From: Octopus vulgaris | Lineage: Eukaryota | NCBI GenBank assembly: GCA_951406725.2 | Contig: OX597840.1 | Coordinates: forward strand, 23,622,001-23,686,000 | Direction of reading: 5' to 3' | DNA: 64,000 bases | Part shown: one piece after another, positions 1 through 64,000 of the stretch | Numbering within the stretch: position 1 is the stretch's first letter | Layout of the letters: each line of letters opens with the position of its first letter | Program-made: the position numbers and the translations under genes | Notes under the pieces: model-generated | Databases searched by the model: none | Told to the model about the DNA's origin: nothing | What the model saw: only the letters and a program-made list of their open reading frames with translations

Positions 1-230
1 GGTCGATAAATTAAGTACCATCGAGCGTGATCGTTGTCAGTGCCGCCTGACTGGCTCCCGTGCCATTACCACGTAAAAAGCACCATTCGAGCGTGGTCGT
101 TACTAGTGCCGCCTGACGAGCTCTTGTACCGGCGGAATTTGAACTCAGAACGTAACGGCAGACGAAATACCGCTACGCATTTCGCCCGGCGTGCTAACGG
201 TTCTACCAGCTCGCCGTCTTAAGGTGGTTG

Positions 231-310
<80 letters not shown>

Positions 311-311
311 C

Positions 312-393
<82 letters not shown>
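231..393. repeat. (TATC)n microsatellite; other simple repeats include (TTA)n at 1240-1990 and 31300-31720, (TA)n at 5540-5850, (TG)n-like at 27530-27760 and (TATG)n at 28150-28500
   Basis: Direct inspection. Confidence 0.98.
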
Positions 394-394
394 T

Positions 395-965
395 TGCCGT
401 TCTTATTGATTATAAGTTGGCCAAAAGGGTATGCAACATCAACTATATAGCATATGTGGTGCACCTTGTCTGGTCTGTTATGCTCTAGCACCTGATCTGT
501 TTAGATTGGGAAATCCCAGATGACTTTGCTAGTCTCTGACTCTGCTACTCTCTGCGTTCTGTTCTCATACCACGTCTTGCCTCTCTCTAGCCCCAACTTT
601 TCGCACAGTTTCCAGTGTAGCACTTTCGCTACCTGATCGTGTCGTTACAACTTGTTATGGTTTGGAGCAAGTCAAGGGCATTCGTTCGTGATGTGGGCAA
701 TGGTTTCATCTACTCTGTTGCAGATGCGGCACAGCGTAGACACTTGCTTATTCCTCAGGTGGACCCTCCAGTTCGTGGCCAAAGCTTGGTCATGCACTGC
801 CAGTATAATGCTTTCGGTTTCTTTATTATTATTTTTAATGTTCCTTTCATCAGCCAATCCCACCTACTTTTTCTAGCAACTTTTGTTGTGACTACATGGA
901 ATTGATTGTGGAGTCACTTGTTGCATAATCCTTCTTTAGCCCCTTGAAAGAACATAAAGAAACAA
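395..965 (-). mobile_element. Degraded R4/Dong-like LINE fragment
   Basis: KETESIILAVHDQALATNW and CRICNRVDETIAHITNEC match the same region of the 29-31 kb element. Confidence 0.75.
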
Positions 966-1213
966 TTATTATTATTATTATTATTATTATATGAAAACCC
1001 AAAGCTTATTTTGCTGGGTATCATGGAAAATGTCAGCTGACTAAGGTGACACTTGTTTACTTAAAACATGACCAGTAAACAAGTGTCACCTTAGTCAGCT
1101 GGCTGAGGACAGCTGACACTTTCCATCATACCCAGCAAAATAAGATGTGAGTTTTCATAAGATAATAATAATAATACGGCAGTAAACTAGCGCGCAGTCA
1201 CTCCCTTCTTCTT

Positions 1214-1291
<78 letters not shown>

Positions 1292-1631
1292 GAGTGAGAG
1301 TGCAGTGCATGCCATCAAAGTGACACTGGGGTAAAATATACGAAGCCCAGCATACCCATCATGACTACCCGTCTGATAAAGGTACACCAGGCACTATTAT
1401 TATTATTATTTATGGGGTTTTCTTCTTCTTTCAAATTTGCTTCCATTTCTAGCCGAGTGTCTTCCCGACTCCTAGGGCAAAGAAACTCATAGTATACATT
1501 GGTAGGCCATTAAACTAAACTCACTAGTTCGTTGGTTTTTTTTTGTTGATAGAAATAAAGTTAAATTAAAATACATGGGTAGTAATAGTTCTCACATCGA
1601 CAATGCTCTTCTCAATACGTGTGATGTACCA

Positions 1632-1696
<65 letters not shown>

Positions 1697-1710
1697 CTCT
1701 TATGATAAAA

Positions 1711-1915
1711 GGCGGCGAGTTGGCAGAATCGTTAGCACTCCAGGCGAACTGCTTAGCGGTATTTCGTCTGCCGCTACGTTCTGAGTTCAAATTACGCCGA
1801 GGTCGACTTTGCCTTTCATCCTTTCGGGGTCGATAAATTAAGTCCCAGTTGCATATTGGGGTCGATCTAATCGACTGTCCCCCAAAATTTCGGGCCTTGT
1901 GCCTAGAGTAGAAAA
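1711..1915 (+). mobile_element. SINE family 2; other copies at about 130-218 (-), 13275-13375 (-), 13615-13830 (-), 19268-19670 (+), 21950-22090 (-), 25770-25950 (+), 41915-42080 (+), 50420-50580 (-)
   Basis: Dispersed consensus ggcggcgagctggcagaatcgttagc...gagttcaaattccgccgaggtcgactttgcctttcatcc with a B-box-like gagttcaaatt. Confidence 0.88.
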
Positions 1916-1957
1916 GATTATTATTATTATTATCATCATTATTATTATTTATTATTA

Positions 1958-2020
<63 letters not shown>

Positions 2021-2179
2021 TCAGGCATAGTGTATCTAGGACTATACTATAGAATGTGTCAATGTGTACATCACTGAAGTGAACTGAAAGTTCGGCTGCT
2101 GTTTCTAGCAGAAGAATTCACTACATAGTGCCTGCCCTCAATGACTCATTCATTAGCAGTGTGAAGCAGCAGTAGCAAC

Positions 2180-2229
<50 letters not shown>

Positions 2230-3466
2230 GAATGGGATTGAACCGGAATCATGTGGTTCGGAAGCAAGCTTCTTACCACCCAGCCTCGCCTTATAGATAT
2301 ATATATGTTGCTGACAGTAAACTTCATTTCTCCCTCTGATCAAGGTTCTAGCTGGTTAGTCAGACTTCGTTGTCACCGATGTGACTAACTGATTGAGTCG
2401 TCACCATGTGACTGGACTCGTTGAGTCGTCACCGACTGATTTTTGCTTTTATAACTATCCAGAAGGATAGAAATATCATTGAGAACAATAGATTTAGATG
2501 GTGGTCTTGTTATCTCTGTTGTAGCTTTTGGTGAAGTAGAAGAGATTAGAAAGGGTCATGTGGTGAAGACATTATTTCGGCCTAGCTAAAGGCATCTGGA
2601 AAATGTAAAACTGTTGTCAGAGTAAAACCATTGTTCCACAGTGGGAGAAGTTCTGTTGCAGTGTTAATTTAAATTTGGCTATAGTGGATCGAATCCACTT
2701 CATGCTTGCAAGATCCACTACAGATAAATAGAAAAAGGTTGTCTGTCAGTAGAGAGCGAAAGAGTAAGGAATACATGGTGCTGACTAGAAAGGAAGAAAG
2801 GATAAAGGCGGCATCGCCTTTCTTGCAGCCGAAAGCCTCGCTTCGCATTCGAGTGAAGGGCGAAGGGAAGTGCTGCTGTTGATTAAGTCTGACGCAAAAG
2901 CGGGTGTTGCTCCTTGGTCAGGCTGACACCTAAGAGGAAGAGATAGGAAATTCTCTCTGTTATATAGACTATGGTCAGTAATGTAGGTCAAACCTTAAAC
3001 AAAGGACTGACCTTTCCTTGACCAGTACAGGTCCTAGGTGATGGAGTGTTTCCTCATCAATCATCTGGTGTGAAGAGGGTTTCCCGTTCGTTTTTACAAG
3101 CAACAAACAGTTCGATTTGGTTTCAAATCTCAGGTAGGTTCAAGCTAGATCCACACACACACACACAACATATATAATGGACTCTCCCATCATTAGACGA
3201 CATATGAGGGTTCGACAATTTCTTGCCAAACAACCACAAAGATGATTTGTTTATAATGATCCAATGTTTGTATAGACATAAGCTCACTCCTTCCATCAAA
3301 TCGTATTACCTGTACAGGTGCAACTGGGTGCCACATGTCAGATGCCGAAATGATAGCAGAGCAACATGAAATGAAGTGCTTTGCTCAAGAACACAATGCA
3401 ATGCCCGGTCTGGAAATCGAACCTACGGTCTCGCAATCGTGAGTGCAACACCCTAACCACTATATA

Positions 3467-3858
3467 TCTATTATATAAAATCCGTTCTGTCTGTCTGTGT
3501 GCGTGTCTTCTAGGATCTCGAGCATCCTCCATCCGATTGTGCTCAAATTTGATATGTAGCTACCGACGGTATCAGGGCGTGTATAAGTCTTGAAAAAATT
3601 ACAAAAATCGATTCCAGGTGAGAATGCGATCGATAAAGCCGTGGGAACGTGCATTTGTACGTACAAGTACATCAGCTGTTACGATCGATACTACTCGTAC
3701 ACGAGAAAAATGCACGGTGTCTCAAATTTAGGTTAAATCAGTGTTTCTCAAAGGGGGAGGGCTATGGGACGGTCGGACAAGTTGTTTTGAGAAAATTTGT
3801 TTTAAATGTTTGACAACTCAATACCGTCTATTGGACGGGTGGCGTTTTGCTCGTATAT

Positions 3859-3904
<46 letters not shown>

Positions 3905-3996
3905 CGGGTGGCTTATTCGCAATTTTACAACCTAAAGGCAGAAACGTATGCGTCACTAAAGTGACGAAGAGCACTAATCAGCATCAGGATTGCTAG
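3467..3996 (+). mobile_element. Probable non-autonomous Helitron
   Basis: A|TCTATTATATAAAA..(CTGT)n head and CTAG|T end; hairpin weak. Confidence 0.5.
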
Positions 3997-4344
3997 TAAT
4001 AGGAGTCAAAACAACTCAATAGCCACAGAATACACTGGTTCTATGGATCAATAGATCCTCGTTGATGTGTTGGTTCAAATCCATCCACATTAGAAATAAA
4101 GAAAAATTTACGCAGTTTGATATTGCGGATCTCTCCCTATTAGTATCTGAATCATTGTTGCTCAGTGGCGCAGCTAATTGGGGAGCAAGGGAAAGAACCG
4201 CTCCCCACGAACACATTATTCAAAATTGACCCTTTTTCAGTCCACTCACCAAATTTTTAACTCTAAAGTTCACTTGTACGATAAAATAATCTTTGCTCAC
4301 TTAACTGATCGAATGCCATACTACTTGTTGAAAACCATACCACA

Positions 4345-5065
4345 TTATATATGGACGCATAAGAGATGCAGTATAATCGCAGGAAAATTAATAGATGAGG
4401 TTGCTTTCGTGTGTGGAAGATGAGCAGGAACAATGAGTACTAAGAACACGAGGGATTTAAACTCTCCCAAATGCCCAGGAGGCTCTCTTGAGGTAGTAGA
4501 TAGTTTCTGCTGTTTAGGTGACCAAATTAGTAACAGTGGTAGATGCTCTGAAAGTATTGTTTCTAGAATAAGAATAGGATGAAGGAAGTTCAGAGATCTA
4601 CTGTCTCTGTTGGCAACAAAAGGGCTCTCTCTCCGAGTGAAAGGTAGGCTGTATGATACTTGTGTGAGAACAGCTATATTACATGGTATTGAGATATGGG
4701 ATCTGACTGCAGAGGACAGGTGTAGACTGGAGAGGAGTGAAGGTCGTATGCACCGTTGGATTTGCAACATTAGTGTGTATGACTGACAAAGCAAAACTGT
4801 GTTGAGAGAAAAGTTAGACGTAAGAGGGATTGAGTGTGGCATGCAGGAGAGGAGAATGCGTTGGTTTGGAGTAAAGACAACTGTACAGAAGAGCCAGTCA
4901 CTAAAAGTGGATGGTAACTGTGGAAGAGGGAGACCCAGGAGGACACGGGATGATGTGGTGAGGACCGATCTTAGGATGCTGGGGCTCACAGAAGAAATGA
5001 CAATGGAGCAAGATGAAGATGCTTGGTGATATGAAGTTCTAAAGAAGACCTGTCCACGTCAGTGA
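4345..5065 (+). mobile_element. RTE-clade LINE 3' fragment (degraded)
   Basis: KGLSLRVKGRLY, QERRMRWFG and GRGRPRRT; homologous to 57283-57960. Confidence 0.85.
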
Positions 5066-5365
5066 AACTGAATGCAAGAAGCATTGTGTCCCACCCACAT
5101 GTAACAACTTTTCACACACCCTACCCCAAGAAACCGAACTCCATCTCCTCTTCTGAGCTGCATCTTTCTCTTCCTCACATTTCCTCTTCATAAACTATGA
5201 TTGTCTTCCAATCCCTTATCCTCCCTTCACTGCCTTGCTCACTGGACTGCTGATCCCCATTTCCATTGTTCTACCCACCTTTTCGCCACTCTCTGCAATC
5301 CCTACTCCCTACTTGCACCTTCTTGGCAACACCTGACTACGTATATTACAACCTTCGTACCTATC

Positions 5366-5465
5366 NNNNNNNNNNNNNNNNNNNNNNNNNNNNNNNNNNN
5401 NNNNNNNNNNNNNNNNNNNNNNNNNNNNNNNNNNNNNNNNNNNNNNNNNNNNNNNNNNNNNNNNN
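5366..5465. other. Assembly gap (100 N)
   Basis: Run of N. Confidence 1.
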
Positions 5466-5528
5466 CGTGTGTCTGTATGCGGCAGCTTGCATGAATATAC
5501 ACGTATGTATATATATGTATTTATGCTT

Positions 5529-5848
<320 letters not shown>

Positions 5849-5852
5849 TATA

Positions 5853-6780
5853 TATTCCTTTACAATTCGATCTCCACATTCACTATCATTTCTTCTATTA
5901 CAGCGATGTCCACATACATTTCTCCCTTCTTTTTTCATATACATACATACATTTGTCTACCGTTTAAATGTTTGAACTTATAACACAATCTGCTTTTATT
6001 TTCTTCTACATACTAAACATCGCCATTCCCGCCCGTTTCTCTAAAAGTTCAACCTTTGCATATTCCCTTTAATTCGATCTCCACCATTCACTATCATTTC
6101 TTCCCCTGGCTTACAGCGATGTCCATGAGCAGGCTACGATTTCTCCCTTCTTTTCATACATACATACATACATTTGTCTACCGTTTAAATGTTTTGAACT
6201 TATAACCACCAATCTGCTTTGCTTTCCTTTTCTTTCTACATGCCACCCTAAAAACATCGCCATTCCCGCCCGTTTCTCTAAAAGTTCAACCTTTGCATAT
6301 TCCCTTTAATTCGATCTCCACCATTCACTATCATTTCTTCCCCTGGCTTACAGCGATGTCCATGAGCAGGCTACGATTTCTCCCTTCTTTTTTCATACAT
6401 ACATACATACATTTGTCTACCGTTTAAATGTTTTGAACTTATAACCACCAATCTGCTTTGCTTTCCTTTTCTTTCTACATGCCACCCTAAAAACATCGCC
6501 ATTCCCGCCCGTTTCTCTAAAAGTTCAACCTTTGCATATTCCCTTTAATTCGATCTCCACCATTCACTATCATTTCTTCCCCTGGCTTACAGCGATGTCC
6601 ATGAGCAGGCTACGATTTCTCCCTTCTTTTTTCATACATACATACATACATTTGTCTACCGTTTAAATGTTTTGAACTTATAACCACCAATCTGCTTTGC
6701 TTTCCTTTTCTTTCTACATGCCACCCTAAAAACATCGCCATTCCCGCCCGTTTCTCTAAAAGTTCAACCTTTGCATATTC
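5853..6780. repeat. Tandem repeat of about 239 bp: 3 near-identical copies plus one deletion-riddled copy
   Basis: Unit tattccctttaattcgatctccaccattcact recurs at about 6061, 6299 and 6538. Confidence 0.9.
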
Positions 6781-8677
6781 AGGGACGTAAGCACACCAGC
6801 ATCAGTTGTCAAACATTTTTGGGGGGACAAAAACAGACACACAAACATATATATATATCAAAATAAGCAACAAGAATGACTACGGAAATTTGGTACAATA
6901 GTTTTACGCTACATCATTTTATTAAATATTGTAAGTATTACAACAGTTTTAAAATGTAGAGCACTCATCATATAGAAACGATTGCACCAAATTACCGGAG
7001 TCATTCTTGTTGCTTATTTTGATTATAATCACCCCACAATTTTTTATGGATAACACCATACAATATTCTGGTGCATCTAAATTAAGTACCATATTCATTG
7101 GAATCTAAATTTTTACTGAACTTATGTATATATATATATGTATATACATATATTTCCATCTCCCAAATCTACACACATGGCTTTAGTTGGCCCGAGGCTA
7201 TAGTAGAAGACACTTGGCCAAGATGCCACACAGTGGGACTGAACCCGGAACCATGTGGCTGGTAAGCAAGCTACTTACCACACAAAGCCTATATATAATA
7301 ATAATACTTTTTTTCAAATTCTTCACATATGCATTCACATCAGTCATTATAAAAAAATATTTTTGTTTGACATATTATTTTTATGAAGAACTTTCTTTTA
7401 ATTTATTCAATAAAGAGCATTTTTCTTTTTTATTATATAATAAACATAAAAATATATATATTAATATATATATTTTATATACTTAGTTAACTATATTATA
7501 TTTATTTTTGATGAAGAAATTGTCTAATAATAACAAATAATATAAATTACATAATAATTTTTATATAGCTATACCTCGCTTTAACCAAAGTCATCATCAT
7601 TATAATCATTTAATGTCCGTTGTCCAAGTTGACATGGTTCGGACGGCTTGACCATGACTGGAAGGCTGCTCCAGACTGGGGGTGATTTGGCATGGTTTCT
7701 ACTGCTGGATGACCTTATCTAACACCAACCACTCTGCTTTTATGTGACCTCAGAGTCTGACAGAACTACGAATTTACTTGGCTTCATGGCCTTCACAAGC
7801 AAGATATAATACAAAAGGTCTGAGTTATTCATCATTGTCTCTGTGAGGCCAAACACTTGAAAGGTCCTTCCACACACCATCGACATTAGCTACTTTGCCG
7901 CCGTTCAAGAATTGGAACTGGAGATCGCCCATTTCCAATGACTTCAAGGGCCACCTCCCAGTGGAATCAGGCCTCAACAAAGAGCATTTTACGTGTCACC
8001 ATCAAATGTGCTTCTAATGTGACACCACCATCAATGCTTCTTTTTGTGTCATCTCATCACCATTACCAGTGCTTGTGATATGGGTCCAGCATCAGCACAA
8101 TTGCCTTTTTCCTGGGACCCTCACCAGCGAATTCTATGTGACAACAAACCCGACATGGTCCTCAAGGACCCTGTAAGACAAAATAGCTCAAAACTGGCAG
8201 GGAGGAAGGTAGTATTGAAGGAACGTCACTTTGTGCCAGTTGACAGATTTAAGGTACAAAGGGAACAGGGTCCAGATATAGAGCAAAAAAAAACAAGCAC
8301 AAAGTAAATATTTTATTCATTATTCTTTATTAAGAAATTCCTATAACTGATGAAAGGAAAAAGCCTGTGTTTTAGCAGACCAAATAGTGTTAATTATTGT
8401 TATGACTTAATAAATTTTGACATTGAGACAGTAACACGTCTCTGTGAATACCCACATGTTTATGCATGTGGCTTTTTCGAGAGAATGATTTGCCACACAT
8501 GTCACACTGACATGGCTACTCTCATGTAGGGATTCGTTCATGTAAAGTTAAGTAAGGTCTATGAGAGAATGCTTTAACACAGACACGACCATTACATAGG
8601 TTGTGTCTGGTATGAACATTTTTGTGTGTAGTTACAACACCATTTGCAAAAAATGAATTACAACAACTAATGCAGGA

Positions 8678-9830
8678 TTATGTCTTCTCTACTGTATGTG
8701 TATGTGTGTGTCTATTCAACTGATGCCTTTGAGAAAATGACTCACCACAGATATCACAATGACAAGGTTTCTCACGAGTATGAATGCAATTGTAAGTAAC
8801 CAAATGACTATTACGAGAGAATGATTTACCACAATTATCACACTGATAAGGTTTCTCACCAGTATGAATGCGATTGTGAATAACCAATTGACTATTATGA
8901 GAGAATGATTTACCACAGATATCACAATGATAAGGTTTCTCACCAGTATGAATCTTCTTATGGTTAGTTAAAACTTTACGTTCACAAAATGATTTACCAC
9001 AAATATCACAATGATAAGGTTTCTCTCCTGTATGAATGTGTTTGTGATTAGTCAACTGCCTATTACAAGAGAATGATTTGGCACAGATATCAAAATGATA
9101 GGGTTTCTCTCTGCTTATGTTTAGTTAAAACGTTCTTTTTAGAGAATGATTTACCACAGATATCGCAATGATATGGTCTTTCTCCTGTATGAACACGTTT
9201 GTGCTTAGTCAATTGACTCTTAGAAGGGAATAACTTACCACAAATATCACAATGATATGGCTTCTCTCCTGTATGAGTAAGTTTGTGCCTAGTCAAGTGG
9301 TTACTTAGAGAGAATGATTTACCACAGATATCGCAATGATATGGTCTCTCTCCTGTATGAATGCGATTGTGATCAACCAAATTACTATTATGAGAGAATG
9401 ATTTACCACAGATATGACAATGATATGGTTTCTCTCCTGTATGTGTAAGTTTGTGGCTACTCAACTGACTACATTGTGAGAATGATTTACCACAGATATC
9501 GCAAAGATATGGCCTCTCTCCTGTATGAATGCGATTGTGAGTAACCAAACTACTATTACGAGAGAATGATTTACCACAGATCTCACAATGATATGGTTTC
9601 TCTCCTGTATGTGTACGTATGTGATCAGTCAAGTGAGTGCTTCCAGAGAATGATTTACCACAGATCTCACAATAATATTGCTTCTCTCCCGTATGTGTAC
9701 GTTTGTGTTTAACATCGTCACTACTGTAAGAAAATGATTTTCCACAGATATTCCAGTGATATGGCTTTTCTTCTTTATCAAGATTTTCTGATTCAGTTAA
9801 ATTATTCATTTTGAGAGAATTACTTATCAT
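8678..9830 (-). pseudogene. C2H2 zinc-finger gene (ZNF-A), frameshifted near 9105-9115: 6 intact fingers before the shift, about 5 partly decayed fingers after it (truncated gene or pseudogene)
   Basis: ORFs 9839-9090 and 9055-8678 are in different frames; linker deletion (CATAAG-CAGAGAGAAACCC); acceptor at 10105, donor at 12630. Confidence 0.82.
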
Positions 9831-11442
9831 ACACTTCACAATGATAAAGTGTTTTTCATTTCCATGAATATATTTCTGTTCACTTTTGTCACTTCATTCA
9901 GATAACAATTTAATGCAATGTTTCTTCCATATATTCCACAGAATGAAAAATATTCCGCTGTCTCTTGTTATAGACTGTATTTATATACAGAGGTAGACTT
10001 ATTCATGAATGCTCCTTACAAATATACTGTCTTCCTTTAGGTGATGAGAATATCAAAGACACTTCTGAATGGAGAGATTTCCTTAACGTCAAATGTTGTG
10101 ATATTCTGAAATAGGAAAAGAGGCAGTAAGACAAAACTGGATAGTTGACCAACATAAGTAATTAAAGATTGCAGATTTTATATCACTACCATTGTCATGC
10201 ATTTACTGTCCATGCTTGCATAAGTAGATTGAGTTGGAAGGTGTTAGAAGCTAATGGGAATGGAGCTAGCCAAAACGAAAATATAGTGGGCATAACAGAA
10301 TAGTGAGTTGATGCCATCCAGAATTTCACAGAGCAAAGTTGCCACAAGTGAAATGGGCTGTTTATGAAGTGATCAGAGTTAATGATAAAGAAGCATTGTT
10401 ACTCGTCTGCCGCCTTTCCGCAAACTAATTAAAACTCCCACTTCTCTTCATGGATACTGAATTGCCCTCTAGGATCCATACGTGCCCACCCTGAAGGGCT
10501 GGAGAATGTCATAGCAGAACAGTGCTATGGTGTGACAACTAAAATAGCTTGCTACAATATTAAATACTGGCAGAATCTCTAAGATGCCGGATTAATTGCT
10601 TAACAGCATTTCGTTCGTAAATAGCTTTGTCAAACTAGAGATAAAAGCAATCAGGAATGGGAGTGTGTCTGTGCATTGTTTATTTCTCTTCAATCAGGTA
10701 CACACTGTGAGGGCGAGTACGATCGATCATTTGAGCATCCAGATGCCCCTCCCACCTAACCACAATCCCTTCTCTGAACACCAGATTGCTAGCTAGCCCA
10801 CAGTGAAGGTCCCTCTTTATATTTCGTCTGTCATAAGTTGGTGCCCCAAACGTCTTTCCTTTCAAAGCATGACTTCCACTGAGGTCGACTTTCATCCTTT
10901 CGAAGTAAATAAAATAAGCAGTAGAGCACTCGAGTCCCTGAAATTAACTCGTCCCCTTTCTACAAATTTCAGGTTTTGTAATTAAAAATACAAAAAGAAA
11001 AATCATTATTATTATTATCATCAACATTAATATTTTATAAACCCCAAAAAGTAGAGTCGGCTCATGGAGCAAAATCCTGACTGCAAATACATCTTACAAT
11101 TTCATGAGTCCTTTATTAAAAAAAGGGACAATGGTAATTATTCTCCTTCCTCTCGCAGGTGTTACGACCACTCACGGAAACGGAGACACACGTCTTTGTG
11201 AGCAGAAGGATCTCCTCAGTAGAATCAATAGCTGCAAACCATCTGAACACCTCACAGGTTGTGTCCGGGTAGAATGGATATAATTCGCCTCTACTCATCT
11301 ATAGACAGAGATTTTCTTGTGGGGTGCTTGTAAAGACAAGAACATTACATACGTTGGTGAGACATCTAGAAGCATTGCAGGGGGATGAAATAAAAATTAG
11401 AGGCAGCATGACCACATAACCAGTCCTCCATACTCTACCAAA

Positions 11443-11821
11443 GGTACTACTCAAAAAGAATGGTCCCGGTGCGCGCACTCGTGCTAGTCCGTCGTGACTG
11501 GTCGATCCGTCAACGACTACCTAGCGCGAGTACGCAAATTAACAGATGCGCGCATAATAATATATGTATATAATGGCTGAATATATATCAAATAAAATGG
11601 GTTTTGCCTTAAACAAAGTAAATAAAAGACTCAACAAAAGAAATTACTTACTTTGTGTTTTATTTTCTTTGTTTAAAAAAAGTTATTTGTTAAAAACAAA
11701 CCTCATACATGTCTAGCGCATGCGAGTGTGATTTTTAGTCGCGCACTCGCGTTACGTAATCTTTGTAAGATCGACAAGTCACGACTAGCTAGCACCGGGA
11801 CCACGCTTGTAGAAAAGTACC
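11443..11821. mobile_element. MITE with imperfect TIRs in the ZNF-A intron
   Basis: ggtact...tggtcccggtgc...tcgtgac.ggtcgatc is mirrored at the right end; no TSD visible. Confidence 0.65.
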
Positions 11822-12738
11822 CATATGTATAAGCATAAATACATATATTAATAAAAGAATTACTTACATAATCCAAATGTCCGTAGTATATATATATACA
11901 TGTATGTATAAGCATACCTATATATACATATGTGTATATTCATGCAAGCTGCCGCATACAGACACATGCACAGCAACAAACAAAAAGAAACAGCTCCAAT
12001 AATGGACATGGTCAAGAACCAGTGAAGAGGTTGCAAGAAGTAAGGAATATTTTAGAAAATAAATAAATGAACGGTCCTCAAAAGTAACCCCCGAATTGTT
12101 TTCCCCCAAAATTCCTACTTTCTCGGAATCTATATCGTCCGAGGTATATTTGTAGAAAATTTCATTTAAAAATATAACATTTCTTGAAAGTTAAGAAGAA
12201 TTGAAGTTGACGCCGCTGAATTTTCCAAAACTCCTCACACCAAAAGCACTTTCCTACAAAAGTTTTGTATATTCGGAATGTACATACTATAACAAATATT
12301 CGTAGAATATTTAATTAAAGTTACGATCATCCAAAGTGGTGGGGCATGAATCTGTAGTTATGCCAGTTCTCCGTTTTACTCGTTAATCACGTTTTCTTCT
12401 CATTTTACAAATAAATTTCCTCTATATCACATCTAACAGCCGATAATAGGTTTTCAGAAACAACAAACCAACATTTCAGTTTGGAAGTTATTATTTAAGA
12501 CGAGGAAATGTATTTTCCTAAAGTTTTTATGTTTTCGCTTCGAAATAATTACTGTGACACCGAGAAGTTTACAGAATTCTATTAATTACATTGTTATTAG
12601 TAGTATTAGTATCATCATTGTCAACTTACCGTATTCAGACAAAAACTGCAAATCACAGACCGATAATTAATTAGTCTATTTAATAATAATGATGTTAATT
12701 ACAAAGCACCTTGCACACACGGGAAGCCAGTAAGTATA

Positions 12739-12771
12739 TGACGTCATCAAGAGTCAAAGCGCGCCTTCCGG
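12739..12771. promoter_or_regulatory. Possible promoter motifs between divergent ZNF-A and ZNF-B: CRE palindrome TGACGTCA and ETS-type CCGGAAG (minus strand)
   Basis: TGACGTCA at 12739-12746 and cttccgg at 12765-12771, about 110-140 nt upstream of the ZNF-A exon-1 donor; short motifs only. Confidence 0.3.
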
Positions 12772-13832
12772 GGCCGATCCATCAACGGCAGGAATTATTT
12801 CCCTTCATTTCATAGTATTTCTTCCTTCATCTCTGGCCCCGATTTGCTGTCTTACTTCAGATATCTTCTAAAGAGCAAGATGGGGTCGGAGAGAAAGACC
12901 CCCGCCACCGAATGTATACGAAAAACGATGGAAGGATGTGATGAGAAAGGTGGGAACCCAGCTTAATCATTGATAAAATCTTTATTATAATCATACGATT
13001 GTACATAGATTTGGACATAACAAGACAAACAATTACAAAGAATGTTATGAGAGTTCGAATGAAACTTAAAAATTTAGTTATAATATGACATAAACGAAAA
13101 CTTGGCTTACTTTTGCCTTCATAACGAGAACTTTAGTGCGTTTCTGTTTTAAATAACATTAGAAAACATAACATATGTTAAAATGAAAAGCGGGGAGAAG
13201 TGCAGGCTCCGAATTTTGGACCCGGCAGCCTATAAGGCCCAGGAACTAATTTTTCCTTTCTTTGATGATTACTGAAAAGTCGACCTCGGCGGAATTTGAA
13301 CTCAGAACGTCGCAGCAGACGAAATATCGCCAAGCATTTTGCCCGACGTGCTAACGTTTCTGCCAGCTTGCCACCGTCCCAGCTTAATCGTTGATGAAAG
13401 GAAAAGATCGTTGCCGGGCTTTAGAGGGTACCGGGTTCGAACTTTTAATCTTTTTGTTTGTTTTCGTTTTATTTTTTAAAAAGTTCTAGTTAAAGGAAAA
13501 TTTAATTGTTATATAAAATATTTCTAACATGTAAATTTTTAACATGTAACTCATTCAAACTCATATAACATTTTTGTCTTTTGTTTGACCTGTATTGTCC
13601 CATTCTATATATATTTCTTTACTACCCACAAGGGGCTAAACACAGAGGGGACAAACAAGGGATTAAGTCTATTATATCGACACCAGTGTTTCACTGGTAC
13701 TTAATTTATCGACCCCAAAAGGATGAAAGGCAAAGTCGACCTCAGCGGAATTTGAACTCAGAACGTAGCGGCAGACGAAATACTGCTAAGCCTTTCGCCC
13801 GGCGTGCTAACCTTTCTGCCAGATCGCCAAGA

Positions 13833-14277
13833 GGCGATGTTTCGCTTGTCGTAGCACAAGTTTCCGTCGATTTCCGTAAAAAATGTAAACACTGAATCGG
13901 CCATACATACACACATACATACACACACACACATACATAGATACATACACACACACATACATGCAGACATACATATACACATACACCGAGTAAAAAATTT
14001 CAGTTATCTCTTTCTTTCACACATTACTCTCTCTGTCTCTTCACACACACTAACAGAAGCACTTCACTTACACAACATACTGTCTGTCTCCCACACCCCA
14101 TCAAACACACACACACATGTACATCAATGCTTGCCATGCACGGTAACTTCAAAAGAACTTCCCTCGTCATACAATCGCTTTCTCTTAGTCTCTTTCGCTC
14201 TCATTACTTATGTAAAAAAATAAAAGTTTTTTACGGAAATCGACGGAAACTTGTGCTACGACAAGCGAAACATCGCC
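13833..14277. mobile_element. 445-bp MITE with about 50-bp perfect TIRs starting GG and an 8-bp TSD (Merlin-like signature)
   Basis: TIR ggcgatgtttcgcttgtcgtagcacaagtttccgtcgatttccgtaaaaaa; TSD cgccaaga at 13825-13832 and 14278-14285. Confidence 0.88.
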
Positions 14278-15304
14278 CGCCAAGATCCTCATGATCGTAA
14301 TAAAGATTCCATTTCATAGTAGTTCTCTAATTCTCTCATAGATGGCTCTACTGACTAGTGGGTTCCTTTCAGTTTCTCTCTTAGTTTCATTCTGTTAATA
14401 TCTGTATTGTGTGTCAAGGCGCTCATTATTATTAATTAGACTAATTAGTTATCGGTCTGTGATTTGCTGTTTTTGTCTGAATACGGTAAGTTGACGATGA
14501 TGATAATAATACTACTAATAACAATGTAATTAATAGAATTCTGTGAACTTCTCGGTGTCACAGTAATTATTTCGAAGCGGAAACATAAAAAATTTAGGAA
14601 AATATATTTCCTCGTCTTAAATAATAACTTCCAAAGTGAAATGTTGGTTTGTTGTTTCTGAAAACCTATGGTCGACTGTTCACGAACGAAATGCTGTTAA
14701 GCAAATTCTGGATGGCATCAACTCACTACTCTGGTCATGTTATGCCCACTATATTTTCGTTTTGGCTAGCTCCATTCCCATTAGCTTCTAACACCTTCCA
14801 ACTCAATCTACTTATGCAAGCATGGACAGTAAATGCATGACAATGGTAGTGATATAAAATATGCAATGTTCAATTACTTATGTTGGTCAACTATCCAGTT
14901 TTATCTTACTGCTTCTTTTCCTATTTCAGAATATCACAACATGTTGACGTGAAGGAAATCTCTCCATTCAGAAGTGTCTTTGATATTCTCATCACCTAAA
15001 GGAAGACAGTATATTTATAAGGAGCATTCATGAATAAGTCTACCTCTGTATATAAATACAGTCTATAACAAGGAACAGCGGAATATTTTTCTTTCTCTGG
15101 AATGTGGAGGAGGTGATTGCTTTCCTGGTGAATTAAAGTTGGATAAATTTACAAAGGAGTTGACAATTTCCATCTGCTGTTTTAGATATCGAGTAAGATC
15201 GTGGATGGAAGAAAGATTGCATTAAATAATTCTCTGCATGAAGTGACACGACGGAACAAAAACATATTCATAGAAAGGAAAAACACATTATCTTTGTGAT
15301 ATGT

Positions 15305-15955
15305 ATGATAAGTAATTCTCTCATAATGAATAATTTAAGTAAACCAGAAATCCCCGACACAGAGGATAAGGTATATATTTGTAATATCTGTGGTAAATCC
15401 TTCCTTCAGTATCGTTACTTAACTTATCACCAACGTACACATACAGGAGAGAAGCCATATCACTGTGATATCTGTGGTAAATCATTCTCTTATAATTGTC
15501 ATTTGGTTACTCACAAACGCGTTCACACGGGAGAGAGACCCTATTATTGTGATATCTGTGGTAAATCATTCTGTGAACGTACAGTTTTGACGAAACATAA
15601 GAAGATTCATACTGGTGAAAAACCATATCAGTGTGATATCTGTGGTAAATCATACTCTCGTAATAGTCAATTGGTTAGTCACAATCGCACTCATACAGGA
15701 GAGAGACCATTTAATTGTGATATCTGTGGTAAATCATTCTGTGAACGTAAAGTTTTAACTAACCATAAGAAGATTCATACTGGTGATAAACCATATCATT
15801 GTGATATCTGTGGTAAATCATTCTCTCAGAGTGGTAGTGTCACTACACACAAACGTACACATACAGGAGAAAAACCTTATCATTGTTATATCTGTGGTAA
15901 ATCATTCTCTCAAGGAAATCACTTGACTAATCACAAACTTACACATACATGGTAG
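15305..15955 (+). CDS. C2H2 zinc-finger protein (ZNF-B): 7 fingers, truncated by a premature stop; decayed fingers follow to about 16730
   Basis: Same N-terminus ([11 protein letters not shown]) as the paralogs; linker mutated to HTW*; donor 14485|gtaagt, acceptor |14930. Confidence 0.8.
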   Translation: MISNSLIMNNLSKPEIPDTEDKVYICNICGKSFLQYRYLTYHQRTHTGEKPYHCDICGKSFSYNCHLVTHKRVHTGERPYYCDICGKSFCERTVLTKHKKIHTGEKPYQCDICGKSYSRNSQLVSHNRTHTGERPFNCDICGKSFCERKVLTNHKKIHTGDKPYHCDICGKSFSQSGSVTTHKRTHTGEKPYHCYICGKSFSQGNHLTNHKLTHTW

Positions 15956-16601
15956 AGACCATATCATTGTGATATCTGGTAAACCATTCTCTCAAAGTAG
16001 TGACTTGACTATCATTGGTAAATCATTCTCTCAAAAGAAACACTTGATTTTGCACAGTCGTATATATACACGAGAGAAGCCATATCTTTATGTTATCTGG
16101 TAAATCATTCTCTCAAAGGAGTCATTTGGCTTATCACAAACTTACACATAGGTGTAGGAGTGGCTGTGTGGTAAGCAGCTTGTTTACCAACTACATGGTT
16201 CCGGGTTCAGTCCCACTGCGTGGCACCTTGGGCAAGTGTCTTTTACTAGAGCCTCAGGCCAACCAAAGCCTTGTGAGTGGATTTGGTAGACGGAAACTGA
16301 AAGACGCCCATTGTATATATGTATATATATGTGTGTGTATATGTTTGTGTGTCTGTGTTTGTCCCACCAACATTAATTGACAACCGATGCTGGTGTGTTT
16401 ACGTCACCGTAACTTAGTGGTTCAGCAAAAGAGACCGATAGAATCAGTACTAGGCTTACAAAGAATAAGTCCTGGTGTCGATTTGCTCGACTAAAGGCGG
16501 TGCTCCAGAATGGCCACAGTCAAATGACTCAAACAAGTAAAAGAGTATTAGGGAGAGAAACCATATCAATGTAATTACTGTGCTAAATCATTTGCCCTTA
16601 A

Positions 16602-16724
<123 letters not shown>

Positions 16725-18249
16725 TAACCTTGCATTAGTTGTTGTAATTCATTTTTTGCAAATGGTGTTGTAACTACACACGAAAATCTTCATACCAGAC
16801 ACAACCTATGTAATGGTCATGTCTGTGTTAAAGCATTCTCTCATAGACCTAACTTATCTGTCCATGAACGAAACCCCAACATGAGAGTAGCCATGTCCGT
16901 GTGGTAAATGATTCTCTCGAAAAAGCCACATGCATAAACATGTGGGTATTCACAGAGACGTGTTACTGTCTCAATGTCAAATTTTATTAAGTCATAACAA
17001 TAATTAACACTATTTGGTCTGCTAAAACCCAGGCTTTTTCCTTTCATCAGTTATAGGAATTTCTTAATAAAGAATAATGAATAAAATATTTACTTTGTGC
17101 TTGCTTTTTTGCACTATATCTAGACCCTGTTCCCTTTGTACCTTAAATCTGTCAACTGGCACAAAGTGACGTTCCTTCAATACTACCTTCCTCCCTGCCA
17201 GTTTTGAGCTATTTTGTCTTACAGGGTCCTTGAGGACCATGTCGGGTTTGTTGTCACATAGAATTCGCTGGTGAGGGTCCCAGGAAAAAGGCAATTGTGC
17301 TGATGCTGGACCCATATCACAAGCACTGGTGATGGTGATGAGATGACACAAAAAGAAGTATTGATGGTGGTGACACGTAAAATGCACGGATAAGGGGCTC
17401 ATATTATAAGCACAGGTACTAGTGCCAACTCAGAGGCACTAGTGATGGTGTCCCATAAAAACAAAGCACCCAGTGCTCTCTGTAAAAGGGTTGACATATG
17501 CGCAGGAGTGGCTGTGTGGTAAGTAGCTTGCTTATCAACCACATGGTTCCGGGTTCAGTCCCCCTGCATGGCACCTTGGGCAAGTGTCTTCTACTATAGC
17601 CTCGGGCTGACCAAAGCCTTGTGAGTGGATTCGGTAGACGGAAACTGAAAGAAGCCCGTCGTATATATATATATATGTGTTTGTCCTCTCAACATCGCTT
17701 GACAACCGATGCTGGTGCGTTCACCTCCCCATTACTTAGTGGTTCAGCAAAGGAGACCGATAGAATAAGTACTAGGCTTACAAAGAATAAGTCTTGGTGT
17801 CGATTTGCTCGACTAAAAGGTGGTGCTCCAGCATGGCCATAGTAAATGACTGAAACAAGTAAAAGAGTCAAGAGTAAGAGTATTAGGAAATGCATTCTGC
17901 TGTAGAAAAGCCAAATCAGACAAGGGAAACTGGTGCAACTCATGGCTTTGTCAGCTCTGGTCAACCTATCCAACATATGCCTGTATGGAACACAGACATT
18001 AAATTTTGAGGAAGAAAGCATGTATAGTGTGGTGTTATGGGCTGTGATGAGCTATGTGGTGTTGGTGGAGAGGATTGCAGATGAGGTAGACAGAAGTGAA
18101 GACTGCAGGGGCCGGAGGAACAGCCACGGGGCATGCATGGGCAGGAAGTTCAAGGAGAGACAGCAGCGTGCAAGGACATGTTCATTTCTTGACAGTGATT
18201 GCTCATCCCGCCTAGGTCAACAGGTAAGGCCTTTTGTATTTCTTTCTCC

Positions 18250-19000
18250 GGGTAAGGGTGATTAGGTGATGGTCTAGGGCTTAGGGGCGGGAGAGCCCAG
18301 ACCTTGGAAAAAACAAAAAAACTTTGGTTCTTTTGTTGTATTTGAGGAATCTTTGTTGACGCCTGATACCACTGGGAGGTGGCCCTCTTAGTCGCTGGAA
18401 CTGGAGATCCCCAGGTCCAAATTCTTGAACTGTTGGGGTTAGTGTTGGTGTTGGTGGTGATGGCAGAGAGAGGTGGCAGCAGTGACAGGAACAGCAATGG
18501 TGGCAGTAGCAGCGAAGGTGATGCCAGCAGTGGCGATGGTGAAAGCGGCAGTGCTTGTTGGTGTTGGTGTTGCTAAGCAACAAGACGGGTAAAGGTGATT
18601 AGGTGATGGTCTAGGGCTTAGGGTCGGGAGCCCCAGACCTTGGAAAAAAAGGGATTTTTGTTGACACCTGACACCCATGGGAGGTGGCCCTCGAAGTCGT
18701 TGGAAATGAGATCTCCAGGTCCAATTCTTGAACGGCAGCAAAGTAGCTAATGTCGATGGTGTGTGGAAGGACCTTTCAAGTGTTTGACCTAAGGGTGATT
18801 AGGTGATGGTCTAGGGCTTAGGGGCGGGAGACCCCAGACCTTGGTAAAAACAAAAAAACTTTGGTCGTCTTGTAGTCGAGGGATCTTTGTTGACTCCTGA
18901 CACCACTGGGAGGTGGCCCTCGAAGTCGCTTGAAAAGGAGATCTCCAGGTCCAATTCTTGAAAGGCGGCAAAGTAGCTGATGTCGATGGTGTGTTGAAGG
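18250..19000. repeat. Three copies of a unit of about 200 bp, each headed by degenerate telomere-like G-tracts
   Basis: taagggtgattaggtgatggtctagggcttagggg at about 18253, 18589 and 18790. Confidence 0.85.
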
Positions 19001-20034
19001 ACCTTTCAAGTGTTTGGCCTCACAGAGACAATGATGAATAACTCAGACCTTTTGCATTATATCTTGCTTGTGAAAGATATCAAACCAAGTAAAATCAGAG
19101 TGGCTGGTGTTAGATAAGATCATCCAGCAGTAGAAACCATGCCAAATCAGACCCAGTCTGGAGCAGCCTTCCAGTCCTGGTCAAACCGTCTGAACCATGT
19201 CAACTTGGACAACGGACATTAAGTGAGGATAATGATGATGACTTTGGTTAAAGCGAGGTATAGCTGAAGGTGGCGAGCTGGCAGAATCGTCAGCACGTCA
19301 GGCGAAATGCTTAGCGGTATTTCGGCTGCCGTTACGTTCTGAGTTCAAATTCCACCGAGGCCGACTTTGCCTCTCCTCCTTTCGAGGTTGATTAAATAAG
19401 TACCAGTTATGCACTGGGGTCGATGTAATCAACTTAATCCATTTGTCTGTCCTTGTTTTTCCTCTGTGTTTAACCCCTTGTGGGTAGTAAAGTAATAGGT
19501 ATTTCATCTGTCGTTATGTTATGAGTTCAAATTCCGCCCAGGTCGACTTTGCCTTTCATCCTTTCGGGGTCGATAAATTAAGTACCAGTTACGCACTGGG
19601 GTCGATGTAATCGACTTAATACCTATGTTTGTCCCGTCTATGTTTAGCCCCTTGTGGGTTATAAAGAAATAGGTATAGCTGAAGGCACTTGCTCAATGTG
19701 CTCTGCATTGGGATTGAACCCTAAACCATGAGGTTGGAAAGAAAGTTCCTTACCACACAAACAACCCTGTCTGCATTTTTTGACTGTTTGGTTGTAGGTA
19801 ATCCCTGATGCGAATGCATGTTCATAGAATAAGCTATTATTGTTATAGGCTAAGGAGTGGCTGTGTGGTAAGTAGCTTGCTTACCAACCACATGGTTCCG
19901 GGTTCAGTCCCACTACATAACACCTACTATAGCCTTGGGCTGACTAAAGCCTTGTGAGTGGATTTGGTAGACAGAAAATGAAAGAAGCCCGTCGTATATA
20001 TGTATGTATGTATATATATATATATATATATATA

Positions 20035-20750
20035 TCATCATCGTTTAATGTCCGCTTTCCATGCTAGCATGGGTTGGACGGTGCAACTGAGGTCTGGGAA
20101 GCCAGAAGGCTGCACCAGGCCCAGTCTGATCTGGCAGTGTTTCTACGGCTGGATGCCCTTCCTAACGCCAACCACTCCATGAGTGTAGTGGGTGCTTTTT
20201 ACATGCCAGATGAGGCTGGTGAACGGCCACACTCTGCCACCGGCACGGAGGCCAGGCGAGGCTGGCAATGGCCACAATCGGATGGTGTTTGTTATGTGCC
20301 ACCGGCACGGAGGCCAGGTGAGGCTGGCAATGGCCACAATCGGATGGTGTTTGTTATGTGCCACCGGCACGGAGGCCAGTCGATGCGGCACTGGCTATGG
20401 CCACGTTTGGATGGTTCTCTTATGTGCCACCGGAACTAGTATCACAACTTCAAATTCTATTGATGTTCATCGATTTCGATTTTCACTTGCCTCAACAGGT
20501 CTTCACAAGTAGAGTTTTGTGTCCCTAGAAGGAAGGTATGCACAGGTGGACTGACTACGTCCCAGGTAGAGGCCACGGGTTTTGGCCTCACTTGTCCTGC
20601 CGGGTCTTCTCACGCACACATCATACTTCCAAAGGTCTTGGTCTCTGGTCATTTCCCCGGTGAGACTTCATGAGCGAAGTTTGTGCTTCACCACTTCGTC
20701 CCAGGTTTTCATGGGTCCACCTCTTCCACAGGTTCCCTCAACCACTAGGG
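20035..20750 (-). mobile_element. RTE 3' fragment inserted into a SINE (SINE halves at about 19850-20030 and 20750-20965)
   Basis: Same RTE 3' UTR with about 61-bp repeats; splits the SINE at its internal microsatellite. Confidence 0.8.
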
Positions 20751-21194
20751 TGTATGTGTATGTTTGTGTGTCTGTGTTTGTCCCCACAACATTGCTTGAC
20801 AACTGATGGTGGTGTGTTTACATCCCCGTAACATAGCGGTTCAGCAAAAGTGACTGATAGAATAAGTGCTAGGCTTACAAAGAATTAGTCCCGGGATCGA
20901 TTTGCTCGACTAAAGGCGGTGCTCCAACATGGCCACAGCCACATGACTGATACAAGTAAAAGAGTATGTCTTACAGTGACGACATAGATATAGGAAATAA
21001 CATATTCTACAGTGAAGATAATGAAATTGAGGCCGGCATTAGGCAATTTGAGACGAAAATCTCTATAAATTACACCAATAACCAATTGCATGGTTCCTGT
21101 ATCTGGGGACCGGTATTTTGTAACAGAATATATTAGTAAACTTTCTTAAAATGACCAGGTGAAAATTTAAAAAAAAACAGAATTGAAAGTGAAA

Positions 21195-21589
21195 TCTCTA
21201 TGTGTATAAAGCTGAAGTTGTCTGTGTGTGGCAGGTTTGGTAGCCTTCAACTAACACTATCTCCTCCGAGACCCTGCAGTGCAAGATGACCAAAATTGAG
21301 AGTATGATAGAAGATGGCTTGCTCTTCATTCCGTAGAAGATAAAATTCAAATCGGACCATGTTAACACCAAAATTATTTACATCAAAAAGGTGCCTCTTT
21401 TTTTTCTATGAAAATCCCTATATTTTACGATTTTTTTACTGTTGTGTCGACATTTCTCGGTGTATTTCAACCAGAGAAATGTTTACTTAAAGAGAATAAG
21501 AAGCTACATTATGCAACATCTTTACTTTTCAAAAATTCCAATTCTAAAGGGTCGAAACAAACCCGAGCAACGCCGGGTTACACTGCTGG
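21195..21589 (+). mobile_element. Non-autonomous Helitron
   Basis: A|TC 5' end, subterminal hairpin cccgagcaacgccggg, CTGG|T 3' end. Confidence 0.7.
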
Positions 21590-23638
21590 TAGTTAATATA
21601 AGGGAACAGACTAAAGTGCTGGAACGAATCCAAGCAGTCAGTAGAGACATCTATTGGAGAATTCAAGAAATACAATCATATAAAGGGAAGTAACTTCTAC
21701 ACTACATCAACCAAGCTCCAATTATTAATTAAGGTGCTTAATTAGCGATCGCTGACTCGCAGTTTGGATCTGAACAGGGTAAGTTGACAAAGATTTACTT
21801 TAAGGCTTTAATGATGATAATAATACTAATAATAATATTGTAAATCATAGAATTCTGTGAATCTTTCGATGTTACAATAATTATTTCGAAGCGAAAACAT
21901 AAAAATATAAGGAAAATATATTAATTCGTCTTAAATAATATTTTCTTCTTTAGATACAAGACCTGAAATTTGAGGGCGGTCAATAGTCGATTACATCGGC
22001 TCCAATATTTAACTGGTATTTAATTTATCGACCCAGAAGGAATAAAAGGTTAAAGTCAGCCTCGACGGAATTTGAACTCAGAACGTACCTCGTCTTAATT
22101 AATAACTTCCAAACTGAAATGTTGGTTTGTTGTTTCTGAAAACCTATGATCGGATGTTAGATGTGATATAGAGGAAATTTATTTGGGCATTCCGTAACAA
22201 ACTTTTTTTTTTTACATATGGACTTGCGGGAACTTTTTGAAGTAATGAGAGCGAAAGAGACTAAGAGAAAGCGATTTTATGACGAGGGAAGTTCTTTTGA
22301 AGTTACCGTCCAGGGGAAGCATTGATGTACATGTGTGTGTGTGTGTTTGATGGGGTGTGGGAGACAGACAGTATGTTGTGTAGGTGAAGTGCTTCTGTTA
22401 GTGTGTGTGAAGAGACAGAGAGAGTAATGTGTGAAAGAGAGAGATAACTGAAATTTTTTACTCGGTGTATGTGTATATGTATGTATGCATGTATTTGTGT
22501 GTGTATGTATCTATGTATGTGTGTGTGTGTGTATCTATGTATGTGTGTGTGTGTATGTATCTATATATGTGTGTGTGTGTATGTATGTATGGCCGAGAAG
22601 AATATCTATTCATGAGAAGAATATCTCCACCTCATTTTATAACTCTCCCGTCTTTTTCTTACCAGTTCGCCATCGTCACATCAACAGAGACATTAAGGCT
22701 GCACAGTAGCAGTCGACAAGGCATGTATAACGATTAAATAAAAAAAATTTTGTCTATATCTTCGATCACTGTCATTATTCCATTGAGTCAACCTCATTAT
22801 TTTCTACATAGCAGACCGTTACATAAATAGGCAAAGGTAATCTTTCGTTTTAACTCGAAATAATGTAAACACTGAATCGGCCATACATACACACACACAT
22901 ACATACACACACACATACATACACACACACATACATAGATACATACATATACACATACACCGAGTAAAAAATTTCAGTTATCTCTCTCTTTCACACATTA
23001 CTCTCTCTGTCTCTTTACACACACTAACACAAGCACTTCACTTACACAACATACTGTCTGTCTCCCACACCCCATCAAACACACACACACACATGTACAT
23101 CAATGCTTCCCCTGCTATGACAAGTAACAATGCTTCTTTATCATTAACTCTGATCACTTCATAAACAGCCCATTTCACTTGTGGCAACTTTGCTCTGTGA
23201 AATTCTGGATGGCATCAACTCACTACTCTGGTCATGTTATGCCCACTATATTTTTGTTTTGGCTAGCTCCATTCCCATTAGCTTCTAACACCTTCCAACT
23301 CAATCTACTTATGCAAGCATGGACAGTAAATGCATGACAATGGTAGTGATATAAAATCTGCAATCTTTGATTACTTATGTTGGTCAACTATCCAGTTTTA
23401 TCTTACTGCTTCTTTTCCTATTTCAGAATATCACAACATTTGACGTTAAGGAAATCTCTCCATTCAGAATTGTCTTTGATATTCTCATCACATAAAGGAA
23501 GACAGTATATTTATAAGGAGCATTCATGAATAAGTCTACCTCTGTATATAAATACAGTCTATAACAAGGAACAGCGAAATATTTTTCTTTCTGTGGAATG
23601 TATGGAAGAAACATTGCATTAAATTGTTATCTGAATGA

Positions 23639-24949
<1,311 letters not shown>

Positions 24950-26429
24950 TCCCGCATTAGTTGTTGTAATTCATTTTTTGCAAATGCTGTTGTAACTACA
25001 CACGAAAATCTTCATACAAGACACAACCTATGTAATGGTCTTGTCTGTGTTAAAGCATTCTCTCATAGACTTAACTTAACTGTCCATGAACGAATCCCTA
25101 CATGAAAGTAACCATTTCAGTGTGACATGTGTGGCAAATCATTCTCTCGAAAAAGCCACATGCATAAACATGTGGGTATTCACAGAGACGTGTTACTGTC
25201 TCAATGTCAAAATTTATTAAGTCATAACAATAATTAACACTATTTGGTCTGCTAAAACCCAGGCTTTTTCCTTTCATCAGTTATAGGAATTTCTTAATAA
25301 AGAATAATGAATAAAATATTTATTTTGTGCTTGTTTTTTTGCACTATATCTGGACCCTGTTCCCTTTCTCCCTTAAACCTGTCAAAGTGACGTTCCTTCA
25401 ATACTACCTTCCTTCCTTGCCAGTTTTGAGCTATTTTGTCTTGCAAGGTCCTTGGGGACCATGTCGGTTTGTAAAATGGTTGACATTAGGAAATGCATTC
25501 TGCTGTAGAAAAGCCAAATCAGACAAGGGAAACTGGTGCAGCACATGGCTTTGTCAGCTCTGGTTGAAGCATCCAACATATGCCTGAATAGAAAACAAAC
25601 ATTAAACGATGTAGGAAGTATTCTTAGCAAGGTGAAGCGCTTGTCCTTTGACATGCACAACAGCAACTAACATTTTTCTCCTCTTATTCTCCTCCAAAGT
25701 ATTGTGAACAAATATGCAAATATTTGTTGCGTCTGTTATTTTATAATGAATACATGCAATGTGTCAAATCACTGGCAGAAACTTCAGCACACCGGGCAAA
25801 ATTGTTTTTGGTATTTCGTCTGTCTTTCCATTCTGTGTTGAAATTTTGCTGAGGTCGACTTTCACTTCCATTCTTTAAGGATTGATGAATTAAGTACCAG
25901 TTGCCTAATGCTGTCAACCTAATCAATTTCGAATCTTGTGCCATGAGTAGAAAAGAGGGATCTTTTCAGTTTGAACGGCAGTGTTTTTCTAGTGGTGTTA
26001 TATGAAATTGTCACCCATAATTATGACCCTAGTATCGATCTATTGCATTTCAATCTCTTTTAGGGTTAGGGGTGGGGGGAAGGGTATCTTTTTGGTTTCA
26101 CAAATGTAAATAAACCCAATCTGTTTCTTAAACAAGGGACATATTCATATGGCACAGATGCGAACATGTGACTTACCTACGTCGCCAACCTCCAAATACG
26201 GTTGTATTTCCTTGCAAACCCCCTCATACCATTGCCCACCGCATTTTACCACCCAGTATAAATTTTGGGGCCAATCCGACTCCATCTACCGCCCCTTAAA
26301 TGGTTCCCATCCTAAAATGAGACAAATAACCAAGAAATCAAACAACTTTTTCGCATTTCAGCTTCATAGATATTGATAATGGATATAGACATAAATACAA
26401 TCATAACAGTCTACAAGGAGGCGAAGGTG

Positions 26430-26870
26430 TAACACAACTATAGCAAAAGATTTTTTAGAAGTAACTGAACAACAGTCTAGAAAATTGTCAAAAAATTTTA
26501 AGAGATTGGTTCCACGGCTGGGCGCCCTGGACGTGGCCAAAAAAGAAATGTGCGGACCCTTCAGCTTATCAAATGTATCAAAGAGAAGACAGTGAAATCT
26601 TCGTCGTTCCCTCAGAAAACTGGATGCTACAGTAAAAATAAGCTGAACATCGGTGTATCCAAGCGCTGAAGGAGTGTCTCAGGACCCAACGATAAAAGAT
26701 GATCCGTTGTCATGAGCTCACACAAGTTTACAAAGCCATGGAACTGGAGAGGAATCGTCTTAGCATGCGTGAGATTGTTGATGAAAAGGAATTTGACATC
26801 GAATAGATAGTAAACCAGCAGAATGGCCAGCCTTTGTGTGTATCTGGCTCCGTCGAGGGTGGATCGATAA
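26430..26870 (+). mobile_element. Degraded Tc1/mariner-superfamily transposase fragment
   Basis: Hand translation gives GSTAGRPGRGQKRNVRTLQLIKCIKEK (HTH linker) and a DEK-FDIE-VNQQN-like segment; heavily broken. Confidence 0.5.
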
Positions 26871-27450
26871 ATTGACGTCAATATGTGATGCTTGCATACT
26901 ACTTCCAACATAAAACCGAGCGACCATATCCATAACAGTGAGGTACTATCAAAATGCAGCATATCAGGTACTGGAGCCATCCTCATCACCATACAGTTGA
27001 GATGGTCAGGTCATCTCTCACGTATTCCAAAGCAACTTCTCTTAGGCCAATTCCTATAAGGAAGGTCAGTTGAAAGGTCACTCCTACGCTTCAAAGGCAA
27101 ACTAAAAAAACAATCTGAAGTGATGCAACATGCCCTTTTCTCCCTGGGAAACCAAAGCACCAGATCGCAGAAGCTAATACTAGACCTTCTTCTCGTCAGG
27201 TTTGAGAATAATCGGCTCCAACAACGGGAACAACTTCGTGCAAGCATAAAGGTACGCTGGCAAAACACTATTCCACTAAATAGAAACCTCGCATGTCATT
27301 GTGGTTTTGGGGCACGAAGCAAAGCAGGCTTTATTGTCCGCTGAAGAAAACACATGGTAAATGATCCAGAAGCACTGAAACAAAGTGAGCACTCAACTGG
27401 TTTTATTTGCCAAAAGATTTGCAAGGCACCAGGGGGCATCAAGAGAGACA
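26870..27450 (+). mobile_element. Degraded RTE/BovB-like LINE 3' fragment
   Basis: QLRWSGHLSRIPKQLL and RFKGKLK, followed by C2H2-like remnants. Confidence 0.55.
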
Positions 27451-28499
27451 TTCGCGTCCAGAGAACACGGTTAACGCTTTATTTTACTGAACCTCTATTT
27501 GTTGTTCACGACGAGAGAATCCATCATATATGTGTGTATGTGTGCATGTATGTGTATGTGTGTCTGTGTGCGTGTGTGTGTGTATGCGTGTGTGTGTCTG
27601 TGCATGTATGTGTGTATGCGTGTGTGTGTGCGCACGTGTGCGTGTATATGTGTGTGTGTGTATGTGTGCGGGTGTGTGTGCGTGTGTGTGTATGTGTGTG
27701 TGCACGTGTGTGCATGTATATGTGTGTGTGCGCGTGTATGAGTGTGTGTGTGTGTGTGTGTATTCACACAGTTTGATGTGTTGAATTGAACCAATCGCCC
27801 CCAGTAATTGTCTTTTCTCAGGCAGCTACTCATTCGTTCCTTCTCTCTTTTTGTTGAAGTGCCATGTTACAGGGACATGGACATAGCCAATAGAATCCAC
27901 ACGCACACACACTTACGTACACACATATACACACATACACACATGCACTCACGCATGAGTTCGCGCGCACACACGCACAAACACACACATATACGTTCCA
28001 ATGCAAAGAAATGCAAATTTTATTTTATTTATGAATATGTAATGAGCAAAACTGAAAGGAATTCTAAACATTTTAATTTTTATTAAAGAAAACATTAATA
28101 AAGTAACTTATATCTGTGTACTCTTCATTTTTTTCTTGTTCATTATGTATATATACATGTAGATATGTATATACGTATATATATACATGTATGTATGTAT
28201 GTATGTATGTATGCATGCATGCATGCATGTATGTATGTATATATGTATGCATCCATGCATGTATGTATGTATATATGTATGTATGTATGCATATATGAAT
28301 GTATGTATGTATGCATGTATGTATGCATGTATGTATGCATGTATGTATGTATATATGTATGTATGTATATGTGTATGTATTTATGTATGTATGTATGTAT
28401 GCATGCATGCATGTATGTATGTATGCATGCATGTATGTATGTGTGTATGTATGCATACATGCATGTATGTATGTATGTATGTACGTACGTATGTATGTA

Positions 28500-28615
28500 T
28501 TGCATCTTATTACAAGTCAGTAGCTTGCGGATTTTCCTGTCAATTTTCATTATTTCACTAGTATTCCAGTTGAGCACATTGAAGCTATAAAGAACAACTG
28601 GTACTGCTAAGGAAT
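28500..28615 (-). mobile_element. Short R4/Dong-like RT fragment
   Basis: NSLAVPVVLYSFNVLNWNTSEIMKIDRKIRKLLT resembles the neighbouring element but is diverged. Confidence 0.7.
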
Positions 28616-28620
28616 TATTA

Positions 28621-28656
<36 letters not shown>

Positions 28657-28659
<3 letters not shown>

Positions 28660-31290
28660 GTTTGACTTTTGCTTTGTTTGTACAAGTTGGCTCCAAGTCT
28701 CACCCAGAGACCTCAAGAGACAACAGGTTGGAAGTTCACGTTGTTGTTATACCTAGTGTGCCATATATTTGGGGGTTTTTGGTGTTGTACTAGTGAATGT
28801 CTAATAAATAAATTTTAAAAAAAAAGTTTGTTTTAAACCTTGGGATTACATAGAGAGTATTTTGCGCAGGATATGAGCAGTTCCCTACCTTTTGAATTTC
28901 TGCCATTTTGGGGTTTCCTGGTATCTGAGTTAGGTAGCAATCAGCCCCTTTCGCTATCATTCCCAGGGCACCTATGACAACAGGTATTATTTAAGTCTTC
29001 AGGTTCCACATTTTGCTGATTTCTATTTCAAGATCTTTATATTTGCTCAGTTTTTGGTAGGTCTTGACGGATACGTTTATATCGATTGGGACAGTCATAT
29101 CTATGAGGAGGCATGTTCTTTGTCTGAAGTCTTTCAATATGATGTCTGGCCTATTTGCGTCTATCTTTCTGTCAGTTTGAATGGTGAAGTTCCAGAGGAG
29201 TGAGATGTGGTCATTTTCAAGCGCTGAAGGTGGATTGTGTTCCCACTAGTTTTATTCATGGGGCAAATCCAGGTTTTTGCAAATTACCCAGTGAATATAT
29301 TGTGCAGCTCTATCATGCCTGTTGAGGTACTCTGTAGGCGCTAGAAGACTGCATTTGGAGACAACATGATCAATGGTTTCATTTTGTTGTCGGCATGCAT
29401 GACATGTTGGGCTACTGCTGTTCTTTAATATGTTGGCCTGGTAGTTTCTTGTTGGTAGGCATTGATCTTGAGCTGCTATGATAAACCCTTCTGTTTCAGA
29501 TTTTAAGCCAGAGGCCATTAGCCATTGATGGGTCAGGGCTTTGTCAATATCTGCATTATTCGCTCTCTTTGGGTATTTGCCATAGAGAGGTTTTTCTTGC
29601 CATTTATTATTCAGAATATCTAGGGCCGCAGTTTTGGCATGGGTTTTCATGCGCATAGCTTTTTCTGTGCTTGTTTCTTGTATGTCTATCTCTAATTCCG
29701 AAATTTGTTGTATTCGGAATTCACTTAGATATTCCTTTGCCTGTTTTGTTACTGAGTATGATGCTTTCTTGTTTTCATGTTTTGAGACAAGTTTTAACAT
29801 CCAGTCCTCAGACTTTTTCAGGTAGGTGTCTAGGCCAATTGTAGCAATCTTCATTGTTATTGCCAGTTGTAAAAGACCACGGCCTCCCTCTTTTCTTGGC
29901 AGATAAAGTCGTTCTGTATCTGCCTTAGGGTGGTGCATTCTATGCATTGTCAACAGTTTTCGTATTTTTCTGTCGAGCTGACATATTTCAGTAATTGACC
30001 AGTTAACGATATTGAAACTGTAAGTTACGACTGGTATGGCTAATGCATTGATCGCTTCGATCCTGTTTCTTGCATTCAGCTCTGTCTTGAGTATTGCTCT
30101 CACTCTTCGATAACATTCTCTCCTGATCCTTTCCTTCATCTCTGAATGCCTTATTCCATTCCCTTCAATTACCCCTAGGTACTTGTAGCTCTCCGCTGGG
30201 TCTAGTTCTTTTATGACATTCTGCTGGTCAAGGTTAACATTAGATGTTTCTGTCATTTTTCCTTTGATAAAGGTAGCTTTTGCACATTTATCGAGGCTGA
30301 ATTGCATTCTGATGTCGTCACTGAATTGTTTGACTATCGCTTGTAAGCCCTTGAGTTGTTGGTCATTTTTTGCAAAAAGCTTTAAATCATCCATGTAAAT
30401 GAGATGGTTTATATTTTTATCAAACATTTTATACCCGTACTGCGCATCATTGAGCAGTTTTGAGAGAGGTATTAAGGCTAAACAAAAGAGGAGTGGTGAC
30501 AGTGAGTCACCCTGGAAAATGCCACATGAAATTTTTACATCACCAGCATTTAGGGATTCATTGTCACTGTCCAGAGTTAGTGTGGTTCTCCGTGATCTCA
30601 TACTTACAGTCAAAAAGTTTCGCAGAGTAGGTGCTATCTTATACATTTCCAGGCATTTCCTAATCCAGCTATGTGGTAGGCTATCAAAAGCCTTTTTATA
30701 GTCTATCCAGGCTATTGATAAGTTTTTGTGTCGTTTGTGACGATCTTCTAAGATCATCTTATTGATGAGTAGTTGATCTTTACAGCCGTAGGATCCACGT
30801 TTACATCCTTTCTGTTCATTAGGGAATATGCTGCTGTCTGTTAAAAAACTATAAGTATATTCCGTCAGGACAGATGTTAGCGTTTTATACATAGTTGTTA
30901 AGCAGGTTATGGGTCTATAGTTTTTTGGTTCATTTGTTTCTTCACTTTTTGGAAGCAGGAATGTTAACCCATTAACTAGCCAAGGAGGAATCCTACTAGG
31001 GTGTTGCAAAACATCATTGTAAAGTTCTGTTAGCAGTTCATGGCTCTCTGGGAAGACATTCAACCAGAAGTTAGGAATTTTATCCTTTCCTGGAGACTTC
31101 CATTTGCTTGACCTCCTGAGAGCAGATCTTATATCTTCTACCTTGACACCCTCCCACTTTTGCTCTTCTAAGGAGTCCAGTTCTGTAGATATTCTGTCAC
31201 TCCAGGGGGCCCTTTCGTTGTGTGTTTTTTCTTCTGCCCAAATTTTATTCCAAAATCCCTGCACTTCTTCTTTTGATGGTACAGACCTTA
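28657..31290 (-). mobile_element. 5'-truncated R4/Dong-like non-LTR retrotransposon (RT + CCHC knuckle + restriction-like endonuclease) in (TAA)n
   Basis: 670-aa ORF with KNYRPITCL, DYKKAFDS, GIFQGDSLSP, YMDDLKL, CxxC-HVVSKC and RHD; the frame continues past stops into NRPDII and KLSKYKDL; flanked by TAA repeats. Confidence 0.92.
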
Positions 31291-31568
31291 CTACTATTAT
31301 TATTATTATTAAGTTTATTATTAAGCTGGCGTTTAGAACAAATTAATTTCAAGTTATTATTAAGCTTATTATTATTATTATTATTATTATCGTTATTATT
31401 ATTATTATTTTTTTTTCTTTCAAATTTGCTTCCATTTCTTGCCGAGTGTCTTCCCGACTCCTAGGGCAAAGAAACTCATAGTATACATTGGTAGGCCATT
31501 AAACTAAACTCAATAGTTCGTTCATTTTTTTTAAGTTAAATTAAAATACATGGGTAGTAATTATTATT

Positions 31569-31600
<32 letters not shown>

Positions 31601-31680
31601 TATTATTATTATTATCATTATTATTATTATTATTATCATCATTATTATTATTATTATCATTATTATTATTATTATTATTA

Positions 31681-31714
<34 letters not shown>

Positions 31715-31869
31715 ATTTATTATTAAGCTGGCGTTTAGAACAAATTAATTTGAAGTTTTGATGGATGGTTTTAATTTAGATGGCTTTAATCCTTTTTCTG
31801 TTTTTTTTACTACATACATTTCTGTTGTAATAAATTGTCTTTCATCAACATCATCCGCATCAGCGTCAG

Positions 31870-33480
31870 CATCCTTTAACATTTATTTTCCATGCTGGCA
31901 TGGGTTGGACGTTTTGACCTTAGCTGTCAAGCTGGAGAACAGCACGAGGTTTGGGTTCTACAGCTGGATACGCTTTCTACAGTGTTTGTGGCGTGGTTTT
32001 AATGTGCCACTGGCGCGATCACCTTTTCGTGGCACTGGTATGGGTTATTTTTACGTGGCACCAGCAGAGGACTCTTGGAGATCATTCCTTTGCACCAGGG
32101 TCTGCGGCTTTAACACTTCTGCTTTGGAGGGCAGGTCTTGAGTACAAGAAGGCCCCAGGTTATCTCAATCCTTTGTCATCTTGTCTGAAAAGTTTTGCTT
32201 CCTGAGGGTGTCTTTCAGTACTCCGACCTATGTCTTCCTGGGTCTCCTACTTCCACAAGTTTTATCCGCTTTGAGGGAATGTCACTTCTTTATGAAGCTG
32301 TCGGTATCCATCTGCATCTCATGACCAAACTCAGGCAGTCTTCTCTCTTGCACACTGCATCTAATCCCTCTTATACCTAACTTCGCTTTCAGCAGATTAA
32401 CAATCTGTCGTATATGTACACTTACATTACACATTCAGAGGAGTATACTACCCTCATTCCTCTGTAGCCATCGCATGTCCTCTGCTTCCAGGCCCCACGT
32501 CTCGCTACCGTGTAGAATTGCGGTTCATATGCATGCATCACATTTGCTTCTTTTCACTAGATCAGAGAAATATTTCGTTGCCAACGGAGCTAAAAACTCT
32601 CTAAATTTTCTCTATCCTATTCTTATTCTAGCTATTGTAGTTTTAGTATATTCTCCCCCACTACTAATTTGATCCCCTAGTTAGCAGGAATTATCCACTA
32701 CCTTTCAAGAACCTCAAGGACATCTAAAAAAATCAATCTCATGAATATCTATAATTTTTACGGTTCGTATGCATTTTCTACATATGAACACTACTTTCTC
32801 TGATAACCTTCCTATCATGCCACTGTACCCCTTGTATGTCCATAGCTTACACACACTATACCATATGGAATTCCTGCCTACACCTTTCCTGCAAATCGGG
32901 CAGGGCCACATACCTGAAGTGGGTAGTGTCTTGTCTGTTTTCTTGCTTAGTAAACCTTAAGGCCCTTAGATTCCAGGCTGTGCTTCCATACTTGGAATTT
33001 CTTTTCTAGCGCTGATATAGAATCTGCTATGATGCTATGAGGGCAAGATAGTCAGTATAAAGTACTTCCCAAAGGCTGACAGTCTTGAATTCCTCTGTTA
33101 TTGCCTGGAGGACAATAATGAAAAGTAGGGGACTAAGGATTGAGCCTAGATGAACACCAAATTCTTTGCTTTTCTCGTGGTTAATTCTCAACTTACTGAC
33201 AGCGCACAGTAGATGTGCTTTATCGAAGGCTTTCTATAGTTCATTTCGTATGTCTTGACGTTCTGAGTTCAAATTCCGCCGAGGCTGACTTTGCCTTTGA
33301 TCCTTTCTGAGTAATGGTATATTCTTGGCTAAGTATTTCTCTTGAAGTTGCCTGACTATAGAAATAGCCTCAGCCGTACTTCTCCCCAGGGTAAAACCGA
33401 GCTGCATTTTGTCTAACCTATATCTTCTCCTAACTAGTTGGGCTATAATTTTCAAGGCTTTTTTCAATCTCCATCAATGT
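31870..33480 (-). mobile_element. Degraded RTE-clade LINE with a SINE fragment inserted near 33240-33305
   Basis: STAEAISIVRQLQEKYL and WPCPICRKGVGRNSI fragments; RTE-type 3' UTR. Confidence 0.8.
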
Positions 33481-34321
33481 TGTTTTTAGGCGGGACCTTT
33501 TGCTACTTTTGGAATGTTGGTTGAAGCGATTTGCAACCTTTGTCCGTCTCTCATGAGGATCTTCCTCTCCCTTGGAATCTCCTTCTTTTTTGTGTTAGCC
33601 TTGTGCTCTGGGACATATTTCTGGCATATGGCTTGCATAACAGACATGAAATATTCTAGTTTCATGCCAATGTCTGGTGTGAAGAGACATTTTGGCCAGT
33701 ACTATCTGAGGATCTCTTTTTGGATCAATTTCCAGGCTGCTTTGAAGAAGTTCAGAAGTGAGAGATTTTGGGTGCTTTCTGTGGTCAGCTATAAGTTTCC
33801 TTTTCTAGATTTTGGATGAAGGCTAATGTAAAAATATTGGCTGAGAGAAATAGAAACTGTATATTGACTGACAATTGTGTCTACAAGGAGGTTCTACTTT
33901 AAAACAAAATGTGCATTTTAAGTAAGTTTCACAAAATGGAATTTACAACTTTCATTTTTTGAAAAATTCCACAGGATATTTAAACTATATAACAATGAAA
34001 GTGTTTAGGGAGATGCTGGGACTTACAACAACAACAACAACAACAACAAATGAAATTTCAAAGTTTGTCTTTATTTCCACAGTTAATCTCAAACAACGAA
34101 GGAGCCAAACCAATAAAGGGGTCTGCATGTGGTAGATAGATCTGCTAGAATTAGTAACCAAATCCTACTCCATTCAAAACCTATTGCCTTAAAGAGGGAT
34201 ACATTTAACAATGTGGTTCTGTTCTCTATACTTAGGGAAAAGACATGATGGTCCTGGATGGAAGGCATTTGATAATAGATCTGTGGTGAAGATAGATGTG
34301 GGACTAAGCAACAGCAAGAAT

Positions 34322-34539
34322 TTACAAAGAAATTCGATTGAATTCTGATGATAAACATTCAATTGCAATGAAACATTCAGTTTTTTCAAGTGCTTCTTTT
34401 AATATTCGAAGTGTACGTTTTGCCGGATCACAACTTTGAACCCATGTCAGAAGCATCTGGAAACTTTGTTCCCTAACGCTATGAGAATGGTCAAGCTTGA
34501 TGATGTCCAGGTCATGTTGTTTAATTCCTAATTCCCTTC
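34322..34539 (-). CDS. Terminal exon, death domain GRELGIKQHDLDIIKLDHSHSVREQSFQMLLTWVQSCDPAKRTLRILKEALEKTECFIAIECLSSEFNRISL*
   Basis: Acceptor tatttcttttgcag|, phase 1; RELG, EQxxQMLxxW and TLxxLxxAL death-fold pattern; minus-strand AATAAA at 34070-34075. Confidence 0.88.
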
Positions 34540-36329
34540 CTGCAAAAGAAATAAGAAATAATTGCAACCGCATTAATGATAATATAAAATCTGTATTAAT
34601 TACGACAAAGAAATTATGTGAATAGAAGAGTGAGAGATACTTAAGAAACAGGTAAATTAGAAGACATTGTTATCTATTTCTAAAGATGTTGATAAAAATA
34701 CCAAAGAATTTGAAAAAAAGGCTGGAGAAGGAGAAGAATATTTAAAAAAAATTAATTGAAAATTACACATGAGAAAATGCCTGGTGAACAACTGGCAGAA
34801 GAAGTGTATGAGAGCCTAAAGAATCAACAAAGACCACCAATAGTTAGATAATTTTATCCATCTGTCCATCTTCTCTGGGCTCTATTCATAGGAGAGTTTT
34901 AGGGGTAGAGTCTTCAGGCACCTCCTTCATGCAATTCTATCAGAAGCAACCTTCATTAGAAGTTCTGAAAGGATTTCCAAACATGACCAATTGAAACTAT
35001 GGATATCATCCAACCATCTCATTCTTGCTCTACCCCTAGGTCTCCTGTCAGTTGGCTCAGCTTGAAGAATCCCTCTTGTGGTTCTTTCCTGTGACATTTT
35101 AATCACATGCCAGGAGTACTGGAGCTGTGAATTCTCAATGCAGAGAAGCAGTCGCTTGACCTGGAGAGACCCCAAATCTCCAGCCTGCACACCTTGTTGA
35201 GTAACGTTATTCCAGAGACTCTTTGGAGGAATACAATCTCAGTCGTTTGATAATGTCCTGTGATCAATACCTGAAATAGTCATTTGTGATGTCTTTCCAC
35301 CTATGATTAATAGAAATTTCAAAATTATCAACATTTAGAAATATTTCAAAAATGGGGATTGTGAACCTAAATGATTTCAACCACAGAAAGTAAAAATAAA
35401 ATACTGTTAGGTAAATATCACATATTATAGAGGGCACTGGTGTAAGGTTTTTGGATTCATGACTTATAACAAGAACTTCTTTCATTGGATCAAGGCCACA
35501 ATTTCGAAGAATTTAATACAGGAGAGGCCTTAGCAATGAGAAGAGTTTTAGTTTGTAGGCAATAAGACAAGAATCACCAACATCTACGTCATACACCTAC
35601 AACACTTGGGTCCTGAAAGAATCATTGCATCCACAAACAAGCAAGTTTACAGGGAGGGCAGGTTAAGGTTAGGAAAGGACTTTGTAAGTAGCAGATATAC
35701 AGGAATAGTTTGTAGTAGGAACAAGTAATAAAGACATAGTTGATAGTTTCTGTTATCTAAGAGACAGAATTAGAAGTGGAGGAGACTATTCTGAAAGCAC
35801 AGTAGTTAGAAGGAAAATGAGATGAAAAATGTACAGGGAGCTGTTAGGTCTACTGGCAACTAAGGGATTCTGTCTCCAAATGAAGGAGAGAGTGCAATGT
35901 TACATGGAATGTGGAGGATGCGTGGAAACAGGCAGGAAATGAGATGAGCACACATCACTAAATGTGTAATGTTAATGCGTTGAAAAATCTGTGATAGTGT
36001 ACAAGAAAAAAGATAATGGTATAGATATAGAAGGGACATGGAGGATGAAATTTGGATAAAGAAATGCCTGGCAATCAAGTTGAAGGAAACAAGCGATCAA
36101 ACTGGACAAAGGACCACAACAACTCTGGGAAGTCGTCTGACCATTACAAACTTAGAAAAATGGATGTAAGATGATGATGATAATGGACCTGGATTGATTT
36201 TTGCCCAGTATATGACTGGTACATCTTGTATGACTCCCAGAGGTATAGCAAGCTGGCAATGTTGTAGATGATGTCCTTTCTTAATTTAGATAAATCATTT
36301 CTGAGTGCGAACTTCCATGCTACATGGCA

Positions 36330-37080
36330 GTGAAACATGGGTCATGACTGCTGAGGACATGTTGGACATGAGAAGCTTTAAACGTGGTGTGTGAGAGAGA
36401 TGACTACGCTGGTATGGTCATGTATTACGTATGGATGAGGACAACTGTGTGAAGAAGTGCCACTTCCTAACTGTAGAAGGAACCTGTGGAAGAGGTATAT
36501 CCAGGAAGACATGGGATGAGATGATGAAGCATGGCCTTCGAACATTGGGCCTCACAGAGGCAATGACAGGAGACCAAGATTTGGGAAATATGCTGTGATT
36601 GAGAAAACCCGGCAACTAAAATGAGATCATAGCCATGGCCAATGCCAGTGTTGTATGTCCGGCCCATTCAAGAGCACCCTTGATGCATTGGGTGATATGA
36701 TATGCTTGAGAAGACCTGTTGAGTCAAGTAAAACCAAAATTGCAGCTGTGGCCAGTGCCCCCTGACTAGCCCCCGTTCTGGTGGCACATGAAAGCCATCA
36801 TCTGAATGTGGTCAATGCCAGTGCGATCTGACTGACTCCCTGTGTTGGTGGCACGTAAAAAGGACCATCCGAACATGACTGATGCCAGGACCACCTGACT
36901 GACTTCCATGCTGGCGGCACATAAAAAGCACCCACTACACACTCGGAAGGGCATCCAGCTGTAGAAACACTGCCAGATCAGATTGGAGCCTGGTGCAGCC
37001 ATTGGCTCTCCAGACTTCAGTCAAACCGTCCAACTCATACCAGCATGGAAAATGGATGTCAAATGATGATGATGATGATT
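36330..37080 (+). mobile_element. RTE LINE 3' end and UTR with (GAT)n tail
   Basis: LRWYGHVLRMDEDNCVKKC; same 3' UTR as 56500-57280 in the opposite orientation. Confidence 0.8.
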
Positions 37081-38047
37081 TATATCAGCTGACTCAGGGG
37101 ATATTATCATGATCTCTTGAGTCAAGTCTAGTCCCCAGTATAGCTCAAAAGTGCTTGTAAAGACGTTTCTCTATGCTGCAGTCCATCTAGATGTATATAG
37201 GTACCATAGGGAGGTAGAAGACATTGCTGTAAATAATAGGGGCATTGCTGTAAATAATAGTATAAATGATATTTTATGTTGTTAAACTGTCAGACAAGGG
37301 GAAATGGGATATTGTGATGTTCATGCCTTTCCATGTGACATTTGTAAAGTAAAGGAGAGTGAAATGATTTCAATTGAGAAACAAAATTGCGTTGAGTTTG
37401 AATTTTCTGTTGAGATTCTTTTTTTGTAATATAAGAATGTGTTTCATTAACTTACAATGCTGAGTTCAATCCAGCCATGAACACAATCAACAATGGGGCC
37501 TGTCTTCAATAAAGACAGGAAATATATTTTGACCTGGGACTAAAGAATTACAATAAATATAGAAAAACACAGATTGGCCAGGGGAGAGACGACATGTCCC
37601 ACACAATGCACACACCCATGTTAAAAAGTTTGCATTTGATAATGTGGTCCTCTTCACCCAAGAGAAAACATGATGGCACATCTGGAACCCTTTCCCCTTA
37701 ATTCTGCCAGATTAAGGGAGATATCTGCCTCAACCTACCAGTAAACTTACTAAAAGTGTAATCAAGCAAAAACATTGTCATTAATTCACCTGTTTACTCT
37801 TAAATGACAATATTTTTGAGTCCCCTTTTACAAATGACAGTATTAACTCTACTGTATCTCCTAATTTATACATTTTACAACTGTGCTGACGTCCGTAGAT
37901 ATTTTATGAAATTTCAGTGATAGCTTTACTGTATAGCTAAACTTTCAATTGGAAATTAGGAATGGAACCAGTTCTCAGTCATTCAAACAAACAAAAGTTT
38001 AGCTGAAAGCAAAATTTATAGAAATTAATTGGGTATTTTATACTCAC

Positions 38048-38119
38048 CAAGTTCCTGCTATTTACCTGCCAAGCTTCTGGACACCCAATGAAGATGCTTA
38101 TCCTCTAGCATTACAGAAT
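38048..38119 (-). CDS. Death-domain exon 1: DSVMLEDKHLHWVSRSLAGK*QEL(G), with an in-frame TAG at the conserved Trp position
   Basis: Acceptor atttatttcag|, donor G|gtgagt; 72 nt, phase 1 to 1; aligns to death-domain helix 1/2 (LGxDWxxLxRxLG); TAG = cta at 38058-38060. Confidence 0.8.
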
Positions 38120-39084
38120 CTGAAATAAATATTTCCAAATTTTACACTTCATAGCACAATTTCCCGATCTCTGTTAATGGTTTATATTTTATTATTGTAA
38201 GACATTCCTATCATCAATGGACAACTTCTGACCACTATAGGTTTGGTTAATAGATTTATATTTTCTACTGTGGTCTTATATAATGGCTCAATATTTAGGC
38301 CCATAGTAAAATAGTCTGACCTTCCTAAGCCTCCTTTTTCTATTAAGACATCCTACTTAATCTAACAATGTTGCAATCATCTCATTTAATTATCTTTTCT
38401 CTCTCTTATATCTGTGCTAAACCTATGACATGGCAGTGTCCCCTCACCACAGGACTTCACTAATCAACATTCCCCTCTTCTTTTGTTTAATTCTGATGTC
38501 AACCAAGCTGGTCATCAACGACCTTGACACAAACTCATGTCACACCTGTTATCTTTGTCAAACGTTGCTGCTTTTAATCTTTAATTTTAACTGTGCAACT
38601 CACAGTTCACCAGAATTTCATCTGATTCAGAAAATATCTAAAGACACCTTAATGAAATAGTTTCCTTTCCTGATGAGCAATGATTAGTTCTACACAGGTA
38701 AAACAGAAAGTGATAACAAGTATCCTAAAACTGTATACTTGCACAAAACATCTTAAATGAAACACAAATGTTCATACACTGATTATTGCAAAGGAAAAAT
38801 ATCTGAAATGGTATATAAGAAATGATATTCAAGAATATATAATCAAGGTGGTGATATAGATAACAATGAGATGAGAGAAAAGTGAATGTGTCTCATTATG
38901 GGGAGAGAATCACTTCAGGATTTATATTTTATCTTTTTTTCTATATTTTCCTTATCGTGAGGGACCTTTTTCCTGTGTCTCATGATTCCATATTTTGATA
39001 AAAATCCCTTTATTGTATATTCTTGCATTTGTAGGTAGTGAATAGAATTACTTTTATCACTAACCATTTGAAAGAAATGTAACA

Positions 39085-40230
39085 ATGGAACCTGTTCTCA
39101 GTCATTCACACAAATAATATATCTCAGGTGAAGGTAAAATTTATAGAAATCAATTACAGTTATTTTATACTCACCAACAGACTCTACAACCGTCTGGACT
39201 TCTTTCTCTTCAAACTTTGGACACACTGAAATAAGAATTGAAAATTAAGAATGGAACCTCTTCTCAGTCATTCACAAAAACAATATTTCTCAGGTGAAAG
39301 TAAAATTTATAGAAATCAATTACAGTTATTTTATACTCACCAACAGACTCTACAACCGTCTGGACTTCTTTCTCTTCAAACTTTGGACACACTGAAATAA
39401 GAATTGAAAATTAAGAATGGAACCTCTTCTCAGTCATTCACAAAAACAATATTTCTCAGGTGAAAGTAAAATTTATAGAAATCAATTACAGTTATTTTAT
39501 ACTCACCAACAGACTCTACAACCGTCTGGACTTCTTTCTCTTCAAACTTTGGACACACTGAAATAAGAATTGAAAATTAAGAATGGAACCTCTTCTCAGT
39601 CATTCACAAAAACAATATTTCTCAGGTGAAAGTAAAATTTATAGAAATCAATTACAGTTATTTTATACTCACCAATAGATTCTGAAACCGTCTGGACTGC
39701 TTTCTCTTCAGACTTTGGACACTCTGAAATAAGAATTGAAAATTAAGGATGGAACCTCTTCTCAGTCATTCACAAAAACAATATTTCTCAGGTGAAAGTA
39801 AAATTTATAGAAATCAATTACAGTTATTTTATACTCACCAATAGATTCTGAAACCGTCTGGACTGCTTTCTCTTCAGACTTTGGACACTCTGAAATAAGA
39901 ATTGAAAATTAAGAATGGAACCTCTTCTCAGTCATTCACAAAAACAATATTTCTCAGGTGAAAGTAAAATTTATAGAAATCAATTACAGTTATTTTATAC
40001 TCACCAATAGATTCTGAAACCGTCTGGACTGCTTTCTCTTCAGACTTTGGACACTCTGAAATAAGAATTGAAAATTAAGAATGGAACCTCTTCTCAGTCA
40101 TTCACAAAAACAATATTTCTCAGGTGAAAGTAAAATTTATAGAAATCAGTTACAGTTATTTTATACTCACCAACAGACTCTGCACCCACCTGGACTGCTT
40201 TCTCTTCAAACTTTGGACACACTGAAATAA
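39085..40230. repeat. 166-bp tandem repeat, about 7 copies (exon+intron unit), three sequence variants
   Basis: Exact 166-bp periodicity of the donor sites at 39175, 39341, 39507, 39673, 39839, 40005, 40171. Confidence 0.97.
39175..40221 (-). CDS. Seven 51-nt phase-1 microexons: 40171-40221 (VCPKFEEKAVQVGAESV); 40005-40055, 39839-39889, 39673-39723 (ECPKSEEKAVQTVSESI); 39507-39557, 39341-39391, 39175-39225 (VCPKFEEKEVQTVVESV)
   Basis: Each copy has acceptor ttatttcag| and donor G|gtgagta, no stop, and is in phase with the RING and death-domain exons; 115-nt introns. Confidence 0.8.
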
Positions 40231-41109
40231 GCATTTCAAAGTTTTATACTTCATAGTAAAATTTGTTTGTCTCTTTTAATAATCTATATTCCATTATTGT
40301 AAGGCATTCATATCATCAATAGTCAATTGGTGACCACTATGCTTTCAGTCAACACTTTCTAAGCTGTTACTGTATAATAGTAACAGCTGTATAATAGTAA
40401 CAGTAATATTTACAACCACAACAAAATAGGCAAACCTTTCTAAATCTCATCTTTCTCTTAAGACATCCTATATACTAATCTAACAATTCTGAAATTCTCT
40501 CATTCAGTTATCACTTCATAACACTCTTTTTCTCTTAGTTTTGTTGTTTCTTCTTATGTCTTTGCTGGACAAGTTTAACGCAAAATTTCACAGTGGTTAT
40601 TTGTTCCTGCTCATTAGAAAATTGCAGACTACAGCCTACAAATGACCACAAAAGCACAAATTTCATAACTTTTGAAGTAAATGCAGTGGTGTCACCCAGC
40701 ACACTGCCTCATGAAAGTCATTGCTAGCTCTCACTGTGCGTGCAACGATGTGCTGCCATCAGTTGGTATGCTACAGAACTAGTCCGTGAACTTTCTGATA
40801 CCACCTTGGAGCAATGACCAGGCTTCATGTTCGAATTAAAATGAATCAACTCAAAAGTAAAGCCAAAAGGTGAAAGAGTCAGAAAACAATGTCTTGTCTA
40901 GTATTAATCACATCTAAAAACTAACGAGTGTGAGTATAAAATGTCTAAAAACTAACGAGTGTGAGTATAAAATGGCAAACATTATAACAAGTGTTAATAA
41001 TATATAGTTACAAACAAGAAGTTGCATGTCTCCACTACAATATGAAGTGCATTATTCCATACCAGAAAGTTAATGAGACAACAGACGGATCAAGAAAGAA
41101 TGTTCTTAC

Positions 41110-41252
41110 CAAATCCACTTTTGCTGCGTATGTGTTGTTGACATATGAGGCATTGCTTAAATATCATTTGAGAACAGCAATTCTGACAAATAACAGTATG
41201 TTGACATGGATGGAGTGTGACAGTAGCCTTTTTCTCTTGACACCACCGACAC
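41110..41252 (-). CDS. C3HC4 RING finger exon CRWCQEKKATVTLHPCQHTVICQNCCSQMIFKQCLICQQHIRSKSGF
   Basis: Acceptor ttttgttccacag|, donor G|gtaaga; 143 nt, phase 2 to 1; all 8 Zn ligands present, with PCxH as in MIB/IAP-type RINGs. Confidence 0.92.
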
Positions 41253-42221
41253 CTGTGGAACAAAATATTAACACATCCCATCATTAACATTCATTTATAA
41301 TAAAATATTTCGTTGTGGACATGTTTAGAGTACAGAATATTAAGGGGAACAACAGTAACCAGCAAGAGTACATCGTAAATTCTTCTGTAAACAATTACAT
41401 ACAAGCAGATTTGTGTGTATACAAGTGTCACATTAACATACATATACAAGGGTGGGCTGAAAATATCAAAGGCTGACTAAGGTGCAGCCTTCCAACATGC
41501 CATCCCAGTCAAACAGTCCAATCCATGCCAGCATGGACAGCAGACGTTAAATGATGATGATGATGATGATGACATACACATTGTTAGTGTGTGTTTTAGG
41601 TTATTTTCACATGAAAGCGTACATGACAACTGATTGTGTCAGAGAAAAGAGAGAAAAAAAAATTGTTGGTAGACAGATAAATCCTATTTACTTCTAAATA
41701 GCAATTTCAAAATGTGTTCATTCACTTTATTATTTAGTACTACATTTTCATGGAGGTCACCGAACTCTAAAATAGTCAGGGGTGGATGGTGAGGTATATC
41801 AGTCAACACAAGCAATCATGTGAATGTCATCAAAATAGTGTTTTTTCGTTTGATCCACTAACAACTGTATTTTCTGTTTATTGTTCTTATTATTGTTGTG
41901 TGGTCTTAAGGCTGCAAGGTGGCAGGATCATTAGCACATGGAGCAAAATGCTTTCTGGCATTTCGTCTGCATTTACATGCTGAGTTCAAATTCAGCTGCG
42001 GTTGATTTTACCTTGCTGTTGATAAAATAAGTACCAGTTATCCCCTCCCTGACCTTGCTGGCCTTGTGCCAGAATTGGAAATCATTATTGTTGTCTTGAG
42101 TCAAGACACTAATGACGGAATAATACATTGGGAGAATTCAAACTAAATAAACATATAAACATGATTATATACAAAAGAGAAAATGTCCTGGTTTATCTTG
42201 TCGTTGCCAGTGAGTACTTAC

Positions 42222-42400
42222 AGTGATTGTAAAAATGTTTTTAATTTTTCTTTCAAATGTTGATTTTTTATGTAGTCCAATGGGGTCACTTTCTTCTTCT
42301 TATTACGATGGTATAAGCTGGCTCCTTGGCTGGCAAGATAACTCCCAACTACTATTCCAGAGAGCCTCCTATCCATGTCCAGTTGGAGCTCTTTGCAGCA
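42222..42400 (-). CDS. Exon CCKELQLDMDRRLSGIVVGSYLASQGASLYHRNKKKKVTPLDYIKNQHLKEKLKTFLQS (ankyrin C-cap, MIB-like)
   Basis: Acceptor tttcatcatttgtag|, donor CT|gtaagt; 179 nt, phase 0 to 2; YLAxxGAxLxxxN and TPLD pattern; not in ORF track. Confidence 0.88.
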
Positions 42401-43411
42401 CTACAAATGATGAAATATAAAACGATGAGTAGAATATTAGACAAATATATATTGTAGATAAACAAATCATGTCAAATGTAGGAAATATAATGGAAAAAGT
42501 ATCACAAATAACAGAACACAACAAACCAACAAGAACCTATCTTTACAACTGGTTTGATAAAGCCAATTGGCCATAACGAAAGAAATACTTATGGAAGAGT
42601 ATTGTATATATAAATATAACACAACAACATAACAACAAACAATGGCAAGCTACACTTTGTTACACAAAGGCCATTCTAATTACCATGGGGGTCGTCTGAT
42701 GGTCTATGGTCACTCAAGATTTTCTGTAATTCCTTATGGAGATTTTAACTGGTCGCGACAAGAAGTATTTTTTTAACAACATACATACTCCTACTTGAAT
42801 TTGTTTACCATCTGCAAAACTGCCATCAAAACTCAGATTTTTGACATCTTCAGATCTGCATCTATGAAAGCAGTCACCCATATTTTCCTACTGGTAATTT
42901 CGATAATCCAAATATTGATTGGGAAACGTTTCACTGGTCACAAAGTGCAACTCATTTCCATAACAACAAACAATGAACAGAGAACACCAAGAACATAATA
43001 ATTTCTTCAGACACAGCAACAAAACCAGCACCAGACAGACATATCCAAGCATATCAATAATGTTTCCAAAATTTATAAAGAAACATTTTTGGCTGATGAA
43101 GTGAAGTAAAGATTGGTGCGGTGGTTGAGGCAACACACCAACACATTATAGTCAAAAAATTGTTGAAACTGTTAGTCTGATAGACAATTCCTATAATAAT
43201 GGGTCGTTGACTTCTCGAGTAGCTTCTTCTCACCAAAGAAGACATTGCAACAATACATAGGTGACCATCAACTGTCTGAAATACAGTCACACATCTGTAG
43301 TGACCGTTACATATTTGGGAATCAAAGAGCTGCTTAAATTCTGCAACAACAGACAATAAACACCATCAGATCTAGCAGTGGATAGATGCTGAGGTCCTTC
43401 AAACAAACAAA

Positions 43412-43464
<53 letters not shown>

Positions 43465-44491
43465 GCACCTAGAAGTAGTTGATAGCTACTGTTATCTAGG
43501 TAATCAAGTCAGTAGTGGAGGTGGATGCGCCAAGAGCATAGCTGCAAGAATAAGATTAAGCAGGGCAAAGTTCAGAGAGCTTCTATCTTTGTTGGTAACA
43601 AAGGGCCTCTATGACTATCTGTCTAGTTACATTGTCATACATACAATCTCGTGACATCACACTTTTGTGTGCACATCTTAATGTAAATTCATTCTCATCA
43701 CATCTCCCTTCATTACAATTATTGCAAGGGGTATTACTGTAGTCAATATACACATAAAGTCCAAGCCATGGCAATATTTGGAATCCTAATTATCAACTTT
43801 GAATAAACTCAGTTATATATTCATTATCATACTGATAAAAGAAACTTTCTTCGAAGTCCATGAATATATATTCTTTAAATTTAATTGTCCATAAACGAAT
43901 TTATTTTCCTTTTCCTTTCTTTGAAGAAGAATAATGAAATATGCTTTCTAGCAATTAACACAGTTCAACTCGTTTAACTTGAAATTCGATATTTAAAACA
44001 GTTTGTGAATTTCTCTTTCTTAAATTTAAAGACTTATCTCTGTCGTTGGTCACCTCTCCTTCATACAGTGATGGCAGTGTTTACATGACACATATTTAAG
44101 ATGGGTTACCTTCTTTACAGTGGAGTGGCCATGCTTTTGAAGGTGAAAGAAGATGGAATATTGTTAGTTACATAATACAACTAGTGCTATCAGGAGAAAC
44201 TGAATTATTTAATACTAAAGAAGAGAAGTGGATGGGAGTGAAAGAAAATAGCAAACAATGTCTGCCTGTTTCTCTATTTTTCTCTCTTTCTCTCACTCAC
44301 ACATACACACATCTTCATCATCATTTTACATTCGTTTTCTATGCTGGCATGGGTTGGATAGTTTGGCAGAAGCTGGGCAGCTGCAGAGCTGCTCAAGCAC
44401 CAATTGCCAGTTTTGGCATAGTTTCTACGGTTGCATGCCCTTCCTAATGCCAACCACACACACATATTCACAAACAATTTTACAAACTTAC

Positions 44492-44704
44492 CTCATCTAA
44501 AATGGGAATGGGTTCCACCTCAGAATGGAACATCTCTTTCTTTATTATGGAGAGGTGCAAACAATTATTGCCATCCTTGTCGACAGCATTCATATTTGCA
44601 CCATGTATAATAAGTTTATGGATTATTCCGAGGTGGGCCCTGGAGACGGCTTTCAGCAATGGTGTTATTTTCTTATGATTCCCAATATCCAGTTTCACTG
44701 AATC
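44492..44704 (-). CDS. Ankyrin exon DSVKLDIGNHKKITPLLKAVSRAHLGIIHKLIIHGANMNAVDKDGNNCLHLSIIKKEMFHSEVEPIPILDE
   Basis: Acceptor ttacttccgcaaag|, donor GAG|gtaagt; 213 nt, phase 0 to 0; resembles the last ankyrins of MIB proteins. Confidence 0.9.
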
Positions 44705-45615
44705 CTTTGCGGAAGTAAAAATAGAAATTGAAAATGTACATGGGATATGTGTTAGGGACATGATAAATCTATTAAGAGGTCTTAAACAGATTGTTTCAGC
44801 CTAATCTATATTTATCTCTCACTAAAGTAAATTTTAGGGGAGCAGAACAAGAGTGAACATATAATTAGCAGATCAAAACTAGTAAAGAAGAATTATGATG
44901 TTGCTATATTAATAAGGGGTTCATAAAACAGGTGAGTTGGTTAGTGTCCACATCTTTAACATTCCTGTACATACACACACATATACATGAATGTTATGGA
45001 AGTGAGATACACACAAACATATATATATATATATAGATATATTTACACACATATATATATATATATATACATACAGGAGTGGCTATGGTAAATAGCTTGC
45101 TTACCAACCACATGATTCCGCGTTTAGTCCCACTGCATGGCACCTTGAGCAAGTGTCTTGTACTATCATCTCGGGCTGGCCAAAGCCTTGTGAGTGGATT
45201 TGGCAGACAAAAACTGAAAGAAGCCCATCGTATATGTGTCTGTGTTTGTCCTCCCAACATTGCTTAACAATCGATGCTGGTGTGTTTACATCCCTGTAAG
45301 CTAGCGATTTGGCAAAAAGGATCAACAGAATAAGTACTAGGCTTACATAGAATAAGTCCTGGACTCGATTACATGTTGTGGCGAGAGTCACAAGTCGCAT
45401 GCAAGAACAGACTTGACTGAATGACTATGAATAGTAGCAGTCTGAGTGAGAGACTAGAGAGAGTAGGTGTTAATTGCAGGAAGTCGTAAGGTGTTGTTTT
45501 CATTGTTTGTTGGTTTGTGTATGGATTGTTGTTGTTACCCTGATTTGTAATATATTTTATTGTTACTACAAGGTTATAGTGTAAACAGTATCATGTCATA
45601 ATAATTGGTGATACA

Positions 45616-45664
<49 letters not shown>

Positions 45665-45952
45665 AATATTATATACTGAATTTATATTAAGTGCTCCATT
45701 GTATAAAATAATATTAATACTATTAAAGTATTTAAATATTTAATATGAGTGATATAGACATATATTTTTTAATAATATATTGTTATTATTAATATAAGGA
45801 AATCAATATTGAATTTTTCACAAAGATATACCCATATGAAAGACTTTATGTATTAAAAATGTATATAAATAAAAAAAATAAATATTATGAAATATAAATA
45901 TGATGTATAAAATAAATTTGAAAGTTTAAAAGTTTTGAATTAAGTTTTAAGC

Positions 45953-46042
45953 ATCTTACGATCGTTTCGCAAAAGGGTTGACCCTATAATTAAGTCCTAT
46001 GTTGATAAGCACTTATAGACAACCCTTCTCCTCTTCAGAGAT
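45953..46042 (-). ncRNA. Type I hammerhead ribozyme
   Basis: Minus strand: auct CUGAAGA G[gagaagggttg...caacccttttg]C GAAA CGAUC GUA agau; intact core, long stem II, palindromic stem III (ACGATCGT), GUA cleavage triplet. Confidence 0.75.
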
Positions 46043-46329
46043 ATAAAATATGAATATTGAATAATGTATCGAATGATATTTTTATATAAAAATTTGAATT
46101 AAAATTGTAAAATGGTGTTTCATATGGGTATATCTTTGTGAAAAATTCGATATTGATTTACTTATATTAATAATAATAATATATTATTAAAAAATACATA
46201 TATTTATATATATATAGGGTTTATCTCCTATTTAATGTAGCAATGATGTAGTGCATAAAATGATGGTGTAGTGTTTGCAGGTTGAAGACTATTGTATGTT
46301 TATGGGTTCTGTCAAATGCAAGCTTTCTT

Positions 46330-46885
46330 TTCAGGTACATGATGCCGCTGTCCCCCATCCCAGGGTCTCATGGACCCATACCTTCAACACCCTCAGGGTT
46401 AGTACTCTCAACGTCGGCACACTGAAAGGTAGGTCTGGTGAGATTGTTAACATGCTTGAACAGAGACGTGTAGATTTGTGCTGCATCCAAGAAGGTGGAG
46501 AGGAAGTTCTGCTAGGTTCCTCACAGGCAAAGAACATAAGTATAAGATTTTCTGGGTAGTGCACACTGATGGAGTCGGGGGCATGAGTATACTTCTTGCA
46601 GAGAAATGGGCTGATAAGGTAATCGAGATAGTCAGTCTGTGATGGAATACTTAAGTTTAGATTAGTGCTGCAACATGGATTAGCAACCATTATCTCGGCT
46701 TATGACCCGCAGCAAGGCCTACCTGATGAACAGAAATACTGATTTTATGATACCCTCTTGCAGACTACCTCGTCAATGAATGACAGGGACCTTCTCTTTG
46801 TGGCTGGTGACTTCAATGGGCACATTGGACAACACGCAGGGGGCTTCCATGCTGTACATGGTGGCTATGGTTTTTGTTCCCACAA
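46330..46885 (+). mobile_element. RTE LINE apurinic-endonuclease fragment
   Basis: LRVSTLNVGTL, DLCCIQE and VAGDFNGHIG. Confidence 0.82.
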
Positions 46886-47662
46886 TTCTGTGTCCCACCA
46901 TGTACCCCTTGGAAGATACCTGGGTGCTGCCCAACACGTCCATTGAAATCACTAGCCATGAAGCTCATGGTCATTTATCTTTGAAGTGGCCAGCAGAAGA
47001 GTGTCATAGAAGTAGCCCTTCAGTTCATTTGACAGACCTTGTAGGGGCAGTTTTTTTTTTAGGGGGGGGGGTGCGCACAAGACGAGATATTTGTTGCATG
47101 TGCTTACATCGACAGTGCTGTGTCTACATTGGCTGCAGCTATCAGCATCTGAAAAGGCTGTTATTAGCATTTTCCTGCCAGCATGTCATTAGCAGTTGTC
47201 CTTGCATTTAATCCTGCATCATTCATGTAATGCTTGTTAACACCACTGGACGTGGGTGTTGTGCTGGCATTAGCACAGAGGTGTTAGTATGGATACCTGT
47301 AAAGAGGAGTTAATCAGGTATTGTCACCACTAACAGTGGAGGGTGTTGCATACCGGCATTCATGCAAAGCCATGTTAATACAAATATAGGTAAATAAGTT
47401 AGGTAGACAAATACAGTAAGGGTAGTTAATCCGTTGAGTTAGGCAGGGAGAGAAGAGAAGGGAAGTTGATTCATCATGTACTGATGATAATGGATTAACG
47501 AAGCAATAGGGACTGAGTTCAGCATGCCCTCATTTAGCTTTGTTGCTGGGGACAAGGACCTTTAACTTATCTCTGCTGCATAATCTGAGTGTGCAATGTG
47601 TCTGACAAGAGTAACTCTCTTTCTGGGTATACATATATATATATATATATACATATATACAC

Positions 47663-48080
47663 AGGCGCAGGAGTGGCTGTGTGGTAAGTAGCTTGCTAAC
47701 CAACCACATGGTTCCGGGTTCAGTCCCACTGCGTGGCATCTTGGGCAAGTGTCTTCTGCTATAGCCCCGGGCCGACCAATGCCTTGTGAGTGGATTTGGT
47801 AGACGGAAACTGAAAGAAGCCTGTCGTATATATGTATATATATGTATATGTGTATGTGTGTGTTTGTGTGTCTGTGTTTTCCCCCCTAGCATTGCTTGAC
47901 AACCGATGCTGGTGTGTTTACGTCCCCGTCACTTAGCGGTTCGGCAAAAGAGATCGATAGAATAAGTACTGGGCTTACAAAGAATAAATCCCGGGGTCGA
48001 TTTGCTCGACTAAAGGCGGTGCTCCAGCATGGCCGCAGTCAAATGACTGAAACGTGTAAAAGAGTAAAGAGTAAAAGAGA
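47663..48080 (+). mobile_element. tRNA-derived SINE family 1 (full copy); other copies at about 16150-16545, 17499-17880, 45074-45365, 60608-61015 (+) and 7150-7290 (-)
   Basis: Head ggcgcaggagtggctgtgtggtaag..ggttcagtcc (A/B boxes), internal microsatellite, tail gaaacaagtaaaagag; highly similar dispersed copies. Confidence 0.9.
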
Positions 48081-48378
48081 AAGAGTACACATTTATACAT
48101 ACGTGCAGAGGGAAAAAGCAGCCAAGAAGCCAAATAAATTATTGGACACAAGATAAAATGCAGACACCAACAATTTACACACACACACACAACATGAGAG
48201 ACAGACACTAAAAGATGATGATCATCATTATTTACATTATTTATATTTGATGGATATTTGTCCTCATCTTGTTTGTTGTTAACACAATGTTTCGGCTGAT
48301 ATACCCGCCAGCCTTTGTCAGGTGTCTTGAGGAAATTTTGAACCTATGTTCTCATTCCAAAGGTATTTTTCAATGTTG

Positions 48379-48415
<37 letters not shown>

Positions 48416-48800
48416 AGTCACTGCCTAGAACTGAACTCGGAATCTTGGGGTTAGTAGCCTGTACTATTAACCACTATGCCATATGCCCACGGGTATATGG
48501 CAGAGTGGTTGATGATGATATATATAATCTGATATATATGGGTTAAATTCATAATGATCTTGTTTTGTCTGACCATTAAAGATAGTACTATCAGCAGTGG
48601 TGGTCAGTTGGACTGTCATCACCACGACTACTATCATCATTGTTATTACCAACATAATTATTCTTCACAGACCCAAGACCTGCTATTTAAAGGCTGCTGC
48701 AGTGCAGTTGATTAAATCTACCCCCAGAATTTCACTGGTATTTTGATGATATAAATATTGAATACTAGAGAGAGGATATAATATGTATTTGTTAACTAAC

Positions 48801-48837
48801 CTGGGCCAGCATCAACGATACCACACCATAATGTTGC
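48801..48837 (-). CDS. 37-nt exon (K)QHYGVVSLMLAQ completing an ankyrin repeat
   Basis: Acceptor ctctttgtataactttcag|, donor CAG|gttagt; bridges phase 2 to phase 0 exactly and supplies helix 2 after GDTPLHLAVQK. Confidence 0.82.
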
Positions 48838-48958
48838 CTGAAAGTTATACAAAGAGGAGAGGAAAAACAATTATTATTATTAGATTAACCAATGAAAACA
48901 AATGTAATTATAACCTAATTACATCAATAATTACATACACACAAATACACATTATACA

Positions 48959-49024
<66 letters not shown>

Positions 49025-49235
49025 CAAAGCAATTAAGATTCAAGTCAATTCCAATGAATTTACTTGAATGTGGTACTTAACTTAGATGCACCAGAAAAAC
49101 AATATGGTGTTAACCATACAGTAATGTGGGGTGATTATAAACGAGAAAGAAGCAACAAGAATCCATTCTTGTTGCTTCTTTCTCGTTTATATATATATAT
49201 ATATATGAGTTAAGGAATGGAGTAGATAAAATCTG

Positions 49236-49320
49236 GGCTACATATGTTTCAAAGCAGGTGGAACATCAGAACTGGTAAATATCCAAACGAGGTGTATACC
49301 ACAGGCTACTCTTCAGACCA
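49236..49320 (-). ncRNA. Hammerhead-like motif (core intact, stem II degenerate)
   Basis: Minus strand: ggt CTGAAGA ... GAAA CATAT GTA gcc; palindromic stem III ACATATGT. Confidence 0.5.
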
Positions 49321-49507
49321 AGGGTGTCTTGATTAAATTAAGTTTACACTGTCAATAGGAGGCACATTTTCAAACACAGAAGATGCAGTAAGGGAAAAAC
49401 CAACAACCTTGCACCCCAATAAACCCCTTTTGTTCCTGAAAGTTGTTTCTTACATTTTCTATGGATTGTTTGAAGCTCACCGTCCTACATCTCAATCCTA
49501 GGATCCT

Positions 49508-49557
<50 letters not shown>

Positions 49558-49726
49558 ATAATACAGTGATTTCATAATTCAAACATTTAATCATAGAATA
49601 TACATATAAACATCCCGCAAGATGGAACATAATTCATCTGTACAAGCATATAAGCATATAATAAGGTGCGAGAAAAAAATTAATCATTTACCACTTGGTG
49701 AATATCATTTATGATTTTACCCTTTA

Positions 49727-49761
<35 letters not shown>

Positions 49762-49767
<6 letters not shown>

Positions 49768-50310
49768 GTGGGAACCCAGAAGGACCCAGAATTTTGCAAT
49801 ATTATTTTCTTTGCTTAGTTTTACGTATTAACACTATTATCACCATCAAAGTAGTCCCCATTTGAAGCACTGCATCGACCCAGACATGTTTCCCACTATT
49901 TGTAGCAGTGCTGGAACTGCCCTGAATGAGGTTGGACCTCAAGTGACAAGTGACCATTCGAAAAGCATGAAAACCACTCGTGATCTTGTGTTTTGCTTGT
50001 GGCATCATGGCAGTGTCCTCGTAAACTGTTTGAAGCATGACAACTGTTTCAGCTGCAGTTTTCTCCAGCAGAAAACAGAATTTCATGGAAGCAAGCTGAT
50101 CCTTCATTTCAGCCATTGCAAAACTCGAACAGGGGAGAAGCCCTGCAAAACAAAGATGCACCACATAGTAACAGTACCATCCTCAAAGATACCACTAGGC
50201 AGGCTGATGCCTGAGTATCGCATCAAGTGGCTTCTAGCAGCAGAAGCCTAAACTTCAATGGCCTTGCTCTACAGAAACGTTTCCGGCCATTTCTGGGTAC
50301 CCACTCGTAT
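49762..50310 (-). mobile_element. Internally deleted mariner element
   Basis: Imperfect TIRs in a TA context; transposase N-terminus MKFCFLLEKTAAETVVMLQTVY and C-terminus CSASNGDYFDGD. Confidence 0.78.
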
Positions 50311-51090
50311 ATTCGATATACTCTCTACATTATAGATCAACGATATATATACACACCTGAGTAAACAGGGCAATCTATATATGGTATGATGAACAACTGT
50401 TATATAGCCATGAAATTTAGGATGGGGAGAAGCGTTAATGTGGATTATAAGGACCCCAATACATGACTGGTATTGTATTTTATTAGCCTAGCAAAGATGG
50501 AAGGACAAGGTGACCTCAGCAGGATTTGAACTCTGAACATAAAGTGTGGTAAATAAATACCACAAGGTATTTTGCCCAACAGCAATCAGACACAAAAACA
50601 GGAGAAAAGAGGGAGGACAATTTATTAAATGAACCCCTGGATATTACTGGTACAGATTTTCACTCCAGGTTGTTAATAAATACTCTGGCAGGATTTGAAC
50701 TTGGAACATAAACAGATCAAACTAAACACTGTAAGGGAATGATTCTTTATTTAGCCCAGGGTCAGAGGAAAGAGGAAAATTACAAGAGAGATGGGATGAG
50801 GTGTTTTATATGGAATGAAAAGAAGAAAAGGAAAGATTTGAACTTGTAACGTTGAGGTAACGAAGGATGAGATGAAGTAAAGAATCTAGTCAGGTAACAA
50901 CAGCAACAATAATAATTATGATGATTAATTAATGAAGTAGGTTACAGTGTCATTAGAGTGTGAGAGAGAGAGTTGAAGCACGACGTCCCATGGTGGGATT
51001 ATGACATGAATGACTCAAAACAAGAAAACAAACGTTATTGAAAACATTAAAGAAACAGATTTGGATAATCCAAATCCATTGGGGACTTAC

Positions 51091-51956
51091 TTTTGAACTG
51101 CCAGATGGAGAGGAGTGTCACCATCATTGTCCACTTTATTGGCATCGATGCCATTTTGTTGTAGGAGAAGTTTAGCTGTGTCTGTGTGTCCTTTCACACA
51201 GGCATGATGTAGAGGTGTCCAGCCACTGTTGGTCACCACCCTCACATCAGTGCCATTTTGTTGTAGGAGAAGTTTAGCTGTGTCTGTGTGTCCTTTCACA
51301 CAGGCATGATGTAGAGGTGTCCAACCACTGTTGGTCACCACCCTCACATCAGTGCCATTTTGTTGTAGGAGAAGTTTAGCTGTGTCTGTGTGTCCAGCCT
51401 GACAGGCAAGATGTAGAGGTGTCCAACCATCGTTGTCCACCACCCTCACATCAGTGCCATTTTGTTGTAGGAGAAGTTTAGCTGTGTCTGTGTGTCCATT
51501 CTGACAGGCAAGATGTAGAGGTGTCCAACCATCGTTGGTCACCACCCTCACATCAGTGCCATTTTGTTGTAGGAGAAGTTTAGCTGTGTCTGTGTGTCCA
51601 TTATACGAGGCAAGATGTAGAGGTGTCTGACCATATTTGGTCACCACCCTCACATCAGTGCCATTTTGTTGTAGAAGTTTAGCTGTGCCTGTGTGTCCAT
51701 TATATGAGGCAAGATGTAGAGGTGTCCAACCATCGTTGGTCACCACCCTCACATCAGTGCCATTTTGTTGTAGGAGAAGTTTAGCTGTGTCTGTGTGTCC
51801 ACGATAAGAGGCAAGATGTAGAGGTGCATGACCACTGTTGGTCACCACCCTCACATCAGTGCCATTTTGTTGTAGGAGAAGTTTAGCAGTGTCTGTGTGT
51901 CCATGAAGTGAGGCAATATGTAGAGGTGTCCAACCATCATTATTTGGCTGAGTGAC
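51091..51956 (-). CDS. Single exon with 8 full near-identical ankyrin repeats (102-bp, 34-aa unit; one 33-aa unit) plus the start of a ninth
   Basis: Acceptor atcttttttag|GTC, donor AA|gtaagt; 866 nt, phase 0 to 2; unit GxxPLHxAxxxGHTDTAKLLLQQNGTDVRVVxxx. Confidence 0.95.
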
Positions 51957-52121
51957 CTAAAAAAGATAAACAATAAAGACATTAAAGATGGCGTCAAGTG
52001 AATGGGGGGCGGAGCAAAAATGAAAAATTTCAGAAAAAGAGAAAGAATCAGATTAATAAACAGGTGGAATGAAGTTGGAGAGGAGTAAATAAATGAGGTT
52101 CATATCATACCTGTACCCACA

Positions 52122-52195
<74 letters not shown>

Positions 52196-52324
52196 TATAT
52201 ATACACTCTCACATCCATATATATATACATACATGTTTTATATTTTCACTGATCACTTGTTTATGTATTTTTGTGTATATATGTGTTTATGTGTGTGTAT
52301 ATTTGCATATATATGTATAGATAT

Positions 52325-54600
52325 CAGCATCATCGTTTAACGTCCGCTTTCCATGCTGTCATGGGTTGGACGGTTTGACTGAGGACTGGTGAGCCAGAGG
52401 CTGCACCAGGCTCAATCTGGTCTGGCAATGTTTCTACAGCTGGATGTCCTTCCTAATGCCAACCACTCCGAGAGTCTAGTTGAGTCCTCTTTTGTGCCAC
52501 CGGCATGAGAGCCAGTCAGGTGGTTCTGGCAACGACCACGCTCACACACAAAAGGTGTTTTTATGTGCTACCTGCACGGGAGCCAGTCCGGTGGCACTGG
52601 CAATGATGATGCTTGAATGTTGTTTTTCATGTGTCACTGGCACGGGAGCCAATCCATGGCCCTGGCAATGATCACGCTTGGATGTGCTTTTAACTTTCCA
52701 CTGGCATCAGTGGTACTGTCATCGGTCACGTCAGCGATTGTGGTTTGTTTTCACTGGCCTCAACAAGTCTTCGCAAGCAAAGTTCATTGTCCAATGAATG
52801 AGGGGTACCCATAAGTGTCCTGGTTACACCCCACATTCGGATGTGCTTTTAATGTTTCACTGGTATGAGTGCCAATCAGGCGGTACTGTCGTTGGCCGCA
52901 TCAGCAATTTTGATTTCACTTGCCTCAATAGTTTTTCGGTTTATCGTCCAATGAATGAGGAGTATTCATAAGTGGGCTGGTTACATCCACTGGCATAGGC
53001 CATGGTTTCCCTTGGCTTGTCGAGTCTTCTCAAGCACAGCATATCTGCAAAGGTCCCAGTCACTAGTCATTGCCTCGGTAAAATCCAATGTTTGAAGGTC
53101 ATGCTTCACCACCTCATCCCAGGTTTTCCTGGGTCTACCTCTTCCACAGGTTCTCTCAACTGCTAGGGTGTAACACTTTTTCACACAGCTGTCCTCATTC
53201 ATTCGCAACACATGACCATACCAGCGGAGTCATCTCTCCTGCACACCACATCAGATGAGTCTTAAATCCAACTTTTCTCTCATGTATGCACAGACATCAC
53301 AAATCCTGTGGAGCATACTGGCTTCATTCCTTGCAAGCTTAGCCATGTCCTCAGCAGTCACAGTCCATGTTTCACTGCCATGTAGCATGGCTGTTTGTAC
53401 ACATGCGTCATACAGTCAAACTTTTACTCAGAGTGAGAGGCCCTTTGTCACCAGCAGGAGTAGGAGCTCTTTGAACTTTGCCCAGGCTATTCTTATTCTA
53501 GCAGCTACACTATGAGAGCATCCACCCCTGCTACTGACTTGGTCCCCTAGTTAATGGAAGCTATCCACTACTTCTAGTTTTTCTCCCTGGAATGTGACAG
53601 AAGCTGTTCTCTGCTCATTTTCCGTGTTTATAGCACCTGAGCATCTGCCACATACAAAAGCTATCTTCCCAGTTAGCCTTCCTTTGATATTACTGCACCT
53701 CTTATGTGTCCATAGCTAACACTGGATACATCTTATAGTTTCTACCTACACCTTTTCTACAGATTGAGCAGGGCCATCTACCTGAAGGGGTTTGTGATTT
53801 GTCTGCCTTGCTACTTATTAAGACTTTGGTTTTAGCTAGGTTGACTCTAAAGACCTTCGATTCTAATCCTTGCTTTGACACCTGAACCTTTTCCTCTAGT
53901 TCTGATAGTGACTCAGTAATTAGAGCAAGGTCATCAGCATAGAGGAGCTCCCAGGGGCATCATGTCTTGAATTCCTCTGTTATTGCTTGGAGGACTATGA
54001 TGAATAAGCGGGGGCTAAGGACAGATACTTGGTGGACCCCTACCCCTACTCGGAATTCTTCTCTATACTTGTTGCCAACCCTCACCTTACTGACAGCATC
54101 CCTGTATGTGACTTGCACAGCTCTCATTAACCATTCATCTATCTCTAGTTTCCTCATTGAGCACCAGATAAGGGATCGGAGGACCCTGTCAAAGGCTTTC
54201 TCCATGTCAACGAAAGCCAGGTACAGAGGTTTATCTTTGGCTAGGTATTACTCCTGCAGTTGCCTTACCAGAAATATAGCATCAGTGGTGCTTTTCCCTA
54301 GCATGAACCTAAGCAGCATCTCATCTAAACTGACTTTCTCCCTAATTAGTTGGGCTATGACCCTCTCCGTGACCTTTATTACCTGATCCAACAACTTAAT
54401 ACTTCTATAATTATTTGTATCTTCCAGTCCTTCCAAGCCTGTTTCTTTTGTCTAATAGCCCTGTCAACAACGCTGTTCCACTACCGTTACCTTAGGTCGA
54501 GAGGGGACTTTGCACCATCCACAGATCTGGTCAGTGGCCCCCAGCAGGTTGTCCCGTAGAAGCCTCCAGTTGTCTTCCACATCATATGATGTTATATCCC
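52325..54600 (-). mobile_element. RTE-clade LINE, degraded RT half plus 3' UTR
   Basis: NNYRSIKLL, STTDAIFLVRQLQE, DMEKAFDRV, VGVHQVSVLSP and GRGRPRKTW with stops and frameshifts. Confidence 0.88.
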
Positions 54601-55453
54601 CTTCTATTTCGTCAAAGGCTTTGAGTAATAGGTCTGTGTGAAGAAAATTTAAAATTAAAAAAATATAAACTGTTTAGAGAAACTGCTGAACAAATAATTT
54701 CCATTTTGTGAGACCATTTCCAAAAGACCACCCATTTTTCAATGAAATTTAACAGAAATCCACCCTTTTCCATGTTGTAGCAAACAATTATGTCTGGATT
54801 GTCAGAAAGAAAGTGAAAAAGTGAGTGTTGTGGGAGGAGGGGTATTGATCTGCAACTCATCAAAGTTATTTATTTTATTACCATAATCATCATCTACATA
54901 CAAGGAAATGAGCAACTTTCGAAAGAGTCCCCCCGCCACCACCATTTTCTCCTAAATTTGTTTATTTAAAAAAATTTTTTGCCGGAAAATTGCCAAAAAT
55001 CAGCAGTGGAATTTCCACCCCCTCCCAAATTCTTCAACTCTGACGTTTTTTCCCCAACACTAACCCTAACCCTAACTATGGAAATGTTTTGAAATTTTTG
55101 ACCGAATCATCATCTCCGTATTTTTCCGCATATTCTGAAAAAAAAAATTGTGAAAAAAGTAAAGAATGAAGGAAATAGAGATGGGGGGGTAATTTAAAAA
55201 TGCCGATTTTTGCCAATTTTTATGCAGATTCATATTTCCCTTAACCGAAAAGCGGGATTTGTGTCAGGGGGTGGTTTTTTTGTGGGGTACAAAAGGAAGT
55301 CTTGCAGCAACTTTTATTTAAAAAAATATGAATCATCAGTTATGAGGAAACAAAATTTGGGGCACTAAACTGTATGTATATATCATATACATATAACACA
55401 CAAATACATATATATACATATCTATATACACAAATATAAATGCATTCGCTAAC

Positions 55454-55610
55454 CTGCAAAATGTTATTTCCTTTGCTACTTAACAGGACTTTGACTACAT
55501 CTTCATAGTTCTTCCTCACAGCCCGATGTAGAGGTGTGTTGCCCCATGAGTTCTGCTTATTAACATTTGCTCCCCTGGAGACTAAGAAGGCCACAGCATC
55601 AATTTTACGG
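55454..55610 (-). CDS. Ankyrin exon (S)RKIDAVAFLVSRGANVNKQNSWGNTPLHRAVRKNYEDVVKVLLSSKGNNILQ
   Basis: Acceptor ttcttcctttcag|, donor CAG|gttagc; 157 nt, phase 2 to 0; GANVN and GNTPLH motifs. Confidence 0.9.
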
Positions 55611-55769
55611 CTGAAAGGAAGAAAAAAACATAAAACATCACAGACATTCACTTAACAATTACATTAAATATACACTCATGTTCAATTAAACGCATAAAAA
55701 CCAATATATATTACAGCTGCGTGTGTATATATATATATATATATATATGTCTGTGTGCGTGCATGCCTG

Positions 55770-56489
55770 TATAGACATAACTACACAAGTGTGCTCCCCC
55801 GACGAATTTGTTTCCCTGTAACTTCTAGGAAAAATGGATATTTTTTCATGAAATTTCTTTCAAAAATATGCTTCAGAAGGCGAAGATTCCATTTATATTG
55901 GAATTTATTGTGAGAAAAAATTTTTAGTGGGTGCAGAGAGAAATTTGGTAAAGTTCACCCGAGTCAGCTTTCTTTCCCAAAAAATAAATATTTTCTAATG
56001 AAATTTTCAATAAAACAGTTTCAGATGGTGAAGATTCCACTTACATTGGAATTTAATATGAAGAAAATTTTAAAAACTTGGTGGATTCGCAGAGATATAC
56101 ACTGATACACATCACAAACTGAAAAGATGAACTTTGGAAAAATAACCGTGATGTGTCTCAGTATATATGTTTGTGTATCCACCAAATATTTAACGTTTGT
56201 TCATGTTAAATGCCAATATAATCTTAATCTAATCCATTTGAAAGGGATTTGTAGAAATTTTCACACAAACAAAATATCCATTTTTCTGAAAGTTTCTATA
56301 AGGATTTAAGTCAACTTCTCAACGTTTGAAAATTTGTTTTCACAACAAATTCCAATATAATTGGAATCTTCATCATCTGAAGCATTTTTGTCATAGAAAT
56401 TTCATTAAAAGATATCCATCTGTCTAAAAGTTATAAGGTTATAAGGAAACAAATTCGTCGGGGGTCCCAGTTGTGTAAGTATGTCTATA
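55770..56489. mobile_element. Fold-back/MITE DNA element with long imperfect TIRs
   Basis: atagacata..cccccgacgaatttgtttcc is mirrored by ggaaacaaattcgtcggggg..tatgtctat; the inverted similarity extends inward over more than 100 bp. Confidence 0.8.
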
Positions 56490-56499
56490 TATATATCAT

Positions 56500-57960
56500 C
56501 ATCATCATCATCATCATCATTTAACGTCCGCTTTCCATGCTAGCATGGGTTGGACGGTTCAACTGGGGTCTGGGGAGCCCGAAGGCTGCACCAGGCCAGT
56601 CAGATCTGGCAGTGTTTCTACAGCTGGATGCCCTTCCTAACGCCAACCACTCCGAGAGTGCAGTGGGTGATTTTATGTGCCACCGACACAGGTGCCAGAC
56701 GAGGCTGGCGAACGGCCACGCTCGGATGGTGTTTTTATGTGCCACCGACACAGGTGCCAGACGAAGCTGGCGAACGGCCACGCTCGGATGGTGTTTTTAT
56801 GTGCCACCGACACAGGTGCCAGACAAGGCTGGCAGACGACCACGCTCGGATGGTGTTTTTATGTGCCACCGACACAGGTGCCAGACGAGGCTGGCAAACG
56901 GCCACGCTCGGATGGTGTTTTTATGTGCCACCGATACAGGTGCCAGACAAGGCTAGCAGACGACCACGCTCGGATGGTGTTTTTTTTTTATTTATGTGCC
57001 ACCGACACAGGTGCCAGATTAGGCTGGCGATCGGCCACGATTGGATGGTGATTGTTACGTGCCCACAGCATGGAGGCCAGTCGGTGCGGTACTGGCTACG
57101 GCCACGTTCGGATGGTTTTCTCGGCACTGGTACCACAAGATACAAATTCCATTGATGTTCATCTATTTTAATTTTGTTTGATTTTCACTTGCCTCAACAG
57201 GTCTTCACAAGTGTCACAAGAAGGAAGGTATGCACAGGTGGACTGACTACGTCCCAGGTAGGGGCCACGGGTTATGGCCTGACTAGTCTTGCCGGGTCTT
57301 CTCACGCACAGCATACTTCCATAGGTCTCGGTCTCTAGTCATTTCCTTGGTGAGACCTAAAGTTCGTAGGTCGTGCTTCACCACTTCGTCCCAGATTTTC
57401 CTGGGTCTACCTCTTCCACAGGTTCCCTCAACTGCTAGGGTGTAGCACTTTTGCACACAACTATCTTCAGCCATTCTCGTCATATGACCATACCAGCGCA
57501 GCCGTCTCTCTTGCACACCACAACTGACGCTTCTTAGGTTCAACTTTTCTCTCAAGGTACTTACACTCTGACGATTATGAACACTGACATTACACATCCA
57601 TCGGAGCATACTGGCTTCATTTCTTGCGAGCTTACGCATATCCTCAGCAGTCACGGCCCATGTTTCACTACCATGTAGCATGGCTGTACGTACACATGCA
57701 TCATAAAGTCTGCCTTTTACTCTGAGCGAGAGGCCTTTTGTCACCAGCAGGGGTAAGAGCTCTCTAAACTTTGCCCAGGCTATTCTTACTCTAGCAGTTA
57801 CACTTTCAGCACACCCACCCCCACTACTGACTTGGTCTCCTAGGTAGCGGAAGCTATCAACTACTTCTAGTTTGTCTCCCTGGAACGTGGTAGCAGTTGG
57901 TCTCTGCATATTTCCAGTGTTTATTTCTCCTGAGCATCTGCCACATACGAAAACTATGTC
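56500..57960 (-). mobile_element. RTE-clade LINE 3' end with a 61-bp tandem repeat (about 6 copies, 56670-57060) in its 3' UTR and a (GAT)n tail
   Basis: 243-aa ORF with LEVVDSFRYLG and RRLRWYGH, GRGRPRKIW; tandem unit tttatgtgccaccgacacaggtgccagacgaggctggc; tail at 56497-56520. Confidence 0.9.
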
Positions 57961-58019
57961 TATATATATATATTTGTAAAAAATGAAGTTTGAAAATGCT
58001 GCTATATTAGACAAATTTT

Positions 58020-59359
58020 TGATTTTTATATATACATTATTTATTTAACATGTTTCGGTTCTTGAAATGACGAACCTTATCAAAAAAAATTTATATATAA
58101 AAAAGATAGTTCATGCTATCAAATATAAAAAATTCATATATAATAAAAAATTCATATATAGTGGAGCGAGTCCATGCTATATGTTTAAAGAGTATGCAGT
58201 AGTAGTTCATAGTGGTGATATGCATTCAATATAAAAAATTCATGTTCTTGAAAAAGCGAGGAATTCATTTTAGGTTTTACCTTGTGTTCCAATGGGAGCA
58301 ACTGTGATGACTGTTGGTTGGTGTCTGTTCGAATAGTTCTGGTGAATCTTGTGAAATGTTTGGGTTTTATATCACCTGTTAGGTGGCTAGTCCAGCGGAA
58401 CGGGACGTCATCAAAGTTTTGACCAATCGTCTCATTAGGTGGCTAGTCCAGCAGAACGGGACGTCATCAATGTTTAGACCAATCAGAATCGGGTCTGACC
58501 CTTAGCTGTATCGTATGTGGAAACCGACCAAGCAGGGTGACAATAGATTGTCCACTGAGGTAATACATCAGTGGACAATCTATTCTCACAAAGGCAAAAT
58601 TGTCTTCTAAAATTACGGATGCAAAAGTAAAAAAATGTGGTAGATCGAACTGTGCAACATGTCCTAACCTATTGGAAGGATCTGAATTCTTCTTTAAAGA
58701 GGGACAGAAATTCAAGATCAAATCTAACTTTACTTGTGCCTCTGAAAACATAATTTATGTCATTAAATGCTCGGGCTGCCACCAAGACTACGTGGGTTCC
58801 ACGGGACTATCACTCAGGCGTAGATGCACACTGCATCGACAACAGATTGCATTCCCAGAATATAGAATGATACCTTTTAGTGAGCACATTGAGAAATGCG
58901 CAAAGCAACTACTGCCACAATTTTTAATCTTCCCATTTTACCAATGTGCTTTCGGATCATCAACACAAATGAGACTGAACAAGGAAACATTCTTCATTGA
59001 AAAGTACAAACCCAGACTCAACCATCCGAACATACTGACACAGAGAAATTAACAAGGGAAAGGAAAAAAATTTTTAAGCGATTATCTCCCTTACACCGGA
59101 AGAAATCACTCACTACCTCCCCTTATTTAGAAATCTCCTGAAAATAAACACAACGATAACTCCATGCAATATAAACATAACGTCACAAGAAATTTGAAAA
59201 GCTACACGCGAAACTGGTAATTTCTTTAAAAATTTTAAAATTATGTCATTTTAAGGAAAGGAAAAAGAATTTTTCCAATATTCTCCAGACATTTTGACAC
59301 AAATATATATATTTTTTAACATTTAAGCCTTCTGTCGTTTTTTCACACTTTACTATTTT

Positions 59360-59360
<1 letters not shown>
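58020..59360 (+). mobile_element. Penelope-like element remnant: GIY-YIG endonuclease ORF (58600-59052) preceded by a probable inverted segment
   Basis: CGRSNCATC, NIIYVIKCSGCHQDYVGST, RRRCTLH, EH and E..FI..YKPRLN, the typical Penelope GIY-YIG layout; 17-bp inverted repeat at 58542-58584 marks a strand-switch junction. Confidence 0.85.
58041..58090 (-). ncRNA. Hammerhead-like motif with a U3-A8 core variant in the Penelope terminal region
   Basis: Minus strand: TTGATAA GGTTC-loop-GAACC GAAA CATGTTA; weak stem I. Confidence 0.45.
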
Positions 59361-59413
<53 letters not shown>

Positions 59414-59495
59414 TATATATACCACCGGTTCATATCGCTAGTTGAAATGTCAAAGTCAATAATCTTATATAGGTCTATATGTGTATGTATATATA

Positions 59496-59534
<39 letters not shown>

Positions 59535-61943
59535 ATATGTATGTATGTATATGTATATATATATATGTATGTATATAGAGAGACAGACAGACAGAGAAAT
59601 GTGAGCCACTGAAATACGTATAATTGTTAATACACAGTAAACAAATATGTACATGTGTGTGTATACACATATTAATAGGTGAGGGTATAAAGTATAAATA
59701 TTTTTATCCCAGCGAGTGTACAATACAAAACAAGGATTAAGTACCGTTGTTAGTATCTACATATTTGGTATACATTGAAAAATATATTGTAATCCTTTTG
59801 CGAAAGATGGAATGTCTGAAAATTATAGACAAACTAACTGATAGCAGATTTCTCATCAATCTAAAAAAAAAAAAACATCAGCAGCACGTCGTAATTGGCG
59901 GCAAAACTACATCTGCAAATGTAATGTTGTCATAGCAACAGACTATGCAAGAGAAAGTTTGTTGTTAAGGGCAACGAGGCATATTTTTACCGCCAAAAGA
60001 AACAGTGACCAACAAGGAAGTATGGCGGTCATATAACACACATAAATGAATTTATAAACACACCCATATTTATTATATATGTGTGTGTGTACATATATAT
60101 ATATATGTGTGTGTGTATATATATATATATATCTATGTGTGTGTGTGTGTGTGTATAAGCTAAACTTCAGTGTTTGACTTGAGCAAAAAAAATTGTGCAA
60201 TAGGTGTAAAATAAAATGTAGTAAACGAATATGTAAAAAAAAAATACGCATTGGTGAACGAGGGGTGGTGGAGACGACTCGGAAAATTCACATGATCAAT
60301 CTCACAGGGTCCGAAAACTCAACGTTAACATCGTTTACTACATGTTGTTTTACACCTATTACACTTCTTGTTTTCATTTTTAGGACCGGTTGTCGAGTGG
60401 GGTTACCGGATCGTGTGAATCATCCGAGTCCGCACCACACCCACCCACACCATCACAAAAATTGAACAAAAGTAGAGTACCGGGTGTAAAATAATGTGTA
60501 AAAAATGAAAATAAAGAACAAAAAATTCGCCGACGAATGGGGAAGTGGTGAGATTTGAATTTTCCGAGTCGTCTCCCCACCTCCTGTTCGCCATATTTTT
60601 TTTCCATAGGCGCAGGAGTGGCTGTGTGGTAAGTAGCTTGCTTACCAGCCACATGGTTCCGGGTTTAGTCCCACTGCGTGGCACCTTGGGCAAGTGTCTT
60701 CTACTATAGCCTCGGGCCGACCAAAGCCTTATGAGTGGATTTGGTAGACGGAAACTGAAAGAAACTCGTCGTATATATGTATATATATATATGTGTGTGC
60801 GTGTGTGTTTGTGTGTCTGTGTTTGTCCCCCTTGCATTACTTGACAACCGATGCTGGTGTGTTTATGTCCCCGTCACTTAGCGGTTCGGCAAAAGAGACT
60901 GATAGAATAAGTACTGGGCTTACAAAGAATAAGTCCCGGGGTCGAGTTGCTCGATTAAAGGCGGTGCTCCAGCATGGCTGCAATCAAATGACTGAAACAA
61001 GTAAAAGAGTAAGAGTATTCGTTTACTACATGTTGTTTCACACCTATTGCACTATTTTTTCCTTTTTTCTTTGCTTGGGCCAAACAAGATTTTAACCTAG
61101 TGTTTCCCTCCTCTGTCTTCTTCATCTGAAGGAGCCATGTCCCTCTTCTAATGCAAGACACCTTTCTCTCCAGCAATATTAGCTCCCCCACCTCACCACC
61201 TCAACCAGTCGAGAGGTCTTTGTCTCGCAATTAATTGGTGACCTCACTGGTTCTGATGGCATGTAAAAGGCATCCAGTACACTCTGCAAAGTGGTTGGTG
61301 TTAGGAAGGTCCTCCAGCCATAGAAACCAAACCAAAGCAGACAGTAGTGTTTGGTGTGGTCTTCTGACTTGTCTGTTCCTATCAAACCCTCCTACCCATG
61401 CCAGCATGGAAAAGGAACATTCGATGACGATGATGGTGTGTGTGTGTTTGTGTGTTTGTGCAAAATTCTGGAACAATTTGTGACTGCAGAACCTATAGAA
61501 ACTAACAAGAACTTCAAAACATGTTTTATTGTCCAGAGATGACCTTATGAAGCACAATTCAAAATATAATAGATCTCAAAATGTGTTGAGTTGCTGATGG
61601 AGATGAGAAATAATTTCTGTAAGAAATTTACAGATTATTTACTGCCAAAACAAGCTTGAGAATCTTTCTTGTTGCTTTAGATCTCAAATAACATTTTCTT
61701 TGGAGAAAAATTGATCGATCTCTCCATAATCAATATGAAGAGAAGACACTGAATCACACTGGGTCAATCTTAAGAACTTTTGGATCTCAAAGAATATCTC
61801 CAAAACAAAAATAATCTGTTTTGACAACAAATAACGAAAAAGATTTTGGTGATTCAATGAAGATGATTCATGGAGAAAATGAGAAAAAGATGTTATTTCA
61901 AAACAAAAGCAGATCTGAAGATTTTAGTTAATTCAAGCCTTAC

Positions 61944-62095
61944 CTATACACAGCATAATGTAATGCTGTCAGACCTTCTTTGTCACTCATGTCCATATTG
62001 GCTCCAGATTCTATCAAGAAGGCTATTAGACTTGTGCTGCCCTGTTCACAAGCTGCCATTAAGAAAGTTTTACTGTCAGAATCTATTTGGTTAAC
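61944..62095 (-). CDS. Ankyrin exon VNQIDSDSKTFLMAACEQGSTSLIAFLIESGANMDMSDKEGLTALHYAVY
   Basis: Acceptor tctttcttttcttcag|, donor AG|gtaagg; 152 nt, phase 0 to 2; GxTALHYA ankyrin motif; not in ORF track. Confidence 0.9.
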
Positions 62096-63359
62096 CTGAA
62101 GAAAAGAAAGAGAAGATATATAAAATATATCAAAGGAGAGAGATTTTAGTTCAGTATTCCCTGGTAAAGCTCATGAAATTCTACTCTGTGTTATCACTGA
62201 TGTCTGGCATAGTAGCACTTTTATTTAATGCTATAATGATGAAGGAGATTTAAGAAATGGTGAGAGAAGAACAGGATGTTTGAAATGAAGCATGGATCTT
62301 CAGATGTCATATGTCTGGTGAAACAGCAACGTGGGATCTACTTGGAAAAGAATGAAAGCAAATCTACAAGAAAGGTGTAGAGCACAGGTAAATCAAGGTG
62401 TAACAGGTAAACAGGTAAATAAAGACTGTTTAGTTCATGCATAAGCTCAAGGAAAAGATTGAAAATCTATTTATGTTAGTCACTGAATCTATTACAAAGT
62501 AATTAGACATCTGTGACATCGGTGGAACGACACCAATCACAACTAAATATGAGCAACTATGGAAAAGTAGACACAAATAAAAAGAAACAATGGAGAAAAT
62601 AAGAAATATTATGAAAGTAGGGATCAGAATTTTGAGCCTAAATGCGGCAGCAGTATCAGGGCTTACATTAGTTTGTAGCCATATAATATTTAAAAAGGTG
62701 TGAGTGGTTCATACACAACTGTATTACAGCTGTACAAACAACACTATTGACTTCTCCTTGAGGAAAACACCTACCCTCACTAACTGGCAGACATTCACCC
62801 ACCATTGAAATACAATATATGATGGTCATCAAAAAATAAAAGGATGTTTTTTCTGCATTTCACCATTTGTCAGCTGTCTTCCCTCCCAAATTAAAAGCCG
62901 CATTTTCTGGTCTCTTACCTAGAGTATCTCTATAGATTTTACAGAATCATTCCACCCACCACTCCCTAACCATGATGGTTCTATACCAGTGCTTCTTAAA
63001 CGTTTCAATTATGGCCCTTTTTTATTTACTAAGAGTTTTTCAATGCCCCTTTTCTTGCTATGATTCAATATCTCTGATTTTTAATGTTCTCACAGGTCAG
63101 ATTAATTTACCTTTGGGTCCTAGTCTTGACATGGGTGACTACTTACCACAGCACCATCCCACAATAAGTGAACATTTGATGCATCACCACTTCACTTTAG
63201 TTTCTGATCCAAACTCAACTACACATTGAGTTTTATATATTTGTACCACCACAGCCGCCTTGGCTCCCTGGTCCATATAAAATTTTCCACAAACCCTACC
63301 CAAGGGTAGCACTACTCTCTTAGAGAAGCCCTGTTTTATAATTCTTGCTGATAGTGTCC

Positions 63360-63780
63360 TATCTGCTGACTACCAGCCAGTCATTCTAACTTCCAATATT
63401 TCAATTATGAAGTAAAAAGTCATAAACAACCATCATCTTTGTCCCTTTGGGTATCTTTCTCTATTCAATGAGCCCCAGTACAGTTCCATAAAGCCGGTTC
63501 AAGCAGGGGTCTGATTCCTACATGACTCCCCAGTGTTTTGGTTATGTTTGACAACTTCTGCAAAAGAAATACTGTAGCTCTTGACGTCGGTAAAACCTTT
63601 AACTGTGTATGGCAAGAGAATTTCTTGACAAAGTCATCATTTATCTATTGGGTCCATCTGTCCCCCATCTCTTGGACTGAATATTTCCTGCCAGAATACT
63701 CCATTGCAGTGTGTGAGGATGGGTTTCTCTCTCACTCACATTCCATCAATTCTGGCATGCCTCATTGTCTGGTTGAATAT
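63360..63780 (+). mobile_element. Degraded CR1/Jockey-type RT fragment
   Basis: VALDVGKTFNCVW resembles ALDISKAFDRVW; INSGMPH resembles INSGVPQ. Confidence 0.65.
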
Positions 63781-63938
63781 TTATAAAAAGTGACAATGAT
63801 GAGGATTAGAGGAAAGAGGTAAAGAAAGAAATGAAATATTATGGACAAATATACCTGGTTATTTAGGAACATTTAATATTGTGTATAAAATAATAAACAA
63901 ACATTCAACATTGAAGAAGCAATATAAAGTAAACTTAC

Positions 63939-64000
63939 TTTATCAGGATTTTCTTTGATAAGTCGTTCAACATCTTCAAAGTCTCCATTCTGAATCTTGC
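63939..64000 (-). CDS. Partial exon KIQNGDFEDVERLIKENPDK (start of ankyrin region, MIB-like)
   Basis: Open frame ending at donor GATAAA|GTAAGT, phase 0; joins the next exon in frame. Confidence 0.75.

Follow-up and report, generated by a model that had tools for sequence, protein, structure and literature searches.

In the window, a stretch of 64,000 nucleotides from Octopus vulgaris, a minus-strand gene was found that belongs to an Octopus family of at least 64 copies derived from Mind bomb 2 (MIB2). We lean towards reading the intact members as variable cytosolic sensor-ligase-adaptors in defence and the window copy as a disabled member or decoy. The earlier note had proposed that scattered open frames splice into one phase-consistent gene, and this was borne out: 17 exons were placed, the 16 introns are all GT-AG, and the phases chain without a break. 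The layout is ANK(about 15)-RING-(17 aa)x7-death domain. Pfam searches assigned exon 8 to zf-C3HC4_3 (E 3.6e-9) and the final exon, exon 17, to Death (E 7.4e-7), and recognised ANK in exons 2, 3, 4 and 6. The start ATG lies at 64022 (extended coordinates), 22 bases past the window end, and the resulting N terminus agrees with that of annotated paralogs. The features are as follows:

63939..64000, minus strand: exon 1, 3' part; N-terminal ankyrin cap (matches annotated paralog N terminus)
61944..62095, minus strand: exon 2, ankyrin repeats, phase 0 to 2 (Pfam; matches MIB2 exon of 149 nt)
55454..55610, minus strand: exon 3, ankyrin repeat, phase 2 to 0 (157 nt here and in MIB2; binding-face positions diversifying between paralogs)
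51091..51956, minus strand: exon 4, variable ankyrin array (8 near-identical 102-bp, 34-aa repeats and one further TPLH motif)
48801..48837, minus strand: exon 5, 37-nt half repeat, phase 2 to 0 (phase chain; loose end into exon 6)
44492..44704, minus strand: exon 6, MIB-type ankyrin repeats, phase 0 to 0 (Pfam; presumed-RNA contigs; MIB2 intron match)
42222..42400, minus strand: exon 7, MIB-type C-terminal ankyrin cap, phase 0 to 2 (presumed-RNA contigs; Foldseek; MIB2 intron match)
41110..41252, minus strand: exon 8, C3HC4 RING corresponding to the MIB2 first RING (Pfam; reads CLICQ, against CPxCR in 29/29 paralogs examined)
39175..40221, minus strand: exons 9-15, seven 51-nt spacer exons, phase 1-1 (166-bp tandem unit, each with K-x-V-Q-[TV])
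40221-40171, 40055-40005, 39889-39839, 39723-39673, 39557-39507, 39391-39341 and 39225-39175, minus strand: the spacer exons singly
38048..38119, minus strand: exon 16, death-domain exon A, 72 nt, phase 1-1 (phase chain; presumed-RNA joint)
38058..38060, minus strand: premature TAG at the conserved death-domain Trp, codon 750 (private to the window copy)
34322..34539, minus strand: exon 17, death-domain exon B with natural stop (Pfam; presumed-RNA joint; best solved-structure match TNFR1 death domain, E 1.8e-4)

The seven 51-nt exons sit in a 166-bp x 7.0 tandem array, and exon 4 is itself a 102-bp x 7.8 array. Rfam gave no match anywhere in the 64,000-nt window, and the ESM Atlas gave no usable match. 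An N gap is present at 5366-5465, and a scaffold piece may be misplaced.

Judged by gene structure and phylogeny, the parent of the family is MIB2, which narrows the Mind bomb origin proposed earlier. Intron phases are shared with the two-RING MIB2 gene on C26 at 7/7 positions; in the tree, the family clade (support 100/99) joins C26 MIB2 at 95/94; and intermediates with both RINGs and no death domain were found. The Foldseek top match was the MIB1 ankyrin structure 8V0E. MIB1 was rejected as the parent: the C13 gene differs in the intron positions of the three ankyrin exons found, its later exons not being recovered in 80 kb. An IAP origin of the RING was likewise rejected; its best PDB matches are cIAPs, but exon phase and position follow MIB2.

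As in MIB2 and MIB1, ankyrin exons and a MIB-type C-terminal ankyrin cap are followed by the first RING. The N-terminal MZM/REP ligand-binding region is absent, the ATG at 64022 opening straight into ankyrins. MIB_HERC2 (PF06701) has 10 matches in the genome, on C26, C13, C16, C9 and C4 only and none at the window gene, and a scan of the 60 kb upstream for open frames of at least 55 aa found no MIB_HERC2/ZZ exon. The terminal coiled-coil RING, which in MIB1 provides catalysis and dimerisation, is missing as well, and spacer and death-domain exons occupy the same phase-1 junction. The family arose when the MIB2 N-terminal ligand-binding region (MIB_HERC2/ZZ/REP) was lost and the exon for the terminal coiled-coil RING gave way to phase-1 spacer and death-domain exons. 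It further differs from MIB2 and MIB1 in its variable ankyrin number and in having at least 64 copies instead of one.

The copy number was obtained from genome matches to the RING exon (80) and the death-domain exons (133). A death-domain match lies within 30 kb downstream on the same strand for 64 of the 80 RING matches, while the upstream side has 1 and the opposite strand 3, which gives at least 64 RING+DD loci and not a conserved single-copy bilaterian gene. As far as the databases reach, the family was found only in Octopus, in three species, and the lineage specificity claimed earlier holds within that range. Its architecture is not hidden, contrary to what had been supposed: paralogs with Pfam ANK, RING and Death are already deposited in NCBI/UniRef under automatic names ('MIB2-like', 'RF_0381'). 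No paper on an octopus ANK-RING-DD family was found in the main texts of freely readable papers; genome-paper supplements may list an expanded orthogroup. A RING expansion in decapods was considered as the same family and rejected: it is absent from octopods in the accessible text of PMC13218726 and is therefore taken as separate.

Splicing was assessed in sequencing contigs. The "RNA" runs are a guess, labelled 'RNA?', no run being recorded as RNA or bearing a tissue label. Exons 6-7 and exon 7-RING are joined in 3/3 presumed-RNA runs; run X15, whose kind is unrecorded and which looks genomic, has no row with either joint. The presumed-RNA contigs also join RING to spacer, spacer to death-domain exon A, and exon A to exon B, the last with a short side of only 22-28 letters; the exon 5-6 joint appears as a 17-letter loose end. 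This junction evidence spans exon 5 to death-domain exon B; E1-E2, E2-E3 and E3-E4 lie outside the compared stretches, and E4-E5 is not among the rows listed. Where distinguishable, the contigs have paralog-type letters, not those specific to the window copy, and the joints therefore attest family transcripts and not the window copy itself. At family level, contig joints, annotated paralogs and retrocopies agree that the death-domain exons share a transcript with the ANK-RING part, as the earlier note had assumed.

The single reading frame through the death domain that had been claimed for the window copy did not hold. Only a donor at 38066 keeps that frame open; the donor at 38048 brings in a TAG in exon 16 (38060-38058, codon 750 of 826), at a site that reads TGG (Trp) in 29/29 paralog loci examined. 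The 38048 joint is listed in 3/4 runs and accounts for 15/23 joints shown, against 0/23 for 38066. Paralogs possess the same cryptic donor (CAG/GTAAAT), yet the listed contig joint bypasses it, and 42 paralog proteins carry the canonical exon A junction and none the cryptic one (a single regex match is a model without exon A). The full-length frame by way of 38066 was rejected on these contig joints and paralog proteins, and with the contig-supported donor the window copy lacks a complete death domain. A full-length window protein could still be had if the TAG were an assembly error or minor allele, or if the cryptic donor were used, and we regard this as improbable. No read was assigned to this locus at the TAG, CAG/GTAAAT is a plausible donor that keeps the frame, and the remainder of the frame is intact; but cryptic donor use would remove the core Trp of helix 2, and two other private changes strike functional RING residues, Pro to Leu and linchpin Arg to Gln (CLICQ). 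The window copy thus lacks the loop-2 Pro and linchpin Arg of active RINGs and has probably just lost both outputs, RING and death domain; it is probably a recently disabled family member or a decoy. An allele of a C29 gene was rejected, the introns being ~2-5% different from each of six close paralogs with none clearly nearer.

Apart from these two changes the RING is conserved. All eight zinc ligands are present in the window copy (Pfam zf-C3HC4_3 above cut-off); across the family the domain changes at 0.39x the intron rate, and zinc ligands, Pro and Arg show 0 changes in 17 close paralogs; by these counts it is under purifying selection. The linchpin Arg, whose role is described in the accessible text of PMC12326332, is part of the CPxCR motif found in 18/32 annotated family proteins and missing in 14/32; RINGs of the second group have His to Asp at a zinc ligand in 12/12. 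The earlier note had read the RING of this Mind bomb derivative as a ubiquitin ligase, but Mind bomb ancestry does not bear this out: the kept RING is the MIB first RING, human MIB1 RING1-2 shows no self-ubiquitination, and the MIB2 first RING is dispensable. Nor is a linchpin Arg universal among active RINGs. Ligase activity is suggested instead by the conserved CPxCR of the family. That the RING survives as a mere structural relic, in the manner of MIB1, with signalling solely by bringing targets to death-domain assemblies, is unlikely in our estimate; the inactivity and dispensability just mentioned, the 14/32 proteins without CPxCR and the subfamily with the His to Asp change speak for it. 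On the other side, Pro and Arg are invariant in the 29/29 paralogs examined, purifying selection acts on the RING, the step from parental CIQCK (first RING of C26 MIB2) to CPxCR is a shift toward active RINGs, and the best solved-structure matches, cIAP1/2, read CPICR. If the first RING is active here, a Mind bomb pseudo-RING has been turned into a working ligase.

Variation was measured on the ankyrin surface by counting tests in which recombination is ignored. In exon 3 of 18 paralogs, 16 changes were counted on 12.3 sites at five pre-chosen codons of the DARPin-type binding face; this amounts to 2.65x the intron rate (P=7.5e-4), against 0.39x for the remaining codons; pairwise, binding-face pN is 0.33 vs an exon-wide pS of 0.037. 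A smaller exon 3 group (9 genes) gave P=0.21. In the exon 4 array, whose repeats are not independent of each other, repeat positions 3, 5, 10, 13 and 14 hold 5-8 amino acids each among 50 repeats, with most framework codons fixed even at silent sites; 37 surface combinations occur among 45 distinct repeats, and window-copy repeats score 89% to their own consensus. Silent changes are raised too at the array binding-face codons (pN 0.40, pS 0.18; minimum counts 2.26 and 2.28 per site), and conversion tracts or local mutation may therefore contribute to array variation. By these counts, the ankyrin concave face diversifies on a near-fixed scaffold while repeat number changes, the pattern of a diversified receptor.

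Mostly neutral birth-and-death, in which segmental duplication and gene conversion act in repeat-rich chromosomes and variable positions reflect relaxed constraint, is very unlikely. It would accommodate the raised silent variation, the broken window copy and the frameshifts or stops of several paralogs. It sits poorly with pre-chosen surface codons changing above the intron rate beside a conserved framework and RING, with open reading in 29/30 exon 3 and 19/20 death-domain exon B copies, with presence in three Octopus species, and with 1 disabling change in the window copy vs about 8-9 expected if neutral since duplication.

The spacer exons descend from a death-domain exon, judging by their flanking introns, which are homologous to those of death-domain exon A. 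K-x-V-Q-[TV] occurs in 7/7 window spacers at 17-aa spacing, in a region predicted with low confidence and probably disordered. LC8-like motifs number 19 in 1,083 aa of family spacers vs 0 in 11,150 aa elsewhere (shuffles, mean 0.4), and strict LC8 motifs, by the rules in the accessible text of PMC6607443, are found in 9/32 family proteins. Regular spacing and probable disorder recall the multivalent LC8/DYNLL partners with TQT boxes of that source; the window-copy spacers, as putative LC8 ligands, differ in reading VQT, in being charge-rich and in having Val at +2, with no strand-breaking residue there. Many anchor-bearing peptides fail to bind LC8 according to the same text, and the LC8 x spacer complex prediction (0.32 vs a mark of 0.34) counts neither way.

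Behind the spacers, death-domain exon A changes at 3.4x the intron rate, and exon B has dN/dS near 1.1, not above 1. A different death-domain cassette stands behind the same 5' half in 3/6 close paralogs; to judge by these comparisons, cassettes are swapped at the spacer array. Ankyrin array, spacer and death domain thus vary separately, as the earlier note had it. Pfam Death was found in 19/23 aligned family members, and two paralog models show a helical death domain (pLDDT about 80-90), complete at family level and closest by sequence match to TNFR1/Fas/TRADD/RIPK1 among solved structures.

From these parts a mechanism may be proposed. The ankyrin face would bind a fast-changing target, probably a foreign or pathogen-modified protein; the RING would recruit E2-ubiquitin via CPxCR; the KxVQT spacer might bind the dimeric hub LC8, standing in for the lost coiled coil as dimeriser, with exon number and skipping tuning dimerisation; and the death domain might tether the complex to assemblies of the TNFR/RIPK1/FADD type, with NF-kB signalling or cell death as the outcome. 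Human MIB2 ubiquitylates RIPK1 and cFLIP (PMC7815719, accessible text). An immune role is likely, judged solely from the evolutionary pattern, which also marks fungal non-self receptors (PMC4986451, accessible text). Diversifying selection does not name the opponent. An arms race in which self-recognition or endogenous elements take the place of pathogens (proteins of transposons, zinc-finger proteins, factors of the germline or of gametes) has a small share of our belief; intronless retrocopy arrays on C1 imply germline transcription, and the window copy and a C29 paralog adjoin C2H2 zinc-finger arrays and LINEs. Against this, the death-domain affinity to TNFR1/Fas/TRADD/RIPK1 points to immune or death signalling.

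Among known systems, a parallel is offered by the Podospora NLR-like receptors with highly conserved ANK repeats (PMC4986451, accessible text), which share near-identical repeats, repeat-number variation, concave-face diversification and effector-module swapping. The octopus genes are animal and MIB2-derived, have a RING and C-terminal death domain, and gave no NACHT or NB-ARC in Pfam scans of 23 members. Oyster BIRC11-type IAPs (BIR-DD-RING; PMC8917759, accessible text), compared together with cIAP1/2, are likewise expanded molluscan proteins in which a recognition module, a death domain and a cIAP-like RING are combined; IAPs are least expanded in Octopus according to that text. The order ANK-RING-DD, a RING from MIB2 by exon position, and the absence of a BIR domain in Pfam scans of the window gene and 23 members set the octopus genes apart.

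In cephalopods, no large diversified intracellular receptor family was found in the literature searched. The gene expansions known from octopus concern mainly protocadherins, C2H2 zinc fingers and GPCRs, and cephalopods are not known to have adaptive immunity. TRIM5alpha and fish finTRIMs follow a similar logic: they have expanded in clusters and couple a RING and a spacer that dimerises to a binding domain that varies under positive selection; the octopus family has ankyrins and a death domain and no B-box, coiled coil or PRYSPRY. It offers a concrete candidate that can be tested and that bears the evolutionary marks of a recognition repertoire, and a clean record of a new signalling architecture arising, with intermediates, phase-matched exon replacement, spacers from a death-domain exon and cassette swapping.

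DARPins, which are engineered, vary at positions 2, 3, 5, 13 and 14. The octopus array is natural, with a 34-aa repeat; position 10 is variable too, position 2 only mildly, and position 33 is fixed. In both, variable residues stand around GxTPLH and before GH on a fixed ankyrin scaffold (solved DARPin sequences); the DARPin concave surface is randomised (PMC8229355, accessible text). A bolder reading, which we offer tentatively, is that of a natural DARPin library: 60-130 cytosolic receptors made from MIB2 would reshuffle paratopes within one exon, the formerly silent RING would be a ligase, and LC8-binding spacer exons born from a death-domain exon would determine, through their copy number and splicing, the oligomer state. 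Death-domain cassettes would be swapped to rewire output, possibly to an octopus LRR adhesion GPCR with the same death-domain type, and copies devoid of a death domain, the window copy among them, would act as decoys.

The minus-strand gene of the window (C27:23622001–23686000; hereafter this copy) was assembled as 17 exons and 16 introns, all GT-AG and chaining in phase: exons 1–7 encode ankyrin repeats (exon 4 holding the array), exon 8 the RING, exons 9–15 the 17-aa spacers, and exons 16 and 17 death-domain (DD) exons A and B. The start ATG lies 22 bases outside the window end. Submitting the spliced exons to Pfam, as the earlier note had proposed, recovered the ankyrins, the C3HC4 RING and the death domain. 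The single ANK-RING-(17 aa)x7-DD frame described there was confirmed in its exons and phases, and requires the cryptic donor at 38066 as the end of exon 16 to stay open. Among the 16 junctions, exon 6–exon 7 and exon 7–RING were present in contigs of all three runs guessed to be RNA, with no row for either in the genomic-looking run X15; RING–spacer, spacer–DD A and DD A–DD B were likewise found in contigs of runs guessed to be RNA, the last with a short side of only 22–28 letters. The first four junctions were not seen in reads and are contiguous in annotated paralogs. The contigs that can be told apart carry paralog-type letters; the joins thus apply at family level and are not assigned to this copy. 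Independently, intronless retrocopy arrays on contig C1 span exon 6 to the death domain, evidence that these exons belong to one mRNA in the family.

This copy is a damaged family member. In the joint listed for three of four runs, exon 16 ends at 38048, and a TAG (38060–38058) is then included at codon 750, the death-domain Trp position; the Trp is kept at all 29 of the paralog loci examined (30 of the 40 matches were retrieved, including this copy). Its RING motif reads CLICQ, as against CPxCR in 29/29 paralogs examined; the RING linchpin Arg is described as stabilising E2-ubiquitin (PMC12326332). One disabling change was observed against ~8–9 expected under intron-like drift of the coding sequence (P 0.002 and 0.0008; the expectation uses an intron indel rate inflated by microsatellites and possibly by assembly error), so this copy has not been dead for long. 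The TAG sits 10 nt upstream of the last exon junction and, under the 50-nt rule for premature stops, a truncated ANK-RING-spacer protein could therefore still be made, which could be a decoy or the product of a young pseudogene. Over exons 1–3, 5–8 and 16–17, exon divergence exceeds intron divergence from the C29 paralogs at 29.50 Mb (an intact member; 5.2% vs 3.3%) and 29.59 Mb (4.6% vs 2.9%).

The proposed descent from Mind bomb was borne out and could be narrowed to MIB2, by exon phases shared with the two-RING Mind bomb gene on contig C26 (two MIB_HERC2 matches) and by a tree.

Exon lengths and phases of the C26 MIB2 gene and of the family
C26 MIB2 exons: 149, 157, 155, 127, 210, 176, 197 nt; phases 0-2-0-2-0-0-2-1
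Family exons 2–8: 152, 157, 866, 37, 213, 179, 143 nt; phases identical to C26 MIB2

Phase-1 spacer and DD exons stand in place of the last MIB2 exon, itself a phase-1 exon that encodes the coiled coil and the terminal RING, and the family differs from Mind bomb ligases in being without two of their defining regions. In the tree of exons 6–8 (37 rows; bootstrap not fully settled), the family forms a clade at 100/99 and joins C26 MIB2 at 95/94; the DD label costs 2–3 changes on this tree, and a single DD gain is therefore not proven. MIB2-derived two-RING copies with no DD match nearby (C26:0.92–1.19 Mb, C20:45.04–45.06 Mb and C27:36.35 Mb) are evolutionary intermediates. In a study of human MIB1, ubiquitin transfer and dimerisation are assigned to the terminal coiled-coil RING alone, and a conserved concave ankyrin face is left without a known partner (bioRxiv 2024.03.01.582834); the first RING of MIB2 is reported to be dispensable for cFLIP (PMC7815719). 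The family has therefore retained exactly the parts dispensable for Notch signalling.

Matches were counted across the 2.8 Gb genome (G000): at least 80 for the RING exon and at least 133 for DD exon B, mostly on C29 and C31, with a DD within 30 kb downstream of 64/80 RINGs (controls: 1 and 3). This copy arose by genomic duplication, introns included, and differs by ~2–5% from six C29 paralogs. A 100-base N gap (scaffold join) occupies window 5366–5465, on which its placement on C27 may depend. Three named protein searches returned 11, 33 and 3 matches, all Octopus; in an all-protein profile search, the DD was combined with RING or cap in 21/136 new representatives, of which the seven looked up were all Octopus. 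The non-Octopus matches looked up either aligned through the death domain only or were MIB-like and had no death domain. Lineage specificity, as first suggested, thus holds for every ANK/RING+DD protein looked up, within databases where squid and cuttlefish may be thinly represented. No published description of the family was found in the literature searched (supplements and subscription papers lay outside that search); members are already public under automatic names. The family puts known parts together in a new way; by membership it is not a Mind bomb ligase, and it is neither an NLR nor an IAP. Fungal NLR ankyrin repeats are described as evolving in the same pattern as the family ankyrins (PMC4986451), and BIR-DD-RING proteins are reported as expanded in oysters, whereas Octopus IAPs are few (PMC8917759).

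We lean towards a defence family combining sensor, ligase and adaptor, and the three separately variable modules noted before were found again. The architecture, the origin and the pattern of selection are established, whereas the mechanism given below is proposed. The array comprises 4–14 repeats across nine close genes. Repeat positions 3, 5, 10, 13 and 14 each hold 5–8 amino acids, most framework codons being fixed (59/64 repeats passed a filter that itself requires G, PLH, GH and a portion of the following helix; internal repeats numbered 50, distinct ones 45). With six DNA-anchor codons dropped, pN was 0.40 at five pre-chosen positions versus 0.05 elsewhere, pS there being also raised (0.18). 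Single-copy exon 3, the cleaner test, evolved at 2.65x the intron rate at pre-chosen codons (P=7.5e-4) and 0.39x at others in 18 paralogs; the excess was not significant in a second group of nine genes. Neutral turnover of the copies appears highly improbable. On the defence reading, the ankyrin face would bind changing targets; that an endogenous conflict underlies this pattern is rather doubtful.

The RING evolves at 0.39x the intron rate, and its zinc ligands, Pro and Arg are the same across 17 paralogs; it would recruit E2-ubiquitin. CPxCR is present in only 18/32 annotated family proteins, and a non-catalytic adaptor is an alternative we hold unlikely. At C30:5122000–5131999 (L134), at least eight tandem RING exons with flanking intron were observed, possibly a cassette array of alternative RINGs. 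In 3/6 close paralogs, the 5' half shared with this copy is followed by a different DD cassette. DD exon A evolves at 3.4x its intron rate; in exon B the core is fixed and dN/dS is about 1.1. The solved structures nearest to the death domain are TNFR1, Fas, TRADD and RIPK1, and the domain may dock on death-fold assemblies.

Spacer number is 2–7 among seven genes, and RefSeq isoforms vary in 17-aa steps. The introns on either side of the spacers and those around DD exon A are homologous (scores 256 and 129.5 vs shuffle maxima 130.5 and 62), while for the exon sequences themselves the score was not above shuffles; two paralogs hold decayed 72-nt exon A copies between the spacers and the working exon A. 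K-x-V-Q-[TV] occurs in all seven spacers of this copy, and 19 times in 1,083 spacer residues versus 0 in 11,150 others (in only 9/32 proteins, the repeats being non-independent). It matches the LC8 anchor, Lys at -3 included, but is rich in charged residues and has no +2 strand breaker (PMC6607443). Octopus LC8 (C25:23627325), bound to the spacers, might stand in for the lost coiled coil and bring back dimerisation. In some spacer variants of paralogs L099, L103, L104 and L110, CPxC replaces CPKF/CPKS and the motif Gln is lost, which suggests a second and possibly zinc-bridging spacer type.

The same DD type ends an O. bimaculoides LRR adhesion GPCR (P0152/P0199; 37% over 142 aa to the protein P0018), which carries a Ser/Gln spacer resembling that of P0018; one such DD GPCR has been noted (PMC6408891). 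In G000, the corresponding DD exon B at C2:151947860, which likewise has a phase-1 acceptor, is 21 kb away from a GPCR exon located on the opposite strand, and linkage in this genome is therefore not shown. The GPCR death domain may be a shared cassette or mark a receptor partner of the family.

Around and within this copy, the following features were recorded.

Window 8685–9778, 15373–16122 and 23768–24897, both strands: 84-bp C2H2 zinc-finger arrays adjoining this copy
Window 29252–31342, minus strand: 696-aa frame, presumably a LINE reverse transcriptase, also in the flank of C29 paralogs
Window 58564–59052, plus strand: open frame within intron 2, which we take to be GIY-YIG-like

Similar C2H2 arrays stand beside one C29 paralog. 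The C1 retrocopies (102.72 Mb, L128; 216.93 Mb, L129) are tandem, decayed copies of the 3' half. At C27 ~23.719–23.725 Mb, 33–39 kb past the window end, lies an inverted partial copy (L004; exon 6 and intron pieces, 96–97% identical), interrupted by an open 720-aa frame that we assume to be a hAT-type transposase.

Follow-up and report, generated by a model that had tools for sequence, protein, structure and literature searches.

A tandem array of seven in-frame 51-nt exons, each a predicted weak LC8 site, in an octopus ankyrin–RING–death-domain gene

The array and its host gene

In the 64,000-nt stretch of Octopus vulgaris DNA analysed here (the window), a 166-nt tandem repeat (TRF period 166, 7.0 copies, 97%) sits between the RING exon and the death-domain (DD) exons of an octopus ankyrin–RING–DD gene, the flanking exons of which match the Pfam ankyrin, C3HC4 RING and Death families (Table 1). 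The original prediction described this repeat as seven 51-nt exons, in phase 1-1 and ordered A-B-B-B-C-C-C, and our reading of splice sites and open reading frames confirms it on the minus strand: each exon is preceded by TTTCAG and followed by GTGAGT, the six introns between them are 115 nt each, and in a script-built gene model the RING exon, the seven units and DD exon 1 join without a frame shift. The encoded peptides are CPKFEEKAVQVGAESV (A), CPKSEEKAVQTVSESI (B, three copies) and CPKFEEKEVQTVVESV (C, three copies), each with a single Cys and with Q at the anchor. The B copies are mutually identical, as are the C copies, and the exact unit count at the locus is read from one assembly. The proposed concentration of B-versus-C change in the exons also held up, since seven of the seven (or of eight) differences are exonic while the exon makes up 31% of the unit (binomial p 0.0003 or 0.0015, against an even spread), with 0–1 intron positions differing between a B and a C unit; likewise, most of the exon substitutions (6/7) alter the protein.

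The units are not non-coding satellite DNA, as they are spliced in frame in paralog models and in contig joints (at the level of the family). Neural microexons form a class of 3–27 nt with tissue-specific inclusion, and the 51-nt units fall outside it by their length.

Table 1. Features of the array and its host gene (positions in the window)
Feature	Position	Strand	Remark
First coding exon	63939..64000	-	ATG 22 nt past window end (L086)
Second coding exon	61944..62095	-	Donor at 61944 or 61950
Ankyrin exon	55454..55610	-	Gene model
Ankyrin tandem exon, 8 repeats of 102 nt	51091..51956	-	Constant framework, variable surface positions
Small coding exon between ankyrin exons	48801..48837	-	Gene model
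Ankyrin exon	44492..44704	-	Pfam and gene model
Exon between last ankyrin repeats and RING	42222..42400	-	Joints in contigs
RING (C3HC4) exon	41110..41252	-	Pfam zf-C3HC4_3, E 2e-9
Intron upstream of array	40222..40512	-	Homologous to intron upstream of DD exon 1 (38120-38394)
Linker exon A, 51 nt, phase 1-1	40171..40221	-	Core EKAVQVG; identical to first unit of paralog L017
Linker exon B1	40005..40055	-	Core EKAVQTV
Linker exon B2	39839..39889	-	B-type copy
Linker exon B3	39673..39723	-	B-type copy
Linker exon C1	39507..39557	-	Core EKEVQTV
Linker exon C2	39341..39391	-	C-type copy
Linker exon C3	39175..39225	-	C-type copy
Intron downstream of array	39037..39174	-	Homologous to intron downstream of DD exon 1 (37916-38047)
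DD exon 1, 72 nt, phase 1-1	38048..38119	-	In-frame TAG at 38060-38058
DD exon 2 to stop codon	34322..34539	-	Pfam Death, E 2.8e-7

In a script model covering the window and the next stretch, the reading frame extends uninterrupted over 749 codons, taking in the ankyrin exons, the RING and the entire array, and then meets a TAG in DD exon 1 that the original prediction had overlooked. Close paralogs read TGG at this site, and a stop is present in only 2 of the 51 DD-exon-1 copies examined. The last RING knuckle of the window gene reads CLICQ, compared with CPICR in 13/20 and CKTCI in 6/20; we take the Pro and Arg of CPICR to bear on ubiquitin-ligase activity. The window gene copy therefore looks damaged, with its death domain lost as assembled. 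For this reason, the suggestion that the array serves as a spacer or dimerisation dial between RING and death domain does not apply to the window copy as assembled, which is truncated at the start of the death domain and altered at the end of the RING. A premature stop near the last exon junction may escape decay and, because only 10 nt separate the end of the TAG from the predicted junction with the putative last exon, this could hold for the transcript of the window gene.

The tandem ankyrin exon of the window gene carries eight repeats that vary at the turn and first-helix positions, those randomised in DARPins, with pN 0.153 versus pS 0.054 among six internal repeats, a contrast that a 3-nt deletion in one of them slightly exaggerates. 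The ancestry of the gene appears mosaic: the part of the first exon within the window is 100% like P0002, the later ankyrin exons are about 90–95% like P0006/P0007, unit A is the same as in L017, and L036-L038 match the region of DD exon 1 at 98%. The gene adjoins three C2H2 zinc-finger arrays with an 84-nt period, at 8685-9893 (-), where the frame changes near position 9100, 15242-16122 (+) and 23639-24946 (+). Its introns are filled with several LINE-like fragments, and an open frame at 58564-59049 (+) presumably resembles the GIY-YIG endonuclease of a Penelope-like element. About 33 kb past the window end lies an inverted paralogous ankyrin exon (L089:4191-4436, C27 about 23.719 Mb, + strand), around which the search gave no close match to the RING.

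The gene family and the origin of the unit

With 40 of 244 candidates scored, the unit has at least 142 genomic matches, those outside the window all on contig C29, and DD exon 2 matches at least 102 places (150 of 158 scored). Among the matches listed, the window copy is the only member of its subfamily found off C29. Across the window and 30 fetched loci, 100 units were called in 27 regions, with one to eight units per region and two arrays in one of them. Seventy-six units are 51 nt long, 17 are 36 nt long and seven break the frame; 93 of the 100 keep it, and a stop occurs in none of the 76 of 51 nt. The expectation that unit number would vary among paralogs was thus borne out, with a range of one to eight in close relatives. 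Single units of 26, 35, 49, 52 or 53 nt, several of them in A-runs, reflect either real decay or assembly errors, as may the first units of L022, L032 and L014, in which the acceptor is broken (AT, AA) or the donor deleted. In L013-L040, 34 of the 100 units start with CxxC (CPRC, CPKC, CSKC), and pairs of such units could bind zinc.

The closest named proteins come from O. vulgaris and O. sinensis, and a representative-protein search returned mostly generic ankyrin proteins, with 16 RING-bearing matches of less than 900 aa. NCBI models place the units in series and in frame, with two to six of them in, for example, P0009 and P0017. Joints from RING to unit, from unit to unit and from DD exon 1 to DD exon 2 also occur in contigs of four runs presumed to be RNA, at 90% likeness and hence at the level of the family; the run search gave no carrier that is recorded as RNA. 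Tuning by alternative splicing, which had been put forward together with copy-number change, is supported in part and for the family as a whole: the six NCBI isoform models of one paralog (LOC115225502, O. sinensis) contain one to three units in differing combinations, and one O. vulgaris NCBI model skips every unit, with the proviso that short-read isoform models in a tandem repeat may be mis-mapped. In the literature outside subscription journals, we found neither this family nor a layout of one motif per exon described.

The introns on either side of the array point to the source of the unit. The upstream array intron aligns with the intron upstream of DD exon 1 at 78% over 271 nt (score 155 versus a maximum of 35 in 300 shuffles), the downstream array intron with the one downstream of DD exon 1 at 83% over 130 nt (score 106 versus a shuffle maximum of 28), and the internal array intron aligns at 86% over 101 nt, likewise far above the shuffles. 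Because the unit and DD exon 1 have these intron flanks in common, the unit is likely a shortened duplicate of DD exon 1, the direction of duplication following from the death domain being taken as the older fold. In paralog P0017, the Pfam Death match begins in DD exon 1, which also forms the first helix of the predicted model; in some paralogs, the start of this exon (TPKLEEKCLQDVAK) aligns with the unit (CPKFEEKAVQTVAE). A derivation from the end of the RING exon, considered for its CPxC resemblance, was rejected, as the RING donor intron scores 20, which is at shuffle level.

In the 166-nt unit, the 51-nt exon is accompanied by 10 nt of acceptor sequence and by some 105 nt of the intron on its donor side, and a TTAAT resembling a branch point lies at -23, so that a complete intron is delivered with every duplication. 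In ten paralogs (L015-L018, L020, L021, L027, L031, L039 and L064), the working DD exon 1 is preceded by a second copy that is full-length (72 nt) but degenerate, which implies that this exon was duplicated more than once. A tree of the flanks places the type of the window beside the DKASQTE type (91/86, not starred) and leaves the backbone unresolved; the link label needs four changes on it, and a single origin is neither shown nor excluded.

LC8-type motifs in the exon class and in the subfamily of the window

Forty more distant loci carry the same flanks around exons of 51, 57, 72 and 78 nt; their cores include DRCVQTE, DKETQTQ, DKGVQTD, DKASQTE and DNEVQTE. A false exon call (L046) and one unrelated 66-nt type (of 15 types) were left out of the counts. 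Among the 14 exon types, which have a mean nucleotide identity of 57%, 13 retain the Q and 11 the T, and the Q/T anchor codons have a pN/pS of 0.21, versus 1.15 and 0.90 at the flanking codons (pairwise counts, not tree-corrected). When published rules for LC8 motifs are applied as patterns, the [TVIS]Q[TV] anchor is found in 34 of 47 distinct distant exons (18 of the 47 being one type), and the full [DST][KR]x-anchor-[DEP] pattern in 20 of the 47 versus none of 31 DD exon 1 sequences. The core DKGVQT is identical to that of ZFPM1, a validated LC8 binder, and SON and MAST1 bind LC8 via VQT anchors (Table 2 of PMC6607443); VQT is also named as an LC8 anchor in the available text of PMC12017986. 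An interim reading, by which the varying anchor refuted LC8, was withdrawn after the distant paralogs had revealed canonical motifs. The retention of the Q–T anchor in distant types, together with the canonical sites, supports the LC8 reading for the family, and we are fairly confident that the exon class, in its canonical types, probably encodes an LC8 site.

The octopus genome encodes an LC8 of 89 residues (L043:1489-1758). A 2:2 model of this protein with residues 594–630 of P0001, which contain the EKAVQTV unit of a paralog, scores 0.77 versus 0.33 for the best of three controls; at least 91% of contacts are common to the runs, the pLDDT of the partner is at least 52, and the model puts Q614 against LC8 residues 35–36 and 62–65. 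In the calibration of the complex score, done on microbial pairs and without peptides, 51 of 78 solved pairs and 2 of 108 mismatched ones attained the mark, and LC8–peptide complexes have already been solved (22 LC8-type sequences are listed), so the score may be memorised and is to be read as likeness, not binding. The structure prediction suggested as a check thus gave a groove placement for a unit of a paralog rather than of the window. In the model of P0017, linker residues 183–260 mostly have a pLDDT below 50 and are therefore predicted to be disordered.

According to section 9 of PMC6607443, LC8 sites have a polar residue at -4 and a large basic one at -3, prefer D, E or P at +2 and poorly accommodate a hydrophobic residue there. 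All seven window units carry the [TVI]-Q-[TV] anchor, with E and K at -4 and -3. The caution about position +2 that accompanied the original prediction was justified: it is V in six of the window units and G in one, and none of 49 distinct exons of the subfamily has D, E or P there, versus 23 of 47 distant ones. The assignment of an LC8-type motif to each exon stands for the seven window units, and conserved motifs occur in distant paralogs, but K-x-[TVI]-Q-[TV] is found in only 26 of the 100 subfamily units, from 12 of the 27 regions and with D, E or P at +2 in none of the 26. K replaces Q at the anchor in 28 of the 76 units of 51 nt, the 17 units of 36 nt have no motif, and an anchor pN/pS of 1.11 within the subfamily indicates no purifying selection on the anchor codons. 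Moreover, the four QTV peptides in PMC6607443 (from SH3RF2, QSER1, DAZL and EIF3C) were all non-binders of LC8 by ITC, and the DAZL peptide RSIQTVV is close to unit C. Given the unfavoured +2 position and the non-binding QTV peptides, single units of the window type are likely weak at best as LC8 sites. A multivalent context is, however, a known source of missed LC8 binders, as stated in the available text of PMC12057147, and we lean slightly towards the window array being a weak, multiplied version of the LC8 exon class that still works through LC8.

Exon diversity in the subfamily is about 2.5 times that of the introns of the same units (pi 0.144 versus 0.057, from 70 of the 76 units, which yield 64 distinct haplotypes of exon plus intron, the introns of the other six not being alignable without gaps) and three times that of the RING exon (0.045, nine distinct sequences). 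Whole-exon pN/pS is 1.14–1.15; pS of the exons is also raised, at 0.14, which fits a combination of homogenised introns and retained old exon variants. Position 0 of the anchor takes only Q or K, with K in three exon types, one of which lies in an A-run where slippage is possible. Taken together, the exon/intron asymmetry and the restriction to Q or K suggest tuning rather than mere decay.

Interpretation and comparison with known systems

The explanation that we marginally favour is that the seven in-frame exons, likely descended from a DD exon, each encode a predicted weak LC8 site in a predicted disordered linker, where LC8 dimers would zip two ankyrin–RING chains together; with one predicted site per unit, the number of units included would set how tightly the two chains are zipped. 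In such a course of events, a segment of at least 0.5 kb holding DD exon 1 would have been duplicated and the spare copy shortened, turning the start of helix 1 (KLEEKCLQDV) into an LC8 motif (KxEDKxVQT). In the subfamily of the window, the 166-nt unit would then have become self-propagating via unequal crossover. Copy number, exon skipping and Q-to-K units acting as silent spacers could together determine valency, and the weak, evenly spaced sites may bind cooperatively, as in KANK1. In the window copy, the stop would remove the death domain, leaving either a product made of ankyrin repeats, RING and seven sites or a copy in decay. A bolder version, which we consider unlikely, would have about a hundred ankyrin–RING–DD sensors turn a spare DD exon into an LC8 motif that serves as a digital valency code, with one site per skippable exon, a Q-to-K off-switch, a self-propagating 166-nt unit, selection-kept exon variants and homogenised introns; the window copy would then be a DD-less, RING-impaired seven-site member that pairs with its relatives and dampens them.

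It is possible, if somewhat doubtful, that LC8 binding is ancestral and has lapsed in the subfamily, in which case the units would be neutral or length-only spacers spread via unequal crossover, and the window copy a young pseudogene. The pN/pS values above 1 for anchor and whole exon, the 28 units with K for Q, the motif-less 36-nt units and the stop and altered RING end in the sole subfamily copy found off C29 (among the matches listed) would all be expected on this account, and the conserved EEK codons could act as a purine-rich enhancer of splicing. The non-binding of QTV peptides (PMC6607443, as above) points the same way. Drift alone, however, is insufficient for exons that exceed both their introns and the RING exon in diversity, and the frame kept in 93 of 100 units, the lack of stops in the 76 units of 51 nt, the limitation of position 0 to Q or K and the otherwise intact frame of 749 codons in the window likewise argue against a lapse.

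Instead of binding LC8, the units might imitate DD helix 1 as decoys, provide lysines for self-ubiquitination (through the Q-to-K units) or pair up as CxxC zinc knuckles; such roles appear improbable to us. Descent from a DD helix-1 exon, the change to K in three exon types as the sole one at its position and the CxxC start of 34 units are in keeping with them, but the units lack the Leu residues at -1 and +6 that 9/9 DD types conserve in DD exon 1, AlphaFold leaves them unstructured, and those of the window have one Cys each and Q throughout. That the units are real while their count of seven was inflated or collapsed by assembly and the TAG is a sequencing error is highly improbable: the identity of the B and of the C copies in one assembly would suit such an artefact, but paralog arrays of five to eight mutually distinct units indicate that arrays of this size are real, and the ordered A/B/C blocks fit unequal crossover.

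If LC8 binding by the favoured zipper-like array holds, the family documents a route from a fragment of a folded domain to a short linear motif and offers a natural series of zero to eight graded sites at a fixed 17-residue spacing, which would allow a direct test of valency and site strength in LC8 cooperativity. The octopus gene family is also large and varies in its ankyrin surfaces, and the window adds to it a compact self-propagating unit, a weak Q/K-toggling subfamily, the excess of exon over intron diversity and a damaged copy. For the window copy itself the stakes are lower, given the stop before its death domain.

NCBI labels many family members as MIB1/2-like, and they do resemble MIB1/MIB2 in having ankyrin repeats followed by a C3HC4 RING; residues 3–124 of P0005 align to 245–377 of MIB1 (8v0e), and a search of solved structures with P0005 gave ankyrin matches only. 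MIB1 and MIB2, however, have two or three C-terminal RINGs, whereas the octopus genes have a single RING and a C-terminal death domain and do not have MIB/HERC2, ZZ or REP domains. None of the MZM/REP-type Pfam families is listed among P0001-P0052, and the gene model of the window starts with ankyrin exons. Judged by its domain content, the window gene is no true Mind bomb gene.

In Dscam-type arrays, tandemly duplicated exons diversify the protein through splicing, as they may here. Dscam, however, uses one exon per transcript, whereas the octopus units stand in series in gene models and change in number.

Arrays of LC8 motifs provide the closest parallels. In ASCIZ/ATMIN and Nup159, 5–11 motifs in a disordered region duplex two chains, and SQT and VQT anchors contribute in human ASCIZ, as reported in the available text of PMC5963919; unlike these motifs, as described there, the octopus ones are flanked by a RING and a death domain, and they likely derive from a domain fragment. 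Among multivalent LC8 clients, the literature outside subscription journals yielded no other layout with one motif per exon. In linker L2 of KANK1, evenly spaced weak LC8 sites fail as peptides and bind cooperatively as an array, according to the accessible portion of 10.1101/2025.07.16.665182. As far as that portion describes KANK1, the octopus array resembles it in its many weak predicted sites, its short and even spacing and its position in a disordered linker of an ankyrin-repeat protein, and differs in that each site is a symmetric exon of its own, paralogs differ in copy number and binding is no more than a prediction. By this analogy, the octopus array, as a candidate rather than an established member of the group, would work like the arrays of KANK1, ASCIZ and Nup159.

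Follow-up and report, generated by a model that had tools for sequence, protein, structure and literature searches.

The exon at positions 51956 to 51091, on the reverse strand of a 64,000-nucleotide stretch of the Octopus vulgaris genome (hereafter the window), is the most variable part of the ankyrin stack in a family of Octopus genes that combine ankyrin repeats (ANK), a RING, a linker and a Death domain, and that derive from Mind bomb. In this family, blocks of 102 nt are gained and lost as a whole, turn and helix variants are reshuffled, and amino-acid changes are in excess at ankyrin positions 1, 3, 5, 10, 13 and 14. At the scale of the family, codon models favour positive selection on the contact positions.

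Near-identical ankyrin units in a single exon

The first-pass annotation of the window had claimed eight tandem units of about 102 bp in one exon, and the exact boundaries of this exon, the fourth of our gene model, bear this out. Its acceptor TAG/GTC is at 51956 (phase 0) and its donor AA/GTAAGT at 51091 (phase 2), and the 866 nt in between form an open frame throughout (288 codons). The 5′ junction was placed by splice sites together with RefSeq proteins, and at the 3′ junction contigs guessed as RNA, which belong to the family and are 90% alike, join at 51091. A tandem repeat of period 102 is detected by TRF (7.8 copies, 91% matches, score 1226), and Pfam Ank recognises 8 stretches (E 5.6e-84). 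Units were delimited at the TPLH motif, and their length has to be corrected from 33 to 34 aa. Because any two of them differ by 1-15 nt of about 102 nt, and because O. sinensis proteins carry similar arrays, an assembly artefact is unlikely.

Among the 24 polymorphic nucleotide columns, 21 fall in ankyrin positions 1-14 and 3 in positions 15-33. The framework, which the first-pass annotation called invariant, is not entirely so, as unit 3 carries D18G and misses one Leu codon. At the protein level, variation is found mainly at ankyrin positions 1, 2, 3, 5, 10, 12, 13 and 14, while positions 6 and 18 have one change each, and all the beta-turn and helix 1 variants listed earlier were recovered in the units. 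Evidence for new combinations of these is weak in the window, where 7 units give no full four-gamete set and 4 of 24 site pairs are incompatible. The close subfamily shows them clearly, with 2 full four-gamete sets for its 46 units.

The variable sites had also been equated with the positions randomised in designed ankyrin repeat proteins (DARPins), which we take to be 2, 3, 5, 13, 14 and 33. This numbering agrees with alignments of D12 repeats, as the repeats of 5LEB differ at these six positions. The equation holds for five of the six (2, 3, 5, 13, 14), while in the octopus units position 33 is invariant and positions 1, 10 and 12 vary. Variable sites are enriched for non-synonymous change, with 16 of the 23 minimum amino-acid changes among the window units falling on the six DARPin columns (exact P = 1.8e-4 against random six-column sets). 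In internal DARPin repeats, surface positions are the ones randomised, according to the available part of PMC8683736. Placed by canonical ankyrin numbering rather than by coordinates, the variable face of the array likely lies on the concave side. Octopus units further resemble DARPins in their constant, self-compatible framework and in their predicted fold, the AlphaFold model of the homologue P0122 aligning with the extended DARPin 6MOL at a TM of 0.91. They differ from them in being natural and in standing within a longer stack, and their binding is putative.

The gene around the array

From splice sites, joints in guessed-RNA contigs and homologues, a model of 17 exons was built on the reverse strand (Table 1). 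Three ANK exons precede the array, which is followed by a 37-nt exon, another ANK exon, one for a helical region and the C3HC4 RING exon; the 51-nt cassettes, seven in number, come next, and the 72-nt and Death exons close the gene. The start ATG of exon 1 is located 22 nt past the window end. The number of linker cassettes, seven here, is 2, 4, 5 and 6 in four paralogues. The PDB neighbours closest to the Death domain are TNFR1, Fas, TRADD and RIPK1, and those closest to the RING are the cIAP/XIAP RINGs. In the AlphaFold model of P0122, the ankyrin repeats form one continuous stack, predicted with confidence, and the death domain is folded; the RING and linker have a pLDDT under 50.

Table 1. 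Features of the window (positions are those of the window; −, reverse strand).
Feature	Position	Strand	Evidence and remarks
Exon 1, 3′ part, first ankyrin helices	63939..64000	−	GT donor, phase 0; matches N-terminus of P0124/P0121
Exon 2, ankyrin repeat, 152 nt, phase 0 to 2	61944..62095	−	Splice sites, 20 genome matches, Mind bomb exon match
Exon 3, single-copy ankyrin repeat	55454..55610	−	Pfam Ank; hypervariable at positions 3, 5, 10, 13 across 29 paralogues
Exon 4, array exon	51091..51956	−	Eight 34-aa ankyrin units (one of 33 aa) and start of ninth repeat; 155 + 7x102 - 3 nt
Exon 5, 37 nt, completes ninth repeat	48801..48837	−	Splice sites; similar letters bridge 51091 and 44706 in guessed-RNA contigs
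Exon 6, ankyrin repeats	44492..44704	−	Pfam; joint 44492-42400; homologous to end of Mind bomb ANK region
Exon 7, Mind-bomb-type helical region after ANK	42222..42400	−	Guessed-RNA joints; 49% identity to Mib exon
Exon 8, C3HC4 RING, eight of eight zinc ligands	41110..41252	−	Pfam zf-C3HC4_3, E 3.6e-9
Seven tandem 51-nt phase-1 cassette exons, 17 aa each, variable linker	39175..40221	−	Within 166-bp repeat
72-nt exon, first Death-domain helix	38048..38119	−	In-frame TAG at 38060-38058
Last exon, Death domain	34322..34539	−	Pfam Death, E 6.3e-7; best PDB match TNFR1 death domain, E 1.7e-4
C2H2 zinc-finger arrays, one type (12 protein letters, not shown)	8678-9893, 15242-15955, 23639-24949		Apparent frame breaks in first two
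Reverse-transcriptase-like frame, 696 aa	29252-31342	−	Judged by eye
GIY-YIG-like frame	58564-59052	−	Judged by eye

Neither NACHT nor NB-ARC was detected in Pfam scans of 3 full-length homologues or in the 17-exon model, and membership in the NLRs was rejected on this ground. The scans of the same 3 homologues gave no ZU5 either, and a RING is present instead, so that the gene was not retained as a canonical ankyrin (ANK1-3), a class with 24 ANK repeats and ZU5-ZU5-UPA ahead of its death domain.

Origin from Mind bomb

A two-RING Mind bomb gene, the likely donor of the family, is found at C26:2513800-2568200 (−) of the same genome. It matches exons 2, 6, 7 and 8 (tblastn E 7e-12 to 9e-7, exon 6 giving 7e-12), and shares intron position and phase with the family at five junctions (exons 2/3, 3/4, 5/6, 6/7, and the RING end). 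The protein P0125 matches the MIB1 ANK structure 8V0E at E 6e-12. The central layout of ANK followed by RING is kept relative to Mind bomb, and homology with the C26 gene covers the ANK, the post-ANK helical region and the first RING. These sequence comparisons show that the family descends from Mind bomb, of which it kept the ANK and first RING.

The family is nevertheless distinct from Mind bomb proper. Pfam scans of 3 full-length homologues contained no N-terminal substrate-binding module (MIB_HERC2-ZZ-MIB_HERC2 and REP), and the gene model begins at an ankyrin helix; none of the 10 MIB_HERC2 matches of the genome is on C27, which carries the window, or on C29 or C31. Where the C26 gene has a second RING, the family has a single one followed by cassettes and Death, and the coiled coil is missing together with the terminal, catalytic RING. 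Membership in Mind bomb was rejected for the lack of these N- and C-terminal parts. On the other hand, the array exon, the cassette linker and the Death domain are additions, and the family counts many copies versus one or two for Mind bomb. The length of 155 nt common to a unit-less array exon and a Mind bomb exon was considered and discarded as a sign of homology, the two being offset by four codons.

Size of the family and changes in unit number

The array exon has 46 matches in the same genome, mostly on C29. For the Death exon 134 matches were found among 150 scored, and for the RING exon 80 among 130, which are numbers of matches and not of genes. More distant matches of the RING and Death exons crowd on C31. 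From 40 loci, 32 array exons were delimited (L005 was dropped as a duplicate of L004, L006, L017, L048 and L052-L057 had no delimited exon, and frameshift-broken units were excluded). In 29 of the 32 copies, the length is within 3 nt of 155+102n, with n = 1-13; 28 are in frame, and 4 are out of frame as assembled.

Neighbouring units are often almost the same, as unequal crossing-over predicts: over positions 1-14, a difference of no more than 1 nt was seen in 9 of 36 adjacent pairs and in 1 of 112 non-adjacent ones. Among the 46 close units, three haplotypes of positions 1-14 are identical between different genes. Of two pairs of likely orthologues, L009 and P0121 of O. sinensis agree in how many units they have and in how these are ordered, a single change on the face setting them apart, and L008 (5 units) and P0122 (7 units) differ in both number and content. 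Invariance of the array would have weakened the initial proposal; unit number varies among paralogues, and also between two species in the case of L008 and P0122.

Protein searches of limited reach returned exclusively Octopus relatives (18/18 and 19/19, from sinensis, vulgaris and bimaculoides), all under automatic names, and the distant representatives looked up were again Octopus proteins (10/10). The choice of the query mattered: the array exon led to generic long ankyrin proteins, and exon 6 to the family. No description of the octopus family was found in the mostly open-access literature; supplements of genome papers may list the expansion. Copies of exon 6 are also found by the dozen, some with stops, in a tandem array of period ~262 bp at C9:9565802-9586214.

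Probable selection on the contact positions

Site models M2a and M1a were compared with a GY94 codon model written for this analysis. The test statistic (2dL) was 19.3 for the 8 window units, 89.5 for 52 close units and 166 for 80 older units. The sites found were among 1, 2, 3, 5, 13 and 14, and 1, 3, 5, 13 and 14 came out in all three sets. Exon 3 is single-copy and therefore cannot shuffle internally; its 29 paralogues (out of 30, L078 being excluded for a stop) yielded a 2dL of 125 and an M2a omega of about 13, at the sites given in Table 1. Neutral simulations with blocks on shuffled trees, a recombination null that covers the 8-unit and exon 3 sets, reached at most 12.6 (8 units, 41 runs) and 24.5 (exon 3, 32 runs). 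A rate-hotspot model, which includes a fast neutral class, is beaten by selection for the 52 units (p 0.0017) and for exon 3 (p 0.001), but fits the 8 units of the window equally well (p = 0.53). Positive selection is thus favoured at the level of the family, and in the window alone it is not separable from a hotspot.

Flanking ANK exons 2 and 6 gave 2dL values of 2.6 and 8.2 (14 copies of exon 6 were used, those of the C9 satellite being excluded). In the RING exon, the M0 omega was 1.09 and the 2dL 12.2, which means that constraint is weak family-wide, and that the codon model may overstate omega. In a conservative count, in which multi-step paths were given their most synonymous resolution, S and N per site were equal in the DARPin codons (1.06 vs 1.06; 1.71 vs 1.66). 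Between the variable face positions, the TPLH codons do not change at the protein level. The face positions stand far above the weak constraint of these young genes.

Gene conversion had been invoked to homogenise the scaffold. Silent divergence of the framework is 5.2% within genes and 4.8% between genes, versus 1.7% for the flanking intron. Since it is above that of the intron, recent amplification suffices to account for scaffold identity, and conversion, although possible, was not retained as a separate process.

Fate of the window copy

The recognition array of the first annotation is in fact part of a Mind-bomb-derived ANK-RING-Death gene devoid of a NOD domain, and in the window copy this gene has a premature stop. 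The TAG (codon 750) of its 72-nt exon is TGG (Trp) in the three closest paralogues and in one older one. It may reflect an assembly error, a null allele, exon skipping or A-to-I rescue. The copy lies in a zinc-finger cluster on C27. A partial copy in the opposite orientation, with only exons 6 and 7, is found ~33 kb beyond the window end (C27:23718921-23724794, +). The gene also looks chimeric: its RING and exon 3 are closest to a gene at C29:23.72-23.74 Mb, whereas its Death exon most resembles those at C29:29.52 and 29.61 Mb (96%), that of the former gene being 54% alike. Two Death types are thus found behind similar ANK arrays.

For this locus only, the odds seem to us balanced that the gene is a pseudogene in decay, with an array that is a frozen sample of family diversity. 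The position of the TAG upstream of the Death exon argues for decay, together with the private changes P>L and R>Q of the RING (CLICQ, where 17/17 close paralogues have CPICR), the D18G change and codon loss of unit 3, and an isolated place on C27 next to the partial inverted copy. However, 749 codons are open with intact splice sites, and the stop is ~10 nt before the last junction, a distance at which mRNA decay is usually escaped. Moreover, the 72-nt exon is symmetric and could be skipped, editing of UAG to UGG is conceivable in coleoids, and the TAG might be an error of the assembly. Decay is about as likely as a functional truncated form. Relocated to a zinc-finger cluster on another chromosome, the copy would encode a product without death domain and with a weakened RING, and is likely either decaying or a decoy.

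Discussion

The boldest reading, at a probability of roughly 0.45, is that octopuses have rebuilt Mind bomb into an intracellular immune receptor class of their own. It would comprise about a hundred ANK-RING-Death genes, with a subfamily making new binding surfaces through gain, loss and recombination of DARPin-like units in one exon, and would amount to a NOD-less, NLR-like repertoire differing between individuals. In the reading that we favour, unequal crossing-over would set the number and order of the 102-nt units, and changing foreign ligands, probably pathogen proteins, would keep the contact codons diverse by selection. Ligand binding would then cluster the death domains and recruit partners of the TNFR/RIPK/FADD type, and the IAP-like RING may add ubiquitin. 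That the array is the ligand-binding surface of an intracellular sensor signalling via its death domain has, judging from sequence, about an even chance. The family as a whole is likely a library of germline-diversified intracellular sensors or adaptors.

Other readings of the family were weighed against this one. The genes could encode E3 ligases that vary in their substrates, in effect natural bioPROTACs, in which the array binds a target, the RING ubiquitinates it, and the death domain only localises or oligomerises. Mind bomb ancestry, the proximity to cIAP/XIAP RINGs and the retention of zinc ligands and CPICR in all 17 close paralogues are in line with such an activity. Yet the RING retained is RING1 of Mind bomb, and the corresponding part of human MIB1 (ANK-RING1-2) is inactive as a ligase and dispensable for Notch signalling, in the available part of 10.1101/2024.03.01.582834; MIB2 requires its second RING, in the available part of PMC7815719. 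As the coiled-coil dimer module is lost as well, we consider E3 function to be an unlikely main role. Alternatively, diversifying selection would be real but the partners endogenous, such as self/non-self markers, gametes, neurons or selfish elements. The sequence signal would be identical, and fungal arrays of this kind serve allorecognition (accessible text of PMC4986451). However, the association of cytoplasmic ANK with a TNFR-type death domain and the clustered birth-and-death expansion point to immunity, and so does the role of MIB2 in TNF death signalling (PMC7815719, same part), so that endogenous partners appear rather improbable.

Finally, the variation might be neutral, and result from slippage and local hotspots of mutation or conversion in young, weakly constrained duplicates, with no adaptive diversity in binding. 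The window-only test leaves the hotspot unrejected, omega is near 1 in the RING exon, and frameshifts, stops and a satellite built of exon 6 are found, all of which would fit. But the single-copy exon, the older subfamily and the fungal repeats all vary at the same structural positions, next to invariant TPLH codons, and the hotspot model is rejected in the two larger sets. We therefore regard neutrality as very improbable.

The closest known parallel to the family is found in fungal NLRs whose ANK repeats are highly conserved (Podospora Pa_3_8560 and Pa_2_8180); in the accessible text of PMC4986451, they have near-identical tandem ANK units, variation in repeat number, shuffling, and positive selection on the hairpin and inner helix, and conserved repeats of this type are rare in animals (0.8%). 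The analogy with them, drawn from the start, is apt for the mode of repeat evolution, but does not extend to architecture: the octopus family is animal, has no NACHT/NB-ARC and hence no NOD domain, and its Death effector follows the RING at the C-terminal end. Canonical ankyrins and other ANK-Death proteins (ANK1-3) share with it an ankyrin stack and a C-terminal death domain, a likeness to which automatic names such as 'ankyrin-3-like' can be traced. Unlike them, the octopus genes are without ZU5/UPA, contain a RING, and have near-identical repeats that are hypervariable at the face. We conclude that they are neither NLRs, nor Mind bomb proper, nor canonical ankyrins.

Immune recognition is poorly mapped in cephalopods, and automatic names (MIB2-like, ankyrin-3-like, PP6 subunit-like) conceal these genes. 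In the family, the part of Mind bomb that Notch signalling can do without has been put to new use. Being clustered, and joining an accordion-like, positively selected ankyrin face to a death domain, it makes a strong candidate for a diversified sensor repertoire, one that converges on the arrays of fungal NLRs as well as on libraries of engineered DARPins.
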